DNA of 64,000 nucleotides from Candidatus Babeliales bacterium (lineage in GTDB: Bacteria > Babelota > Babeliae > Babelales > Vermiphilaceae): NCBI GenBank assembly GCA_963743635.1, contig CAVUQO010000002.1, positions 448,001 through 512,000 of the forward strand. Direction: 5' to 3'. The translations under genes were made by a program, and so were the position numbers. Positions 1 to 64,000 of the stretch are shown piece by piece; within the stretch, counting starts at the first letter, position 1, and each line of letters begins with the position of its first letter. The notes beneath the pieces were generated by a model that was not told the origin of the DNA, did not search any database, and saw only the letters and a list, made by a program, of their open reading frames with translations.

Positions 1-957
1 ATGGCAGAGCAAGCGCTTGCCGTTACAAAACCAAGACTCACGGTTATTGCGATTCCTGGTTTAGATGGTGGCGGCAGTAGTGATGAATATCTACAATCAT
101 CGCTTCCCGATTATGACTTGAATATTAAACGTATCGAGACGCCGATCGAAGAATCTGATTTGGGCCAATCGCGTTGTATCAATTTTGTGCACGAGCAATT
201 AAGAAAATTCTTAGAAAATACAGACACGCAGGATGGCGTTGTGCTCCATGCGACGTCACAAGGTGCAGCTACCGTACTCAATGGGATGCCAGAATGGATG
301 CATGAAGACTGGTTTTCGCGCGTGAAATTTATTTTTTTTGAAGGGCCATTTGCCACCGGTAACCGCGGCATTGTGCATACGCTTCGCGGGCCGAAAGCGG
401 GCACGTTTGGACCGTTAATTCATTTGCCTTATTCAGAAACGTGGGCGCCGTATGTTGCGATTCCGGTACGCTTTTGGGATTACTGTCCATCGCGGCAGCA
501 GGTGATTAAATCAGTATCACGCCTTCCGAAAGTGCCGATGGCTTTTATCCACGGTGGCGGAGATGTGCGCGTGCCACCCGAAGATTCCCGCGCAATCTAT
601 CATGGTGTGAGGTTATATGGCAATAATGATGCGTATTCGATACAAGAAGAAAATGCACCGCATACGCATGTGCTTGAAAATGCACCGCATGGTCCTGCTC
701 TCATACAGACACTCGTGCAAAAATATACCAAGGTGAAACCGATATCGAATGCACCAACCGTTGATTTAACGCCGTACCAACCCGACCACACAGGTTTTGC
801 GCGCAGTTATCACGATATTCTTGAAGAGGCATATATGCATGAACGCATTGCGCCATCGATGTACGCGGCGGCCGCCGTAGTCGCCGTTTATGCAACGTAT
901 CAGGGGACGAGTTATTTAATGAGACTCGCGAAAAAACTGGCCAACCCTTCGTCATAG
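1..957 (+). CDS. Alpha/beta-hydrolase fold protein with C-terminal hydrophobic anchor (5' end possibly outside window)
   Basis: Nucleophile-elbow motif HATSQGA, IHGGGDVRVP (acid), downstream His (PHTH); C-terminal AAAAVVAVYATY plus basic tail; paralogous to 1062-2159 and 3713-4948. Confidence 0.75.
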   Translation: MAEQALAVTKPRLTVIAIPGLDGGGSSDEYLQSSLPDYDLNIKRIETPIEESDLGQSRCINFVHEQLRKFLENTDTQDGVVLHATSQGAATVLNGMPEWMHEDWFSRVKFIFFEGPFATGNRGIVHTLRGPKAGTFGPLIHLPYSETWAPYVAIPVRFWDYCPSRQQVIKSVSRLPKVPMAFIHGGGDVRVPPEDSRAIYHGVRLYGNNDAYSIQEENAPHTHVLENAPHGPALIQTLVQKYTKVKPISNAPTVDLTPYQPDHTGFARSYHDILEEAYMHERIAPSMYAAAAVVAVYATYQGTSYLMRLAKKLANPSS

Positions 958-1061
958 CGAACTGAAATTAATCAAAACCCGAAAATCATTTCCTTCCCGC
1001 GAATCGCTCTGCTAATCTGCGTGATGATAATTATGAACTATATTCATAAAGAAGGGTCGCC

Positions 1062-2159
1062 ATGAATATCAGAATGCTGCTTTCGATAACGATTATTACA
1101 TCACCATATTTTGCGCATACAATGGCGCACCCAAATGTTGTTTCCATTGCTCATCAGCCTCTTACGGTATATGAGGTGGGCGGTATAGCGCGTGACGATT
1201 ATGTGAGATTGATGGTGGATGATGGTTGGAGTATTGATGATGAAGGTGATGGTTCTGAGCGAGTTAATATTGAGAGAGTGGGCACAAAAGCGGCTGATTT
1301 GGGGCAGCTCAATGGTACTTTATTGGATATTGCAATAGAGATGGATCCCAGAGATCCGCAATCCGATATAGTGTTATATGGGACTGGTGCTGGTGCTGCA
1401 ACAGCGATTAATTATGTAGCTATGGCTGAATCGATTGGGGCCGCTTCCGAACGCATTAAAGCCTTGATCTTGGAGTCTTCGTTTGCAAGCGGTAACAGTG
1501 CCATCGATTGTATAGTGAAAAATATACCGAATCGTTGGATGCCGCACACCTATTATACAACTCCCTATTTGACTGCGCAGGGCGCGGAATCTTGCTATGA
1601 TCCAGCCGCAGAACAACCAATCAAGTCGATAGCAAAAATCCCCAATGACATGCTGGTGATTCTCGCCCATTCAAAAGAGAATCCATGGCATGCATATGAG
1701 GATAGTTGCGCACTCTATTATGGCCTGCGCGCACAAGGGAACCCAAACGCCTATCTCATAACCAAAGAGGGTGAGGCGCGTGAGGAAATTTTGCATGGCA
1801 CAATCGAGGCGCCATTCATCAAAAATATGCTCAAAAAACATAAAATTATTCCGGGAAAGTATGATGCAACGATGGACGTCAGTCCGTACCAGCCCGACCA
1901 TAAGCAATTTGAAAAACTCTATAAAACATTACTCGCGAAAGAGAAAATGCATGAAACGTTGGGACATGGTGTGACAGTAGTGAAAGAGGGTGCGGCAGTA
2001 GTGAGGCAGGGGGCAGCTGACATTGCGGCAATAATGAATCGTCCGGAAATCAGGGATAACCTGATAATGCCCGTCGCGCTCATGGCAGCAGGCTCGGCGA
2101 TTGTATATGCGGGGCAGGTGGTAAGGGACATGGTTGGCGAGCGGGGGCATAATTATTAA
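1062..2159 (+). CDS. Alpha/beta-hydrolase paralog with signal peptide, catalytic triad apparently degenerate
   Basis: Aligns with ORF 1-957 (ESSFASGN/EGPFATGN, EQPIKSIAKIP/QQVIKSVSRLP, PYQPDH); GTGAG in place of GxSxG; RBS GAAGGG. Confidence 0.75.
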   Translation: MNIRMLLSITIITSPYFAHTMAHPNVVSIAHQPLTVYEVGGIARDDYVRLMVDDGWSIDDEGDGSERVNIERVGTKAADLGQLNGTLLDIAIEMDPRDPQSDIVLYGTGAGAATAINYVAMAESIGAASERIKALILESSFASGNSAIDCIVKNIPNRWMPHTYYTTPYLTAQGAESCYDPAAEQPIKSIAKIPNDMLVILAHSKENPWHAYEDSCALYYGLRAQGNPNAYLITKEGEAREEILHGTIEAPFIKNMLKKHKIIPGKYDATMDVSPYQPDHKQFEKLYKTLLAKEKMHETLGHGVTVVKEGAAVVRQGAADIAAIMNRPEIRDNLIMPVALMAAGSAIVYAGQVVRDMVGERGHNY

Positions 2160-2168
2160 TGCTTAATA

Positions 2169-2915
2169 TTATTGTTTTTCAAGAATTATTTTTCTTATCT
2201 CGATGATTTCTCGAAACTCTTCAGGATCATTTTTTTGTCCACATTCATCATCTAGCAGTTGTAGGGCATGAATTAAAGGGAAATTCTGCTGCGGGATGCC
2301 TCCATCAGATTTCTTACGCAATTCTTTCATGAAGTTTTCTAAGATAATGACCTTTTCTGGTGCTATTCCCTCAAGCACATCTCTAAGGTTACTCATAGTA
2401 TCAAGAACGCTATTAATTATTGATGTGGCTAAAGTACGGTGTCGGTCTTTGAGAGATGTGGTTAGTGATCTAAGAGATGCGACTGCCTTAGAAAGTGCAG
2501 CCAGGTTAGCCTCTTTTTTCTGGTTAACAAAAAATCTTGTTAATAATCGCTTAGATTCATCTGGTACCTTATCACTTGTCAAAACAAGACCGAGATTTTT
2601 AAAATCGGCTCTTTCAATGCGATTAATCATTTCAACTAAAGCTTTTAATATACCTTCGAGAGAACTTTTGTAGATACAAAAGAATATCAATAACGCCACA
2701 GGCCAATTAGTTTTTTCAAGAACATCTAGAATAAATTGTGCTATATGTAAAATAATTTTCCCACATAGAGATCTATTGGTCCAATACAAGAATGACATTA
2801 TCACAATGCTACATAGCAGAAATAGGCATTTAGTGTTTGTAATACACTCTATGTTTTTCTGCAAAGAGTTTTTTTGATCTAACATATTTTTATTGTGACA
2901 GCTTAGATTGCACAT
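2169..2915 (-). CDS. Hypothetical membrane protein, AT-rich
   Basis: 248-aa ORF with two hydrophobic segments (LFLLCSIVIMSFLYW, WPVALLIFFCIY). Confidence 0.6.
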   Translation of the reverse strand: MCNLSCHNKNMLDQKNSLQKNIECITNTKCLFLLCSIVIMSFLYWTNRSLCGKIILHIAQFILDVLEKTNWPVALLIFFCIYKSSLEGILKALVEMINRIERADFKNLGLVLTSDKVPDESKRLLTRFFVNQKKEANLAALSKAVASLRSLTTSLKDRHRTLATSIINSVLDTMSNLRDVLEGIAPEKVIILENFMKELRKKSDGGIPQQNFPLIHALQLLDDECGQKNDPEEFREIIEIRKIILEKQ

Positions 2916-2927
2916 ATTTTATCCTGA

Positions 2928-3266
2928 TTAGTTATCAAAAAGATCACCCATGACTGCGCCATTGGCGTAGAATAGTTTGCCTTTTTTTAAATCATCAAGA
3001 AGACGTAGTGCAGTAGGAGTACCTATTCGCTTTAGGTAAATCGAGTACTGATGAAGCGATTCTTTTTTTGTTGGCGGGTAACAGTTAGGTACGTGCATAT
3101 TGCAGTCGATGCCGATACAGGCCCACACAAGTAGATTGTATTCTACGGGATTTACCTTTGATGATTTAGGCAGTGAATATACGAGCCGAGTAACTGGATC
3201 ATATGTCATTCTTGCTACAGATAATGTTGCAGAACAGGTTAGTAAAAGTATTAATAATTTTTTCAT
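2928..3266 (-). CDS. Small secreted protein, paralog of 12380-12673
   Basis: Signal peptide MKKLLILLLTCSATLSVA; shared YDP..L..YSLP.S..VN..EYN.LV and YLK...TPT.LRLL.DL. Confidence 0.75.
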   Translation of the reverse strand: MKKLLILLLTCSATLSVARMTYDPVTRLVYSLPKSSKVNPVEYNLLVWACIGIDCNMHVPNCYPPTKKESLHQYSIYLKRIGTPTALRLLDDLKKGKLFYANGAVMGDLFDN

Positions 3267-3296
3267 ATGCCCCCTAAGACAAGTTATTGATTGTAA

Positions 3297-3686
3297 TTAC
3301 CGATATCTTATTTCTTGAATGTTATGTGCAGCAGCTTCCCAGTCGCCAGCTTTGCCCCATTTCACCAGTTTATTTTCGTGGAAATAAAGCCAGTACACTT
3401 CGCCCACATAGTAAGGGTCCAAGGCACTAGAGAATTGTGTTCTTTCAACAATATATTCCCATACTTCAACCACTTGACCAGAGTCACTGGTCATGGATCC
3501 GCGTAATATATCGGGAGAGCCTATGCGATCTAGGACCTGTCCTTTATCCATACCGACGGATATGGTCATAAGACCTTTTGGTTTGAGTCGTCGGGTCATG
3601 AATGTTCTCATTGGATGTCCGCATCCGCTCAATAAAAAGAGAGCGGGTATGGCCAGCGCCAGGATTATTGTATTTTTTCTTTTCAT
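3297..3686 (-). CDS. SmpA/BamE-like small lipoprotein
   Basis: Lipobox LSGC; GMDKGQV...GSP...EVWEY...WLYF...KLVKWG pattern; start taken at MKRKNT. Confidence 0.7.
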   Translation of the reverse strand: MKRKNTIILALAIPALFLLSGCGHPMRTFMTRRLKPKGLMTISVGMDKGQVLDRIGSPDILRGSMTSDSGQVVEVWEYIVERTQFSSALDPYYVGEVYWLYFHENKLVKWGKAGDWEAAAHNIQEIRYR

Positions 3687-3712
3687 AAAATTCCCTGATA
3701 ATGAATTATTTT

Positions 3713-4948
3713 TTAAAAACAAATGAGGCATTCCTTGTCTGTCATTGCCTTAATTTTCTTATTCCTATTGCGTGTTTCTTTATCCTTTGCCGTTGCCAAG
3801 AGTGGCACTGCTTGCTGTGTGCAATCGGGGAGTTGGTATGCAGTGCGTAGATCAGCGGGCGTTGGTTGTGTGCGTGCGAATGAATCCGCGCCGGCAGCTG
3901 CTTTTGCGGCATTGTGCGGCAGATTATACTGCTTATAAAATGCGTGGACGGTTGATTCATAGAGCTCTTTATCGGCAGCGTTATCAAGCATGTAACACGG
4001 ATGCGATGAATGCTGCAGTACGAGCAGATGCACATTGCGGTGACCGCGTTCTTTGAGTCTGTTATACAGATAGAAGGTGCATTGTGGTGGCACGATCCAA
4101 TCTTGCAGTGACGTCACAAAGAGAAGCGGAATATCATCGGTAATCAGTTCTGCATAATCGCGCGGTGAAAGGCTGTTCTTTTTATAGCTGCGCATGACAA
4201 ACGAAAGCATGCCAGAGAGACGTTTTTCGGTTGATCGTTCTTTATTGCTGCAAATGCAATGTTTAATGAGATGCGGAATATCATCAAATGCGCCTTCAAG
4301 GACGGCTGCTTTTACGGATCCCGGTTTTTCGGTTGCAATAAAGTTGAAGATCGTTGATGCGCCGCGAGAATCGCCGTAAAGTACGATGTCCGTATCAGGA
4401 TAACGTTCGCAGTGTTGCAGGTACGTTGCGTGCAAGGCGTTAATATCATGTTTTTGCGCGATGTTTGCTTTGCTGAAATTGAAACTATAGTTGGCGATGG
4501 TGTGCGGTGAATCGGGATTATCGATCACTTCGATGCCATATTTTTCACCAAACAATTTTTTGGCGAGGGGGAATATATCTTGGCGCACGCGATTGCTGAA
4601 GGCTTTGATCGGGTTCATCGTAAAGCCGCGCGGTTTGTTCAAATCGATTTCGGGGAATGTAACGGCAGTGTGCGGTTGACCAATGACGTGACCGCCCATT
4701 TTCCAACTCACTTTTTCGCCCGTAGCGGACGACGTAAACTGCGGGCAATAACGCCCCATAATGATTTCGCTGCCAAGTAAACCGGGCGCGTACAAGTAAG
4801 AGACGCTGCGCTTTTGCGGCGCAACGTCAAAAAATGCGGAATTCTTAATCATGGTGATGGGTGTTTGTGGTGGTGTTTTCATGGTTTTCCGTGCACACCC
4901 GCTTGCCATAAGCAGAACGATCAGAACTACTGGTTTTGCGTAACGCAC
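3713..4948 (-). CDS. Alpha/beta-hydrolase lipoprotein
   Basis: Lipobox ASGC; GDSRG nucleophile, QDWIVP acid, SSHP His. Confidence 0.8.
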   Translation of the reverse strand: MRYAKPVVLIVLLMASGCARKTMKTPPQTPITMIKNSAFFDVAPQKRSVSYLYAPGLLGSEIIMGRYCPQFTSSATGEKVSWKMGGHVIGQPHTAVTFPEIDLNKPRGFTMNPIKAFSNRVRQDIFPLAKKLFGEKYGIEVIDNPDSPHTIANYSFNFSKANIAQKHDINALHATYLQHCERYPDTDIVLYGDSRGASTIFNFIATEKPGSVKAAVLEGAFDDIPHLIKHCICSNKERSTEKRLSGMLSFVMRSYKKNSLSPRDYAELITDDIPLLFVTSLQDWIVPPQCTFYLYNRLKERGHRNVHLLVLQHSSHPCYMLDNAADKELYESTVHAFYKQYNLPHNAAKAAAGADSFARTQPTPADLRTAYQLPDCTQQAVPLLATAKDKETRNRNKKIKAMTDKECLICF

Positions 4949-5165
4949 GATAACTTCCTGGGTTGAGGGTATTAATCTGTTCTTTGAGTCTTTATGACAA
5001 AAGAGTATTTATAGGTGTTTTTATAATATTATCTCTCTGTATTTTAGCGTAGCAGGTTATATTTTTTCCACAAACGCCCCTATTGATAGGCTGTTTTTAG
5101 GTGTGCGGTGCCCGTTAGGCCTGTGGATGAGGGGCCATGTAAGGGGCATATGTTGTGTTTCCGTT

Positions 5166-5298
5166 ACCCATTCGAGACGTTCTTCGTCGCGTTTCACTTG
5201 TCTCAGAACCCTCAGGGCGAACGGAAAATGATATTCTTTCCCCGTTCGCCCTGAGGGTTTTTCATGAGTGAAGCGAATGAAAAATGTCTCGAATGGGT
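5166..5298. repeat. Nested palindromic REP-like element
   Basis: Outer IR ACCCATTCGAGAC (5166-5178)/GTCTCGAATGGGT (5286-5298); inner perfect 18-bp IR AACCCTCAGGGCGAACGG (5207-5224)/CCGTTCGCCCTGAGGGTT (5242-5259). Confidence 0.85.
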
Positions 5299-5399
5299 GC
5301 GGGGAATGCAACAACTTGGATTTCAGAATTCGGTCTATTTAAATTTTTATGATTTTATGGTCTACTGTAATGAAAACTATGTCATTAAGTGAGTGAATT

Positions 5400-5561
5400 A
5401 TGTCCAAAAAAATGAATACCAATAAGCCTACCGTTCAAGAATGCCCTTTCGACCATACGCCGAATGAGGTAACCAAGAAAGCACTTGAAGGCGTAAAAGC
5501 CAGAAAAGGCTTAAAAAAGGCAGCAACCGTAGAAGCGCTGTTTGAAGCCTTAAGAGAATAA
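5400..5561 (+). CDS. 53-aa protein resembling the C-terminal half of RelB/DinJ-type antitoxins (not in ORF track)
   Basis: Hand translation MSKKMNTNKPTVQECPFDHTPNEVTKKALEGVKARKGLKKAATVEALFEALRE; PN..T..A.......G.....VE.LF..L pattern. Confidence 0.55.
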   Translation: MSKKMNTNKPTVQECPFDHTPNEVTKKALEGVKARKGLKKAATVEALFEALRE

Positions 5562-5598
5562 GACATTACGTTAAAAGTTCATAAAAAAAGGAAAGAGT

Positions 5599-5934
5599 AT
5601 GTCACTCGTTAATATCATTCAAGACGATTTTTTAGCATTCTTCGATAAGGCAGAAGTGATCGATGTGCAGGCAGGCGTGGTGGAATATAGCCTCACATCG
5701 CCCGACGGGCTGATAAGCACCGTATATATCGATCCCCGCACGGACTTAGTAAGCCTGAGCGTGGCCTCACAAGCCGGACCTGGCATGAACGCCGTGCTTT
5801 ATAACATTACGAGTATTAAATGCATTCGCGGCGAGCAGGTTAAATTCTATTTCTACCAAGGATCTCGGCCAGAACCAATAGCGGAAATGATGGTCCAGCC
5901 AACGATATTTACGACGGTTGATGTGCAGTCATAA
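5599..5934 (+). CDS. Hypothetical protein
   Basis: 111-aa ORF with RBS AAGGAAAGAG. Confidence 0.7.
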   Translation: MSLVNIIQDDFLAFFDKAEVIDVQAGVVEYSLTSPDGLISTVYIDPRTDLVSLSVASQAGPGMNAVLYNITSIKCIRGEQVKFYFYQGSRPEPIAEMMVQPTIFTTVDVQS

Positions 5935-5964
5935 TGCGCTGCAAATCATAGAAAAGCAAAACGC
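5917..5964 (+). repeat. 48-bp direct repeat, copy 1 (3' end of the 5599-5934 gene)
   Basis: GTTGATGTGCAGTCATAATGCGCTGCAAATCATAGAAAAGCAAAACGC matches 7206-7253 at 46/48. Confidence 0.9.
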
Positions 5965-5990
5965 AAACTTGATGTAAGAATGTAATGAAC

Positions 5991-6452
5991 AATGCTTTCT
6001 TATAAACAAAATATACATCTCCGTTCGTGCTGAGTGTTATGAGTCGAAGACGAATAATGTGGCGAAGTATGAGGAGTAAGAGGATGTTCAATATCTAAAA
6101 TGAAGCACTCAACGGATTGAAACCCGTTGTATCGCACAGAAGTAATTGGACCCAGGCTTACGTCTACGCTTTCAGCTACGTCGCACACAGTCGCTAATAC
6201 TTCGACGTATCCGAAGAAGCCCATAGGGCGAAGACGGAAGTATTACCTCAGGAAGGTGTTTTGCTTCGTCGAATTCTATTCGCTTTCATACACACGCTGA
6301 AGCACGTGGAATTCCGCGAAATAGAATAAATTTGTTTATCCCTTATACTTCGCCACATTTCGCTCCCTAAGGAGCGAAACACTCAGTACGAACGGGAATG
6401 GAAAGACTCGTTTTTTGAGATATTTACCTTCAGCTTTTGGTATGTATCCTTA
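5991..6452. repeat. Composite REP-like element, inverted copy of 30241-30502 with an internal insertion
   Basis: 5991-6045 is the exact reverse complement of 30448-30502 (55 nt); about 6330-6450 matches the reverse complement of about 30241-30365. Confidence 0.85.
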
Positions 6453-6475
6453 GGCCTAGTTCGCGTTTAAAAAAG

Positions 6476-6509
6476 CAAAAACGCCTCGAGCATTGTCGAG
6501 GCGTTTTTT
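6476..6509. terminator. Rho-independent terminator, duplicate of 7247-7279
   Basis: AAAACGCCTCGA-GCATTG-TCGAGGCGTTTT hairpin with A and T tails, downstream of hicB. Confidence 0.8.
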
Positions 6510-6531
6510 GGTATAGTATTGTTTATGCAAC

Positions 6532-6852
6532 TTAGTTATGCTTACTCAGTTTCTCATTGATGTAGTCATTGAGACTGATGCCCTTTTTGGTAGCTTCGAA
6601 AACAAGTAAGGCGTGCAGATCTGGTGACATTCTCAAATTCAATTTGCCTGAATATGTCTTCTCAGGTTTTTCGCCGCGTTTTTTACACCATTTGAGATAA
6701 TCATCGACCGAATCTTTGAAAGCTGTTTCGATTTCTTTGACGTTTGTCCCTTGAAAAGTAATGACGTCCTTGAGTCCAATTACTTCGCCATGGAAAATTT
6801 TTGCTTCATCATCGTATGCTACTTGTCCTATATATCCCTTATATTTCATCAT
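6532..6852 (-). CDS. hicB: Type II toxin-antitoxin HicB antitoxin
   Basis: MKYKGYIG...FHGEVIGLKDVITFQG...DYLKWC...YSGKLNLRM...SLN, typical HicB. Confidence 0.93.
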   Translation of the reverse strand: MMKYKGYIGQVAYDDEAKIFHGEVIGLKDVITFQGTNVKEIETAFKDSVDDYLKWCKKRGEKPEKTYSGKLNLRMSPDLHALLVFEATKKGISLNDYINEKLSKHN

Positions 6853-7102
6853 GATTGATCCCTGTATTTATTAAAAATTTACGTACTGATATGAGCGCTC
6901 CCTTATCAGTAACCCTTTTTGGATGAGGTCTATGAAAAACTGCCCTTACCCCATTTAACTCAACGCGTACTCGTGAACCATTGCCCTCTTCAAGCTCTCC
7001 CCCAAAACCTTTGAAGAGTGTTTCAATGTCCGCCCATCGTACATTCGATGGTGCGGGGATCTTAAAAATAAGAGCAAGCGTTTTTCGTTGTTTGGCATTC
7101 AT
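6839..7102 (-). CDS. hicA: Type II toxin-antitoxin HicA toxin
   Basis: WADIETLF...EGNGSRV...FHRPHP motif; overlaps hicB start. Confidence 0.93.
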   Translation of the reverse strand: MNAKQRKTLALIFKIPAPSNVRWADIETLFKGFGGELEEGNGSRVRVELNGVRAVFHRPHPKRVTDKGALISVRKFLINTGINHDEI

Positions 7103-7133
7103 AAAACCCTCTTCATTTCAACTACTGTACTAA

Positions 7134-7154
7134 TAGTACCGAATTGTGGTACTA
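7134..7154. promoter_or_regulatory. Putative HicB operator (inverted repeat)
   Basis: TAGTACC-N7-GGTACTA, 30-50 bp upstream of hicA start. Confidence 0.55.
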
Positions 7155-7205
7155 AAGTAAAGAACTCGCATTGATTATGCGGATTCATTGATTATTTATG
7201 CAATA

Positions 7206-7253
7206 GTTGATGTGCAGTCGTAATGCACTGCAAATCATAGAAAAGCAAAACGC
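7206..7253 (+). repeat. 48-bp direct repeat, copy 2
   Basis: 46/48 identical to 5917-5964; continues into terminator hairpin. Confidence 0.9.
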
Positions 7254-7279
7254 CTCGAGCATTGTCGAGGCGTTTTTTT
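7247..7279. terminator. Bidirectional Rho-independent terminator downstream of sppA
   Basis: AAAACGCCTCGA-GCATTG-TCGAGGCGTTTT. Confidence 0.8.
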
Positions 7280-7295
7280 AGTTTTAATGTGCGAT

Positions 7296-8222
7296 TCACG
7301 CAACCGTATTACTGAAATAGCGATTCTCAATCACGGAACAAATGCTGTTCATGCATGAGGAAAGCAGAGATGTATCATCATCGGATGAGCCGCCGCCAGC
7401 GCTAAAGAATTGTGAGAACGGACTTGGTTTTGGCGCTTTCACCCATTCGATTTCGCCTTCGATAAGCGCCTTATCTTTGATCACTCTGACTGCCGTGTAA
7501 GCCGATCCGATTTCATCGATGAGGCCCAGTTCTTTTGCTTGTTTGCCGGTAAAGATTCTGCCGTTGGCCCATGTATCTTTCGCGTTGAGTGAGAGTTTGC
7601 GGCGGTTGGCGACTGCTTGCGCGAACGTATCATACGAATCATTCAAGACGCCTTGGAGCATTGCTTGCCCTTCTGGGTTTGCATCGGTGAATGGATCGAT
7701 ACAGTTTTTATAGGCGCCGGCATAGATCGGTTTATAACCAATCTTGTATTGGGCCAAAAATTCACCGAGATGCACGAAAGCGATATTCGAGAACGTTGCC
7801 CCGATGCTGCCGACCAACGAGGTTGCAGGGGCGATAATGTAATCGGATCCGCATGCTATATAGTAGCCGCCGGATGCGCAGACATTCTCAACCAGGGTGA
7901 CGACCGGTTTTTTAGGAAGGTCGGTTGCCTCTTTGAGTGCCATGAGTTCGTTAAAGACGGCTTCACCGCTTCCTGCAGCGCCGCCGGGGCTATCCATTTT
8001 GATTAGGATGGCTTTAATGGCCGGATCTTTGAAGTATTTGTCCAGTTGGTGGGTATAGAATTCTGAGTTGCTGATCTCGCCTTGGATCGAAATGACCCCA
8101 ACTTTGGTCCGCGGCTTGATGATTTGACCGTATTGTTTGCGTAAACCGTCCAATAAGGTGGGTAAAATTTGTAAAATAATGAGAAAGAAGAAAATGTTTT
8201 TGAAATAGTCGAAAAGCTTCAT
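7296..8222 (-). CDS. sppA: Signal peptide peptidase SppA (S49, 36K type)
   Basis: DSPGG, ASGGYYIA, VGSIG, GAYK, GRIFTGKQAKELGLIDEIG motifs. Confidence 0.95.
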   Translation of the reverse strand: MKLFDYFKNIFFFLIILQILPTLLDGLRKQYGQIIKPRTKVGVISIQGEISNSEFYTHQLDKYFKDPAIKAILIKMDSPGGAAGSGEAVFNELMALKEATDLPKKPVVTLVENVCASGGYYIACGSDYIIAPATSLVGSIGATFSNIAFVHLGEFLAQYKIGYKPIYAGAYKNCIDPFTDANPEGQAMLQGVLNDSYDTFAQAVANRRKLSLNAKDTWANGRIFTGKQAKELGLIDEIGSAYTAVRVIKDKALIEGEIEWVKAPKPSPFSQFFSAGGGSSDDDTSLLSSCMNSICSVIENRYFSNTVA

Positions 8223-8324
8223 CTGTAGGCCCTTTTGGTTGGTTGTGGGGGTGGTAAATTCGATTGGTTATCTAAAAGAGTATACAAAAATAGTGATGAA
8301 TGTAAGATTTTATGCAGAAGATTT

Positions 8325-8353
8325 TTGACTTTCTCACTGATTTAATTTACAAT
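8325..8353 (+). promoter_or_regulatory. Sigma70-type promoter of the tRNA cluster
   Basis: TTGACT-17 bp-TACAAT, 24 bp upstream of tRNA-Val. Confidence 0.7.
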
Positions 8354-8376
8354 TTTGATCGTTCAGTAAACGTATT

Positions 8377-8452
8377 GGGCGGTTAGCTCAGTTGGTAGAG
8401 CACCAGTCTTACAAACTGGTGGTCGCAGGTTCGAATCCTGCACCGCCCACCA
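8377..8452 (+). tRNA. tRNA-Val(TAC)
   Basis: Cloverleaf: GGGCGGT/ACCGCCC acceptor, anticodon arm CCAGT-CTTACAA-ACTGG, GTTCGAATC T-loop, encoded CCA. Confidence 0.97.
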
Positions 8453-8610
8453 GTCATTTTTCAATCCTCTTTAGCTGAGAGTTTTCTTCGCAGCGGATAA
8501 ACTACGCCTGGCAGGCCTGCCCCTCGCAGGGAAGAGCCCAATACGAATAATATGGAATAAAATCTTAGACATTTAGAAATCAAGTCCGTTAAGGACGAAA
8601 AAAGTTGAGT

Positions 8611-8686
8611 TCCTCGGTAGCTCAGTTGGTAGAGCACACGACTGTTAATCGTTAGGTCGCAGGTTCGAGTCCTGCCCGGGGAGCCA
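8611..8686 (+). tRNA. tRNA-Asn(GTT)
   Basis: TCCTCGG/CCGGGGA acceptor, anticodon loop CTGTTAA, GTTCGAGTC, CCA. Confidence 0.97.
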
Positions 8687-8865
8687 GTCATTTTAGTCCG
8701 CTTCGAATAAAGCTCTGTGCTTACGAGGATTGGCAAAATGACTGGCAGGCCAGTTCCTTCAATGGAATGGTGATTTAAATTAAGAAACATGATACACTCT
8801 ATCCCATGAGTGTTAGAATTGAAAAAAAATAAAATCACGCCGAAGTCCTAAGGACGAAGGGGATG

Positions 8866-8942
8866 GGGGCTGTAGCTCAGTTGGTTAGAGCGTCCGCCTG
8901 TCACGCGGAAGGTCGTGGGTTCGAGTCCCATCAGCCCCGCCA
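8866..8942 (+). tRNA. tRNA-Asp(GTC)
   Basis: GGGGCTG/CAGCCCC acceptor, anticodon loop CTGTCAC, GTTCGAGTC, CCA. Confidence 0.97.
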
Positions 8943-10401
8943 TCGTTACGATCCGAACAATTTAGGATCAAATCAAATGGCTTTTGTACGTCCCAGAGCA
9001 GGTTTTCATCTTCAAGCTCAAGTTCGAAGTACAAGCTTAATTAATTGCCGTTTTTCCTCAACTTCAGAACTCATCAAATAAATCATATGCTCGGTTAACA
9101 AGATCCAGAACATATTTTGCAGTGATATAATAGTTATCTTCTGCTTCTTGTAATTGCTCAAGACGAGATACTAATATCGGTCACTTGATCGCGTAAATGA
9201 TGTGTAAAATTTGTCATACTCGCTCATCAGTAATTCTCCCTTTGAGTTTATCAAGATAGAGATTATCCATCATTTTGGTGGTCGTTTTTTGTTCGGAAGT
9301 GAGCTTATCAAATTCTTTATTATGAAATTCAATTTTATCTTCATGCAACTGCATTGAGCGTTTCAATAATGCTTCAGAATACTTCTTTGGCATTTGAAGT
9401 TTTTAAATACTTCGCCTCAATTGTTCGGTAATCTCTTCTTCTCGCAACCATTTTGCCCCATGCTTGCCATTATATTGGGTGCAATGATAATAGACATGCC
9501 CTTTGTGCTTCTCAGGCGTTATAGATAATCCACATTCGTCACAACGAATAAGTCCGCGATAAATATAGGGATAGCCCGCATATTTAAATGGCTTTTTTTT
9601 AAATCCTTCCTTAATCTGTTGCACTTGATCAAAAAGTGCCTTGGTAATAATAGTTGGATAGCGATGGGGATATAATTTGCCTTTACGATCATCATTCCAT
9701 AAAAGAAATGGTTTTGTAAGCACTCTTCCCAATATAGCCTTTGGCCCATGCAAGCCCATAATCTTTTTTAACTTTCTTGCATAACAAATCCATTGAATAA
9801 GCGCCAGTGGCATAAAGTTCAAAAGCGTTTTACTACAATATGTGCTTCATATTCATCAACAATGATATCGGTATTGCCATCTGTTTTAGATTGATATTTT
9901 TATAACCATAAGGTGCCTTAGATGGCCATTCTCCTTTGCGTAGCTTTTGTTCTATGCGCTCGTTTTACATTATCACTAATAGCATCGGAATAATATTTGC
10001 CAAGTCCAAGGCTGATACTGAATTGGAATTTTTCTACTGCAGAAATTCGGCTGTTAATAATTTGACCATCAGATACAAAATGTAATTCTATTTCATCGTT
10101 AATGCTTTTTCATAAAGAACTGAGATGCGCTTATCAAATACATTTCGTGAAAGCCGATCAACTTTATCACAGCATACAGCAACTTTTCTTTCTGTTCAAG
10201 AATAAAATCGATAATACGATCAAATCTCGATCGATCATTGGTATAGGCGCTTTCATCAAAGCTACAGATTTGTAAAATTTCAAAGCCTTTGTTTTGACAG
10301 TATCTTTCAAGGCGTGCTACTTGTGCAGGTAGTGAATTGCCTGCTTCTCTTTGTTCTTCTGTGCTGACTCGTGCGATAGAATTGCTTTCATGCTGTTCCA
10401 T
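8931..10401 (-). pseudogene. Large serine recombinase (resolvase + recombinase + Zn-ribbon), multiply frameshifted
   Basis: ARVSTEEQ...SLPAQ catalytic motif (10099-10401); GLIRCDECG...YYHC Zn ribbon (9403-9822); terminal KPFDLI frame runs into the tRNA-Asp 3' end. Confidence 0.85.
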
Positions 10402-10729
10402 ATTGTTAAGGAAGTCTAAAAATGGTTACGAACCATTAGTGTAGCATGAAGGTGAATGAGTTTCTACTTAGTGATAAGGATATTAAACGATCTCTCCGTC
10501 AAAGGTGATTCGTCTTTGATATTGAAGAAGATTTACGATGAGCAAGAAGGGTGATCTTTTTTATGCAAACTCTAATGTGCAGTGAAAAAGATAAGGTGCT
10601 TCGCTTATAATGGCGCCTGCTTGCCGATCAAAAGATCCACAACTTCTTTGTTGTCTATACCGGTCGATGCAATTACTTTGGTATAAGAACGGGGTGTTTG
10701 GTGATTGTTATTAGATCCATGTTTTCGAC

Positions 10730-11725
10730 TTAGATTTGCGCCTGCAAATATTTAACGGCATCGAGCTTATTGTGCTGAATAGCTATAGATAGTGGGGTCC
10801 AAATATCTCCGCCATTATAGATCAGTTGGCTTGGATTTGCGCCATTTTTCATAAGTAATTCAAGCGTTTTAACAGAATAGAAGCGACTGCATATTGCAGA
10901 TATCCAAGCACTTTTGACTGATGTACTAGTCGTAGTATAACTGCTTGAGTTGATATCGTATCCACGATTAATAAGCTCTTGTAGAAACTCAAATATTTCG
11001 TCTTCTATTCCATAAGGATCAATTTTAAGAGCGCATTCAAACATGTGGGAACCATGTTTTAAAGTATCTACGGCCTTACTATGTTTGAGTAAAAGAAGCG
11101 CAGTTTTAATATCACCTTTAGCAAGGGCATAGGCGATAGGATTAGAGGCCAGTTTCTGTAATTCTGCAACTGGTCTTCCTATCTTAGTCGTTGAAGCGCC
11201 GCATTCTAACAAAGCTTGAGTAGCCTTGGATTTGGTAAGAGATACAGCCCATCCTAAAGGGGATAAGCCTTCTTTGAACTGATTTTCATCGTTAATATCT
11301 GCTCCTGCCTGAATGGCCATTTTAATTTCATCAGGAGAATCATTGAGGATAGCGCGATATAACATATTTTTTGGGCATGGCATGATCGCGCCACAGCGCT
11401 TTAATACTTCTGCTGAGTTTAGTTTTTTTAGATCGATCGCCCATTTAAGTGGCGCTTTTCCATCCCTAAAAAGATTAACATCTGCACCAGCCCTAATAAC
11501 TTCCATAATTTCTTGAGTTGAGTTGGTCAGTATAGCTTCATAAAGCAAGTCTTGTAGTTCTTGTTGCGATTTGATTGGTGTTATTTGCGTATCAGCACGG
11601 CTGTATATTGGAAGTTCATAATCAACACGTAATGGTAGCTTGGTATTGTTTATGACGCGCATTGTTTCATTTGCATGAACTGCATTGGGTAACAAAATGC
11701 TTAAGGAAAGCATGTAGAATTTCAT
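10730..11725 (-). CDS. Ankyrin-repeat protein with signal peptide (C-terminus possibly frameshifted)
   Basis: GADVN..DGKAPL, GADIN...GLSPL, NGANP...WTPL repeats; start MKFYMLSL. Confidence 0.85.
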   Translation of the reverse strand: MKFYMLSLSILLPNAVHANETMRVINNTKLPLRVDYELPIYSRADTQITPIKSQQELQDLLYEAILTNSTQEIMEVIRAGADVNLFRDGKAPLKWAIDLKKLNSAEVLKRCGAIMPCPKNMLYRAILNDSPDEIKMAIQAGADINDENQFKEGLSPLGWAVSLTKSKATQALLECGASTTKIGRPVAELQKLASNPIAYALAKGDIKTALLLLKHSKAVDTLKHGSHMFECALKIDPYGIEDEIFEFLQELINRGYDINSSSYTTTSTSVKSAWISAICSRFYSVKTLELLMKNGANPSQLIYNGGDIWTPLSIAIQHNKLDAVKYLQAQI

Positions 11726-11763
11726 TGTATAACCTCCATGGAAATCAACGTGTGCATTAATTT

Positions 11764-12159
11764 TTAGCGAGCTCCAAGCCCTAATAGGCAATTGATAGCA
11801 TTGTATCGTTTATAGAGAGCAGATATTGCAAGCGGCGATTTGCCATCAATGTTTTGATTTACGTTAGCGCCAGCAGAGACTGCGTTGACGATATCAGTTA
11901 CAGAATCATTGATGATAGCTGTATAAAGCATATCTTGCGGAGATGGTAGCTTGGTTACCACTGAAATAATAACAGATCGGGCATATGCCGGAACTGAATG
12001 GTCAACTCTAAGAGCTTGTGCAGGGTTGTTAGCGGTATAGTGCATAGCTTGGTGGGTATTGTTAGTAACATCAATAGTTTGAGTTGATGTATCTGCGATA
12101 ACTTGAAGTGTGCATAGCGACGCCAATAGGCCATATGCGAAGAATTGGGTGTTTTTCAT
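11764..12159 (-). CDS. Short ankyrin-repeat protein with signal peptide, paralog of the N-terminus of 10730-11725
   Basis: LRVD...P.Y.R, QDMLYTAI..DS..DI...V.AGANVN..DGKSPL shared. Confidence 0.8.
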   Translation of the reverse strand: MKNTQFFAYGLLASLCTLQVIADTSTQTIDVTNNTHQAMHYTANNPAQALRVDHSVPAYARSVIISVVTKLPSPQDMLYTAIINDSVTDIVNAVSAGANVNQNIDGKSPLAISALYKRYNAINCLLGLGAR

Positions 12160-12300
12160 GGGTTGTATCCCTAAATAATGTGGGGTTTGGTAATATAATA
12201 CACTTTTAAACATATCAAATTGGGTTTATCTGGTCAACGACTAAAGCCTTTTATATAAGCATAATTACTTAAACTGGATTCAGATTGAAAATAGAGAATC

Positions 12301-12346
12301 ATGAAGATGGTCCCATAAATACAAGAGCGACTGGGCCATCTTCATT
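12301..12346. terminator. Hairpin, probable terminator
   Basis: ATGAAGATGGTCCCA...TGGGCCATCTTCAT. Confidence 0.55.
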
Positions 12347-12379
12347 GAAACACGTAGAATCGGTATTGCTTAGCGATAC

Positions 12380-12673
12380 TTACTTCCAATTCTTTTCAAG
12401 ATCAGATAGAAGACGTAAGGACGTTGGCGTATTAAGCGTTTTCAAATAGCTTGAAGTCTGATCCCTTAATTTTTTACCATAAACACCGCTATTCCAGCAT
12501 TGAATTTGCATGAGGGCTATTTGAAGGACTAAGGCATTATATTCACCACAATTTACTTGAGGTGATGCAGGTAGACTGTAAAAGGTTAATGATGTTGGGT
12601 CGTATTTTATATCAGCAGAAACGTATGACTGTGACAGGGATAAAATGGCACCAAGTAATAATAGTTTTTTCAT
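12380..12673 (-). CDS. Small secreted protein, paralog of 2928-3266
   Basis: Signal peptide; YDPTSLTFYSLP...YLKTLNTPTSLRLLSDL. Confidence 0.75.
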   Translation of the reverse strand: MKKLLLLGAILSLSQSYVSADIKYDPTSLTFYSLPASPQVNCGEYNALVLQIALMQIQCWNSGVYGKKLRDQTSSYLKTLNTPTSLRLLSDLEKNWK

Positions 12674-12696
12674 TATAATTCCTCTAATTTCTAAAA

Positions 12697-13095
12697 TTAT
12701 GTAAGTTTTTCAAGACCTAAATCAGCACTTTTTCCCCATCTGAGGACATGATTGTTTTGGAATTCTACAAAATAGTTATCATAGCTATATTTAGGATCCA
12801 TGAATGGAAGCGCAAAGAGACCGGGCCAGAAAAATATTGTTGATATAACGGTTACGGTTGTCCTTTTGCTTCTTTGGTTTTCATCAACTGTAGCAAGCTT
12901 ATATTCCCATATCTCAACTTCTTGTCCGTACGCGTTTTTTGTTTTGCTAGTCTCAGTAGGTTCGCCCATCTTCAACTTGATGTCGTGCTTATGCATACCC
13001 TTTGAGATAGTAGACAGCAATTGCTTCTTTTTGACGCCACAGCCACCTAATAATAGGACGGCCGATAACAATAATAATAGTTTTGAATTTTTCAT
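12697..13095 (-). CDS. SmpA/BamE-like lipoprotein, paralog of 3297-3686, with inserted hydrophobic segment
   Basis: Lipobox LGGC; SKGM...MGEP...GQEVEIWEY...FVEF...LRWGK. Confidence 0.7.
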   Translation of the reverse strand: MKNSKLLLLLSAVLLLGGCGVKKKQLLSTISKGMHKHDIKLKMGEPTETSKTKNAYGQEVEIWEYKLATVDENQRSKRTTVTVISTIFFWPGLFALPFMDPKYSYDNYFVEFQNNHVLRWGKSADLGLEKLT

Positions 13096-13140
13096 GATTA
13101 ATCCCTTAACCCTAAATATTGATTCTTATACCTTCGTTTA

Positions 13141-13248
13141 CTATACGTCTTGCATCGCTCTAAAGTCCGTGCTCAAGTGTATTGATGCTGGATCAGCCAG
13201 TCTTTGCAGGTACTGCTGAACAGCTTCCTTACACCCGAAATAGCTAAA
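13141..13248 (-). pseudogene. C-terminal remnant of the small secreted protein family
   Basis: Hand translation FSYFGCKEAVQQYLQRLADPASIHLSTDFRAMQDV* resembles CENAIIQYLRQLGTPVS of 13250-13657; no start codon. Confidence 0.5.
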
Positions 13249-13249
13249 A

Positions 13250-13657
13250 TTACCCGGCTTTCTCAAACATTTCTTTATAAATTTGATACGAGACTGGCGT
13301 TCCAAGCTGCCTTAGATACTGAATAATAGCATTTTCGCAATTAGATCGAGCCTCATTGAGTGCTAGCGCTTCTCCACTAGATCTGCCGCCTCCACAGCCC
13401 ATAGCAGTAAATTGCTCCCGTATTGCAGATTCTTGGCGTGCAGCTTGCATACTCATATTGTTTATAACTGACATAATGCGATCTCGTTCAGTTTGTTGAG
13501 GCCAATTATCGCTTAAAACCTTGCCTTGCTGTTTAGTTGGCTCTTGTTTAGTTGGTTGATTTCTTCTGGCTGCAGAATTTTGTCGCTGCTTTTTAGGTCT
13601 TGGAGCCGGTACTAAAGTCGTACAAGCTAATAAGAGAATGATCATTAATTTTTTCAT
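13250..13657 (-). CDS. Small secreted protein with YL..LGTP motif
   Basis: Signal peptide MKKLMIILLLACTTLVPA; basic PRPKKQR segment; C-terminal QYLRQLGTPVS. Confidence 0.7.
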   Translation of the reverse strand: MKKLMIILLLACTTLVPAPRPKKQRQNSAARRNQPTKQEPTKQQGKVLSDNWPQQTERDRIMSVINNMSMQAARQESAIREQFTAMGCGGGRSSGEALALNEARSNCENAIIQYLRQLGTPVSYQIYKEMFEKAG

Positions 13658-13879
13658 ATCTGGTCCTTTGGTTAAAATATCTGCTTGGTCTTATTATAAC
13701 ATAGAGTCACAATTTGATCAACGCGGAAAGCCTTTATCTAACGCAATAAGTATGTAATTGTTTCTATATGAATACTATCGGTGTGATGATTGAGAACTTG
13801 GAACCAATAAAATTACTTATATAAATCATCAGCCTTAGTGCTATAATATGCCTATCTATTTCGATAAAGGAGGGAGCCT

Positions 13880-14554
13880 ATGACTCACTGGGGATGGTAT
13901 TGGAAAGTAAAAAAGAAGCATTGTGCGAGAAAGATCTGCTCGAACCTACTCTCTATAGACGCCTTTAAGTTATACAAGGGCAATACCATGACTGGTTTCG
14001 GAGTCAGTCCATTGGATATCCGCGCCGATGCCAGGCCAGATCATCTAAAAATCACCTACCGAAAACGAAAAGAACATTCTTATACAATCCCTATCGACAA
14101 ACTCCCGTGTAACTATGGCGGGTTTAGATACTTCTTTAAGTGTCCGTTGTGCGAGAAGCGCATGCGGTTTTTATATTTTGCCGAGCAAAGCCTATTCATC
14201 TGCCGAGGATGCTTGAATCTTGGATACAATTCTCAGCGTCTTAGACCAACAAAACGCTATGACTACATGAGCGAGAAGGTTAAAAAACTGGTCCAAAGCA
14301 AAGGCGGGGATCTGAAGGGCTATAAAAAGCCGTCACGCATGCATAAGGAAACGTATGATATGTTACGCAGCAAGGAGTTCTATTATGAAAGCAAGTCGCA
14401 CCAAGCGCTGAATACCGAGTTGCGGCAATGGTTTGGTGCAAAGGCTGAACCATACTTGGACGAGTTCTTTGATTATGCTGATGAAACCAAGAAGTGGCGC
14501 AAGCAACGCCGTAGTTCTACAGGCGATTTTCAACCAAATCCTGCATCAACGTGA
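13880..14554 (+). CDS. Zn-finger protein of a type seen in integrative elements/prophages
   Basis: PCNYGGFRYFFKCPLC...LY...FICRGCLNLGYNSQ; strong RBS AAGGAGG. Confidence 0.75.
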   Translation: MTHWGWYWKVKKKHCARKICSNLLSIDAFKLYKGNTMTGFGVSPLDIRADARPDHLKITYRKRKEHSYTIPIDKLPCNYGGFRYFFKCPLCEKRMRFLYFAEQSLFICRGCLNLGYNSQRLRPTKRYDYMSEKVKKLVQSKGGDLKGYKKPSRMHKETYDMLRSKEFYYESKSHQALNTELRQWFGAKAEPYLDEFFDYADETKKWRKQRRSSTGDFQPNPAST

Positions 14555-16073
14555 GACCTTTTTGTAATTCACCTGTTTTTGCTCTCGGTGAGTCCGATCC
14601 AAGAGCGATCTCATTTTCTAAGTTCTTGTAGTATTGAATAGTTCGTGAGCGGCTACTGATGAAGTTAAGTGCCCATATCATAAGTATCTTATCCGGTGAT
14701 GTACTCCATCCACGCGTTAAAATCCATGTGCGCACATTAAGTCCTAACGTGATTGCTTCCCCTACATCTTTACCATATGGTGCAGGGTAAGGAAGTGCGT
14801 GAGGGTATAGTTTTCTCCATTTTTCCCACATTGCCGTGCCTCCTTCATCAGCATCATGACAAATTAAAAGAGTTTTTCTTTGCGCAAGGTAATCGGTAAC
14901 ATTATCGGGATTTTTGATATTGCTGCCTATTGCTACAATACACGCAAAGTCACTTGTTGCATTGTGTATGGCATATGCATCCAGTTCAGATTCAACGATA
15001 ATCATGAGTGCTCTTTCTGTATTACCTACAAGCGTAAGGCCTCCCATGCTGCCGGGCACAGCTATATACTTTCCCATAGTATCAGTAGGTTTCCATGATG
15101 TTCGTCTTATTTTTATGCGCAGAACGTTTCCAGTAAAATCTAGGGATGGGATAACAATGCCCGCAGGAATCCATAGTTTATTGCTGTTGCTATCTTTGGT
15201 GTCGATCGCCCATTCTGACTTGGTGCGATTAATATCCATAGGATTCCATCCTATTTTGTGTGTCCTTATCACTTCAGATGATATGCCACGCGCATCAAGC
15301 GTTTTCAGTATTTCTCCTTGATGCCAGATGTTTTTATGTGCCCATTCGACAAAGGCATTCGCTTTCGTTGTCCACATTTCAGGCGATTGAAATATCCGCA
15401 TTGGTTTGGAGGAAGGTTTTGTTGATGTCCTTAAAAAATTGTTTTTCTCGGTGAGTATAGCGCTAACCTGCTTGGCTGCATCATTGAAGTCCATGCCCTT
15501 GAAGTCCATGGCGAACTGAATTGCATCACCGCTTGTGTTGCATTGACGACAGGAATAATACCCTACGCAATTCTTCATTTGTTTATGCGGTTGCATAAAG
15601 AAGCGATCTTTGCCGCCGCACTTGGGGCACGCAGATTTATATTCTCCACCTCCCGCTGCAATACTCAATGATAGTTGAGTCAGTTTTGTCCATGCATTTA
15701 ATTCACCGTTGTGATTCTCTTTTGCATGAATCAGTTCATGGGCAAGCGTTTTAGTATTCGATGCGGTAAGTCCTTGGTGGGTTAGGCCATGCATCTTATT
15801 TTCATCAAGTCTGATTATGGCAAAATGGAAAAACGGAAAGCCGATGGTTTTTGCAGTAGCCAGCTGATTACCCGGCAGTGTGCTGTTAATGCAAATAACC
15901 GGAACGAAATTTTCCGTATGCTTCTTCATATGATCAATTTCTTTACGATATTCTTCGCAAGCCCGCATACTTTTTGGCAGGACGCTTGAAATCCAGCTAT
16001 CCAAACCTGCATTCAGGTAAGATGCGTTGAAAAGTAAGCTGAGCGCAATACCAGGTATAATATGTTTTTTCAT
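14517..16073 (-). CDS. Primase (Zn-ribbon + Toprim) fused to an N-terminal signal-peptide/HExxH segment
   Basis: CPKCGGKDRF...CRQC..SGDAI Zn-binding domain; IVESELDA and HDADEGG...KDVGE Toprim motifs; N-terminal MKKHIIPGIALSLLFNASYLNA and LAHELIH. Confidence 0.75.
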   Translation of the reverse strand: MKKHIIPGIALSLLFNASYLNAGLDSWISSVLPKSMRACEEYRKEIDHMKKHTENFVPVICINSTLPGNQLATAKTIGFPFFHFAIIRLDENKMHGLTHQGLTASNTKTLAHELIHAKENHNGELNAWTKLTQLSLSIAAGGGEYKSACPKCGGKDRFFMQPHKQMKNCVGYYSCRQCNTSGDAIQFAMDFKGMDFNDAAKQVSAILTEKNNFLRTSTKPSSKPMRIFQSPEMWTTKANAFVEWAHKNIWHQGEILKTLDARGISSEVIRTHKIGWNPMDINRTKSEWAIDTKDSNSNKLWIPAGIVIPSLDFTGNVLRIKIRRTSWKPTDTMGKYIAVPGSMGGLTLVGNTERALMIIVESELDAYAIHNATSDFACIVAIGSNIKNPDNVTDYLAQRKTLLICHDADEGGTAMWEKWRKLYPHALPYPAPYGKDVGEAITLGLNVRTWILTRGWSTSPDKILMIWALNFISSRSRTIQYYKNLENEIALGSDSPRAKTGELQKGLTLMQDLVENRL

Positions 16074-16375
16074 GGTTTTTTCCCCTAAATTGTCCCCTAT
16101 AAAGGTATAATAATAGAGTATCTGAAAAGCCATGACATGTAAAAAGGGGGGGCGTTGAAATAGCTAAAAAGGCTTCTTTACGGCCTGAACTGCTTGATCC
16201 AATATGGCATAGCATGATCCTGCTTGCGTGATGATCCATCGGGTTGGATAGTGTTCCAAGGAAATCGCCTAGGCTTTTGCGTATCTTTATGACATTGACT
16301 ATACTTGCATTATGATCTTTTCCTATAGAGACTGTCCTTATAGAATTTCATAGTTTTTAATAAGGTTATCCATTT

Positions 16376-17179
16376 ATGAAAGAGTTTGATATGCAAAAAA
16401 TAATGCTTATAGTCCTTATAGGATTGAGTATTGTAGTACTATGGATGAGAGATAAGACAGGCTTGCAGATTACTGTTCAGAATGCCGGAACAAAAGGCGA
16501 CATAGTTGTTATTACAGGGGTAACTAAGGGACTTGGCAAAGCGCTTGCAAAACAATTTATACAGCAAGGGTGGCGAGTGGCAGGATGTGGTACCTCCGCT
16601 AAAGCGATAGCCGGTTTACAAAAAGAATATGATAAGGACCATGCTTTTTCCGTTGTAGATGTAACTGATAATAACGCAGTTAAAAAGTGGGCTCATCAGG
16701 TTGAGGCTACGCTAGGAGCGCCTACTATTCTTATTAACAATGCAGGAATTATCAATAATCTTGCTCCATTATGGAAAATCCCATCTTCAGAATTTAACAA
16801 TGTTATGGCTATCAATGTGAACGGAGTATTTAATGTACTTCAACATTTCATTCCGATTATGTTGCAGGCTAAAAAAGGACTTATTATTAATATAAGTTCT
16901 AATGGCGGCAAAAAAGGAGAAGCTGAGTTTGCTCCCTATTGTGCATCAAAATTTGCAATCGAAGGGTTAACGCAATCATTAGCTCAGGAGCTTCCAGAAG
17001 GACTTACGGTAGTTTCAGTAGATCCTGGCGGGGGGATTAATACTGATATGTTAAAACAGATTTATCCAGAAAATGCTGCTGATTATCCTAATCCTGATGT
17101 ATGGGCAAAAAAAGCTGTACCGTATTTGATGTCTATAAGCGCTCAAGATAATGGTAAATCATTAATAATTCCTGACTAA
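16376..17179 (+). CDS. Short-chain dehydrogenase/reductase (SDR)
   Basis: TGVTKGLG, NNAG, YCASK motifs; N-terminal hydrophobic anchor. Confidence 0.93.
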   Translation: MKEFDMQKIMLIVLIGLSIVVLWMRDKTGLQITVQNAGTKGDIVVITGVTKGLGKALAKQFIQQGWRVAGCGTSAKAIAGLQKEYDKDHAFSVVDVTDNNAVKKWAHQVEATLGAPTILINNAGIINNLAPLWKIPSSEFNNVMAINVNGVFNVLQHFIPIMLQAKKGLIINISSNGGKKGEAEFAPYCASKFAIEGLTQSLAQELPEGLTVVSVDPGGGINTDMLKQIYPENAADYPNPDVWAKKAVPYLMSISAQDNGKSLIIPD

Positions 17180-17759
17180 ATTGTTCTGGTGCTGTCAACT
17201 AACATCGTAAATTGATCATAATCCAACATCACTTGACCATTTGAGCTCTCAAGCACTTTATAACTTTCTGGAGTGTATGGCGGCGTATTGATTACGCCGA
17301 TGACATACTCGTGATCTGGAATGGTAAAATGCGCTTTGTTTGGAGGAATGATTACTACATCTCCAGTCTTTACCTGCTGCACATGCCCTGCAACTACTAC
17401 CGCCGCTGAACCTTGCAACACAAAATATATTTCAATGCACTCATCAGGATGATAATGGGGTTCAGCAAAAAATAGTGCCGCATGTCCACAATTGCAAGTC
17501 CTTCATTGGGACGATTAAGCATGTTAGGAAGTTCATACACAATGCCGCAGGGTGATGATATCGGCGCATAGCCTTGTATTAAATCTTGCCACTGCTCATG
17601 AGCATTAAAGAATGCTTGCCACTTGGCCACAAGCTCATCAATGTAGTGTTGTTTTTTGGTATCAATCATAGGATTTATATCCTTTGTAGTATGAAATGAT
17701 TGGGCAAGCGCTATCATGCAAAACACGCTTGTGCAGGTGATAAAAAGATACTTGTTCAT
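17176..17759 (-). pseudogene. Cupin-domain protein with signal peptide, split by frameshift(s)
   Basis: ORFs 17397-17759 and 17176-17421 join; GDVVIIPPNKAH cupin motif 2. Confidence 0.7.
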
Positions 17760-17886
17760 TGTTTCAGTACGGTTATATAGTATTCGTGAGCTGTATTTTT
17801 TTCTATGAGGTACAATTTTGTGTAAGCATGAATGCTCCTAAAGTCATTTTGAGACCAGGTTTTTCTTATTTTATTCTTTCCATTCA

Positions 17887-19044
17887 TTAGCCGATGCTAG
17901 AATCATCAGAATCATCGTCATCATCCCGAGCATCCTGAGCTTGACGAAGGACAGGATGAGGGTCAATAGGATGTATCTTTGGTAATGTCTCTGCGCGGCA
18001 TATTGGGCATTTTTTGTGCCCGGCATGTATTGATCTCAAAATGCAGTGTTCATGCAATACATGGAGGCAATCAAGCAATTCCGGATATCTTTGTCTAATA
18101 ACTCAAGACAAACAGTGCAATCGTTCGTTTTTGATTCAGTAATTTTGGCAGCGCGTTTTCTTGCATAGCAGTTCTCAAGATCGTGGCAAGAGTAGTAGTT
18201 GGGATTTACCTTTAAAAGGGAAGTTGCCGCATCTATCGACAGCCTTGCATACGATGTCTAAAGCTGTTTGATTGGAAAAATATTCGTTAGATGAATCTAT
18301 AGTGAAAGTTGGCTCCATACTTTTTAAGAACGGCTATTTTTTCATGCGCAGCGATGAGATCATTAGGATATTGCAGTATCTTTTCGCCCAACACAATAAG
18401 AGGAGTTTGTCCTTGCTTAACTTTATGAATTGCAGCTGGATCTTTATCGAGATGAATAATCCAAAATGTTCGCAGGGAAACGAGGATGGCAAACGCGATG
18501 TATCTGCGTACAAGAATCATTCTCTAGATCTTTTATAGATACAGAGCCCTTTTCTATTAATAATTTGGCTATCTCTAATGATTTTGCGATACGCAAGGGA
18601 GCTATACCATAAATGGGATTCGAGACAACATCAATTCCATGCGTTTTTTTGATACTATCGCGATTCTGGATAAGAAGCTGCCAGATGAACACATCATTTT
18701 TTTCCATTGCAGCACAGGCGATCTTATGATCATATTCGCCACATAATAGTGCGTGAGCAGTTTTATGACGGGTTTTAAGGTAAGTGTCCTCATACCTCCA
18801 ATAATCTTCTCGTTTGATTTGGAGAATAAAATCTTTGGCATCTCGGCGATCTGCATGCGTTAATGATGTGGGTACGTTCAGTGCACCAAACCTATAAGGA
18901 TTTTCTCCCGCATCTAAGGCCAATGCTTCAGACTCGCCGCAATGCCAACTCTTTTGCATCTGAACCATTACGCACATCCATTGCCTGCATAGTCGTATTT
19001 ATGAATAGACCAGCACACAGTATAGTTATTGGTAGTTTTAGCAT
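17887..19044 (-). pseudogene. Secreted ankyrin-repeat + C-terminal RING-H2 protein, frameshifted
   Basis: Start MLKLPITILCAGLFINTTMQAM; ankyrin-like APL...EIAKLLIEKG and GQTPL; RING reconstructed across frames CTVC...CLHVLHEHC...CPIC. Confidence 0.7.
17921..17959. repeat. REP-like palindrome inside coding sequence
   Basis: TCATCC...TCCTGAGCTTGACGAAGGA...GGATGA; 17935-17949 is the exact reverse complement of 30426-30440. Confidence 0.7.
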
Positions 19045-19088
19045 TCGTGATTCCTTTTATTTAAGGCTTTGGTGCCATTGTTTTTTAG

Positions 19089-19613
19089 TTATGCGATAGA
19101 GCACATGCTTACTGAGCCAGTGATCTGATGCAATTTAGTATGTGCAAAATAATCTTCTGGATTATGCACCATGCCTATTTTTTCCATCACATTGCGGGAT
19201 TTTTTATTCATCGGGACAGTAAAAGAAACTATCTCTTCAAGCGCAAGCATTTCAAAACCAAACTGCAATACTGCTCGTGCTGCTTCGGTAGCATACCCTT
19301 TGCCGTGATATCGGGAATGCAAGCGCCAGCCAATTTCAACACATGGTGTAAAATATGCTTCAAACGTCGGAGTAGAAAGACCAACAAAGCCGATACATTC
19401 ATCAGTTTCTTTGAGCGTACATGCAAAAAAACCAAAACCTTTCTCCTCAATATGTGACTGAAGACGTTTCATAAGTATTTCGCTTTCCTCTGATGTTAAT
19501 GTTTTCAGAAAAAATTCCATGACCCATGGATCTTGGTTCATGGCGATAAAAACAGGAAGATCTTTCTCTTCCCACTGCCGTAATCGTAATCGCTCAGTTT
19601 CTATGTATGTCAT
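19089..19613 (-). CDS. GNAT acetyltransferase, RimJ/RimL family (C-terminus probably frameshifted)
   Basis: ETERLRLR, CIGFVGL, VEIGWRL...GKGYATEAA, N.KSRNVMEKIGM; expected HVLYR lies in another frame. Confidence 0.9.
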   Translation of the reverse strand: MTYIETERLRLRQWEEKDLPVFIAMNQDPWVMEFFLKTLTSEESEILMKRLQSHIEEKGFGFFACTLKETDECIGFVGLSTPTFEAYFTPCVEIGWRLHSRYHGKGYATEAARAVLQFGFEMLALEEIVSFTVPMNKKSRNVMEKIGMVHNPEDYFAHTKLHQITGSVSMCSIA

Positions 19614-19627
19614 GATTTATCCTCATT

Positions 19628-20161
19628 CTATTCTTTAAAATTAGGGTTGAACCATGCCATAGGAATATCAGATTCAAACTTTCCTGACACGCCCTTAATT
19701 CGCTTTTTGAATTCGCCTTCTCGCACAAATCCAAGCCGCTCATAAAGTCCGATGGCACGATTTGATTCTCGTGCAATAATCTCAACCCGCATGATGTCCG
19801 GCCTATGTTCTTTTATTTCATTCAACAGCGCGGTAAAAATGGAGCTTCCAACGCCAATGCCTTGAAAATCCGGATCCACTAAAATAGTTCCATCACCCAA
19901 AATGTGCGTAAATACTTTTGCGCCAAGTGTGTGCACAACCACAGAGCCAATTAATGCGTCGTTATGCTCTGCAACAAATACCAATCCTTTCTCAAGGGGC
20001 GAGCTCATTATTTTATCAATATATGCGTCGGTAATTTCATTCGCCGTTCTTGCAAGGCCACCTGGAATAGATGCCACTCTCACATATAATTTCTTGAGAT
20101 TGTCCCGATCACTGGGTTTTATTTTTCGAACGACATAGTCAATAGTAGTTTTTTCTTTCAT
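19628..20161 (-). CDS. GNAT acetyltransferase (tandem paralog without signal peptide)
   Basis: VDPDFQGIGVG acetyl-CoA motif, N.AI.LYERLGF. Confidence 0.92.
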   Translation of the reverse strand: MKEKTTIDYVVRKIKPSDRDNLKKLYVRVASIPGGLARTANEITDAYIDKIMSSPLEKGLVFVAEHNDALIGSVVVHTLGAKVFTHILGDGTILVDPDFQGIGVGSSIFTALLNEIKEHRPDIMRVEIIARESNRAIGLYERLGFVREGEFKKRIKGVSGKFESDIPMAWFNPNFKE

Positions 20162-20222
20162 TTTTTCTTACCTCTTCACGGCATGTATGCTTAAGCTCAA
20201 ATATCCAAAAAGATGCAAAAAG

Positions 20223-20861
20223 CTATTCTTTAAAGTTAGGATTGAACCAAGCCATGGGAATATCAGATTCAAATTTTCCAGAAACCCCCTTAATTTTCTT
20301 TTTAAATTCACCTTCTCGCACAAACCCAAGCCTTTCATAAAGTTTAATAGCAGGATTTGATTCTCGTGCAACAATCTCAATCCGTAAAATATCAGGCCGG
20401 TGATCTTTTACCTCATTCAATAAGGCAGTAAAAATTGAGCCCCCAATACCCATTCCCTGGAACTCAGGATCCACCAAAATACTACCCTCACTCATAACAT
20501 GTGAAAATACTTTTGGTTCAGGTTTGTATTTTATTACAGAACCAATTAAGGCGCCATTGTATTCTGCAACAAACATCAAACCCTTTTCAAGAGCCGCATT
20601 GATTGTTTTATCAATATATGAATCAGTGATCTCATCCGCTGTTCGCGCCAGGCCGCCTGGAATAGATGCAACTTTTATATAAAGCGCTTTGAGATTATCC
20701 CTATCACTCGTTTTTCCCTTGCGAACAATATACTCGATCTTAGTTTTTTCAGTTTTCTTTTGTTTTTCAATATTTTCTTCCGGTTTACTTGCTGATTGTT
20801 GCATGGCATATGATTGAGTCATGCCCATCAATACAATCACTAGAAAGATCTTATTTTCCAT
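20223..20861 (-). CDS. GNAT acetyltransferase with N-terminal signal peptide (tandem paralog)
   Basis: VDPEFQGMGIG; identical C-terminus ESDIPMAWFNPNFKE; N-terminus MENKIFLVIVLMGMTQSYA. Confidence 0.92.
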   Translation of the reverse strand: MENKIFLVIVLMGMTQSYAMQQSASKPEENIEKQKKTEKTKIEYIVRKGKTSDRDNLKALYIKVASIPGGLARTADEITDSYIDKTINAALEKGLMFVAEYNGALIGSVIKYKPEPKVFSHVMSEGSILVDPEFQGMGIGGSIFTALLNEVKDHRPDILRIEIVARESNPAIKLYERLGFVREGEFKKKIKGVSGKFESDIPMAWFNPNFKE

Positions 20862-20885
20862 AGATATTCCCTTCCAATCTTGTCC

Positions 20886-21905
20886 TTAATTAATACTTAG
20901 TTTTTGCATTTTTTCTAATCGTGTAGGCTCTAATTTTATAAACCAATCATTTTGTGAAAGATCTTGGTATGCGAGCCCTGCAAACTGTTTTGCAAGTGCC
21001 AAATGAACTTCTGCCAATTCCTCATAAACCATGCCACGACCGACAGCGATTATCTCAGGCGGCAAAGTACCTTTTTTTGCTATTTCATCATACTCCGCAA
21101 GAACTGCTTGTTGAATAGTCAACGCCTCATCGAGTCGCCCCAGCGAACGGAGTGCACGCCCAATGCCCCATTTGGCGCCTCTGACAACAATTGCATCGCC
21201 TCGTTCTTGCCCATATTTTTTACATTCTTCGAATGCAGTAAGCGCTTTATCATACTGCTCATCTTGGATGTAAGCCTGCGCCAAATTATTATAAAGCGCG
21301 CCTAACCAAGCCTGCGCACGCGTGTTTTTTGATGCACGCGCTAACTCAATCGCCTTTTCATTCCATTTGATTTTGTCCTCAGGGCGTTTTTCAACAATCG
21401 CAATCATATGGGCAGCGTTGGCGGTATGAAAGTCAAAGCCATGCTGTGCGCTCAACTCATATGATTGCATGAAAAGCGGTAATGCTTTATCCACGTCGCC
21501 CGCTTGATGATATACACGTCCACGCTCAAGCAGTATTCTTACGCGTGCAAGATCGTATTCAGGGGTCAGCAATGCTTCTGCCGTATCCAATGTTTCATGC
21601 GCCTCAACGAATTTTTGCTGCATGGCTTGAACCAGCGCAATTTGAGATAGGATCTGCAAATATATTGATTTATCTTCTAAAGCTTGCGCTTGCGGAAGTA
21701 ACGCAGAGAGATTCTTCTCTATGTCTGGACCGCTGCCCGTAAAAAGTTCATCAAAATTCTCCAACGCACTGATCTTTTTTTCCTGATTGTTCTGATTCGT
21801 TTTAAAATATGACGATACACAATAACCTGCGATGATGCATGCTACAACAATGATGGCTAATTTATAATGCGATACTTTGTTGCGCTGAAGTTTGCGAGAT
21901 TTCAT
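20886..21905 (-). CDS. Tetratricopeptide-repeat protein with N-terminal membrane anchor
   Basis: TPR patterns (LERGRVY...A, LYNNLAQAY...YDKAL, IGRALRSLGRLDEAL). Confidence 0.85.
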   Translation of the reverse strand: MKSRKLQRNKVSHYKLAIIVVACIIAGYCVSSYFKTNQNNQEKKISALENFDELFTGSGPDIEKNLSALLPQAQALEDKSIYLQILSQIALVQAMQQKFVEAHETLDTAEALLTPEYDLARVRILLERGRVYHQAGDVDKALPLFMQSYELSAQHGFDFHTANAAHMIAIVEKRPEDKIKWNEKAIELARASKNTRAQAWLGALYNNLAQAYIQDEQYDKALTAFEECKKYGQERGDAIVVRGAKWGIGRALRSLGRLDEALTIQQAVLAEYDEIAKKGTLPPEIIAVGRGMVYEELAEVHLALAKQFAGLAYQDLSQNDWFIKLEPTRLEKMQKLSIN

Positions 21906-21924
21906 CGTTTTTCCTTTTTATAGA

Positions 21925-22659
21925 TTATATAGAATCGTATATCGCGTGACTGCTTTTCTTGTGATAAGCCCAGTAGCGATCGCCAAAGGACCAGTGCCAA
22001 TATTCGGTAGGATAATTTACAAATCCAACCGCTTCCAATACTTCGCACATAATTTTTCTATATGATTGCGCCTGCATTGAGATTTTATCTGAATGGGTAG
22101 CTGATAGTTCGCCGGTCGTATCAGACATCCAATCTTTCACACAAATGCCCATATCGACGATATTGCCTGCATCATCAATTAAATAAACATCAAAGGCGCC
22201 GCCTGTTGAATGGGGAGGAATATTGGTTGAGCCATCTTTATTGATAACAGGAGATACAAGCTTAGTAGTTTCTTCAAAACATTGCTCTTGGCTCAATTCT
22301 GGATGCAACGCTTGCAGCTTTTGATAGCGATCGTCGAACAGTTTTTTCTGCGTCGATAAACTTCTATAACTTTCATAGATGCAGAAAGATAATCCCTGCG
22401 GCAATAATGCTTGAGCCTCTTTCAATTTGGTGTACACGGCCAGACGCATCTTGGTGTAATCCTGATTATCAGGGATTTCGGGCGATGGACCATACGCGAT
22501 GATTGTCTGATCTTTTAAATCGATGAGTGGCTCATGATTTTCAATAATGGGCACTTGTAATACACGCGAATCTGCTATGAGAACTATGGGATTTGATGTA
22601 GCGTCTGGATGCATATTGTAGGTGTTTAGAAGAACGGTCATTATAAAAATCCTGTGCAT
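21925..22659 (-). CDS. ddpX: D-alanyl-D-alanine dipeptidase (VanX/DdpX, peptidase M15D)
   Basis: YESYRS..Q, PPHSTGGAFD, EYWHWSFGD Zn-binding motifs. Confidence 0.88.
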   Translation of the reverse strand: MHRIFIMTVLLNTYNMHPDATSNPIVLIADSRVLQVPIIENHEPLIDLKDQTIIAYGPSPEIPDNQDYTKMRLAVYTKLKEAQALLPQGLSFCIYESYRSLSTQKKLFDDRYQKLQALHPELSQEQCFEETTKLVSPVINKDGSTNIPPHSTGGAFDVYLIDDAGNIVDMGICVKDWMSDTTGELSATHSDKISMQAQSYRKIMCEVLEAVGFVNYPTEYWHWSFGDRYWAYHKKSSHAIYDSI

Positions 22660-22757
22660 GAATTCGAATCTCGTTTTTATAGTATAGGCACTGTAATAAT
22701 CATTAATATATCTCATTTTAACGCAGAATCGTAGAAAAACTCTAAGCTACAAAAAAA

Positions 22758-22790
22758 GAGAGCCTTTTTCAATCGAGGAAAAAGGCTCTC
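22758..22790. terminator. Rho-independent terminator
   Basis: GAGAGCCTTTTTC-N7-GAAAAAGGCTCTC. Confidence 0.8.
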
Positions 22791-22811
22791 AAAAAATTAT
22801 ATGATCTTGAA

Positions 22812-23372
22812 TTACAAAGATTTGTTCGTATTAATCTGCACTTCTATTGGTTTAGTTTCTTTAGATTTAAGGAACCATTCAAGAACACTGTCTTTAAGTG
22901 CTGGATTTTCTAACGATTTTTGTGGGAACGTTGGTTGCGATACATGACGTTGAAGCATGCGCGCTGCTTTTTGAGCATGAGATAAGGATCTTACTCCTAA
23001 CGCACCAGTGGCAACCGCAATACCTGCGGACATAGCAGCAGGCGCAATCAAATCCTCTGTTTTGCCACCACCTGAAATGGTCATCCCCCATTCTAGTCCG
23101 AGGGCCATCGTAGAGGCCATTGCGAATAGAGCGCCGCTGGCCAAACCTGCAAGGCCTAAAACTCGGTTGCCAATTTTGAGATAACGCAGTTTTTTTAAGG
23201 TGCCTTCAGGATGAGCTTCATAACGCGCCGTGTGGCGTCCGTGAGTGTCTTCATAATTATGCGTAACCTCAGCAACTGCTGGGCTGGTAAGGGGGCTGGC
23301 ATGTAGCAATTCTGCTGGCAATGCGCCGAAAGCCAGAATGAATGCAATTGTTTTGATGATATTTTTGTTCAT
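22812..23372 (-). CDS. Hypothetical secreted/membrane protein with hydrophobic hairpin
   Basis: Signal peptide MNKNIIKTIAFILAFG...; two Gly/Ala-rich hydrophobic helices. Confidence 0.65.
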   Translation of the reverse strand: MNKNIIKTIAFILAFGALPAELLHASPLTSPAVAEVTHNYEDTHGRHTARYEAHPEGTLKKLRYLKIGNRVLGLAGLASGALFAMASTMALGLEWGMTISGGGKTEDLIAPAAMSAGIAVATGALGVRSLSHAQKAARMLQRHVSQPTFPQKSLENPALKDSVLEWFLKSKETKPIEVQINTNKSL

Positions 23373-23521
23373 ACATTGGTCCCTGAGTGTATTTTTGATA
23401 TGTTTTTTCATTGGTTTAATAGTATCATAGAGCCTTATTTTTACAATGGAGACCTATAGATTTGGTACGAAAAATACCATTCATGATATAATGGCATGCA
23501 AGAGGTGGTAAAGGCTTCCCT

Positions 23522-23553
23522 ATGCCAGTACCCACGGTACGCAATCTCACCAA
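23522..23553 (+). repeat. Duplicated 5' end of the ABC ATPase gene (direct repeat of 25479-25510)
   Basis: ATGCCAGTACCCACGGTACGCAATCTCACCAA vs ATGTCAGTACTCAAAGTACGCAATCTCACCAA, 28/32. Confidence 0.8.
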
Positions 23554-23688
23554 GATATGGGGGGTAAGGAGTTTTTGGAGTAACTTTGATAATCATGCAA
23601 AACTTGTATTATACCTGAAAATTGGCTATTATTTCTGACGGATTAGTAAAGCGATTAATAATTTGTCAGAAAATTAAGGGGTTAATAA

Positions 23689-24876
23689 ATGCTCATAAAA
23701 AGAAATTTATCGAAGAAAGTTCTTGAAGCGGCATTCGAGTATCCGGTTGTTGCAATAATGGGTCCTCGCCAATCAGGGAAAACTACGTTAGCGCAACTTT
23801 CATTTCCCAAACATCGTTATATTTCTTTAGAAGATCATGATATTCGCGCAATAGTCCAAGAAGATCCACGGAGATTTTTGACCGATTATCCCACCAAAGC
23901 AGGCATAATCTTAGATGAGATTCAACATGCGCCGCACCTTCTTTCTTATATACAAACCATTGTTGATCGCGAAAAAAAGATGGGGTATTTCATTATTACT
24001 GGATCACAAAATTTCTTGGTAGATGAATCGATAACGCAAACATTGGCTGGCCGTATGGCTGTTTTGACCCTCTTGCCGCTCTCTTTGTATGAGCTTGAGA
24101 AAGCAGATCTCTTGCCAGAAAAAATGGAAACTATGATCTATAAAGGTTCATATCCAAGAGCTCATGCAGAAAAGATATCCATCGATCGCTTATATAAAAA
24201 CTATATAAGGCTGTATATAGAGCGGGATGTTCGGATGATTAAAAATGTTTCTAATTTAAACACATTCGGCAAGTTTATGCGTCTTTGCGCAAATCATATT
24301 GGCCGCGAAGTAAATCTATCAGCATTGGGCGGAGAATGTGGCATTGATTATAATACGGCCAAGGCATGGATCTCAGTTCTTGAAGCAAGCTATGTTATAG
24401 TTTTACTTCAGCCCTATTATAAAAATTTTGGCAAACGACTCATTAAATCGCCAAAGCTCTATTTTATTGACACCGGCATTGCCTGCAATTTACTTAAAAT
24501 TCGCTCTGCTCAAGAACTTACTGATCATTATCTGCGTGGTGAGCTTTTTGAGTGTTTAATGATATCCGACCTTTTAAAACAGCAATACAACTTAGAACAA
24601 GAGCCAAGCTTGTATTTTTGGCGCGATCAGGGACAGCATGAAATTGATTGCATTATTGATACATCCAACTATCAAATCGCTCTGGAAATCAAAGCAAGTA
24701 AAACGGTGTCAAAGTCATTTTTTGAACAACTTGAATACTGGAAAGACATTACTCAACAAACAGAGGCGCCACGGTATTTACTCTATGGAGGCTCAGAGAA
24801 TCATTCATGGAACGAGATAAAAGTTATCAGCTGGAAATCAACAGGGAATTTAATAAAAAAATTAACGCAGCATTAA
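23689..24876 (+). CDS. AAA_14 ATPase with C-terminal DUF4143 domain
   Basis: GPRQSGKTT, ILDEIQ, ITGSQ, LAGR, KSPKLYFIDTG, YFWRD...EID...EIK. Confidence 0.92.
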   Translation: MLIKRNLSKKVLEAAFEYPVVAIMGPRQSGKTTLAQLSFPKHRYISLEDHDIRAIVQEDPRRFLTDYPTKAGIILDEIQHAPHLLSYIQTIVDREKKMGYFIITGSQNFLVDESITQTLAGRMAVLTLLPLSLYELEKADLLPEKMETMIYKGSYPRAHAEKISIDRLYKNYIRLYIERDVRMIKNVSNLNTFGKFMRLCANHIGREVNLSALGGECGIDYNTAKAWISVLEASYVIVLLQPYYKNFGKRLIKSPKLYFIDTGIACNLLKIRSAQELTDHYLRGELFECLMISDLLKQQYNLEQEPSLYFWRDQGQHEIDCIIDTSNYQIALEIKASKTVSKSFFEQLEYWKDITQQTEAPRYLLYGGSENHSWNEIKVISWKSTGNLIKKLTQH

Positions 24877-24921
24877 AACATAATTGCGCAATCTTAACAA
24901 CTACGTAATAAGGCATAATGT

Positions 24922-25473
24922 ATGAATGAAATAATTACTTCACGACTTAGGTTAAGCTTGGCTCATGAAATCAATTATCTAAGGCTGAAAGAATTTGAGC
25001 AACGCAATGTTGATCATTTAGCTCCCTGGGAAACAATCGTTAAAGATGTTTCTGATGACGTATACAAAAATCGATTAAGTCTTTGGGAAAAAGAATTTGA
25101 GGAAGGTCGCGCTGTTCGATTTTTTTTATTTTTGAATGATGATTCAAGTGAGCAGCTGATTGGTATGTGTAATTTTAGCAATATCATACGTGGCCCTTTC
25201 CAAGCTTGTTACTTAGGTTATAAAATTGACTACGCATACGAAGGCAAGGGATTGATGACTGAAGCGCTCAAAGCGGCAGTTGACCATATGTTTGGAGAAT
25301 GCAATCTCCATCGCATTATGGCAAATTATATGCCAACAAACATAAAGAGCGGTCAGCTTTTAGCGCGCCTCGGCTTCACGGTAGAAGGCGAAGCAAAACA
25401 ATATTTGTTTATTAACGGCAAATGGGAAGATCATATAATGACGTCCTTAATCAATAAAAATTGGAAGGCGTAG
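24922..25473 (+). CDS. RimJ-like GNAT acetyltransferase
   Basis: CYLGYKID...GKGLMTEAL...LHRIMANYMPTN..S..LL.RLGF..EG..K.YL.ING.WEDH. Confidence 0.9.
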   Translation: MNEIITSRLRLSLAHEINYLRLKEFEQRNVDHLAPWETIVKDVSDDVYKNRLSLWEKEFEEGRAVRFFLFLNDDSSEQLIGMCNFSNIIRGPFQACYLGYKIDYAYEGKGLMTEALKAAVDHMFGECNLHRIMANYMPTNIKSGQLLARLGFTVEGEAKQYLFINGKWEDHIMTSLINKNWKA

Positions 25474-25478
25474 ACCTT

Positions 25479-26417
25479 ATGTCAGTACTCAAAGTACGCA
25501 ATCTCACCAAAACATTCAGCTCCGGCTTTTGGCCATTTAAGAAAACGCAAACCTACACCGCCGTGAATGATATTTCTTTTGAATTGAACAAAGGCGAAAT
25601 TCTTGGTTTTCTCGGGCCGAATGGCGCGGGTAAAACGACCACCATTCAAATGCTGCTGGGCACCCTCACATCAAGCAGTGGAACAATCAGTTATTTTGGC
25701 GATGACTTTGCGCAGCATCGCATTGCAGCACTCACAAAAATTGGGTACGCAAGCGGGTATGATAAACTGCCGGCTCGCTTACTGTAATTGAAAATCTTGA
25801 TATTGTCGGGCGCATTTATGGCATTCCTCAACCGCAGCGTGCTCAAAAGATTGAAAAGCTATTACGATTTTTTGGCATTTGGGATAAGCGTGATCGCATC
25901 AACCGGATCGCTTTCCGCTGGGCAAGCAACGCGCGTCATGCTCGCTAAAGCATTCATTGCCGATCCTGAAATCGTATTGCTCGATGAACCAACTGCTTCA
26001 CTTGATCCGGACGTTGCGCACGAAGTGCGTCAGTTTATTCTGGCGCAACGCAAGGAACGCGGTATCTCCATTCTCATCACCTCGCACAATATGGATGAAG
26101 TAACGGAACTCTGCGATCGCGTATTGGTACTTAAAAAGGGCGCCATTATTGCCGACGATGCACCAGAATCACTGGCCCGTTCAATTTCAAAGGTACGCGT
26201 TCATCTGACGATCTCAGACGAACTTGATCGCGTTATCGCCTATCTGCGTGATGCGCAGGTAACGCATACTGCACATGCAACGCAACTCACCATCGAACTT
26301 GATGAACATGCCATCGCACAGTTTCTAATGCAGTTAGCTGAGCGAAAGATTACCTACTCACATATTTCAATTGATAAGCCGACGCTTGAGGATTATTTCT
26401 TAACCATCGCAAAATGA
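25479..26417 (+). CDS. ABC transporter ATP-binding protein (frameshifted near 25780-25900; possible sequencing error)
   Basis: Walker [10 protein letters not shown] in 25461-25787; signature LSAGQ, LLDEPT and SH in 25788-26417. Confidence 0.85.
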
Positions 26418-26465
26418 TCCGCCGCCGCCGAGGCTACGGCGTGATAATAGAAAGGAATTAATTAT

Positions 26466-27254
26466 ATGATTTCATTTTCACCAATCTGGGCAATTGTAGT
26501 GCGCCATGCGCGTACCTGGCGCAGAGACCCTAACTTCTTGTTGGGCGGATTCTATTGGCCCGTACTTGATATATTGATCTGGGGATTTTTAGGATCGTGG
26601 ATCCAACAAACGGCCCATTTTCAAAATTATGAAATCGTTGCATTGCTCGGCGTATTATTGTGGCAAATAGTGGGCAGAGGCTGCAATGTCATGGCCATTG
26701 TACTCTGTGAAGAACTGTGGGCAAATAACGTAGTGAACCTCTTTTCTCTCCCACTGCGCACCATTGAATGGATGTGTGGCGCAGTACTTTTCTACGGAAT
26801 CATGATCTCAATGACTTCCCTGGTGTGCATGTCCTTTGTAGCATTATTGTATGACGTATCGATGTGGTACTTGCTTTCAACGTTTCTCATTTTTATGCCA
26901 CCACTCTTTATTTCGGGTGTTTGGCTTGGATTTACCTGTTTGCAGATCATCGTTACGCTCGGCAAAAGAGGTACGGAACTTGGCTTTGTGATTGCATGGT
27001 TCTTAATGCCATTTAGTGGCGCATACTATCCGATTGACGTATTGCCGCGCTGGGGACAAATGATCAGTGCATGGTTGCCGATGAGTTACGCCTTTCAAGG
27101 CATGCGCGGATACGTGATGCATCAGCAAGATCCAACTTGTTATCTGTTGAAAGCATATGCACTGGGCATACCGTATGCGATTATCGCAATCCTCTTATTT
27201 GTCTATTGCTTTAACCGCAGTAAGGAACGTGGCCTCGCCCGCTTGGCGGATTAA
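26466..27254 (+). CDS. ABC-2 type exporter permease
   Basis: About six hydrophobic segments; FSGAYYPIDVLP.W.Q.IS..LP.SYAF.G.R. Confidence 0.9.
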   Translation: MISFSPIWAIVVRHARTWRRDPNFLLGGFYWPVLDILIWGFLGSWIQQTAHFQNYEIVALLGVLLWQIVGRGCNVMAIVLCEELWANNVVNLFSLPLRTIEWMCGAVLFYGIMISMTSLVCMSFVALLYDVSMWYLLSTFLIFMPPLFISGVWLGFTCLQIIVTLGKRGTELGFVIAWFLMPFSGAYYPIDVLPRWGQMISAWLPMSYAFQGMRGYVMHQQDPTCYLLKAYALGIPYAIIAILLFVYCFNRSKERGLARLAD

Positions 27255-27356
27255 CCGGCATTTGGCTCTTGGCAGCACTTTATGTTGGCAAGAAGAACGC
27301 ATAGCTAATTGCTGATAACGAAATCATTGAGGAACGCTCTCAATATCTAAATAAAT

Positions 27357-27389
27357 GCGCCCAGAAAGCTTCATAGTTTTCTGGGCGTT
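27357..27389. terminator. Hairpin between convergent genes
   Basis: GCGCCCAGAAAGCT...AGTTTTCTGGGCGT. Confidence 0.65.
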
Positions 27390-27432
27390 ACTTTATGTTG
27401 ATCGGAGCTTCATCATCGTTGATGTCGAGTGC

Positions 27433-28203
27433 CTATGATGAGGAATCTTCCGCATAGCGATCTTTTAGATACTGACTCCAATAGGCAGGGTAATGGCAGC
27501 TGATCCATGAATCAACAGCACAGCGATCTTCAGGCGATATTTTTTTTGAATGATAGAGCACGTCATTTATGGTTGGTCGTGAGTCTTTATATAACGAGCT
27601 CGAGGCGGCTTGATGCTGTTCATAATCGCGCATGAAAAGATCTAAGCGATCGCATGGTTCTTGAAGAAAATCAAGTATGTTTGCAAGTGTTTGCCGCGGG
27701 TTTAATAACAAATCTTCGTAGTAGACTAATAATCTCTTCTGGTGATTCCAAGTTTCATAGATCTCAAAATTTTCAAAATACACCTCAATAGGGTATCCCT
27801 TGCCAGCAAGTTTGGACATGCGGCGCGATAGGCCCTTAAGACCCTGACGAGCAAAGGTCTCTTTTGGATTGCGCAGGATAAAGATTAATTTGTCAGTATC
27901 GGTAACACTGCCCACTATCTCGCGATGGCAGTGAATTTTCTCGATCGGTGTTTTGAGCAGATCAAGTTTGAATTCTGTTGTGAATCCTAATGGCTGCTGA
28001 GTGAAATATGATAATCCCATACGGCTGAGTGAAGGGCGCTGCGTTAAAAATTCTAAGCAATAGCGGAGCCAGGTATTGCCCGAGCGGGGATAGGATAAGA
28101 GCAATACGCGCTCGCCTGGTCGGTCAAGATTCTTAACTACCTGATCAAGCTCGGGCGTAAATCCACCGATACAAGATATGCTGATCAGAAAAGCAAATAC
28201 CAT
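27433..28203 (-). CDS. PAPS-dependent sulfotransferase
   Basis: 5'-PSB loop SYPRSGNTW, RNPKE 3'-PB motif, LLVYYEDL; start MVFAFLIS directly after the upstream stop. Confidence 0.85.
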   Translation of the reverse strand: MVFAFLISISCIGGFTPELDQVVKNLDRPGERVLLLSYPRSGNTWLRYCLEFLTQRPSLSRMGLSYFTQQPLGFTTEFKLDLLKTPIEKIHCHREIVGSVTDTDKLIFILRNPKETFARQGLKGLSRRMSKLAGKGYPIEVYFENFEIYETWNHQKRLLVYYEDLLLNPRQTLANILDFLQEPCDRLDLFMRDYEQHQAASSSLYKDSRPTINDVLYHSKKISPEDRCAVDSWISCHYPAYWSQYLKDRYAEDSSS

Positions 28204-28204
28204 G

Positions 28205-29521
28205 TTAACGTGGTTGCATAATAGTAACGCTTGCAGCAGGTGATACAACGCCAACTCCATCAGTGCCGGTGACATAATAACTATGCGTACTGCCTGGAAG
28301 TACATAGTCATAAAACACTAATGGTGCTGTTGCAGGAATGGTTGCAGCAAGATCAGTGAGCGCAGCATCACGGTAGATGTTATAGGTAACCGGAAGGGGT
28401 AAGCTTGGCGCTTGCCATGTAACACGATTTATTGGTTTTGCTTGCAAAAGAAATCTATTGCGCAGCGCAGCACCTTGCAGATTTGCCGGCGCTGAAACAG
28501 GAAGCGCTATCACGCTCAATGTCGAGGTCGTGGAAGAATAGTTTGAAACGTAAGCTAGTTGGCCGTCAGGCGTTATTGCCAGGCCGCCTGGTGCAGAAAA
28601 TCCGTCGATTGTCGCAATGATGGTATTACTTGCAATATCTACGACGCTTACTGTGGTGGTATTAGAATTTGCAACGTATGCATATTGCCCGGACGGCGTA
28701 ATGGCGATGGCATCGGGCTGATTAAATCCATCAATCGTACGTACAATAAGATTAGTGGTGGTATCTATTATACTGACGGTCGTACTATTACCATTAGCAA
28801 CGTATACATATCGGCCATCGGAAGTTATGGCTATGCCGAAAGGGCCGTTAAAGCCCGCAATAGTGTCTGTGACGGTATTAGAATTTATATCAATAACACT
28901 TACTGTAGTGGTGCCAGAATTAGTAACATATGCATACTGTCCATTGGGCGTTATAGCGATAAGTCCTCCACCATTAAACGGGCCATTCAATCCAGGCGTA
29001 GATAACACAGTATTGCTTGCGATATCGATCACCGTAACCGTGGGAATGTAGTAATTGGAAACATAGGCATATTTGCCATCTGGTGTTATTGCAATACCAT
29101 TGGGGCCGTGAAAGAAGGATCCGACTAAGCCTGGTGCTGGGAGCACTGTGTTGGTAGCTATGTCAATCAGACTCACCCAATATGCGCCGCCATTGGTAAC
29201 ATACGCATACTTACCATCGGGTGTTATAGCGACATACGCTGCGAACGAGGGCGCGTAGGGGGTGCCTAAGGAAAGCCCCGGCGTGTTGAGCACTGTGTTG
29301 GTGGCTACATCTACCACATTCACATAAGGCCCGCCCCCGCCATTATTACATACGTAAAGATATTGACCATCAGGGGTGAAGGCCAAGCCTTCAGGATTTT
29401 GAAATCCGTTAATCGTATTGATTAGTGTGTTGGGAATTGTTGCACAAAAAGACGCGTGGGCAAAGATCAACAGTGATGTGCCACAGATTATGCGCGTCAA
29501 TAATGATTGAATGGGTTTCAT
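28205..29521 (-). CDS. YVTN/YncE beta-propeller surface protein with C-terminal FN3-like domain
   Basis: Seven AITPDG.YAYV.N...TVSVID..TN repeats; signal peptide; C-terminal N.FLLQ...VTW...YNIY. Confidence 0.9.
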   Translation of the reverse strand: MKPIQSLLTRIICGTSLLIFAHASFCATIPNTLINTINGFQNPEGLAFTPDGQYLYVCNNGGGGPYVNVVDVATNTVLNTPGLSLGTPYAPSFAAYVAITPDGKYAYVTNGGAYWVSLIDIATNTVLPAPGLVGSFFHGPNGIAITPDGKYAYVSNYYIPTVTVIDIASNTVLSTPGLNGPFNGGGLIAITPNGQYAYVTNSGTTTVSVIDINSNTVTDTIAGFNGPFGIAITSDGRYVYVANGNSTTVSIIDTTTNLIVRTIDGFNQPDAIAITPSGQYAYVANSNTTTVSVVDIASNTIIATIDGFSAPGGLAITPDGQLAYVSNYSSTTSTLSVIALPVSAPANLQGAALRNRFLLQAKPINRVTWQAPSLPLPVTYNIYRDAALTDLAATIPATAPLVFYDYVLPGSTHSYYVTGTDGVGVVSPAASVTIMQPR

Positions 29522-29761
29522 TTTTACTCTCCTAAAAACATGCTTTTTATGGAGCATATCTGAGGTGCCGGGCCATGTAAATAGACCTTATGCAAACAAT
29601 CAAAATAAGCTGATTTTATAACATATATATTCACGTACCCCTAGAAGCCTTCTCCTTGAACCTGGACCGATGGGGGGGGGGTTGAATTATATTTTCAATT
29701 TGATAATATGGTAGTAGGATAGTAAAAACTTAGATTTAACCTATTTTTAGGGAAGGTAACT

Positions 29762-30169
29762 ATGAAAAAGATAATAATGAGTATAATACTGGCTGCGGCA
29801 TACATGCCGTTGCATGGTATGTTTGATCTTGTTTTCAAACGAGTTGGTAATGCATCACAGCCCAGTCATGAGATTGAAAGATTTGTTCCCAAAGAAGGAG
29901 AACCAGGGAAATACGAAGGCCCAGTAGAGTTCTGCGAGTTTGATGTAATGCGGCCGATGATACTGAAAGTACAGGAAGGCGATGTTGTAAAAATATCTAC
30001 GCATGTACCGATATTTGATTTTTATGCAGGTGAGACTCATTGTTGGCGTGCAAGTAAATATATTAGGATAGAACCAAAAGTTAGGGACTGTGTTGTTTTA
30101 TTATCCGAAGATTCCATTACGATCGCCAGTCACGAATATATTTTACGCCTAAAGCAACGATTTCAGTAA
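29762..30169 (+). CDS. Hypothetical secreted protein
   Basis: Signal peptide MKKIIMSIILAAAYMPLHG; RBS GGAAGG. Confidence 0.7.
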   Translation: MKKIIMSIILAAAYMPLHGMFDLVFKRVGNASQPSHEIERFVPKEGEPGKYEGPVEFCEFDVMRPMILKVQEGDVVKISTHVPIFDFYAGETHCWRASKYIRIEPKVRDCVVLLSEDSITIASHEYILRLKQRFQ

Positions 30170-30178
30170 ATATAGCAT

Positions 30179-30227
30179 AAATAGAAACGCTCAACGGATT
30201 TCAACTCCCGTTGAGCGTTTCTATTTG
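30179..30227. terminator. Rho-independent terminator
   Basis: AAATAGAAACGCTCAACGG...CCGTTGAGCGTTTCTATTT. Confidence 0.85.
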
Positions 30228-30240
30228 GGGCCAACTCGAT

Positions 30241-30502
30241 GTAAAGATGTATGCCGAAACTGAAGATAATATCTGAAAAAAGATAATTTTTCATTCCCGT
30301 TCGTGCTGAGTGTTTCGCTCCTTATGGAGCGAAATGTGGCGAAGCATAAGGGATAGAGAAATTTATTTTAGATATTGAAAATTATCTTGCTCCTAATGCT
30401 TCGCCACGTTATTCGTCCTTCGTCTCTTCGTCAAGCTCAGAGCTCAGGACTCATAACACTCAGCACGAACGGAGATGTATATTTTGTTTATAAGAAAGCA
30501 TT
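30241..30502. repeat. Composite REP-like element (two inverted CCGTTCGTGCTGAGTGTT units)
   Basis: CCGTTCGTGCTGAGTGTT near 30297 and its reverse complement near 30455-30472; homologous to 5991-6452. Confidence 0.85.
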
Positions 30503-30515
30503 TTCCATTGCTTTC

Positions 30516-31943
30516 TTAGTATGATGTATAACTATCAATCACCGCTTGCAGAGTAGGAGTATTTTGCTTGCAGGCGGTATACATAAGTCCGCTCAGGAGA
30601 TCAATCTGCTGGGGCGTGTATTGTAAATTAAATGTGCCAGTAAAATCCGCAGTCTGAGGATCCCAGCCATTATGATACGTTTGATTTGCTACGAGCGGAA
30701 AATACACAATAGTCGGTATTCCTGCGTACGGATTTCCGGGGTGCACTGAGCATACGTTACTCAAAAGCTGTGTGTTTATAGCGGGAAATGGCAACCGATT
30801 ATTTTCTGCATACGTTTGCATGAGCATCAATTCCAATGATCTATCAGGAGTTGCCGTAAGATCAACCACTATAATAATATCCACGTGGCGTAACGGATCT
30901 AAAACTGGTGGCAACGGGATATTGCATAACATGCCAGCATCAACAAAAGTTAACGTGTTAACTTGGTTGGCAACAGCGTTGTGCATTTTGTAGTTCCAGT
31001 TGGGTAACTGCGCAGGAAGTACGCGTACCGATGTAAGGTCATCCAGTACCACGTTTGTCTGTAGTGTATTATCGACAAAGCCCAACAGCGTCTGTTCAGA
31101 GCCAGTAACACTTTCTGCCATCGCTACCAATGCATCCTGAACATCGGCAGAAATTGCCGATCCCCATATGCCCTGGGCGTTACTCAATGATAAGGGATAA
31201 CTGGTGTATGATATGTTACCGTTGGTAAACTGCGATCCGAGCGAACTTAAGGGAATAGCCGTTTTTAAAAAGGGACAGCGCACATCAAATGGTGTCCACT
31301 CTACCCAGCGGTAGAGCTGTTTGTCGGCTGCTTGAAGCGGCGTAACGCAACTGTATATCGGTAAAGGCAGAGATGCGTTTTCTGGTAGAGTGACATAATT
31401 GTTGACCATGATCTGGGTAAGATCGTTTTTTGGGTTATATGATAAAACTTTTTGGGCAATTAAAGAGCCCCATATATCATCAAGTGAAATCGATTGATCA
31501 TCGCTCACTTTTTTCACAAGTTCTTTAATAATGAGATCCGTATTAACATTTCCCAGCAACCCCTCTTGTAGGCGAGGCTTAAGGGATGAGATATATGCAG
31601 AAACTGATGTGCCAGATTGTAGCCATCCGCTGAGCGCCCACGTTGAGCCCGAAAGGCCGCAGATATAACTCGTAAGATCTAAAAGTCCGCCTTCTTGCAT
31701 GGCTTGTAAAAAGCCTAACGTGCCTATCATTGCACGTAACCCGCCGCCCGATGCACAGACCGCAATTTTAGGAACGCGTTGAGTATAGTTTGTTGGCAGC
31801 GCATTTTGGATATACGAAAGCCGATTGGCGCTATAGGAAATCTCTTGCGGACTGAGTGATGTTAACGGAACCACTTGCTGTGCGCCGTACGCACATGCGC
31901 TCAAGAGTAAGAGCGTTAACAAAAAAACAGGACGAATGCTCAT
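30516..31943 (-). CDS. cPLA2/phospholipase B-family (PLA2_B) phospholipase with signal peptide
   Basis: SGGGLRAM oxyanion motif, GLSGSTW nucleophile, WVEWTP, VDAG catalytic Asp. Confidence 0.9.
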   Translation of the reverse strand: MSIRPVFLLTLLLLSACAYGAQQVVPLTSLSPQEISYSANRLSYIQNALPTNYTQRVPKIAVCASGGGLRAMIGTLGFLQAMQEGGLLDLTSYICGLSGSTWALSGWLQSGTSVSAYISSLKPRLQEGLLGNVNTDLIIKELVKKVSDDQSISLDDIWGSLIAQKVLSYNPKNDLTQIMVNNYVTLPENASLPLPIYSCVTPLQAADKQLYRWVEWTPFDVRCPFLKTAIPLSSLGSQFTNGNISYTSYPLSLSNAQGIWGSAISADVQDALVAMAESVTGSEQTLLGFVDNTLQTNVVLDDLTSVRVLPAQLPNWNYKMHNAVANQVNTLTFVDAGMLCNIPLPPVLDPLRHVDIIIVVDLTATPDRSLELMLMQTYAENNRLPFPAINTQLLSNVCSVHPGNPYAGIPTIVYFPLVANQTYHNGWDPQTADFTGTFNLQYTPQQIDLLSGLMYTACKQNTPTLQAVIDSYTSY

Positions 31944-32011
31944 AGGATCACCTTTCTAACTATATACAGATCAGCTTCCGCCTTTACTTGGCGCGCCGTT
32001 TAGATTTTTTA

Positions 32012-33538
32012 TCATTGTATTGTCACCAGGACAGGAGTGCTTTCGCCAAGAATGCTGACGCTGGTTATCGAGAAATTTCTGCCATTATCACCATTTCCAA
32101 GACGCATTGTTGAGGTGAGCGGTGAAGTTGCGAGTACATTGCTCACGAGTGTCGTGCCGTTATAGATGTTGTATGAAACAACGTTCGTGCTGCTGCTTGC
32201 GGTCCAGGTGATGGTGAGAATGCGTTCTGTTTGATAAAGGAACACGTTGTTTGTGCGTGTACCAACAACGTTCGTAGGTGTGGATGGTGCTGGAGGAGTG
32301 GGCAAAGGCGTCGAATAAAATGATGCATACGCATTTGAATCATTAGAGTCGAGCCAGGTAGACACAAATCCACGAGTATTGGCGCTCAATGCAACGGCGC
32401 CTGTTATTGTGCTCGATTGGTTAGCCAAAATACAAGACATAGGCGTCCAATCGATGCCATTGTCCGTTGAGAGCAGCCATATAGGATTCCCATTAACATT
32501 CCAAGTGGACATAAAGCCCGCTTGATTAGCAGCAACCCATGGAGCAAAACATGTACCACTACCAGGAATAGGATTAGTAAATGGTGGTGTTGAGGTAAAT
32601 AAAGAAGCGGTTGCCCAATTGGCACTATTAGTACCGATTGAAAAAAGTGTTGCTCCTCCATTTATATTAGCGAGTGCGGCAGCTACAAAATATCCATTCA
32701 ATTCGGCTACAGTAGGAACAGTTTCAAACTCACCTATGTTAACCATGGGATAAATGGTCGGTGAAGTTGGTGAAAAAGGATTAATTGATTCAAAATATGC
32801 CGAATTTGTTTGATCGAGCCGTACGATCCAGGTAAGCATACAAGTATTGCCAACGACTACAGCGCTTACATATTGTTTTGGGGTTCCATTGACATTAAAT
32901 ACTGATCCATCAAAAGTAACTTGAGTTGGAGAACTCCATGCTGCAGTTCCGGTCGAAAAACTCACATATAAATTCTGATCATTTCCTATCATTGCAGCAA
33001 CAAAGCCTGATGATCCTCCGCTGACGTACACACTCGAGTTAGCCAAGAGTGGTGCTAATGCAGATGTGTTAGGATTTATTTGCATTGCTGCGCTCCAATT
33101 AGTGCCATTATCGGTTGTAAAGCTTGACCAGGCATTGCCATAACCATCTACCCACGTGGCTAAGAAGCCAGAGGCATTTCCAGCTAAAAAAACATCGACA
33201 TTAGGTCCAACATCTCCCAGAGCGGGGGTTATTAAACCGGTTTGCCAGGTAGAGCCATCGCTTGAAAAACTATAATGAGCGGTATTGTAAGAATCTACCC
33301 ACGCCACCATGAAACCGGCAGCGGTTCCCGCAGAAACTACGTCGCTGATGACGATGCCAGAATCGCTTAAATTGATCGGTGTGCTCCATGGCGTCGTTGA
33401 AGGGCATGACATTGCATCTAATCTTGATGCTATGAGGAGTAGAACAATAAACAAAAAACTTCTTTTGAGTAACGGAGATGTTCCGTGTTGTCCTGAGGGC
33501 TTTTGGTTGAACAAACGTTCACCGTGCATCATCATCAT
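32012..33538 (-). CDS. BNR/Asp-box repeat surface protein with C-terminal FN3-like domain
   Basis: SSDGSTW, TTDNGTNW, STDNGIDW Asp-boxes; GF.A.W.D repeats; shared C-terminal domain. Confidence 0.8.
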   Translation of the reverse strand: MMMMHGERLFNQKPSGQHGTSPLLKRSFLFIVLLLIASRLDAMSCPSTTPWSTPINLSDSGIVISDVVSAGTAAGFMVAWVDSYNTAHYSFSSDGSTWQTGLITPALGDVGPNVDVFLAGNASGFLATWVDGYGNAWSSFTTDNGTNWSAAMQINPNTSALAPLLANSSVYVSGGSSGFVAAMIGNDQNLYVSFSTGTAAWSSPTQVTFDGSVFNVNGTPKQYVSAVVVGNTCMLTWIVRLDQTNSAYFESINPFSPTSPTIYPMVNIGEFETVPTVAELNGYFVAAALANINGGATLFSIGTNSANWATASLFTSTPPFTNPIPGSGTCFAPWVAANQAGFMSTWNVNGNPIWLLSTDNGIDWTPMSCILANQSSTITGAVALSANTRGFVSTWLDSNDSNAYASFYSTPLPTPPAPSTPTNVVGTRTNNVFLYQTERILTITWTASSSTNVVSYNIYNGTTLVSNVLATSPLTSTMRLGNGDNGRNFSITSVSILGESTPVLVTIQ

Positions 33539-33664
33539 ATATATCCTTTTTTATTGGAGTGAGGTATGTGAATAAAAACATCATATGAGTTGGTATATCA
33601 AAGATATGCGGATGAGATCAAGTAAATCAGAATTAATGCGAGTCGAGGAGCTCATTTAAATGCA

Positions 33665-33691
33665 AAAATCCACGGAATCCCGTGGATTTTT
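33665..33691. terminator. Rho-independent terminator
   Basis: AAAATCCACGG-AATC-CCGTGGATTTT. Confidence 0.75.
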
Positions 33692-33721
33692 ACTTAGATT
33701 GAGCTCGCGTTCGATGCATTA

Positions 33722-33919
33722 TTATTTTTGAACCCACTGACCATCTTCATCTTTTTTATATCGTTGTTTTACGGCAGACCACGCTACCTTAAAGGCTTGC
33801 TCTTCATTCCCGTATTCTTCATGAGCATTATTGAAAGCGGTACGAAAAATATCTTGGGCGTGTTCCGGTAAGATGTCGGAAATGTTTTTTGGAAGATCTG
33901 CATTGCTATAATAAGGCAT
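33722..33919 (-). CDS. chaB: ChaB family protein
   Basis: MPY....DLP......LPEHAQDIF..AFN.A...Y..E..AFKVAWSAVK..Y.K...W. Confidence 0.92.
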   Translation of the reverse strand: MPYYSNADLPKNISDILPEHAQDIFRTAFNNAHEEYGNEEQAFKVAWSAVKQRYKKDEDGQWVQK

Positions 33920-34175
33920 GAGTACTCCTTTGAGAGTTTGGTAATTAATTATTTTTTTGGTCGTTCAAAACGTAATCAATCTCTGTGTAGGCACGCTATC
34001 AGATCGCATCATGGTTATGCAATAGATCCTTGAACGAAATGGTCGGATCCTTGCCGGTTCGTGTAAAACCTCGTAGGAAAGGCGGTAACGTTGTGGAGAG
34101 CGACGTACCTATAGTAAAATAGGGAATGGATATGCTATTATGTTTCTATATTTCATCTTTCTAGAAAGGATAAAC

Positions 34176-34874
34176 ATGTTTAACATGAATAGCGAAACCA
34201 CGCAAAACGTTATGCAGAAGGTGTACGTATGGATGTGCACAGGCCTATTGATCAGTGCCGCTTCATCATACGGATTACTTTTCTTCCCTGAACTTTTAAC
34301 CACCATCTTCTCCTCAGTGTGGTATCTTTTTGGCATTTTTGCGCTGGAAATAGGGCTTGTGATATACATTTCGGCATACATTAATAAAATGCGCTATAGC
34401 ACTGCCGCATTCGCGTTTATGCTTTACTCATTTGTGAGTGGTATCACGCTTGCGCCGATCTTTATCATGTATGAAATGCCTTCTATCGCACTTACCTTTG
34501 CATGCACTGCCGGTATGTTTGGCGTTATGGCATTGTATGGGTATATCACTAAAACTGATCTGACCAGTATGGGCAACCTCATGATTATGGCGCTCTTGGG
34601 TTTGATCATCGCCTCACTTTCGAACTTGTATTTCCAGAATGGCACATTCGACTACATTCTTGCCTTTATAGGCGTCATTATCTTTACCGCATTAACGGCA
34701 TATGATGTGCAGAAGATCAAGCAGCTCATCCGTATGGTTGAGTATGAGGGAGATCAGGAGGCATATGGCGAGACAATTAGTAAGGTTGCACTCCTTGGCG
34801 CATTAACTTTATATCTTGATTTCGTGAACCTGTTCCTTAGTTTGCTCCGGTTGATGGGCAGAAGACGTGACTAA
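34176..34874 (+). CDS. Bax inhibitor-1/YccA family membrane protein
   Basis: KVYVWM..GL, YGYITKTDL, TAYDVQKIK, ALTLYLDFVNLFL.LL. Confidence 0.93.
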   Translation: MFNMNSETTQNVMQKVYVWMCTGLLISAASSYGLLFFPELLTTIFSSVWYLFGIFALEIGLVIYISAYINKMRYSTAAFAFMLYSFVSGITLAPIFIMYEMPSIALTFACTAGMFGVMALYGYITKTDLTSMGNLMIMALLGLIIASLSNLYFQNGTFDYILAFIGVIIFTALTAYDVQKIKQLIRMVEYEGDQEAYGETISKVALLGALTLYLDFVNLFLSLLRLMGRRRD

Positions 34875-34901
34875 GTAAAACATTCGATTATAAAATTAGA
34901 T

Positions 34902-34928
34902 CCCCACGAGAAATCGTGGGGTTTTTTA
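34902..34928 (+). terminator. Rho-independent terminator (same core as 39989-40023)
   Basis: CCCCACGA-GAAA-TCGTGGGG-TTTTTT. Confidence 0.85.
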
Positions 34929-34932
34929 TTGA

Positions 34933-35080
34933 GTGGCGAAGCCCGACGTAGTTTGCCGAGCCGGAAGGCCCCGTCGTCGCCTACGGCTATGCCGGACGCT
35001 GCCGGATTCATGAAGACAGGACCGGCCTGTCAGGCGTAGCTCCAAAAAGGAGCGAAGACTGAATAAACGTAGACGAGGGA
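34933..35080. repeat. Cluster of GC-rich REP-like palindromes
   Basis: CGCCTACGGCTATGCCGGAC, GACAGG-ACCGG-CCTGTC, GTAGCTCC-AAAAA-GGAGCGAAGAC; related motifs at 6150-6240, 6355-6380 and 26419-26443. Confidence 0.65.
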
Positions 35081-35221
35081 ATTTTTTTTATAGCAAGACT
35101 TATTAGGCAATGCGCATAAGGGGCGCGCAAATTTGTGCACTGTTTACAACAGGGCGCTATATATATACGTATTTCTATGATAAAATGCTCATATATTATG
35201 AACTTTTAATCGTCTATTTCT

Positions 35222-37636
35222 ATGAAACATTACGTTGTCGCCTATTTTCTTGTAGTATCTTTATGGCTTGGTAACTTGCATGCGGCTCCTTCATTTGCGC
35301 AGGTGTGCAATACGCTCTATATCAACTGGTATGATAATCCCCTTCGTACTCATGATTTTCACGATGAAATTTTGCATTCGATACAGAAGAATGACTCTCT
35401 TTTTATGAATCAGGTCATTGAGCATAAAGCATCAAAAAATCAAAAAATGATGCTCTCCGCTGCGCATATTAAGGCAGCGGTTGCGCGTAACCGCTATGAT
35501 GTCCTTAATCAGGATGGCACTGAATTTTCGCCTGCGGCAGTAGAAGATGATGCGCCGATTATGAAGGCGCTCGATGTGTTAAAGAATGCGCAGGATATTA
35601 AGGTGGCGCAAGATACTGTTGCGCAGGATGCGAGCTTTTTTGTTGGTAATGTGTTGCAGCAGAAAAAGAACTATAGCGTGCCTTTGTTGCAAAAAATTGC
35701 TGATTCATGTTCTTCAAAAGAAGTTTTTAGCTACGTTGTTCGCCATATCAAGGATTTGCAAAAGAAACTGGAAGCGTGTGTAGCAAACAATCAGGAAAAT
35801 GAAGAATGTAAAAATCGTTCTGGCCAATTAGTTGCGCGTTATGGAGCTCTCAATGCGGGCATGATCAAGAATATGTTTTGTACTTCGCTAACACCTACCT
35901 TGCATGCAGCATTGCTGAGGCATTGCAAGAGTGAGCTGAAAGATGAACTGCCGCGTATGTCTTATGAAGATAAAAAGAGGTATGTGGATTATAATTATCG
36001 CGAACTTATAAAGATAGTTTCTGATGATCAAGCAAGCGAGCTCGTTATGGATGCTCTATCCCTTCCTGCAATATTACGTGATCCTGTAGTGAAAAAACGA
36101 GTTGTAGAAGCTGCTTTCAAAATAGACAATATCATTGATCTATTAGATCGTTTGTTACTTGCGTCAGAGAATGATGGGGCGGAGAATAGACAGCCACTGC
36201 AATATCATGAGCAATGTATGATGCCATGGAAGCTGAATTATGATGCTAACGTAGTGGATCTGGTGCGCGGGATGAGACTTTCAGAAGAAGATCGTCGAAT
36301 TCTGGAGGAGAAGATAAAAAACGCACTGGATGACGAAGACTATCATATTGTAGAAGCATTATTCACTCTATGCCCATTGCTCAGCAACAAGGATGCTAAA
36401 GAGATAGAGCCTCTCTTAGCGGAAATACGCCAAAAATATGAGATTTTCAAAGATGCTTGGACATTTCATAGAATAAGTGAGAATTTTCTCGTTGCTCCAT
36501 TAAATAAAGGCACTTTAAGTTCATTATGGCATACAGTTTTGCATGAATCATTTTTTGATCCTATATTGGGGCATATTGCGTATGGATTAACTAAAAGCAA
36601 GATAGGTGATATTGCGGCCAATAGTGATAATCCATTTGTTCAAAAAGTATTTGCAGATCATCACAATCAGGATAACCCTGATTATCATCAGGATGGTATA
36701 CGAGCGGCATGTGCCCATCCTTTAATCCTGAAAGAAGCACTTACTTATCTTGATTATTTAATTGATAGGTATCAAACACAGAATGAGAGGGCTCATAAGT
36801 GCTGCATATGTTTAGAGCCCTATAATGCATTGACTTTTCAAGGGCAGATTTCTGGATTAGGGCCGGATGCGCCACAACCACAAGGTAAGAAGAAGATAGC
36901 TATTACGTATTGTGGTGAAAATCATACCATGTGTGTGGCCTGCTGTAATAATCCGCATTTAGTAGCGTGTCCTTTGTGTAGAGAGGCGTTAGATGTAGGT
37001 GTAAAGATTATGCACTGTCAAATCTGTACGTCTGCCGTTAATGATAATAGGTTTGTTTATTGCAAAGAATGTGATTCAGTGGGTGTAATATGCGATAGTT
37101 GCTCTCACGTTCCCTGTTGTAAAAAAGCGATATTGCCGGCAGATGCCGTTGATAAGGCTTCAATCTTGAAGCATGTCGAAACCATTACTCAAAGACTAGA
37201 ACAGGACCTTGCAGAAGTTATAAGGCAACAAGGGGCATCTTATGGGAGAGCGCGTAATGCCATAGTTGCAGAGGCGGTGCAAGCGGAAGTGGTGATGAGC
37301 AATCATAGGCAAGTATTGGAAAAACGTATCGGAGAGTTGGGGGATGAACTTGAGCGCAGAGAGAAATCTTTAAATATACTTCGATTGCACGTATCCCTGC
37401 GATCACAGCTTCACAGAGGAGCTGATGACGCTAAGATTGCCGCATATAACAAGCTTGTAGTGGAATACAATCAGCTGCTAGCTCAACACAAAAGCAATCT
37501 TGCTGACACTGAACGATTGCGCAGTTCATATAGGGAGAGGGAGGTTGGTCTTAATCGGACTTGCGCTCATAACATTGCGAATTTAAGGCAATCTCATCAA
37601 ACATTGATAGCTGATCTTAGGGCATTGATCAAATGA
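35222..37636 (+). CDS. Secreted RING-finger protein (candidate E3 ubiquitin ligase effector) with second Cys cluster and coiled coil
   Basis: Signal peptide; CICL...CGENHTMCVAC...CPLCR; CQIC...CKEC...CDSC...CC; C-terminal heptads. Confidence 0.8.
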   Translation: MKHYVVAYFLVVSLWLGNLHAAPSFAQVCNTLYINWYDNPLRTHDFHDEILHSIQKNDSLFMNQVIEHKASKNQKMMLSAAHIKAAVARNRYDVLNQDGTEFSPAAVEDDAPIMKALDVLKNAQDIKVAQDTVAQDASFFVGNVLQQKKNYSVPLLQKIADSCSSKEVFSYVVRHIKDLQKKLEACVANNQENEECKNRSGQLVARYGALNAGMIKNMFCTSLTPTLHAALLRHCKSELKDELPRMSYEDKKRYVDYNYRELIKIVSDDQASELVMDALSLPAILRDPVVKKRVVEAAFKIDNIIDLLDRLLLASENDGAENRQPLQYHEQCMMPWKLNYDANVVDLVRGMRLSEEDRRILEEKIKNALDDEDYHIVEALFTLCPLLSNKDAKEIEPLLAEIRQKYEIFKDAWTFHRISENFLVAPLNKGTLSSLWHTVLHESFFDPILGHIAYGLTKSKIGDIAANSDNPFVQKVFADHHNQDNPDYHQDGIRAACAHPLILKEALTYLDYLIDRYQTQNERAHKCCICLEPYNALTFQGQISGLGPDAPQPQGKKKIAITYCGENHTMCVACCNNPHLVACPLCREALDVGVKIMHCQICTSAVNDNRFVYCKECDSVGVICDSCSHVPCCKKAILPADAVDKASILKHVETITQRLEQDLAEVIRQQGASYGRARNAIVAEAVQAEVVMSNHRQVLEKRIGELGDELERREKSLNILRLHVSLRSQLHRGADDAKIAAYNKLVVEYNQLLAQHKSNLADTERLRSSYREREVGLNRTCAHNIANLRQSHQTLIADLRALIK

Positions 37637-37753
37637 AGATGTGATCCTCTGGTGCCCCGATAAGCAGCATGTCCCTGCGTGAAGGCGACTATCTTTTTTT
37701 ACTCATTTTTTTACAATAGTTAAAGTTAGTTACCGTATGTAGGAGAGTACATT

Positions 37754-39943
37754 ATGAACAAAGGATTAATTATTATGTCTTTACTTGCAGTAAATTCTGC
37801 ACGCGATGCTCATTCCATGGACGCTCGCCTGCAAGCGCCGCCTTCCGGCGTTGAATGTTTTCATGAGATTGCAACCCAATATAACACTCAGCTTCCAGAT
37901 CTATGGAATAGCCTTACTCCAGAAGAACGTATATTTGCCTATTACATGACGCGTGCAAGCATTCCCGGCAACCGTATTATGGCTGATCAAAAGCATCGGC
38001 ACGCGGTAGAAATTATCGATCATTTTCATACGATTCTTGATAAAAAAGAGCAGGTAAAAGAGCGTTGCGGTGATGATATGGACGTTGATCAATTTATGCG
38101 TGATGCAGAGCTTTATTCAGTGTATCTTTTCGCGCATCATGGTCACTATTTCTTGAAAGAATTTGCTGATCACAAACGCACACCATCGCGCCTTAATCTT
38201 AAAACATTAACGCCGGAGAATATTTCTAAGGCATTGCAGGCAGTAGGGGTGCCAGAGGCGTCTGCCGTGGTTAACCGATTACATGCATCGATGTTTGATG
38301 CTCAGCATGAACCGACACTCGTAGTGGATGGCAGTATCGAGCAAAGCGCGGGCAACAAATATAGTCCTGATTTTACGCAGGCTGATTTTGAAAGCATGCT
38401 ACCGGAACTTAAGTGCGCGTTAAACGCTTATTTTTACATTGATCAAACTGATGGTAAGCGTGTGCCTAAAGTTCAAATTCATAAAGTTGGTGGTAGATAC
38501 TCAGACGAATTGGATGTTGCGCATCATTGGTTAAGTAAGGCATATGAGCATGCTCGAAAGCATCCAGCACATTTTGATGAACATATTCCCAAAAGCCTGG
38601 CGCACATGCTTGTTTACTTAAAGAGCGGCGATGAAAATGATTTTAAGAAATTTTCGATCGAATGGTTAAAAACAAACAGTCGCATCGATTTCAATTTTGG
38701 TTTTATAGAAACGCTTGATGATCCATTGGCGTATCGCGGCTCGTTTGAAGCGGACGTGACTATTAAGGCTGTCGATATGAAGAAATTAAATGCATTGCTT
38801 CCTGCGCTTGAGCGTCAATTGCCTTTCCCTGATGCATTCAAACGTCAAAATTTAGAGGATACATCGGCAATACCCAATGCTTCCGTGAATGCAAAAGTAT
38901 TTGCATCCGGTGATGCGGGCCCGGTGAAGTGTACAGCAGCCTATTGCTTGCCTAACTATACGGAAATTCGTGCAGCACATGGATCAAAGCAGATTATGTA
39001 TCAGCAGGGTAAAGGGCTTGGTGAACTGGTTAATCCAGAATTAGCATGCAATTTATTCTACATTAAAGAACACAAAGAGTGGCTTGCAAAACATGATTCT
39101 GAACGGCAACTTGCGCGTGATATATGGGATATGCATGTGGTGTTGCATGAAACATTAGGGCATGGCAGTGGCAGAAGTACGCAGCATACGTTTGTAGAAG
39201 GTGATCCGCTCACGATTGGCGGCGTAACCTACGCAGTGGGCGATGTTATTGACGTAACGAGCGACAATAGAACAGAGTTTTTTGGCAAATATGATGGTGC
39301 ATTTGAAGAATTGCGTGCAGAAATTCTTGCACTCTACACGAGTATGTATAATTTTGATGCACTGGCTGCGGGTGGTTTATACAAAGATTGGCCGGCAAAA
39401 CTGAGCAAAGAGACGCTTCAGGAATGGTGTATTCTTGAAATGGGATATTTAGCATTGCGTCGATTACTTGTACAGCCAGATGATGCTACCGAGATCGCAC
39501 AGGCTCATGCGCGTGCTGACACCGCTATTTTCAACTACTTGCTTGACCATGGTGGTTTAGAGCTCGTGGAAGAACAGTATGATGTTAACGGCGTGCCGCA
39601 TACCGTTGTGGGCGTACGCGTAACTGATCTTGCAAAAGCAATGGCAGCCGTCAAAGATATGGCATGCGAAGTGCAGCGCTGTACATCAACTGCTGATGGA
39701 TTGGGCGTTGAGAAGATTATGAAAACCTATGGCGTGTGCGTGCGACATCCGGAATACATTAAAATATTGAAAGCTAATCGTAAGGCTGCGCAGGGAGACT
39801 TGATCGAAGTTGCAGAAATATTCCCACGCTTAACTCCGATTAAAGATGCCGACAATGCGGTGGTGGATGTTGCCGCTGAATGGCCACACAGTTTCCTTGA
39901 ACAACAGCTTGAATTGCATAAGCTTGCGTTTTCTAAAGAGTAA
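37754..39943 (+). CDS. Dipeptidyl peptidase III (M49) with signal peptide
   Basis: HETLGHGSG hexapeptide Zn motif, EELRAE, GFIET..DP...RG.FE, QAHARA. Confidence 0.92.
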   Translation: MNKGLIIMSLLAVNSARDAHSMDARLQAPPSGVECFHEIATQYNTQLPDLWNSLTPEERIFAYYMTRASIPGNRIMADQKHRHAVEIIDHFHTILDKKEQVKERCGDDMDVDQFMRDAELYSVYLFAHHGHYFLKEFADHKRTPSRLNLKTLTPENISKALQAVGVPEASAVVNRLHASMFDAQHEPTLVVDGSIEQSAGNKYSPDFTQADFESMLPELKCALNAYFYIDQTDGKRVPKVQIHKVGGRYSDELDVAHHWLSKAYEHARKHPAHFDEHIPKSLAHMLVYLKSGDENDFKKFSIEWLKTNSRIDFNFGFIETLDDPLAYRGSFEADVTIKAVDMKKLNALLPALERQLPFPDAFKRQNLEDTSAIPNASVNAKVFASGDAGPVKCTAAYCLPNYTEIRAAHGSKQIMYQQGKGLGELVNPELACNLFYIKEHKEWLAKHDSERQLARDIWDMHVVLHETLGHGSGRSTQHTFVEGDPLTIGGVTYAVGDVIDVTSDNRTEFFGKYDGAFEELRAEILALYTSMYNFDALAAGGLYKDWPAKLSKETLQEWCILEMGYLALRRLLVQPDDATEIAQAHARADTAIFNYLLDHGGLELVEEQYDVNGVPHTVVGVRVTDLAKAMAAVKDMACEVQRCTSTADGLGVEKIMKTYGVCVRHPEYIKILKANRKAAQGDLIEVAEIFPRLTPIKDADNAVVDVAAEWPHSFLEQQLELHKLAFSKE

Positions 39944-39988
39944 TCTTGAGATGCGTATAATGCGATAGCAAGGAAGTCTTACACATAA

Positions 39989-40023
39989 AAAAATCCTCAC
40001 GAGAAATCGTGGGGATTTTTTTT
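39989..40023 (+). terminator. Rho-independent terminator
   Basis: AAAATCCTCACGA-GAAA-TCGTGGGGATTTT. Confidence 0.85.
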
Positions 40024-40085
40024 GGAAAAGGAGTACAATGTAGTCGGTATTTACGTGAAACAACCAGAATATGAGGAAATGAATT

Positions 40086-40721
40086 ATGAAAAAAAATCTG
40101 ATAGTGATGATCTTGAGTGCTTTATGTATGAGCGCAGTGCCTGCGCATGCGGTGAAGCAAAATGAGCCGATTCCAAAGGCTTTAGGTTTTGCAGCGATGG
40201 TATCTTTGATGGCACCGATTGAATTTGCTGTTCTTTCAAAAATAGATCGGGGAGTTGGATTTTGGCAAAGCATAAGTGATCCGACCTTATGGGCAGCAGG
40301 TGCGGTTTGTGGCCTTGCTGCCGGAGCTCTATCGTACTATGTGTTAAGCCAATATACTCCGCAAGCAAAGTATGATTATGCTGTTAAGGTAAAAAAGGAT
40401 CTGGAAAAGCATCCGTTATATGTCTGTAGAAACAAATCTGATTTTGAAATGCGCTGTGCGATTAGAGAATATGCTCATAGTGCTGCTCATAAGGATATGG
40501 GATTGCCCTTTGTTGATGCAATGATTGTGCTATGTAACCGACAAGAAACACTCAAGCAAGCTCAGACATACCTTATTGAGGCTGTATCGGACATGCCGGG
40601 CGATAGTGCATTTGAGGAACAGTGTGCAAAATTAGCATCAGAAATAGATGTTGTGATATCAGAGCTTGAAGATCATATGGCGCGCATAATGTCTAACGCA
40701 AGATGGGCTCAAGAGATTTGA
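40086..40721 (+). CDS. Hypothetical secreted/membrane protein, tandem paralog A
   Basis: Signal peptide, two hydrophobic helices; YTPQAKYDYAVKVKKDLEKHPLY identical in paralog B. Confidence 0.75.
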   Translation: MKKNLIVMILSALCMSAVPAHAVKQNEPIPKALGFAAMVSLMAPIEFAVLSKIDRGVGFWQSISDPTLWAAGAVCGLAAGALSYYVLSQYTPQAKYDYAVKVKKDLEKHPLYVCRNKSDFEMRCAIREYAHSAAHKDMGLPFVDAMIVLCNRQETLKQAQTYLIEAVSDMPGDSAFEEQCAKLASEIDVVISELEDHMARIMSNARWAQEI

Positions 40722-40785
40722 TCCAGCAAAAAGATCAGATGTCGGCATATCGCTCAAAAACGTCCTATCTATAAGGGAATAACTA

Positions 40786-41733
40786 ATGAAAAAAAATCTG
40801 ATAACGATAATGTTGAGTGCTCTATTGTGTATTAATGCAGTGCCTGCGCATGCGGTGCGTCCAAGTGAACCGCTATATGTTAGTTTGGGGAGTGCTATCG
40901 GAGTATCTTTAATCGGCCCAATTGCGAGTGCTTGCTTTGGCCCCGGAAGTAGAAGTTTTGAGACGGCAATTAAAGATCCAAAATTATGGCAGGGATGGGC
41001 TGGGTTAGGGCTGGCGTATGGTGCTTTAGGATATTACGTGTTGAGCAAATATACTCCGCAAGCAAAGTATGATTATGCCGTTAAGGTAAAAAAGGATCTG
41101 GAAAAGCATCCGTTATATGCGTGTAAAAATAAATGCGGTCCTGAAGTGCGTCGTGCACTGAGAGAATATGCGAATAGTTTGAACCATGACACTCAGCGAT
41201 TGCCCTTTGTTGATGCAACGATTGCGCTCTTTAAGCAACATGTCACCTTAAAGAAAGCTCAGACATATCTCATTGAAGCTGTATCGGACATGCCGGGCGA
41301 TAGTACATTTGAGGAACAATGTGCAAAATTAGGATCAGAAATAGATGTTGTGCTATTGGAGCTCGAAAAGCATATTGTGCGTATCGTGTGTACAACAGAA
41401 TGGGTTGAAGACTTTGGATCCAGTCCGGCACAATGGGAATGCGCAATGCAATTTTTGTATGGAAATATACCGTCAATCAATGAAATTATTAATATGGTGC
41501 ATACACAAAAGCCAGACGCCGGCATATCGACTCGTAATATTTCTATTTTCTTTACCTGGCCATTTATATCCTCTCTTGAGGATTGGAGTGAGGCATCACC
41601 TGAAGCTACGATGCAAATACAGCAAGAAGAATGGAACAATAAGGAACGCGCTGATGAGCAAGAGAGTGATATCGTAATAAATGAGACTGTTGCGCATTGT
41701 GTGGAAGAAAGAACTCTGAAACGGTCTCGATAG
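40786..41733 (+). CDS. Hypothetical secreted/membrane protein, tandem paralog B
   Basis: High DNA similarity to 40086-40721, longer C-terminus. Confidence 0.75.
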   Translation: MKKNLITIMLSALLCINAVPAHAVRPSEPLYVSLGSAIGVSLIGPIASACFGPGSRSFETAIKDPKLWQGWAGLGLAYGALGYYVLSKYTPQAKYDYAVKVKKDLEKHPLYACKNKCGPEVRRALREYANSLNHDTQRLPFVDATIALFKQHVTLKKAQTYLIEAVSDMPGDSTFEEQCAKLGSEIDVVLLELEKHIVRIVCTTEWVEDFGSSPAQWECAMQFLYGNIPSINEIINMVHTQKPDAGISTRNISIFFTWPFISSLEDWSEASPEATMQIQQEEWNNKERADEQESDIVINETVAHCVEERTLKRSR

Positions 41734-41760
41734 AATGTTATTTGTATAAAGGAAAAATGA

Positions 41761-42426
41761 ATGAAAAAAATACTATTACTCACCACGTTGTCAGTATTGG
41801 TTGGAAATCTTAAAGCATCAGATGGTGCTGAGGGCGTAACGCTAGCAGCTCGGATCATTCGCAATATGTGCTTTGATAAAAAATTGGCCGCGGCCATCAC
41901 CTCAGTGAATGATATGATTGCGGAAATGCAACGTAAGCATGTAGAGTATCTACGCAGCAGAGTGGTATCTGATTATTATGTAGGAAGAGACCGTTATATA
42001 ACGACCCATCATTACTATAAAGGTGATGGAGATGTTATTGATAGCATTAATAAATATAAAAAGGCTTTGGAAAATTTAAATAATACGAACTTGCTTTTAG
42101 CAGCGGGTGATGGCGCTCTTTTGGGAGTGCTTGTATCAATGATAGGCAAGACGTTTAAATTGAATGATAAGATGGCTGGCATAGGGTTAGTATTATCTTC
42201 TGCCCTTTTGACGTTAGCTAAAAATAAACAGGTTGGTAAAGTGCCGTATTGGAGTTACCCAACATTAACCAGCGAAGCCAATTATTTTGGATGGGGAACC
42301 AATATCGGTACATTCCTTTGCATTGCGGGTGCAGGAGCTGCGAGTTATTTGGGCACTAACTTTTTAGTAGATGCGCTTTCAGGGAAAGTATCAGGTATTA
42401 ATGATGCCTTGAAAGGCAGTAATTGA
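41761..42426 (+). CDS. Hypothetical secreted/membrane protein
   Basis: Signal peptide; three C-terminal hydrophobic segments. Confidence 0.7.
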   Translation: MKKILLLTTLSVLVGNLKASDGAEGVTLAARIIRNMCFDKKLAAAITSVNDMIAEMQRKHVEYLRSRVVSDYYVGRDRYITTHHYYKGDGDVIDSINKYKKALENLNNTNLLLAAGDGALLGVLVSMIGKTFKLNDKMAGIGLVLSSALLTLAKNKQVGKVPYWSYPTLTSEANYFGWGTNIGTFLCIAGAGAASYLGTNFLVDALSGKVSGINDALKGSN

Positions 42427-42435
42427 GGAGAGAGT

Positions 42436-42639
42436 ATGAAAACAAAAGATTGGATACTTGGCGCAGTTGAAATGGGCGCATGGTATGCATTGGCATATAC
42501 GCTGCTTTATAGCATCAAACATGACGTAAACCTTTATTGGAGTGCGCTGATTATGGTTGCATTGATGTATCTTGGCGGCATTTCATGCCCGATCGTGAGA
42601 CATTTGCAAGCATGGAAAGATATGTGGCGCGAGCAATAG
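42436..42639 (+). CDS. Small membrane protein
   Basis: 67 aa, two hydrophobic helices, RBS GAGGAG, followed by a terminator hairpin at about 42660-42692. Confidence 0.7.
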   Translation: MKTKDWILGAVEMGAWYALAYTLLYSIKHDVNLYWSALIMVALMYLGGISCPIVRHLQAWKDMWREQ

Positions 42640-42776
42640 CGTACACTGATGCAAATATAAAAAGTCCTCCAAAGAAATTTGGGGGACTTTTTATTGACTC
42701 GTGCCTCCTCTTTCGCGTTATGGTAAGCATGTATGCCTTCGGCGCAAAGATGTGAAAGTAAAAAAAGGGGTGAGGA

Positions 42777-44138
42777 ATGAAGATAAGTTTTTTTGGTGGT
42801 GTGGAAGAAGTTACCGGGTCGCGCTATTTGGTTGAAAGTGATGATGTCAAAATTCTCGTTGATTGCGGGCTTTTTCAAGGTGAGCATGATCTTACCAAGC
42901 GCAATTGGGAACGATTCCCGGTGGATCCAAAAACTATTCACGCGATTATATTAACGCACGCGCATATCGATCACACGGGTTATATTCCGGTATTCGTTAA
43001 AAAGGGATTTAGAGGCAAAATATATTGCTCAAAAGCAACCTATGCACTCTGTGCGATCATGTTAATTGATAGCGGGCATTTGCAAGAAGAAGATGCAAAG
43101 CATATCTATGAGCAGGGTGATGCCGATCATGAGCCTGCAGTGCCACTCTATACCATGCAGGATGCGCAGGATTCATTACCGTTCTTTCATGCGGTTGATT
43201 ATGATACCGTCATACAGCTTGGCACATCGTTACAAGCCACACTCATTCGGTCTGGGCACATTCTTGGTTCATCGTTTGTAGTACTCACCGATGGTAAGGA
43301 AACGCTGACATTTTCTGGCGATCTTGGGCGCCCTGAAGATCTTATAATGAAAGCGCCGCCACATTTGAAGAAAACTGATTATTTAGTACTTGAATCAACC
43401 TATGGCGATCGATTGCATGATAAGGGCGATGCAATAGAGGAATTAGGTAAGGCCGTGCATGACACGATGAAACGCGGAGGGGTTCTCATAATTCCGTGCT
43501 TTGCAGTTGGTCGAACGCAAACGATTTTGTATTGTTTGTATCAACTCAAACAAAAGAAAGCTATTCCTGAAAATCTTCCCATTTATTTAGATAGTCCTAT
43601 GGCGATTAAGGTGACAGATTTGTTGTGCACGTTTGGTGACGAGCATACGTTATCGCCAGCGCTGTGTAAGGAAGTGTGCGACGTGGCTCACTATACACCG
43701 ATGGCAGAAGAATCGAAAAAGCTTGATCATCTGACGCATCCGGCAATTATTGTTGCAGGGAGTGGTATGGCAAATGGCGGACGCGTCATACATCATATAA
43801 AACAGTTTGGTGGTGATCGACGCAACACGATATTATTCGTGGGCTATCAGGCGAAGGGCACGCTCGGGCGTGAATTAATTGATGGTCAGAAGCACGTAAA
43901 AATATTTGGTACATTATATCCGGTGCACGCGGATATCAAAATTATGGATATGCTTTCAGCACATGCTGATTATAACGAAATGCTCGAATGGTTGAGCTCT
44001 TTTGAAAAAGCTCCAAAAAAAGTGTTTCTGACTCACGGTGAACTGGAATCCGCGATCTCATTCAAAAAGAAGATTGAAGACCGGTTTGGTTGGTCCGTAG
44101 TGATTCCAAAGTATTTAGAATCTTTTGAGTTGGAGTAA
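42777..44138 (+). CDS. MBL-fold beta-CASP hydrolase (RNA-processing type)
   Basis: THAHIDH, GHILGS, SGDLG, ESTYG, FAVGRTQ, SAHAD, THGE motifs. Confidence 0.95.
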   Translation: MKISFFGGVEEVTGSRYLVESDDVKILVDCGLFQGEHDLTKRNWERFPVDPKTIHAIILTHAHIDHTGYIPVFVKKGFRGKIYCSKATYALCAIMLIDSGHLQEEDAKHIYEQGDADHEPAVPLYTMQDAQDSLPFFHAVDYDTVIQLGTSLQATLIRSGHILGSSFVVLTDGKETLTFSGDLGRPEDLIMKAPPHLKKTDYLVLESTYGDRLHDKGDAIEELGKAVHDTMKRGGVLIIPCFAVGRTQTILYCLYQLKQKKAIPENLPIYLDSPMAIKVTDLLCTFGDEHTLSPALCKEVCDVAHYTPMAEESKKLDHLTHPAIIVAGSGMANGGRVIHHIKQFGGDRRNTILFVGYQAKGTLGRELIDGQKHVKIFGTLYPVHADIKIMDMLSAHADYNEMLEWLSSFEKAPKKVFLTHGELESAISFKKKIEDRFGWSVVIPKYLESFELE

Positions 44139-44208
44139 GAGCTTAGTTCTTTCACGATCATTAGATTTCCAGCGTATTATCATCAAAAAGCATGAAAAAG
44201 GACAAAAT

Positions 44209-44838
44209 ATGACTTTTTTAGACAAAGTTAATAAAGCAAAAGATTTAATAGCCTTCTCCATACAAAAGTATCCGCGTATTATTGTAGGCTGTTCATTTGG
44301 AAAAGATTCGATGGTAGTACTGCATCTTGCGATTTCTATTAAAAAGGATATCCCAGTATTTGCGGTGTTGTCTGATACTGAGTTTCCTGAGACATATACA
44401 TTCGCGAAAGAGGTTGTGCAGCGATATCACCTGAATTATAAAGAATATGACTTTAAGCAAATTGGAACTGGTGAGCAGTGTTGTGGTGCACCGAAAATCG
44501 AGGCAACCAAGAAAGCCTTAGCAAATTATGATGCGTGGATAGCAGGCATACGCAACACCGAGGGTGTTACTCGTGCGCATTTTAACTATGTGGAGGAAGA
44601 AGCCGGGCTTGTGAAAATTAATCCCATTCTTGAATTTACAGAACTTGATGTTTGGCGTTATTTAGCAGTTTTTGGAGTGCCGGTTAATCCGATGTATGGA
44701 AAAGGGTATCGTAGTCTTGGATGTATGAAATGTTCAACGCCCGAAAAGGATGAATCAGAAACAGAACGCGCGGGAAGATGGCGCGGCACTGCTAAGGCAG
44801 GTGGGGAATGCGGTATTCATACGCATCCATTACGTTAG
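44209..44838 (+). CDS. cysH: APS/PAPS reductase (CysH family, Fe-S cluster type)
   Basis: SFGKDS, DTEFPET, CC and CxxC cluster ligands, GYRSLGC, ERAGRW, C-terminal ECGIH. Confidence 0.9.
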   Translation: MTFLDKVNKAKDLIAFSIQKYPRIIVGCSFGKDSMVVLHLAISIKKDIPVFAVLSDTEFPETYTFAKEVVQRYHLNYKEYDFKQIGTGEQCCGAPKIEATKKALANYDAWIAGIRNTEGVTRAHFNYVEEEAGLVKINPILEFTELDVWRYLAVFGVPVNPMYGKGYRSLGCMKCSTPEKDESETERAGRWRGTAKAGGECGIHTHPLR

Positions 44839-44845
44839 GGGAAAT

Positions 44846-45382
44846 ATGAAAAAGAAATCATTAGCATTATCAAAAGTGTATCAGTTGATTGAGCCGGGGC
44901 CTGTTATTATGGTGACGACTGCGCATGATGACAAACCAAATATCATGACGATGTCTTGGCATATGATGATCGATTTTGAACCGCCGCTTGTGGGGCTTGT
45001 GATGAGTAATCGCAATTATTCGTTTAAAGCACTAGAAAAGACCAAAGAATGTGTGATCAATATCCCGACTGTCGAGCTTGCGCATGAAGTGGTAGGCGTC
45101 GGTAATTGCAGCGGATCGAAGGTGGATAAGTTCAAAAAATTTGATCTGACTCCCGAGCCAGCTTCATTAGTTGAGGTTCCGATGATTGCGCAATGTTATG
45201 CCAATCTTGAATGTAAGGTGGTGGATGCCAAGATGGCCACGAAATATAACATCTTTATTGTAGAGGTGGTTAAGGCCTGGATTGCAACGGCAAAAAAGCG
45301 GCAGCGCACCATTCATCACTGCGGCAATGGGGTTTTTGTGGTTGATGGCAAGATCATCAAGCTGCCCTCGAACAAGAAATAG
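44846..45382 (+). CDS. Flavin reductase family protein
   Basis: EPGPVIMVTT...NIMT.SW...PP, ECVINIP, GNCSG...DKF, ANLECKV. Confidence 0.92.
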   Translation: MKKKSLALSKVYQLIEPGPVIMVTTAHDDKPNIMTMSWHMMIDFEPPLVGLVMSNRNYSFKALEKTKECVINIPTVELAHEVVGVGNCSGSKVDKFKKFDLTPEPASLVEVPMIAQCYANLECKVVDAKMATKYNIFIVEVVKAWIATAKKRQRTIHHCGNGVFVVDGKIIKLPSNKK

Positions 45383-45622
45383 CGATTACCTTTGGGATGT
45401 GCAAAACAGCGGCCAATCTACTATTGAGATCCTTTTTGCATCCAGCCTAGGGGGTGCAGATAGTGCCTCTGGGAGCTGAAATGTGCACTCTTAGACCCCG
45501 CGTCGGCCTCTGCCCTGACTTGTGATATTTTTGCAATTTGGTAATATTAGATATGCAAACCTGTCAGAAACAGGGGTGTATCTGGCGTTCGTCTATATTC
45601 TTGGGGAAATGGGAAAATTCTT

Positions 45623-47498
45623 ATGTGTCGAAAAAGATTATCGTTTATTCTTTGTCTTTTAAGTTTTGGCAGTTTTATCGCTGCAAATCAGGTTGTGAAC
45701 TGATAGTTCTGGCGCTGCAAGATTAGCCAATATTCTGGCTAATAATGAGACCGGTCTCGCTGCTTACAATAAAATCAATGTGTCTCCTGCCGATGTTCAA
45801 AACCTTCCGGTGGATCTCTATTTACGAGAAGCAAGCCGGGCTATGGGCTGCAGAACAGTCTGCGGAGAGGCGTATTTAGAAGAAAACTTAAAAAATCCTC
45901 ATAACAGCCAAGATAAAGCGGCTGTGTTGAGAAAACAAAAAATTATCAAAACATTGGTAGAAAATCCTGCGCTCAAGAAAAAAGTTGATGAATTTCTTCT
46001 ACTGGCTCGTGAGTATGAGCAGGACGTCATTACGTTCTATTCAGATACGTTTAAAAATCAACGGAGCGGGGAGCTTGCGCGCTTGGATGTTACCAAGGTT
46101 GAGTATCCGATAATGTATCCCGTATCGAAGTTTTTGACGGCACAAGATTTTGGCAGAAGCATATACACACTCATCACAGCAGGAACGGGTATTTATGGTA
46201 CTGCAAATGGTGTGTTCAAGAGTGTCAGTGATACCGTCTCTTGCGCAGAAAAAGCGTTGGCGGGGACTACTGAAACGATCAAAATTATTGCGCTAAAAAA
46301 AGCGCTTTCGGGCACAACTGAAACCATTCAGGAGTCGACTACTAGTCCTATGGGCTTTGCGCTTCAAGCGGCTGGATCGGGTACTTGGGCGAGCATTTTA
46401 TCCATGACGTTTTGTTACACGCTTTACAGCTTCTATCATGATTATGCTAATGCATCAGTGAAGCGATCGAAAATGCACGGATTGAGTAAATTGGTTGAAA
46501 TTGCCAAAGAAATTGAAGCATTGAGTGCCGAACATTCAATAGAAACGCAGTTTAAGGTGAGCGATATTCAAGATGAAAAAGGTATCGATCTTCTTGATGC
46601 CTTGAATCAGCCTCGCTATACAGAGAAAACGTCTAACTTCTTTGCCTTGCCATTAGTGCATACGATGTCTTATAAATTGTATACCCATGATAAACAGCTT
46701 GCGCCGGTATTTGCCTGCATTGCGGAAATGGATGCCTATAATGCGCTTGCTACGAAAATCATCGAATCAAAAGATGCCACCAATAAGTTTTGTTTTGTGA
46801 ACTTTATAGATGATGCAAAGCCGCGTATTGAGGCAAAATCATTCTGGAACGTGCTCGTTAAAAACGCAGTGGTAAACGATATGAAAGAAGACAAGAATGT
46901 CATTCTAACCGGCCCTAATGCGGGCGGTAAATCAACCGCGATCAGGGCGCTCTTGCTGAATATTGTGTTGGCGCAAACATTTGGCGTTGCAGCAGCTGAA
47001 GAATTTAATCTCACGATGTTTGATGTGATTCATTCATATCTCAATGTGTCAGACGATATTCTCAATGGGGATTCGCTCTTTAAAGCAGAGGTTAAACGGG
47101 CGCAAAGCATTCTGCAAAAAATTAAATCATTAAATCCGAATCAAAAATATTTCTTTGCATTGGATGAATTATTCACCGGTACGGGCGCTGAATATGGTGA
47201 GCAATGTGCACATCAATTTATAAAGCGATTGGCTCATTACAAGAATGTGCAATTTTTATATGCAACGCACTTTGATAAGCTCAAGTTGATGGGTTACACC
47301 AATCCCGCATTTACCAATTATCAGGTTGATGCGCCGACAAAAAATGATGAAGATAAATTGGTATATCCATTTACGTTAAGTCAGGGCGCAAGCACCGTTA
47401 ATATTGCGCTTGATATTGCAGCTGAGGCAGGACTCTTTGATGAAGACGTTGACTATGAAGAAGCAGCTGCGTTGGATGAGCTCTTAGCGGAAGACTAA
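45623..47498 (+). CDS. MutS domain V ATPase paralog 1 with signal peptide and internal hydrophobic segments (5' region frameshifted)
   Basis: Walker A TGPNAGGKS, SLFKAE, LDELFTGT, YATHF; N-terminus reconstructed from 45623 (MCRKRLSFILCL...GLAAYNK) matches paralog 2. Confidence 0.85.
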
Positions 47499-47582
47499 TA
47501 GTCGCCATTCGGTATAAAAACGTTGACCTCGGAAGAATTAATGTTCTTCCGAGGCCTTTTTTAATTACAATGCGTTATTGGT

Positions 47583-48173
47583 CTAGAATTTTATACCAAG
47601 ACCAGCACCAACGTGCACAGCACTAGCATTTACGTGTTGTTGGAATGAGGCTTGCTGGTACACGTAGTCAATGAATACGTCAACAAACCAGCGTTCGCAA
47701 AATGAGAAATCTAAGCCACTTTTAGCCACAAATCCGATAGACGATTTTGTGCAGGTTGAGCAACCAGAAAATTGAGATTCATCTCTAATACGTATGCCGC
47801 CGAATGTTGGCCCGAGGCCGAGATATCCGGTTAACCAACTGGTGAAATCGTAGGGTGATTTAAGCCCAAAGCTGCCGTTTGTAATCCAGATCGAGGTTGG
47901 GTTGCAAAAGCAGAGTGAATTGCCATGCGCTTGCATGTAATCAATGTTTACCCAGGCTTGCAGGTAGTTGCATACGGTAACTGCGAATTCAGCATCAAAA
48001 TTTCCAGCAGCAGTCCCATAAATATCTCGAAATAAATCACCAGTCGCAATAAATGCAGATCCGCGTACTTTTGCTTCACATTCTACCTTCGCGTTGAGTG
48101 GCGCTTGCAATTGGAGTAACGCTATGCTGAGCGCTGCCGCAGTGAAGCTGCGTTGAATTTGATAACTATTCAT
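47583..48173 (-). CDS. Small outer-membrane beta-barrel protein
   Basis: Signal peptide, amphipathic strands (YLGLGP, GFVAKSG, FVDVFIDY), C-terminal GLGIKF beta-signal. Confidence 0.8.
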   Translation of the reverse strand: MNSYQIQRSFTAAALSIALLQLQAPLNAKVECEAKVRGSAFIATGDLFRDIYGTAAGNFDAEFAVTVCNYLQAWVNIDYMQAHGNSLCFCNPTSIWITNGSFGLKSPYDFTSWLTGYLGLGPTFGGIRIRDESQFSGCSTCTKSSIGFVAKSGLDFSFCERWFVDVFIDYVYQQASFQQHVNASAVHVGAGLGIKF

Positions 48174-48199
48174 TACAGTTCCTTTCGTTTTGTTCCCCG

Positions 48200-48240
48200 C
48201 CCATTCGATTAGGGCGAACGCAGGAAATGATATTCTTTTT
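48200..48240. repeat. Internally deleted copy of the 5166-5298 element
   Basis: CCCATTCGA + AGGGCGAACG + AAATGATATTCTTT in the same order as at 5167-5239. Confidence 0.65.
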
Positions 48241-48249
48241 TATCCTTTC

Positions 48250-49908
48250 TTACGCTACCGCCACTGCCACTGGTGCACTTTCTGTGCCACTGCTATTCAC
48301 TGCGGTCACGAAGAAATTACTGCCATTATCACCATTTGTAAGGAATGCATTAAAAGTAAGTGGTGATGTTGCTGATACATTCCCAACGAGCGTTGTTCCG
48401 TTATAAATGTTGTATGAAACGGCGTCCGCGCTTGCAGTCCACGTGATGGTTAAATAGCGTGCGATCTGAAGGAGGAACACGTTGTTTGCGCGTGTGCCGA
48501 CAACGTTGGTGGGGCCAGTTATCGAGCAGTTACCAACAACAATAGTAGTTGGTGGTAGAACGGTGACGGGTGTAGGCGTACTTTCTGAATCAGTGTCATC
48601 GACGGCCGTGATGAATAAATTATCACCAATATAATCAGGCGAAAGCGAGTAAGTATAGATTGTGTATGGAGTGGCGTATGGATCTGCGGACACTGTTGTT
48701 ATTAAGGTATAGCCATCATAAATGTTATATGCAACAACGTCTGATGTACTACTGCCTTGCCAGGTGATCGTAAAAGTTTCATCGATAAGAACCGACCGGC
48801 AATCGACAGTCTTGGTAACTTCGCTCGTTGCATTTGAGGGCGGATTTGGAGGTTGAATTGCTTTGGTTACCGCAACGCCGAGTGGTAAAAATCCTCCAGA
48901 AAAAGAAAGATATGATGTACTGTAACCTGGTGGTACATCAATGGTAGCAAGTGTCTGATCAAATTCAACGGCAGTAAATATTTTTGAATTATCAACTGAG
49001 GCAGCAATGCCAACTTGTTGTGATCCCACGCCAATAGAATCTATCTGAACGGGAGCAGGGGAATACGTCAGATCAATGACGCTTACACTGGTCTCATGTC
49101 CACTTGTTACATATCCATAGTCGCCATTGGGAGTAATTGCCATGAAGAGTGGTTGGTTACCAGGGGCACCAACTGTAATAGGATAACCTGATGTTGTTTT
49201 TACCGTTGGGACATAGCTTGATAAATCAGCAACAGAAAGAGTGCCATTGCTGAAATTACATATGTAAAGATTATCACCACTAGGATCCACTAGGAGGCCA
49301 AACGGTTGATGTATTTGAGATGTATAGTCGCTAATTTGGCCAATGAGATCGGGAGAATTTTGATATGTACCAGAGATGTTATAGTAGTAAATCCTATGGT
49401 AGAGTTGTGATGCTGCATACAGTGTATTGCCGTCTAGTGATATGGCGAGTCCAAAGGGGTTTTCTATGCTTACCGGAGTTCCAACTATGGGTGTAGTATT
49501 ACTATTGAGACCGCTCACGATTTGAATTTGATTGGAGCCCTCTTGTGATATATATGCGGTATCACCATCTTTGCTGAGGACTCCGCTAAAAGCATATGCG
49601 CCTCCTATATCAAGGGTGTACAGTACTGTATTGGTTTTAAGATCAATAGCTGCGAAGGAAGTATCAGAATGGTAGCTCACTATATATGCTTTGGTGAAAT
49701 CGGGTGATATTATAATGACCCGAGAAATCGGGAATGGGATACTAAATGGCGATCCGGTAATTTGCGTATTGGTTATTTGATCAACAACGTACAACAAAGA
49801 AGTTCCGCCACCGACGACGTACGTCCGTGCATTTTGTGTGGCGTCCAATGCGTGCCACGAAATCAGCAGTTGAAAGCTCAGCGCAATTAGATATTTTTTT
49901 ATGTTCAT
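48250..49908 (-). CDS. YncE-like beta-propeller surface protein with two C-terminal FN3-like domains
   Basis: ISPD...AY, ISLDGNTLY, ITPNGDYGYV repeats; ITW...YNIY twice. Confidence 0.85.
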   Translation of the reverse strand: MNIKKYLIALSFQLLISWHALDATQNARTYVVGGGTSLLYVVDQITNTQITGSPFSIPFPISRVIIISPDFTKAYIVSYHSDTSFAAIDLKTNTVLYTLDIGGAYAFSGVLSKDGDTAYISQEGSNQIQIVSGLNSNTTPIVGTPVSIENPFGLAISLDGNTLYAASQLYHRIYYYNISGTYQNSPDLIGQISDYTSQIHQPFGLLVDPSGDNLYICNFSNGTLSVADLSSYVPTVKTTSGYPITVGAPGNQPLFMAITPNGDYGYVTSGHETSVSVIDLTYSPAPVQIDSIGVGSQQVGIAASVDNSKIFTAVEFDQTLATIDVPPGYSTSYLSFSGGFLPLGVAVTKAIQPPNPPSNATSEVTKTVDCRSVLIDETFTITWQGSSTSDVVAYNIYDGYTLITTVSADPYATPYTIYTYSLSPDYIGDNLFITAVDDTDSESTPTPVTVLPPTTIVVGNCSITGPTNVVGTRANNVFLLQIARYLTITWTASADAVSYNIYNGTTLVGNVSATSPLTFNAFLTNGDNGSNFFVTAVNSSGTESAPVAVAVA

Positions 49909-50080
49909 TTGTTTTCCTTTATTGGAGTTTTACATTCGTATACTTACTGGTGATTTTCACACTTTAGTACGAGTGCGTTGCTGTGTGCAAGAAAATTAAA
50001 AACTTTTATCCAAAACAAAACTACCCGAGAATGCATTGGGCTTTCTCGGGTAGTGGTATTTAAAATCAGATTAATGGATC

Positions 50081-50785
50081 TTATGCATGCGCCTTGAGTA
50101 TGATCGGTTTTTGCATGCCATCGGTGAGCGTTAGTTCAAAGTTTGGATTGAACTTTCTTCTTCGCACGAAGACAAGGCCGCTGATGGTCTTGTGCGCATG
50201 CAAGAATTGCTCGTCGAGCGCCTTTTCTTCGAACACTGTATCGATGTAGGCATTTGTTTTCTTGGCATTATGGACCGTAATAGCTACGGGAGCAATGCAT
50301 GCAGCGGCTATTAAAGTGATGGGTAAAATGACGGGAATTACTGGGTAGCTTAGTATAGCACTAGTCACTCCCAGAGTCAGGAAGAAGGTACCCATAGAGA
50401 CACCAGGGACGCCAAATCCTATCGCACGCGATGCTACGCTTAAATGTGCGGCATGTGCAACTTTATCAGCAGGAACTATCGGGAGATTTAAATTTTCAGG
50501 TAAGAAGGAAAGAGTACGATCGGAATGATTGGTCAATGAGATGTAGATCGGCTGATATCCTTTTTCACGTACATTATTACCTAGATAGGCTTTGCATGCT
50601 TTGCCATCAAGGACGGCATATGAGCCTTCGATTGAGCTGTCATTGCTTGAGAAGCTATTGGTTTTTGAGATATCTGAGAGTGATCGGGTTTTGAATTGAG
50701 AACCGCCGCAGCCCGAAAGGATAAGCAGTAGCGCCAGGCAGGCTGATGAGGCGAGAGGTGAAAAAGATGAATGTTTTGTTTCCAT
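50081..50785 (-). CDS. Hypothetical lipoprotein with hydrophobic hairpin
   Basis: Lipobox LSGC; long hydrophobic segment. Confidence 0.7.
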   Translation of the reverse strand: METKHSSFSPLASSACLALLLILSGCGGSQFKTRSLSDISKTNSFSSNDSSIEGSYAVLDGKACKAYLGNNVREKGYQPIYISLTNHSDRTLSFLPENLNLPIVPADKVAHAAHLSVASRAIGFGVPGVSMGTFFLTLGVTSAILSYPVIPVILPITLIAAACIAPVAITVHNAKKTNAYIDTVFEEKALDEQFLHAHKTISGLVFVRRRKFNPNFELTLTDGMQKPIILKAHA

Positions 50786-51099
50786 TATAACTCCATTTGT
50801 TAGTATCTAAGGGATTTTTAACATGTTTCAGTATACGGACTTTTACATTTTTGGCAACGCAGGGGCTTTTTAGGAGTGGCAGATTGTGCCTTTATACAGG
50901 AGGTTTTAGCCAACTTTGGGCATCATTATATGAACTATCTGAGCGTGCAAAAATGGGCAATAGTGCTCAAAAAAGCCCTAAAGTAAAGCAAAATCCTTGT
51001 TCTATTATTGCAATTTGGTACTCTTGGTGAAGTATGCCCTTATGGGGGTATACCGTATATCTAAGTACATATTCAATTATAGGCGGGGAGCCAGAAAGC

Positions 51100-52893
51100 A
51101 TGGTTACATACCAAAAAAGAATGTCGTTACTATTGTGTCTGTTAATGAGTGGAGCAGCATTTGCTGATGAGGCTCAGACTCAGCCCCTCGTAAGTGGTGA
51201 GCAAAAGGTGCTTAATATTATGACCGACTCTCAAGAAGGGGTTGCGGCCTATAATAAAGAACATCTTAAGCTTGCTGAATCAGTAAATCTTGCAACCGAT
51301 TTAAATATTGCAGCTATCACTGAACGGTTGGGATGCAAGACTCATATGGGTAGAGCATTTCTGCAAGAATCATTATCATCACCGCTCAATACGGAAAATA
51401 AAGACGTTCTTTTAAAGAGACAACAGATCATCAGAGCATTGGTTGAAAATCCTGAACTCAAGCAAGAAGTAGAAGAAATGATTGAGCATGCTCGGAAACA
51501 TGAAGAGCATGTTATGACATTATTGTCAGATGATTTTAAAAATCAAAAGAGCCCGCAAGTTGCCGAATTGGAGAACATAAAAACTCAAAATCCATGGCTC
51601 TATAGATTCGCTAAATCTATAAACAAAAGTACTACTGTAGCCACAATAGGGCACGGTTTGGGAGTGCTGACAATAGCAGGTATGGTTTATGCAACAAAGT
51701 ATTTCGGTGAAATTGCAAAACAAGGTATAGAAACAGTATATAAAGCGAAAAAAGCGGGAGCAACAGTATTGTGGACGGACTCTGGATTGATGTCTGTAAA
51801 TGCATATGCAGCTCTTGTAGCTGTGTTGTGTGTAGAGACAGCGTATTGCGGAGGTTTCACTGGTTATACAACCTATAAATTTGCTGAAAATTATATGAAT
51901 AATGTTGCAAAACGCCAAAAAATGCATTCGTTATATACGCTCATTAAGATTGCAGAAAAATCTGAGGCGCTTTGTGCGAAGTATAACCTTGACTCGCAAT
52001 TTAAAATGAGTGCTATTGAGAATAAAACTGCGATTGCACTTATCGATAGTTTGAAAAGTTCACGCTATGAAGATGTTGACGCAATGTTGGTATTTAGCCC
52101 AGCTGTTCAGACGCTGGCCATAAAATTATATGAAGAAGATAAAAATCTTGCGCAACTTTTTGCCTGCATTGCAGAATTAGATGTGTATAATGCGTTAGCC
52201 AACAAAATTATTGAATCTAAAGAAAAGGATCATACGTTCTGTTTTGCTACCTTTATCGATGATGCAAAGCCGGCCATAAAGACTGAGGGTTTCTGGAACA
52301 TACTGGTGGATAATCCGGTGGTAAACGGTATCTCCCAAGATCAGCATGTAATTCTCACCGGACCAAATGCGGGCGGTAAAACAACTTCAATTCGATCATT
52401 GTTGCAAAATATTGTCCTCGCGCAGACGTTTGGCGTTGCGGCGGCTGAAACGTTTGAACTCACTATGTTTGATGTTATTCACTCATTCCTCAATGTTTCA
52501 GACGATCTGATTAATGGCGACTCTCTCTTTAAGGCAGAAGTAAAACGAGCTCAAGGTATCTTGCAAAAGATTCAATCGCTTGAACCCGGTAAGAAATATT
52601 TCTTTGCCCTTGATGAACTGTTTACCGGAACCGGTGCAGTAGAGGGTGAACAATGTGCCTATGCCTTTATCAATCGAATCGCGGATTTTGAGAACATTCT
52701 CTTTATCTATGCAACCCACTTTAACAAGCTTAAAGAGTTGGCGGATACTAATAGCAATTGCGCGAACTATAAAGTTGATGCGCCGACACGTGATGAAAAC
52801 GGTAAATTGGTCTATCCATTTACACTCAGCCCAGGGGCGAATCAGATCAATGTTGCGATTGATATTGCACAAGAAGCAGGTTTATTTGCCTAA
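51100..52893 (+). CDS. MutS domain V ATPase paralog 2 with signal peptide and two hydrophobic segments
   Basis: MSLLLCLLMSGAAFA signal; TGPNAGGKTT, SLFKAE, LDELFTGT, YATHF; no GxFYE mismatch-recognition domain. Confidence 0.9.
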   Translation: MVTYQKRMSLLLCLLMSGAAFADEAQTQPLVSGEQKVLNIMTDSQEGVAAYNKEHLKLAESVNLATDLNIAAITERLGCKTHMGRAFLQESLSSPLNTENKDVLLKRQQIIRALVENPELKQEVEEMIEHARKHEEHVMTLLSDDFKNQKSPQVAELENIKTQNPWLYRFAKSINKSTTVATIGHGLGVLTIAGMVYATKYFGEIAKQGIETVYKAKKAGATVLWTDSGLMSVNAYAALVAVLCVETAYCGGFTGYTTYKFAENYMNNVAKRQKMHSLYTLIKIAEKSEALCAKYNLDSQFKMSAIENKTAIALIDSLKSSRYEDVDAMLVFSPAVQTLAIKLYEEDKNLAQLFACIAELDVYNALANKIIESKEKDHTFCFATFIDDAKPAIKTEGFWNILVDNPVVNGISQDQHVILTGPNAGGKTTSIRSLLQNIVLAQTFGVAAAETFELTMFDVIHSFLNVSDDLINGDSLFKAEVKRAQGILQKIQSLEPGKKYFFALDELFTGTGAVEGEQCAYAFINRIADFENILFIYATHFNKLKELADTNSNCANYKVDAPTRDENGKLVYPFTLSPGANQINVAIDIAQEAGLFA

Positions 52894-52916
52894 TGTTAAT
52901 TGCATGATTTTGATAT

Positions 52917-52954
52917 AAAAGAAGCGCCCCCGAAAATCCGAGGGCGCTTCTTTT
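52917..52954 (+). terminator. Rho-independent terminator
   Basis: AAAAGAAGCGCCC...GGGCGCTTCTTTT. Confidence 0.85.
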
Positions 52955-53412
52955 ATATATGGTCAGTGGCAGGTTGGATGCATTAGGCGTGTATATTTAG
53001 CGCAGTTGAGATGGCCAATTAGAAGGTTAAAATAGGTAGGAAAAGCATGTTGAATTTTAAGAATGGCCGTGATATACTCTATTCTACGAGATTAAAATGC
53101 CCAATTTTATATAGATAAATAAGGGATTTTGACCGTTCTTAAAAAATAAAAATTGAGAGTATTACGTTGAAGTGCATATTGCGGAAGTAATATGGCATAA
53201 TGTTGGTATCTAACTTTTTTAGCAAGAAGGATGCGAGTAAAAGAATCATTCAGATGAATGGCGTGAGAAAATCATATAATGCCTAAAAACGAGACTACTT
53301 GTAGTTTGACCGCTTTTTATGCTGCTAAAACGTCCATTAAAAAATAAACAGAGAAGTGTAGTAAATGAATGCGTGTTTAAATTCATGTGTTTTCATAAAT
53401 AAAGGTTTTTAT

Positions 53413-53781
53413 ATGAAAAAAGAATCAATGTTCAAGACAATGTTGTTGGCTGTAGTTTTCATGACCACTCCTATGGTAAAAGCTCATGCAGGATGCGCCG
53501 ATCAAGGTATTTTCAGCGCTCTTTCTACTCAAATTACAGAGTTTTTCTACGGCAAGCCAGTTGCGCCAAAACCAACAGGAATCGCAGCGTATTACGCTTC
53601 TGCGAAACGTGTTGCGGGCAATGCGGCATCTTCTGCGAAGCTTGCAGCAACAAACGCGGCAACTTGGATGAATAACAATCGTCTTTTGACAGGTTGCGGC
53701 GTTGTAGCTGTTTCTGCTGCGGTAGGCGTTTTAGCGTATCAAAAATATGCTCGCTCAAAAACAGCAACAAATAACAATTAA
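53413..53781 (+). CDS. Small Ala-rich secreted protein with C-terminal TM and basic tail
   Basis: Signal peptide ending AHA; GVVAVSAAVGVLAY followed by QKYARSK. Confidence 0.75.
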   Translation: MKKESMFKTMLLAVVFMTTPMVKAHAGCADQGIFSALSTQITEFFYGKPVAPKPTGIAAYYASAKRVAGNAASSAKLAATNAATWMNNNRLLTGCGVVAVSAAVGVLAYQKYARSKTATNNN

Positions 53782-53815
53782 TTAAAATACTATAATTCAA
53801 AAAAAGGTTTTTACT

Positions 53816-54100
53816 ATGAAGTCATCAATGTTAAAAAATGTAGTTTTGGCAGTAGCGGTTATGTCATCTTCAGCAGCTGTTGCAGCTCCAGCGGCAGCTC
53901 CTATTCTAGCAAAGACTTGGGCAGAAACAGTAGCTACTTACAGTGGTTACAACTATGTATCAAGCACTACAGCAGGAAAATGGGTTGCAGCAAATCCTTA
54001 CTACACTCTTGCAGGAGCACTAACAACTGCTGCAGTCGTGTACGCTGTATATGCATGCACCGCTAAAAGCAAAACTGTAAAAGCTCCAGCAGCTAAATAA
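53816..54100 (+). CDS. Small Ala-rich secreted protein with C-terminal TM and basic tail
   Basis: Signal peptide ending AVA; LAGALTTAAVVYAVY followed by KSKTVKAPAAK; same AAAGGTTTTT RBS as the upstream gene. Confidence 0.75.
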   Translation: MKSSMLKNVVLAVAVMSSSAAVAAPAAAPILAKTWAETVATYSGYNYVSSTTAGKWVAANPYYTLAGALTTAAVVYAVYACTAKSKTVKAPAAK

Positions 54101-54197
54101 CTCATCGCATCGTGAAAACGATGCTGTGTGTAAAAAATATAAGAACGTCCGTGGGAAACCGCGGACGTTCTTATTTATTCTATTTCGCGCAAGAGAC

Positions 54198-54638
54198 TTA
54201 TTCGAGTTCAATTTCTTCTTGGGCAGTGGTAGTGTTGGCAGGCGCCATCATATCGCGCATCGTCGATACGCATTCTTTGCATATTTCCATACATTCTTGG
54301 CATGCTTTCATACATGCGGTACACGCATCGGTGCATTGTTCGCATGCTTTTTCGCAACGGTCGCACGCATCGTTACATTCAGCGCACGCCTTTTCGCATT
54401 GTTTACAGCTGATATCGCAACTATCGCACGATTTGGTGCAATCGTTGCAGCTATCGGTACATCGATCGCATGAGCTGGTACATTCTGCGCAGGCTTGTGT
54501 ACAGTCGGTACAGACTTCGATATTTTCCTGAATCGTTGTTTTTAAGGTATCCTCAGTTGCTTTTTTTGCCGCATTAAGCGGATATACGATAGTGCCAGCG
54601 ATGAGAGCCGCACAGATTGTTTTGTGTAATGTTGCCAT
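54198..54638 (-). CDS. Cys-rich secreted protein, (CxxCxxx)n, related in pattern to four-helix copper-storage proteins
   Basis: 24 Cys in strict alternating x2/x3 spacing; signal peptide MATLHKTICAALIAGTIVYPLNA; RBS GGAG. Confidence 0.8.
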   Translation of the reverse strand: MATLHKTICAALIAGTIVYPLNAAKKATEDTLKTTIQENIEVCTDCTQACAECTSSCDRCTDSCNDCTKSCDSCDISCKQCEKACAECNDACDRCEKACEQCTDACTACMKACQECMEICKECVSTMRDMMAPANTTTAQEEIELE

Positions 54639-54795
54639 AATTTCTCCTTCAGGAATATGGTAAACTATTGAACTGAAATATACTTGTTTGAGACAAAGGT
54701 AATAATCATGCAAAAAAAATCAAGTATCGTCGTTAAGAGATGATATGCTGCGTATAGATGTTAGTATCGTGTGCGATAATTAAGGAAGGAATTAT

Positions 54796-55143
54796 ATGAA
54801 CAGAACATTGATTATGGCGTTGGGTATTATTGCCGGATCGTTGCATGGCACACTTGCTTGTAAGGCCAAAGGGCGCGAGCGTGAAACGCGTCGGTCCGTG
54901 ATTAATACACAGCGCAATGGGGTAGGAATTGCAGCAGATGATGTTTGTTATCTTTCACGCAATAAAAAAATGATACGATGCCGTTCAGGCAGAACCTTTA
55001 AAAATCCGATCATGAAAGAAAGTGCACTCACCGGAACGCCCGGTTTTTTGAGTGGATCTGATTACATTGGCTATGTTGTATCAGAGCCATCTACGCCATC
55101 GCTCATGGGCAGTGGCAAAAGAATCGATTTATATGAGCGATAA
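54796..55143 (+). CDS. Hypothetical secreted protein
   Basis: Signal-like N-terminus, RBS AAGGAAGG. Confidence 0.65.
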   Translation: MNRTLIMALGIIAGSLHGTLACKAKGRERETRRSVINTQRNGVGIAADDVCYLSRNKKMIRCRSGRTFKNPIMKESALTGTPGFLSGSDYIGYVVSEPSTPSLMGSGKRIDLYER

Positions 55144-55144
55144 T

Positions 55145-55612
55145 CTATTCGTTCCAGCCATACTCTGATATCCAGGGTGTTCGAGCAGTGCTTTTTTGTA
55201 TGATTTCAGTAATGTATGCATGCATGGGAGTCGGCAGGGCGTTTATGGGATGAAATTCAAGGGCTTCACATTTGTGAGGCTCTCTATTTTCTGGTTGGTG
55301 TTTACTCAGATCAACAAAAAAAGCAAAGATAACGTAATCAAAGGGAGGGGAATAATGGTGCATTGCGCCTATTAAATGCAATTCGTTGGGGGATAGTAAT
55401 ATGCCGCATTCTTCTGCTACTTCTCGAATGAGTGCTTGCGATGATGATTCGCTTTCAGCAACATGGCCAGCCACTAAAGACCAACATCCATCCATGTGCC
55501 CAGTATTTTTCCTTTTTCCCAATAAAATGGTGTCGCCTCGCATGCCTATCAGATAGGTAGCGATGCGTGTTTTTGTGCGATTTCTATCGTTGAGAATTTC
55601 TTTAGGTTGCAT
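55145..55612 (-). CDS. NUDIX hydrolase
   Basis: Nudix box AGHVAESESSSQALIREVAEECG; NREPHKC. Confidence 0.92.
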   Translation of the reverse strand: MQPKEILNDRNRTKTRIATYLIGMRGDTILLGKRKNTGHMDGCWSLVAGHVAESESSSQALIREVAEECGILLSPNELHLIGAMHHYSPPFDYVIFAFFVDLSKHQPENREPHKCEALEFHPINALPTPMHAYITEIIQKSTARTPWISEYGWNE

Positions 55613-55628
55613 ATATATCTTTCACAGG

Positions 55629-57107
55629 TTATCGTACACGATCTTGATAGGTCGAGAGTACCGTTTTTTCAAGATCGATTCCAATGGCAGCAAGATGCTT
55701 TTGTGCAGCTTTCATATCAACTAATGAAGGGCAATAATGACCGCTATATGCTTCTATTGTTGTTAAATTTCCTTGCGCATCAAAACGTAAAAGACCGGCG
55801 GAATCAACCGGGCCGTAATCACTAAAGCTCGTATGACAGATGAGTGCTTTTGATTCGTGATGAAAATCTTTGGGCGTTGCATACATGATGTCATCCAAAA
55901 GAACGAACAAATAATCACGCATTGGATCAATGGATTTGTTGTCAATACGCATGTTGCCGTGCGCATCAGCGGATACGACATACGATAGCATATCGTTCTT
56001 TGAGAGTTGTATTACTGATTTTCGGTGCGCTTGTGCATCAAGTTCTTTTCTCCAATGAATCGCTTCTAGGATGGGATCCTTACCATTCATGAGATAATAG
56101 TGATGATCGAGATCAACCATTTCGGGCAGATATTTTTCGTGGACCGATAATTGGCGCAACATTTTTTGCACTTTGCGCAATTCATCTTTTAATTCCTCGG
56201 CAGTAACGCTTGGTGCATGACGGCTTAGATCAGTATCAAGCATATGGGTGGGCACAAATACTTCCGAATTATCAGTGATTTTTTCTGAGGTAAAAACCAG
56301 CGACATTGATCCTTTGCCGGGTGTAATCGCATGTATTAAATGATGAGGCATCATATATGATTCACCATTGCCGATAATATCGGTTGATTCTCGCGTGAGA
56401 GAGACTATGGCCGCATCAAGAGCTTTAGGATTCAGAATATAATTATCGCGGCATGGGCAGGGCAATGCGCCTGATTCGGAGGTTGGCATTAATGACACCG
56501 GCTCTCTGACGCTGTGTAGATTTTGGGCATCGCATGCTGCGGTGCTTTTTGCATAAATATCTTGAGACAAGTAACCAGAGATTATTTTGGAGTAAAAATC
56601 CCATTTATGATTGTGAGGGAATTCTTTTTCTTCTTTTTGTTCCCACACATGCAGGCGAATTTTCCATGCATTTTCACCCTTTCCGGCTGCAAGTACCACC
56701 TTTAAAAATCCCGTAACATTGCGATATGAAGCCTGAGCAACCCTTTTGAGTAGTGCTTCATCATTGAGAATCTGTTCAATGAGTTCATATAAAAATTCTT
56801 TGTCTATAGGATCGAATACTTCTTGAAATAAGATGATATCATCGCGACTATTGTTTTTATTGAGCCATACAACATGAGCCTGCTCGCCAACATGTTGCAG
56901 AAATTCGAGCGGAGTTTGTTCGTCATGGATAAAGGTTTTGCTGCGTAGTCGCGGTTTTTGATTGAGCGTCGGCGATGATATGTGCCATCCTTCTTTTTCA
57001 GTAATGAGTCTGGCTGCGTCGTGCGTTGCGCTATTCTGGGTGTAGGCAAGGAGAAGGCATAGGCAGAATGTGCGAGCATGAGTGATAAGTTGACGAAAAT
57101 AGATCAT
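55629..57107 (-). CDS. Secreted two-domain protein: cupin-like domain + C-terminal HTSF...SAG...SGHY.P domain
   Basis: RLHVW...HNHKWDFYSKII...GESY...IHAI; ICHTSF...VDSAGLL...GNL..IEAYSGHYCP. Confidence 0.65.
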   Translation of the reverse strand: MIYFRQLITHARTFCLCLLLAYTQNSATHDAARLITEKEGWHISSPTLNQKPRLRSKTFIHDEQTPLEFLQHVGEQAHVVWLNKNNSRDDIILFQEVFDPIDKEFLYELIEQILNDEALLKRVAQASYRNVTGFLKVVLAAGKGENAWKIRLHVWEQKEEKEFPHNHKWDFYSKIISGYLSQDIYAKSTAACDAQNLHSVREPVSLMPTSESGALPCPCRDNYILNPKALDAAIVSLTRESTDIIGNGESYMMPHHLIHAITPGKGSMSLVFTSEKITDNSEVFVPTHMLDTDLSRHAPSVTAEELKDELRKVQKMLRQLSVHEKYLPEMVDLDHHYYLMNGKDPILEAIHWRKELDAQAHRKSVIQLSKNDMLSYVVSADAHGNMRIDNKSIDPMRDYLFVLLDDIMYATPKDFHHESKALICHTSFSDYGPVDSAGLLRFDAQGNLTTIEAYSGHYCPSLVDMKAAQKHLAAIGIDLEKTVLSTYQDRVR

Positions 57108-57276
57108 GAAAACGTCCTTTGCTGATACATACGTTTTGCTGTTATGGTCGCTAAAATCGGACCAATTATGAGCTATATTTATTTTTTTTGCAATAAATAT
57201 CTGCTTTTAGAGCCATAATGTAATGTTGGAACGAAGAAATGAGAAGTAGCTATTCAGGTGTAGCGGTGCATGAGTC

Positions 57277-58845
57277 TTATTCTTGCGTTGCTGTCTTTGT
57301 AGCTTTGCGTTCCGCTATATTTTTTCGTACTCTCGGCAATGTCGTTTCCCACATTGGCTTCATGCCTTTGATTCCTTTGTAGTATTGCGTAGCTTCTTTT
57401 TGAATTTCCATAAGTTTTTCTGGATCATATTCACCGTTTAATTGAATGATGTAGCTATTATCAGTAACAAATTGAGAGAAAAGGATAGCATGCTTTAAGG
57501 GATCCTTTTTAACAGAGATTATGTTTGCTGGATCAATGGTCATTACATGCCCTTTCAGGCCTCCTACTTCTTGAGTTGACGTAAATTCACTCTTTTCACC
57601 AAGGGGAATTTTTGTTCTCGGATGAAACCATTCACCTTCGCCAAATAAGGCCGTTAATGTTGAGAAAGGAGCAATGAAAAATAAATCTTCATTATTGGTT
57701 GTTATGTAGTCCTTTTTATTCACGAAAAGTGCATAGCCTGCTCTTCTGTATTCTAACCAATAGTAAGCACTAGCGCTCTCATCTCTTAAGCTACCAGCAA
57801 GGAGCGAATTGCCGAAAGATATAGAATAAGGAGCACTTTTATGTTCTTTATATGCTTGTTCAAAATTCTCATTGCCATATACCGTAGTGGCTATTAAATA
57901 TTTTTCATGGTGACTGATGTCGGTGTCCATTGTTTTAAATTGGCTGAAAGATGTTCCTCGTATGAGCAATGCTTTGTTGAATTGTCTGGCCTTGTATTCT
58001 GCTGTGATAATAATAGAAAATAGTGTATTACTTGTTGGATTATAGAGCATTCTAGCTATTCGGTATGGTATTCTCACTTTTACATTTACATCCAAGATTT
58101 CATGAGGGTTTGCATTGTGCTTGAGCATAGTTCGCAGCTCGGTTAATAAACGGTAGGTGATTCCATCAGATTCATTGTTAAGTGCATCTGACAAAGCGAG
58201 TGCATGAGGAGATGCCGTAAGATGTGGATAGTTTGTAAATACCCAAGCCGTCAGTGCTTGATTGACGTAATCGTGAGCGCTATTATTACCGTTGAATAGG
58301 ATCTTGTTATATTTTGCATAATAATCTTGAATGTTTTTACGTATTGTAAGAGGATTTTCATTGCTTTCTAATTTGTCCTTAAGGGTAAAATTTTCAGTTA
58401 CCAAGTTGATTACTTCTTTACGAAGCGGGTTTGGGGCATCGGATTCAAATGTCTTGATGATGGCAAATAATTCGTATAAACAGGTGGGAAAGAACACAAC
58501 GCGATAGCTGTTATTGCCCGTTTCTTGCTGTATTTTTTTTTCGATCCAAATTTCTTCTGCATTGGGTTTATCGGGCATAAAAAGATCACCCGTTTCGGCG
58601 AGTATTTTAGTTCGCTCATTTAAAGGAGCTAAGGCGAGCGCAGCGCTCATAGGCCATTGATATTTGAGGAGTATTTCTTCGATTTTCACTTTGTTTTCGT
58701 TATCTGATTCATCGAGGGCAGTAAAACCTGCGTCAGTCTGCTTCATAATGAGCAGTTCAGCGCGTATTGGCATGTGAACGGTCACTGCACCCAGGGCCAG
58801 GGTGATTGCGAGTATACGGGTCAGGACTTTCAGGGGTTTCTCCAT
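57277..58845 (-). CDS. Secreted hypothetical protein, tandem paralog A
   Basis: Signal peptide; motifs RVVFFPTCLYELF, LIRG.SF, PYS.SFGNSL, NKKDY, LFFI, GE.FH shared with paralog B. Confidence 0.8.
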   Translation of the reverse strand: MEKPLKVLTRILAITLALGAVTVHMPIRAELLIMKQTDAGFTALDESDNENKVKIEEILLKYQWPMSAALALAPLNERTKILAETGDLFMPDKPNAEEIWIEKKIQQETGNNSYRVVFFPTCLYELFAIIKTFESDAPNPLRKEVINLVTENFTLKDKLESNENPLTIRKNIQDYYAKYNKILFNGNNSAHDYVNQALTAWVFTNYPHLTASPHALALSDALNNESDGITYRLLTELRTMLKHNANPHEILDVNVKVRIPYRIARMLYNPTSNTLFSIIITAEYKARQFNKALLIRGTSFSQFKTMDTDISHHEKYLIATTVYGNENFEQAYKEHKSAPYSISFGNSLLAGSLRDESASAYYWLEYRRAGYALFVNKKDYITTNNEDLFFIAPFSTLTALFGEGEWFHPRTKIPLGEKSEFTSTQEVGGLKGHVMTIDPANIISVKKDPLKHAILFSQFVTDNSYIIQLNGEYDPEKLMEIQKEATQYYKGIKGMKPMWETTLPRVRKNIAERKATKTATQE

Positions 58846-58854
58846 TTCATATTC

Positions 58855-60573
58855 CTACTCTTTCTTTTGAATAGGTGCGGATGGTTCTGTAGTCTCTTGC
58901 GTTGTCGTCTCTGTATCTTTTCTTTCCGCTATATTTTTTCGTGCTCGTGGCAATACCGTTTCCCACATTGGTTTTGCGCCTTTGATTCCTTTGTAGTATC
59001 CCGCAGCTTCTTTTTGTGTTTTGAGTACATTTTCTGCAAACTGCTTTTCTTCTGGGGTTAATTGACTTGGATCACCAGTTTGAATGATGCGGCCATTCTC
59101 CGCAAGGAACTCAGAAAAAAGTGCCGCATGTTTTAATGGATCTCTCGTGATGAGAATCACCCCTGTTGGATCCTCGATACTATCATAGAGGCCCATGACG
59201 TCTATCGATCCTTTCGGTTTTACGGCTAGCGCCGCCTTTGAGCGTGCATGAAAAAATTCACCTCTGAGAAATAGTGAGGTCAATGGAGATATTGGAGGAA
59301 TGAAGAATAATTGTCCATTTTGGTGCTCAACATAATCTTTTTTATTGATTAATACTGCATAACCAACCGTTTTGAAAGGGGATTCTGAGGCGTGTGAGTA
59401 TGCTCTTTCGCCCGTTAGAAAGTTGTAGGCACATGCAGTCCGATCTCGCAGAGCGCCATCAAAGAGAGAATTGCCAAAAGATACCGAGTATGGTCTGGTT
59501 TCTTTTTCTTTATAGGCTAGTTCGAACGGCTTAGTGATGAGGATCTTTTTTTTAATATCGTATTGTCGGTGTTCTTGTAATACGGTGCTCCCGGCGATCA
59601 TTTTTTTATTGGCATCATTTTCAAGCAGCTGTTTAAATTCTTCAAAAGAGGAGCCGCGGATTAATATTCCTTTGTTGAGTTCTCGTGCTTCATACTCTAA
59701 TGCTATGTAGGTACTGATGAGTTTATTGCGCGGTTCATCTTTAAGATCATTTATTAATTGTTGCCCATAGTTTCTTGCATCAGAATCTCTCGGTTCATAT
59801 TGAAATACGGGCCGGTACAGTGACGTCAGTTGTGTAATTAATTTTGTTTTTATATCTTCTATTTTACTGTGAATGGCCTCTGATAACGCAGCTGAATCTT
59901 TGCTTTGTTTTAGATCAGGGTATTCGGTTAAAAGCCAAGCAGTGAGCTTGTGATTGATATAGATATAGGCGCTGTGATCTTCGCCCATAAAGATTTTGTT
60001 GGCCTTCATATACAAATCATTAATCTTCGTGCGAATTACTTGAGGACTGTCGTTACTCGCGATAATTTTTCCCAGCTTAATTTTACCTTCATCATATTGA
60101 TCCCAGAGGTCGTACGAATCGTAAAATAGCTTTTTTATTGCGGCTTGCAGCGGATTATTAGTGCTTTGTGTAGTCAAAGTTTCATAGATTACAAAAAGCT
60201 CATATAAGCAGGTGGGAAAAAAAACTACTCTCAATGATGGAGCAAGTGGATCATCTTTTTTAAAAAGAGAGTAGTTGGCGAGTGCTTTTTCAGCAGCGCG
60301 TTCTTCTATGCGTGCATTATTTGGTTTTAAAACTTCTTCTCGCTGGATGTGTTGATGTTCGCTTGAGATGTCCATGGGCCACTGGCAGGCCATTAATACT
60401 TCTTGCATTGGTGCTTCTTTTATATCGTTATTCTTTTCATCCAGAGGCGCAAATCCTTCTTTTGTCTGCTTCATAATGAGCAGCTCAGCGTGGATCGGCA
60501 TGTGAGCGGTCACTGCGCCTAAGGTCAGGGTAATTGCAACTATGCGGGTCATTATTTTCATAGGTCTCTCCAT
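58855..60573 (-). CDS. Secreted hypothetical protein, tandem paralog B
   Basis: N- and C-termini nearly identical to 57277-58845 (YYKGIKG.KPMWET.LPR.RKNIAERK). Confidence 0.8.
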   Translation of the reverse strand: MERPMKIMTRIVAITLTLGAVTAHMPIHAELLIMKQTKEGFAPLDEKNNDIKEAPMQEVLMACQWPMDISSEHQHIQREEVLKPNNARIEERAAEKALANYSLFKKDDPLAPSLRVVFFPTCLYELFVIYETLTTQSTNNPLQAAIKKLFYDSYDLWDQYDEGKIKLGKIIASNDSPQVIRTKINDLYMKANKIFMGEDHSAYIYINHKLTAWLLTEYPDLKQSKDSAALSEAIHSKIEDIKTKLITQLTSLYRPVFQYEPRDSDARNYGQQLINDLKDEPRNKLISTYIALEYEARELNKGILIRGSSFEEFKQLLENDANKKMIAGSTVLQEHRQYDIKKKILITKPFELAYKEKETRPYSVSFGNSLFDGALRDRTACAYNFLTGERAYSHASESPFKTVGYAVLINKKDYVEHQNGQLFFIPPISPLTSLFLRGEFFHARSKAALAVKPKGSIDVMGLYDSIEDPTGVILITRDPLKHAALFSEFLAENGRIIQTGDPSQLTPEEKQFAENVLKTQKEAAGYYKGIKGAKPMWETVLPRARKNIAERKDTETTTQETTEPSAPIQKKE

Positions 60574-60967
60574 TTTTCTTACGAATGGCGACACCCATAG
60601 GGGTAGATGCCGCCACTGTATTATTTATTCTCTTTGAATTTTATCAAGATCCGGGTGGGGGAAGCAAGAGATTGGCAAAAAAGGACCGGATATGGGTGCA
60701 AATTTGAGCGACTTACAGGTTCAAGTTGTCGAGACTGAGGGGGTGGTTTTGCTTGTGTTGTATCATTCAGATAGAATATTTTGGCAAGAATGGTCCTTAG
60801 TGTGGTCATGAATTTTGCAATTGCCCATTACTGGAGCGATTTTTGTAAGAGTTTTTCTGAGTATTGAATTTGCGTCTACATAGTCCATTTATATTGACTT
60901 TTTGATCAAAAAGTTCACACTTGAATTCTTATTTTTTATCTCTCTATAACGATTTTGAGGATTTCAT

Positions 60968-61825
60968 ATGAAGAAATTAATAATAATAGCAGCTAGCCTA
61001 CTTTCGTTCAGTGCCATCTATTCGATGGATAAGGGTGAAAGTCCGGCCAAAAATACCTTTAGTACCTCCGACATGCGGGCATCCTTAGGAGAAATTGAAA
61101 TAAAGCCTGAGGCTAAACGATCTTATTATTACGAAGGAAATGAGGTCGATGAGTTTTCTCAGATAATAGAAAGAAAAGTTAAAGCAGCAGGTAGCTCATC
61201 CAGTTCGCAGGCTGATAAAGCGGTGGTTCCTTCTCAAACGGCACCAGTACTGCCATATCCACGCTGTTATTTTTCGAACGACATCAAAGCTGCATTTTTA
61301 AATTGCATTGCAAATGAGCAAAAAGGAATGCGTGGCGCCTGGTATCGATTTACTTTGTACGATGCGGCTTCGGCTATGGTTAAGGGCATGAAAGAAAGAA
61401 ATATGACCATTAAATTGGTGATAGATGAAAAGCACCTTACTGATGATTTTTGTTCTCCGCTGAGGCAGGTTATCAATAACGGAGGCACTGTGTTTAAGAT
61501 TACTCAGAAAGGATTTTCTCATAATCCAGGTAATTTTGAAATTATGCATCATAAGTTTATGATATTTCGTAAAAACGTGAATGATAAAAAACTTCTCTGG
61601 ACAGGCTCATGGAATGCAACTGGCCAGGCATCTTCAAAAAATTGGGAAGATGCTCTTATTATAGATGATTCGGAGACCATTGCGCGGTACGAAGAGAGAA
61701 TGACGGAACTTGAAAAGCATAGTGTTGCGATTCAATCTAACCAGTGTGTGAGTGGCAAAGATACCGATCCGAGTATTAATTTTGCCCGCCGCATGAACGG
61801 AATACCTCAACTCTCTCAGTACTAA
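60968..61825 (+). CDS. Single-domain phospholipase D-family protein (Nuc/PLDc_2-like) with signal peptide
   Basis: MHHKFMIF...WTGSWNAT...NWED; Y.FT and LVID motifs. Confidence 0.85.
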   Translation: MKKLIIIAASLLSFSAIYSMDKGESPAKNTFSTSDMRASLGEIEIKPEAKRSYYYEGNEVDEFSQIIERKVKAAGSSSSSQADKAVVPSQTAPVLPYPRCYFSNDIKAAFLNCIANEQKGMRGAWYRFTLYDAASAMVKGMKERNMTIKLVIDEKHLTDDFCSPLRQVINNGGTVFKITQKGFSHNPGNFEIMHHKFMIFRKNVNDKKLLWTGSWNATGQASSKNWEDALIIDDSETIARYEERMTELEKHSVAIQSNQCVSGKDTDPSINFARRMNGIPQLSQY

Positions 61826-61971
61826 TTTAATGTTAAAAAGCGGGCCACATGTTTTAAATATGTGGCTCGCTTTTCATTTTCTAGCCGTTTTTTTCGTTAT
61901 TAGGTACGCTTATAATAAGTCTATTTTGGTATACATCTCATATGCATTCTACGCAATAACGAGGAATATTT

Positions 61972-63723
61972 ATGTTTAAGAAACTATCGATCGTAAGTTT
62001 AATCAGTACATTGCTGGTGGCGGATTCCTTGCATGCAGCGGAAACAGCTCCGCTTAGCATACCTGAAGGCGTACTCACGAGTGCAGGCATACCTGCAGCG
62101 TTTGTAGCTCATTTTGCGCTCTTTATTTCATGCGTGCTCTTATGGACATTGCTGTGTGGCGCCGTATTGAAATATTGTTTTCGGCTACCCATCATAGCAG
62201 GACAAATTATGGGTGGCATTCTGCTTGGGCCATCTCTCATTAATATACGTTCATATACTATTTTTAGTGAACCACTTGAATTTGTGGATGTGGCGACTGC
62301 GCAGGTATATTCTCTGATGTCCTTCGATTTATTTGTGTTCACGCTTATTTTAATTTCTTCGACGCTCACCGTTTCTTATTTGCTCTGGATTGCGGGACAT
62401 GAAACGGATGTGCACGATTTGGTGAAAGTAGGGTTAACGGCAACAACGGCCGGTATTTTGGGTGCATTGCTGCCCATTGGTATGACCGTGCTGGTTATGT
62501 ATATGCTCTTAAGTTTCGGATATAGTTTTGTGCAAGCCGTTGGACTGGGATTGATTTTAGCAGCGACGAGTGTATCCATTCCCGTTGCGATGCTAGTTTC
62601 GCAAAAAAAGATGCATTTAAAAAGTTCAAAAGCAACGCTGGGTGCGGCGATTATAGATGATGTGTTTGCAGTTATTTTGCTTTCACTCTTTTTCATCCTG
62701 GTACAACAAGAATCGCTTGGCGTTGGTACGCGCGTTAGAAGCAGCGCCGCATCATGGTGGATCACTGCTGGTATCACTTTCATATATGCTTTTTGCGGGC
62801 ATTATTATATTTTTGACCGGTTATTTTGTAATTCCACGATTATTGCTCTGGTTAGAAAAACATCAATATTCATATCTCATTGCCTCGGTGGCGAGTGGCA
62901 TGATGCTGCTGTATTTTGCATTTGCCGAACTCGTTGGCGGCCTTGCCGGTATTACAGGCGCCTATTTTATTGGTCTCTTTCATAGAATGGGCGATGCTGA
63001 GCATAATGCGGAAAAAACTATTTCTCCGTATGTGAATACCTTTTTATTACCGCTGTTTCTGGCTTCAATTGGTTTGCAGATTGATATGCATGTCCTAGCC
63101 CTTCATGAATGGCTTGTCGTTGGATTGCTTCTGGTGATCGCAATCGTTTCAAAGCTGATTGGCTGTTGGATAGCGACGAGTATCAGCAATCTTGTTGCGG
63201 GCAACGATGCTGCACAGCATTGGACGCTCTTGGAAACCTATATTTTCGGCTCATCAATGGTTGCGCGGGGTGAGGTAGGCTTGGTGGTCAGTACTATTTT
63301 ACGGGGTACTGGGCTGATTACGAGCCCGCAGTATACGATTGCCGTTGTGGTCATCGTTTTGACCACGATCGCAACGCCAATCATGCTTGCTATTGGTTTT
63401 TCAATCGAGGATACGCTGTCCGGCATCTCCAGGTGCCGAACCTGAGATGTATCGTAAAAATATTGGGCGCTTTAGCCACATAGGTACTGCCCAGATGTTT
63501 GATATTATCATCGGGGTTCTAGAACAGTCAGAAGCCTATAAAACTACCATACAGCTTTCAGAAGGCTGTCGGATAGTCACCATTGATGGATACCAGGTTA
63601 AAATCATCATGTGCCCTGATGAAGGGGATCATCGTTGAAGGCAATTCGGCCCAGGTTCACCGCATAATGGCCACCGTCCAAAAGGCCATTAATGAGGATG
63701 CGGGACGGCTTTCTAAGGTTTAA
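61972..63723 (+). CDS. Cation:proton antiporter (CPA2/Kef-like), split by about three frameshifts
   Basis: LP.I.GQI..GILLGPS, GHETD, ATSVSI, AAIIDD, LFLASIGL, MVARGEVG across ORFs 61972-62985, 62657-63445 and 63387-63638. Confidence 0.85.
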
Positions 63724-63839
63724 AAGGCCCTTTTAGGGTGTTTGTCCTTTACAAAGGGCGTGGTTTTAGGGATAATAAGATAAGGATTTATCCCGTTTTT
63801 AGAAGTTATTATCAGCTGATTGATCGAAGGTTTATTATT

Positions 63840-64000
63840 ATGAAAAAAGATATCCATCCAGAGTTGCACGAAATAAACGCGCAATGTACCTGCGGACATG
63901 TGATTCCAACAGAATCAACACGTTCTGAAATTAAGGTAACTCTCTGTTCAAACTGTCACCCATTCTATACTGGCGAACAACGCTATGTTGATACTGCTGG
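63840..64000 (+). CDS. rpmE: 50S ribosomal protein L31 (Zn-binding type), truncated by window end
   Basis: Hand translation MKKDIHPELHEINAQCTCGHVIPTESTRSEIKVTLCSNCHPFYTGEQRYVDTAG. Confidence 0.96.
   Translation, partial: MKKDIHPELHEINAQCTCGHVIPTESTRSEIKVTLCSNCHPFYTGEQRYVDTA

What the first reader, a model, noticed from the sequence alone, without database searches (positions are those of the whole stretch)
1062..61825. Recurrent 'signal peptide then Met' signature on exported proteins: a possible host-delivery code
Seen: at least eight unrelated proteins have Met right after the likely signal-peptidase site. They are AHT|MAH (1062), MQA|MDV (Ank-RING 19044), SYA|MQQ (GNAT 20861), TYN|MHP (DdpX 22659), LHG|MFD (29762), LDA|MSC (33538), AHS|MDA (DPP III 37754) and IYS|MDK (PLD 60968). 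Established: Met is uncommon at +1 of mature Sec substrates. In eukaryotes, Met is stabilising under the Arg/N-end rule and Met-Asp/Glu/Asn/Gln starts are NatB acetylation substrates. Inference: cleavage may yield proteins that look like native host cytosolic proteins. Alternatively the pattern records signal-peptide cassettes grafted in front of the original start codon of cytosolic genes. Cleavage sites were judged by eye.
Basis: partly seen in the sequence, partly recalled or inferred. Interest (0 to 1): 0.75.

Follow-up and report, generated by a model that had tools for sequence, protein, structure and literature searches.

The report
Methionine rule after Dependentiae signal peptides
In this protist-parasite bacterium about a fifth to a third of export signals are predicted to be cut just before a methionine, usually followed by an acidic or amide residue; this unpublished lineage-wide rule marks the effector-like secreted proteins, and its purpose is unknown.

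Summary
The pattern is real and genome-wide. The genome (1.45 Mb) belongs to the Dependentiae/TM6, order Babeliales. With my own gene caller and a cut-site picker that ignores position +1, Met is the commonest +1 residue. It occurs in 93 of 524 signal-peptide-like proteins against a 2.1% background, and in 33 of 268 after removing paralogues. An E. coli control gave 0 of 21.

The motif has three parts: [A>S,G] | M | [D,Q,E,N]. It recurs in 7 of 9 sampled Babeliales genomes.

Met-type proteins carry WD40, C2H2, RING/IBR, DnaJ, Sel1 and GNAT domains. Envelope housekeeping proteins such as TolC-like and ZnuA lack the Met.

The Met is not an internal start, because no Shine-Dalgarno sequence precedes it. 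It is rarely the old start codon, in 1 of 55 pairs, although in DPP III it is. Shared 5'UTR-plus-signal-peptide DNA modules end at this Met.

The function, whether a sorting or stability tag on the mature N-terminus, is inferred only. This scan noted the same rule earlier in two other Dependentiae genomes. I found no published description.

The parts
1062..2159 (+). Exported protein of unknown family. Leader MNIRMLLSITIITSPYFAHT, junction Met codon 1122-1124 (AHT|MAH).
   Evidence: 4-nt SD match before ATG 1062, none before the junction Met. No Pfam hit. A relative at 90% identity or more has Ile at this place. Weak example.
17887..19044 (-). Broken 'Ank-RING' gene. A 38-aa first ORF (18928-19044) carries the leader and MQA|MDV (Met codon 18979-18981). 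Later pieces lie in other frames.
   Evidence: ORF pieces; only a partial RING match in 17887-18078, below the Pfam cut-offs, and no Ank match; 5-nt SD match before the first ATG.
20223..20861 (-). GNAT acetyltransferase with leader MENKIFLVIVLMGMTQSYA. Junction Met codon 20802-20804 (SYA|MQQ), followed by a polar linker of about 22 aa before the domain.
   Evidence: The neighbouring leaderless paralogue 19628-20161 starts about 16 aa after the junction Met. Of 150 family representatives, 129 lack a leader, and many listed ones start at about query residues 42-45.
21925..22716 (-). Peptidase_M15 (D-Ala-D-Ala dipeptidase type). Claimed site TYN|MHP, Met codon 22612-22614.
Evidence: Doubtful case.
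29762..30169 (+). Small exported protein. Leader MKKIIMSIILAAAYMPLHG, junction Met codon 29819-29821 (LHG|MFD).
   Evidence: The long form is the public gene call.
32012..33538 (-). 508-aa exported protein with no Pfam hit. Junction Met codon 33410-33412 (LDA|MSC), after a long n-region.
   Evidence: 5-nt SD match before the first ATGs, 0 before the junction Met.
37754..39943 (+). Dipeptidyl-peptidase III (Peptidase_M49) with leader MNKGLIIMSLLAVNSARDAHS. Junction Met codon 37817-37819 (AHS|MDA).
   Evidence: Orthologues in 40 Babeliales loci keep a Met, or start, 1-6 residues before the conserved Leu-x-x-Ala-Pro, with or without a leader.
60968..61825 (+). PLD-like protein (PLDc_2) with leader MKKLIIIAASLLSFSAIYS. 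Junction Met codon 61025-61027 (IYS|MDK).
   Evidence: Homologues occur in 56 of 121 Babeliales genomes. Of 30 loci, 28 have a leader and 7 were flagged as having a junction Met; L211 adds an eighth by eye. By hand tally, 7 of these 8 are forms of 281-424 aa.

Best explanation
These are ordinary Sec signal peptides, cut by signal peptidase I (SPase I). They obey a lineage-specific junction rule: small residue (Ala > Ser, Gly) at -1, Met at +1, and Asp/Gln/Glu/Asn at +2. The mature exported protein is therefore predicted to begin Met-[D/E/Q/N].

The rule holds for about a fifth to a third of the secretome of this Dependentiae (Babeliales) bacterium and for several related families. It marks the accessory, effector-like exported proteins and not the envelope housekeeping set. 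It is spread partly by 5'UTR-plus-leader DNA modules reused on unrelated proteins.

Shown: the enrichment, the coupling to +2, the spread across the lineage, the bias in domain content, the lack of an internal ribosome-binding site, and the module sharing.

Inferred: the functional element is the new N-terminus made by cleavage. It would act as a tag for what happens after the periplasm. That could be passage through the secretin/T2SS-type route, which is the only secretion system found. Or it could be protection of the N-terminus outside the bacterium, for example Met capping residues that would otherwise be N-degrons in a host cytosol.
For: Enrichment:
- Blind +1 Met in 93 of 524, 8-13x background.
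- Singletons 33 of 268.
- Met ratio 15.3 against a median of 3.3 over the 20 residues.
- E. coli control 0 of 21.

Coupling to +2:
- D/E/Q/N make up 67% of residues after Met, against about 20% in controls.
- The patch decays from .55 at +2 to about .23 by +6-+8.

Spread across the lineage:
- Met is the top residue in 7 of 9 Babeliales samples. Met-aware counts are G009 19/62, G013 13/49, G034 18/47, and weaker in G067, G066, G072 and G028.
- PLD homologues in families f1, f2 and f5 keep the junction Met while the following residues differ.

Domain content:
- Of 150 Met-type proteins scanned (out of 170), 46 have a Pfam hit. By hand count, 27 carry WD40, C2H2, RING/IBR, Ank, DnaJ, Sel1/TPR, AAA/NACHT, GNAT or sulfotransferase domains.
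- Of 89 non-Met proteins, 29 have hits, including OEP, ZnuA, T2SSC, OMP_b-brl and BatD. Fisher P 1e-4.

The leaders are real and translated:
- An SD match of at least 4 nt precedes the upstream start in 92.5% of the 93.
- Codon-position mismatch rates are .19/.14/.31.
- Public gene calls use the long form in 5 of 5.
- n-, h- and c-region measures do not differ between the classes; only total leader length differs slightly (20.2 against 21.2 aa, P 0.02).

Secretion systems in this genome: two secretins and two SPase I genes are present. VirB4, FHIPEP and VipB were not found, in a genome rated 85% complete. The Babela paper reports T2SS as the only secretion system (passages read).
Against: - Cleavage sites are predictions from a home-made picker. 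No SignalP or N-terminal proteomics was available.
- The Met is labile in single genes. A relative of ORF 1062 at 90% identity or more has Ile. The closest GNAT representatives have leaders but no Met at +1, and only 1 of 16 leader-bearing representatives was flagged.
- One sample (G071) shows 0 of 24.
- The classes are not clean. The Met class holds beta-lactamase-like, NamZ, Peptidase_M15 and thioredoxin proteins. The non-Met class holds Ank (2), AAA and PLA2_B.
- Paralogy and module sharing inflate the raw counts. 65 of 170 Met-type genes sit in clusters with similar 5' DNA.
- Among leader-bearing homologues in relatives, class is only weakly inherited: 7 of 27 against 2 of 27, P 0.14.
- No result here bears on sorting, host entry, acetylation or stability.
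Confidence: 0.45

Rival explanations
1. Evolutionary by-product. Leader modules (short 5'UTR plus signal peptide) are copied or recombined in front of formerly cytosolic genes. The Met is the recipient's old start codon, or the module's last codon, and has no function of its own.
For: - 35 clusters (123 genes) share 5'UTR-plus-leader DNA. 81 of these genes sit in clusters that hold more than one unrelated mature family. One such leader type sits on small proteins of 98-106 aa, on two DnaJ proteins and on a 794-aa AAA protein.
- The DNA similarity ends a median 4 nt after the junction ATG. The modal bin is 0-8 nt, with 31 of 115.
- Met-type genes are over-represented in such clusters: 65 of 170, against 13 of 89 non-Met.
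- In DPP III the Met sits where leaderless orthologues start.
- g0807 and g0200 (80% identical) differ by exactly the leader.
- Met-type proteins more often have leaderless homologues: 28 of 55 against 9 of 36, P 0.017.
Against: - Only 1 of 55 pairs of a Met-type protein and a leaderless homologue puts residue 1 at the junction Met.
- GNAT leaderless homologues start about 22-25 residues downstream.
- The residue after the Met (D, Q, E, N) is unlike position 2 of real starts in this genome, where K, I, A and S lead.
- A graft gives no reason for the -3/-1 site to abut the ATG exactly.
- Singletons outside any cluster still show 12% +1 Met, and 33 of 63 singleton Met-type proteins have D/E/Q/N next.
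- Constraint on the leader alone would also make similarity stop near the cut site.
Confidence: 0.3
2. A dedicated signal peptidase. One of the two tandem SPase I paralogues prefers Met at P1' and acidic or amide residues at P2', so the motif reflects enzyme specificity for a subset of substrates.
For: Two Peptidase_S26 genes lie in tandem at G000 C3:523091-524866. Many Babeliales genomes have two. The Bacteroidetes Q-rule is a precedent for a phylum-specific P1' rule (PMC5837995, abstract and passages).
Against: Copy number does not track the motif. G034 has one match and a strong motif (18 of 47). G067 has two and a weak motif (7 of 48). The leaders of the two classes are otherwise alike. 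As I recall, SPase I tolerates most P1' residues.
Confidence: 0.1
3. Alternative translation start. The junction Met is a second initiation site that yields a cytosolic isoform beside the exported one.
For: DPP III orthologues: an SD match of at least 4 nt precedes the inner ATG in at least 13 of the loci listed. My SD-weighted picker starts 13 of 40 proteins at that Met.
Against: - In G000 an SD match of at least 4 nt precedes the junction Met in 13 of 170 (7.6%). That compares with 5 of 89 at the +1 codon of non-Met sites, 9.6% for internal Mets, and 81% for true starts.
- The same holds in G009 (1 of 19), G013 (1 of 13) and G034 (3 of 18).
- The +2 composition is unlike that of real starts.
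Confidence: 0.08
4. Artefact. The sites were picked by eye or by my picker with too much freedom, or the hydrophobic 'leaders' are untranslated upstream sequence and the Met is the true start.
For: Two of the eight window cases are weak. My signal-peptide filter lets in membrane proteins such as a SecY piece, FtsW and a pilin. With a free choice of site, about 7% of leaders would show any given 2%-frequency residue (median ratio 3.3).
Against: The picker ignores +1 and still gives 18% Met. E. coli gives 0 of 21. Met stands 4-5x above the median residue. SD sites sit before the long start. The leader region evolves as coding sequence.
Confidence: 0.03

Closest known systems
Bacteroidetes Q-rule (Gln at P1' of SPase I substrates, cyclised to pyroglutamate). 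PMC5837995: abstract and passages read. PMC10653852: abstract start in a search listing.
   Same: A phylum-specific preference for one residue directly after an otherwise classical Sec/SPase I leader, so that cleavage exposes a defined N-terminus.
   Different: Here the residue is Met followed by D/E/Q/N, not Gln (Gln is 5% at +1). The rule covers a subset that excludes envelope housekeeping proteins, whereas the abstracts describe the Q-rule as holding for most SPase I substrates. No modifying enzyme is known here. A word search of the Q-rule paper finds no 'methionine', 'TM6' or 'Dependentiae'.
Plasmodium PEXEL / host-targeting motif. bioRxiv 10.1101/2023.07.12.548774 and PMC3567231: abstract starts seen in search listing.
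   Same: A short motif just after the ER-type leader is cleaved, and the newly exposed N-terminus is what matters for export into the host cell. As recalled, the residue after the first one is E/Q/D.
   Different: That system is eukaryotic, uses a different protease (plasmepsin V), an RxL core and a known translocon. Here SPase I would make the N-terminus and no translocation step is known. The resemblance is functional analogy only.
Bacteroidetes lipoprotein export signal (PMC5080379: title and abstract start seen in a search listing) and the +2 Lol-avoidance rule (recalled).
   Same: As I recall, residues directly after the leader cut site, rich in acidic residues, decide where an exported protein ends up beyond the inner membrane. 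The listing's abstract start does not state this.
   Different: Those act on lipoproteins with Cys at +1 cut by SPase II. Here the proteins are soluble SPase I substrates with Met at +1.
Classical Sec/SPase I signal peptides with the -3/-1 rule (recalled knowledge).
   Same: Positively charged n-region, hydrophobic h-region, and small residues at -3/-1. All are met.
   Different: Met is rare at +1 in classical sets (0 of 21 in my E. coli control). Here it is the commonest +1 residue.
Borrelia lipoprotein families sharing upstream homology boxes and leader peptides (recalled; no call).
   Same: A conserved 5' region plus leader on proteins whose mature parts are unrelated.
   Different: Those are plasmid-borne lipoprotein paralogues, and no Met rule is known there. 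I did not check this in the literature tools.

Membership tests
Sec / signal peptidase I signal peptide | Positively charged n-region followed by a hydrophobic h-region of about 8-15 residues within the first ~30 residues | tested here: met
   524 of 1399 predicted proteins pass my filter. Listing. n-, h- and c-region measures are alike in the Met and non-Met classes; only total leader length differs slightly (20.2 against 21.2 aa, P 0.02).
Sec / signal peptidase I signal peptide | Small residues at -3 and -1 before the cut | tested here: met
   Before the first Met within 12 residues after the h-core, found in 266 of 524 leaders and with no -3/-1 filter, the preceding residue is Ala in 95, Ser in 40 and Gly in 19. 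The picked sites show Ala 67 of 93 at -1 and Ala/Val 52 of 93 at -3, but the picker selects for small residues there.
Sec / signal peptidase I signal peptide | The leader is translated from an upstream start | tested here: met
   An SD match of at least 4 nt precedes the upstream start in 92.5% of the 93. There is an excess of third-position changes. Public gene calls use the long form in 5 of 5.
Sec / signal peptidase I signal peptide | Actual cleavage at the predicted bond | not testable with these tools
   Needs N-terminal sequencing or proteomics. SPase I genes are present.
Bacteroidetes Q-rule | Gln at +1 in most SPase I substrates | tested here: not met
   Gln is 0.05 at +1 at site score 5 or more, and is not among the seven commonest +1 residues listed for the full set. 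Met is 0.18-0.27.
Bacteroidetes Q-rule | Glutaminyl cyclase that modifies the new N-terminus | not tested
   No search for a cyclase or other N-terminus-modifying enzyme was made. Several leader-bearing GNATs were seen, but nothing links them to this.
Lipoprotein (SPase II) signal peptide | Lipobox with Cys at +1 | tested here: not met
   Met-type sites have Met at +1. Cys-type sites form a separate set (Cys ratio 6.6 in G000 and 24.6 in E. coli).
Internal (alternative) translation start | Ribosome-binding site 4-12 nt upstream of the inner ATG | tested here: not met
   13 of 170 (7.6%), against 81% for real starts and 9.6% for internal Mets. It is met in many DPP III orthologues of other genomes.
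PEXEL-like host-targeting motif | RxLxE/Q/D some 15-30 residues after the leader, and a dedicated protease | not tested
   No scan for RxL was made. The likeness is only that cleavage exposes an N-terminus with D/E/Q at its second place.

The most novel reading that the evidence does not exclude
The Met-[Asp/Glu/Gln/Asn] N-terminus made by signal-peptide cleavage is a delivery or survival code for Dependentiae effectors. It would sort periplasmic intermediates to the secretin/T2SS-type exit. Once in the protist cytosol, it would present the one kind of N-terminus that is neither trimmed by methionine aminopeptidase nor read as an Arg/N-degron. It would look like a host NatB-type protein start. 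That would be a bacterial counterpart of PEXEL, and a way to predict the effector set of a whole phylum from sequence.
Probability: 0.22. Interest if true: 0.9.

Novelty: new variant of a known kind. Interest (0 to 1): 0.66.

Why it matters
Dependentiae export a very large share of their proteins. 44% of CDS carry signal sequences in Chromulinavorax (PMC6561590), and 37% pass my filter here. Only a T2SS-type system is known, so how effectors are chosen and reach the host is an open question.

A simple sequence rule that separates effector-like from housekeeping exported proteins would give a testable handle on that question. It would be a second example, after the Bacteroidetes Q-rule, of a phylum rewriting the residue after the signal-peptidase cut. 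It would also flag many genes where an in-frame ATG sits 20 codons into the reading frame, which matters for start-codon annotation.

Reuse of the same 5'UTR-plus-leader module on unrelated proteins also suggests how a parasite can quickly turn cytosolic or acquired proteins into secreted ones.

Tried and rejected
- Relic-start test. I ran blastp of 170 Met-type proteins against leaderless homologues in G000 and four relatives. Only 1 of 55 pairs aligned residue 1 to the junction Met. I rejected this as the general cause.
- Internal SD test. No enrichment, so I rejected alternative initiation for G000.
- Nucleotide-level signal around the junction. Nothing beyond the codons themselves, and Ala codon use is like the rest of the genome.
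- SPase I copy number against motif strength. No relation.
- Differences in leader features between the classes. None beyond a 1-aa difference in total length.
- Inheritance of class among homologues in relatives. Suggestive only: 7 of 27 against 2 of 27, P 0.14.
- GNAT family survey. Of 150 representatives, 129 have no leader, 15 have a leader without a junction Met, 1 was flagged and 5 are partial. The Met is therefore not conserved in that family.
- RNA evidence. No RNA holder was listed among 11 runs, and read laying was not used.
Families f4 and others therefore remain unsampled, and G066, G072, G071 and G028 rest on 100 kb each.
- Literature. Searches, and word searches in PMC6561590, PMC4378268, PMC4776705 and PMC5837995, found no description of a Met rule. 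Supplements were not read.
- No structure or complex prediction was run, because none bears on the question.


Full report
**What the window is.** The window lies at G000:C2:448001-512000 of a 1.45-Mb, three-contig genome with about 42% G+C. Loci encoding relatives of its DPP III carry titles such as Candidatus Dependentiae, candidate division TM6, Babeliales and Babeliaceae. Relatives have genomes of 0.8-1.9 Mb. The region is rich in accessory genes: Ank, TPR, GNAT, sulfotransferase, PLA2_B, PLD, DPP III, MutS-like ATPases and several broken genes.

**Check of the eight cases.**
- Five are good Sec-type leaders: GNAT 20861, ORF 29762, ORF 33538, DPP III 37754 and PLD 60968. Each has a Shine-Dalgarno (SD) match of at least 4 nt before the first ATG and none before the junction Met.
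- ORF 1062 is plausible, but a relative at 90% identity or more has Ile where it has Met.
- The 'Ank-RING' gene is broken. Its leader sits on a 38-aa ORF, and only a partial RING match is found further on.
- For five genes I looked up both forms in the public protein collection. The long form is there in 5 of 5 and the form starting at the junction Met in 0 of 5.

**Is it more than chance?** No gene finder or SignalP was on hand, so I wrote my own tools.
- The ORF picker uses codon log-odds and chooses starts by SD match. It gives 1399 genes, of which 81% have an SD match of at least 4 nt at the chosen start.
- The leader filter requires a positive n-region, an 8-residue h-core with mean Kyte-Doolittle 2.0 or more, and 10-32 uncharged residues.
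- The cut-site picker scores only -3, -1 and the distance from the h-core, so it ignores +1.
- 524 proteins pass. +1 is Met in 93 of them (18%, background 2.1%). The figure is 54 of 278 at site score 4 or more, and 27% of 138 at score 5 or more.
- Independent of any site choice, Met frequency rises to about 10% at 6-8 residues after the h-core and is about 2% further on.
- To control for the freedom of choosing a site, I counted for each of the 20 residues how many leaders have a permissive -3/-1 site before that residue. I then divided by the residue's background frequency. Met scores 15.3, the next residue (Cys) 6.6, and the median is 3.3.
- After linking proteins by any protein similarity or 5' DNA similarity (315 components), singletons still give 33 of 268 (P 9e-16).
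- The same pipeline on 250 kb of E. coli K-12 gives 0 of 21. It recovers the cut sites of OmpA, DsbA, PldA and UshA as I recall them from the literature.

**Anatomy of the motif.**
- With the -3/-1 filter applied, -1 before the Met is Ala (67 of 93), Gly or Ser, and -3 is Ala or Val in 52 of 93. The picker selects for these. An unfiltered count agrees: the residue before the first Met after the h-core is Ala in 95, Ser in 40 and Gly in 19 of 266 leaders.
- After the Met come Asp .24, Gln .19, Glu .15 and Asn .09. That is 67%, against about 20% at position 2 of proteins without a signal peptide and about 22% at +1 of non-Met sites.
- Hydrophobic, small and basic residues are all depleted after the Met.
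- The D/E/Q/N excess fades from .55 at +2 to about .23 by +6-+8.
- A Met-aware count gives 170 of 524 leaders (class M). 89 leaders with a strong site and no Met nearby form class N.
- The two classes do not differ in n-region length or charge, h-core hydrophobicity or c-region length. Total leader length differs slightly (20.2 against 21.2 aa, P 0.02).
- There is no nucleotide-level oddity.

**Are the leaders real, and is the Met a start?**
- An SD match of at least 4 nt precedes the upstream start in 92.5% of the 93 genes, but precedes the junction Met in only 4.3%.
- For class M the figure is 13 of 170, like the +1 codon of class N (5 of 89) and below internal Mets (9.6%).
- Paralogous leaders differ mostly at third codon positions (.19/.14/.31, chi-square P 2e-18; the pairs are not independent).
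- So the leader is translated, and the Met is not an SD-led start in this genome.

**Spread in the lineage.**
- Samples of 200 kb give Met-aware classes of 19 of 62 (G009), 13 of 49 (G013), 18 of 47 (G034) and 7 of 48 (G067). The same ...A|MD/ME look appears and there is no inner SD.
- With four more 100-kb samples, Met is the top-ranked residue in 7 of 9 Babeliales samples.
- It is strong in families f1 and f11 (ratios 12-16) and weaker in f12, f6, f3 and f5 (6.5-11). It is absent in the f13 sample (0 of 24).

**What kind of proteins carry it.**
- Pfam at E 1e-6 or better on 150 of the 170 class M proteins gives 46 with a hit.
- The hits, tallied by hand from the output, are WD40 (9), C2H2 zinc fingers (2), RING/IBR (2), Ank (1), DnaJ (2), Sel1/TPR (3), AAA/NACHT-like (2), GNAT (4), sulfotransferase (2), PAF-AH (2), DPP III, PLD, LigD_N, lactonase/NHL+fn3 (3), DUF5092 and others. 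There is also a beta-lactamase-like protein, NamZ, Peptidase_M15 and a thioredoxin.
- Two hits are false leaders (a SecY piece and a pilin).
- On all 89 class N proteins, 29 have a hit. They include OEP/TolC, ZnuA, T2SS-C, OMP_b-brl, BatD, Transgly and a periplasmic thioredoxin. They also include Ank (2), AAA, PLA2_B and lactonases.
- Eukaryote-like or regulatory domains make up 27 of 46 against 4 of 29 (Fisher P 1e-4). I sorted the Pfam names into this group by hand, after seeing which class each protein belonged to.
- Orphans are equally common in both classes (104 of 150 and 60 of 89).
- The genome has two secretins. VirB4, FHIPEP and VipB were not found, in a genome rated 85% complete. This fits the published view that a T2SS is the only secretion system of Babela and TM6 (passages in PMC4378268 and PMC4776705).

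**Is the Met a leftover start codon?** In DPP III, yes.
- Across 40 complete orthologues a Met, or the start itself, lies 1-6 residues before the conserved Leu-x-x-Ala-Pro in about 26.
- My picker starts 13 of the 40 proteins at that Met.
- At least 13 loci have an SD match of at least 4 nt before the inner ATG ('QGDS|M' is read from ..GGAG..).
- There the residue after Met is not D/E/Q/N-rich.

In general, no.
- Of 55 pairs of a class M protein and a leaderless homologue whose N-terminus is inside the alignment, one (g0807/g0200) puts residue 1 on the junction Met.
- In the GNAT family, 129 of 150 representatives lack a leader, and many listed ones begin about 22-25 residues after the junction Met of the window's protein. 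The closest leader-bearing ones have no Met at +1.
- The +2 composition is unlike that of real starts.

**Leader modules.**
- 35 clusters (123 genes) share DNA similarity over the leader and the short 5'UTR. 81 of those genes are in clusters with more than one unrelated mature family.
- One example is a leader 'MKR[IT]Y..II...QAM' on proteins of 98, 99 and 106 aa, on two DnaJ proteins and on a 794-aa AAA protein.
- Similarity starts a median 20 nt before the start codon and ends a median 4 nt after the junction ATG.
- Class M is over-represented in such clusters: 65 of 170 against 13 of 89.
- This fits either reuse of modules by recombination, or constraint confined to the leader. I cannot tell which.

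**Conservation in orthologues is mixed.**
- PLD homologues occur in 56 of 121 Babeliales genomes. Of 30 loci, 28 have leaders and 7 were flagged with a junction Met (8 with L211 by eye). These fall in families f1, f2 and f5, and the residues after the Met differ. By my hand tally, 7 of the 8 are forms of 281-424 aa.
- Against this stand the ORF 1062 relative and the GNAT relatives.
- The Met thus looks like a preference that is regained and lost, not a strict requirement.

**Reading.** The best-supported account is a lineage-specific junction rule on ordinary Sec leaders. It marks the effector-like secretome and defines the mature N-terminus as Met-[D/E/Q/N].
- Two ideas about its role are inference by analogy: that this N-terminus is a sorting or stability tag, and that Met caps residues which would be N-degrons in a eukaryotic cytosol while avoiding Met-aminopeptidase and Met-hydrophobic degrons.
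- The analogies are the Bacteroidetes Q-rule (PMC5837995, PMC10653852), PEXEL and the Bacteroidetes lipoprotein export signal (PMC5080379). The N-degron and NatB rules are recalled, not checked here.
- The main rival is that the Met is a by-product of module grafting.

**Earlier notes and novelty.** Two earlier notes of this scan (e1-2372423, e1-2087300) describe the same Met rule in other Dependentiae genomes. My counts agree with them. This report adds:
- the contrast with housekeeping proteins
- the module boundary at the junction Met
- the SD and relic-start tests
- the survey by family

I found no published description (searches; word searches). Supplements were not read.

Noticed in passing
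G000 genome-wide, e.g. C1:33654 (g0035), C2:560455-562338 (g0542, g0110, g0632), C2:46676 (g0148), C3:586978 (g0669): The same 5'UTR-plus-signal-peptide DNA module sits on unrelated mature proteins (small orphans, two DnaJ proteins, a 794-aa AAA ATPase). In all there are 35 such clusters with 123 genes, and similarity stops at the junction Met.
   Followed up: partly
G000 C3:523091-524866 (outside the window): Two signal peptidase I (Peptidase_S26) genes lie in tandem. One matches the family model in two stretches, which suggests an insertion. Many Babeliales genomes also have two.
   Followed up: partly
Loci L022-L054 (DPP III orthologues of other Dependentiae): Many orthologues have both an upstream leader-encoding start and an inner ATG with its own GGAG-type ribosome-binding site, read in frame as 'QGDS|M'. 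This is a candidate for dual exported and cytosolic isoforms.
   Followed up: partly
G000 C3, loci L147:13013-15976(-) and L147:10876-12735(-); C2, L118:17884-19179(+): Leader-bearing proteins with many eukaryote-type C2H2 zinc fingers (987 and 619 aa), and an RBR-type (RING-IBR-IBR) protein, all with a junction Met.
   Followed up: no
window 25461-26417 (+); 61972-63445 (+); 9403-10401 (-): Genes that look split or frameshifted. An ABC ATPase is in two ORFs (25461-25787, 25788-26417). A Na+/H+ exchanger is in two overlapping frames (61972-62985, 62657-63445). Serine-recombinase pieces lie at 10099-10401 and 9403-9822.
   Followed up: no
window 45780-47498 (+) and 51034-52893 (+): Two MutS domain V (and III) proteins with no mismatch-recognition domain matched.
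   Followed up: no
window 19089-20861 (-) and 24922-25473 (+): Four GNAT genes lie close together. One has a leader and a junction Met, and two are of the Acetyltransf_3 family, which I recall as RimJ/RimL-like. Genome-wide, at least four more GNATs carry leaders. Whether any acts on protein N-termini is unknown.
   Followed up: no
window 6532-6852 (-): A HicB-family antitoxin gene (Pfam E 5e-21). The Babela paper also reports a HicA-HicB pair.
   Followed up: no
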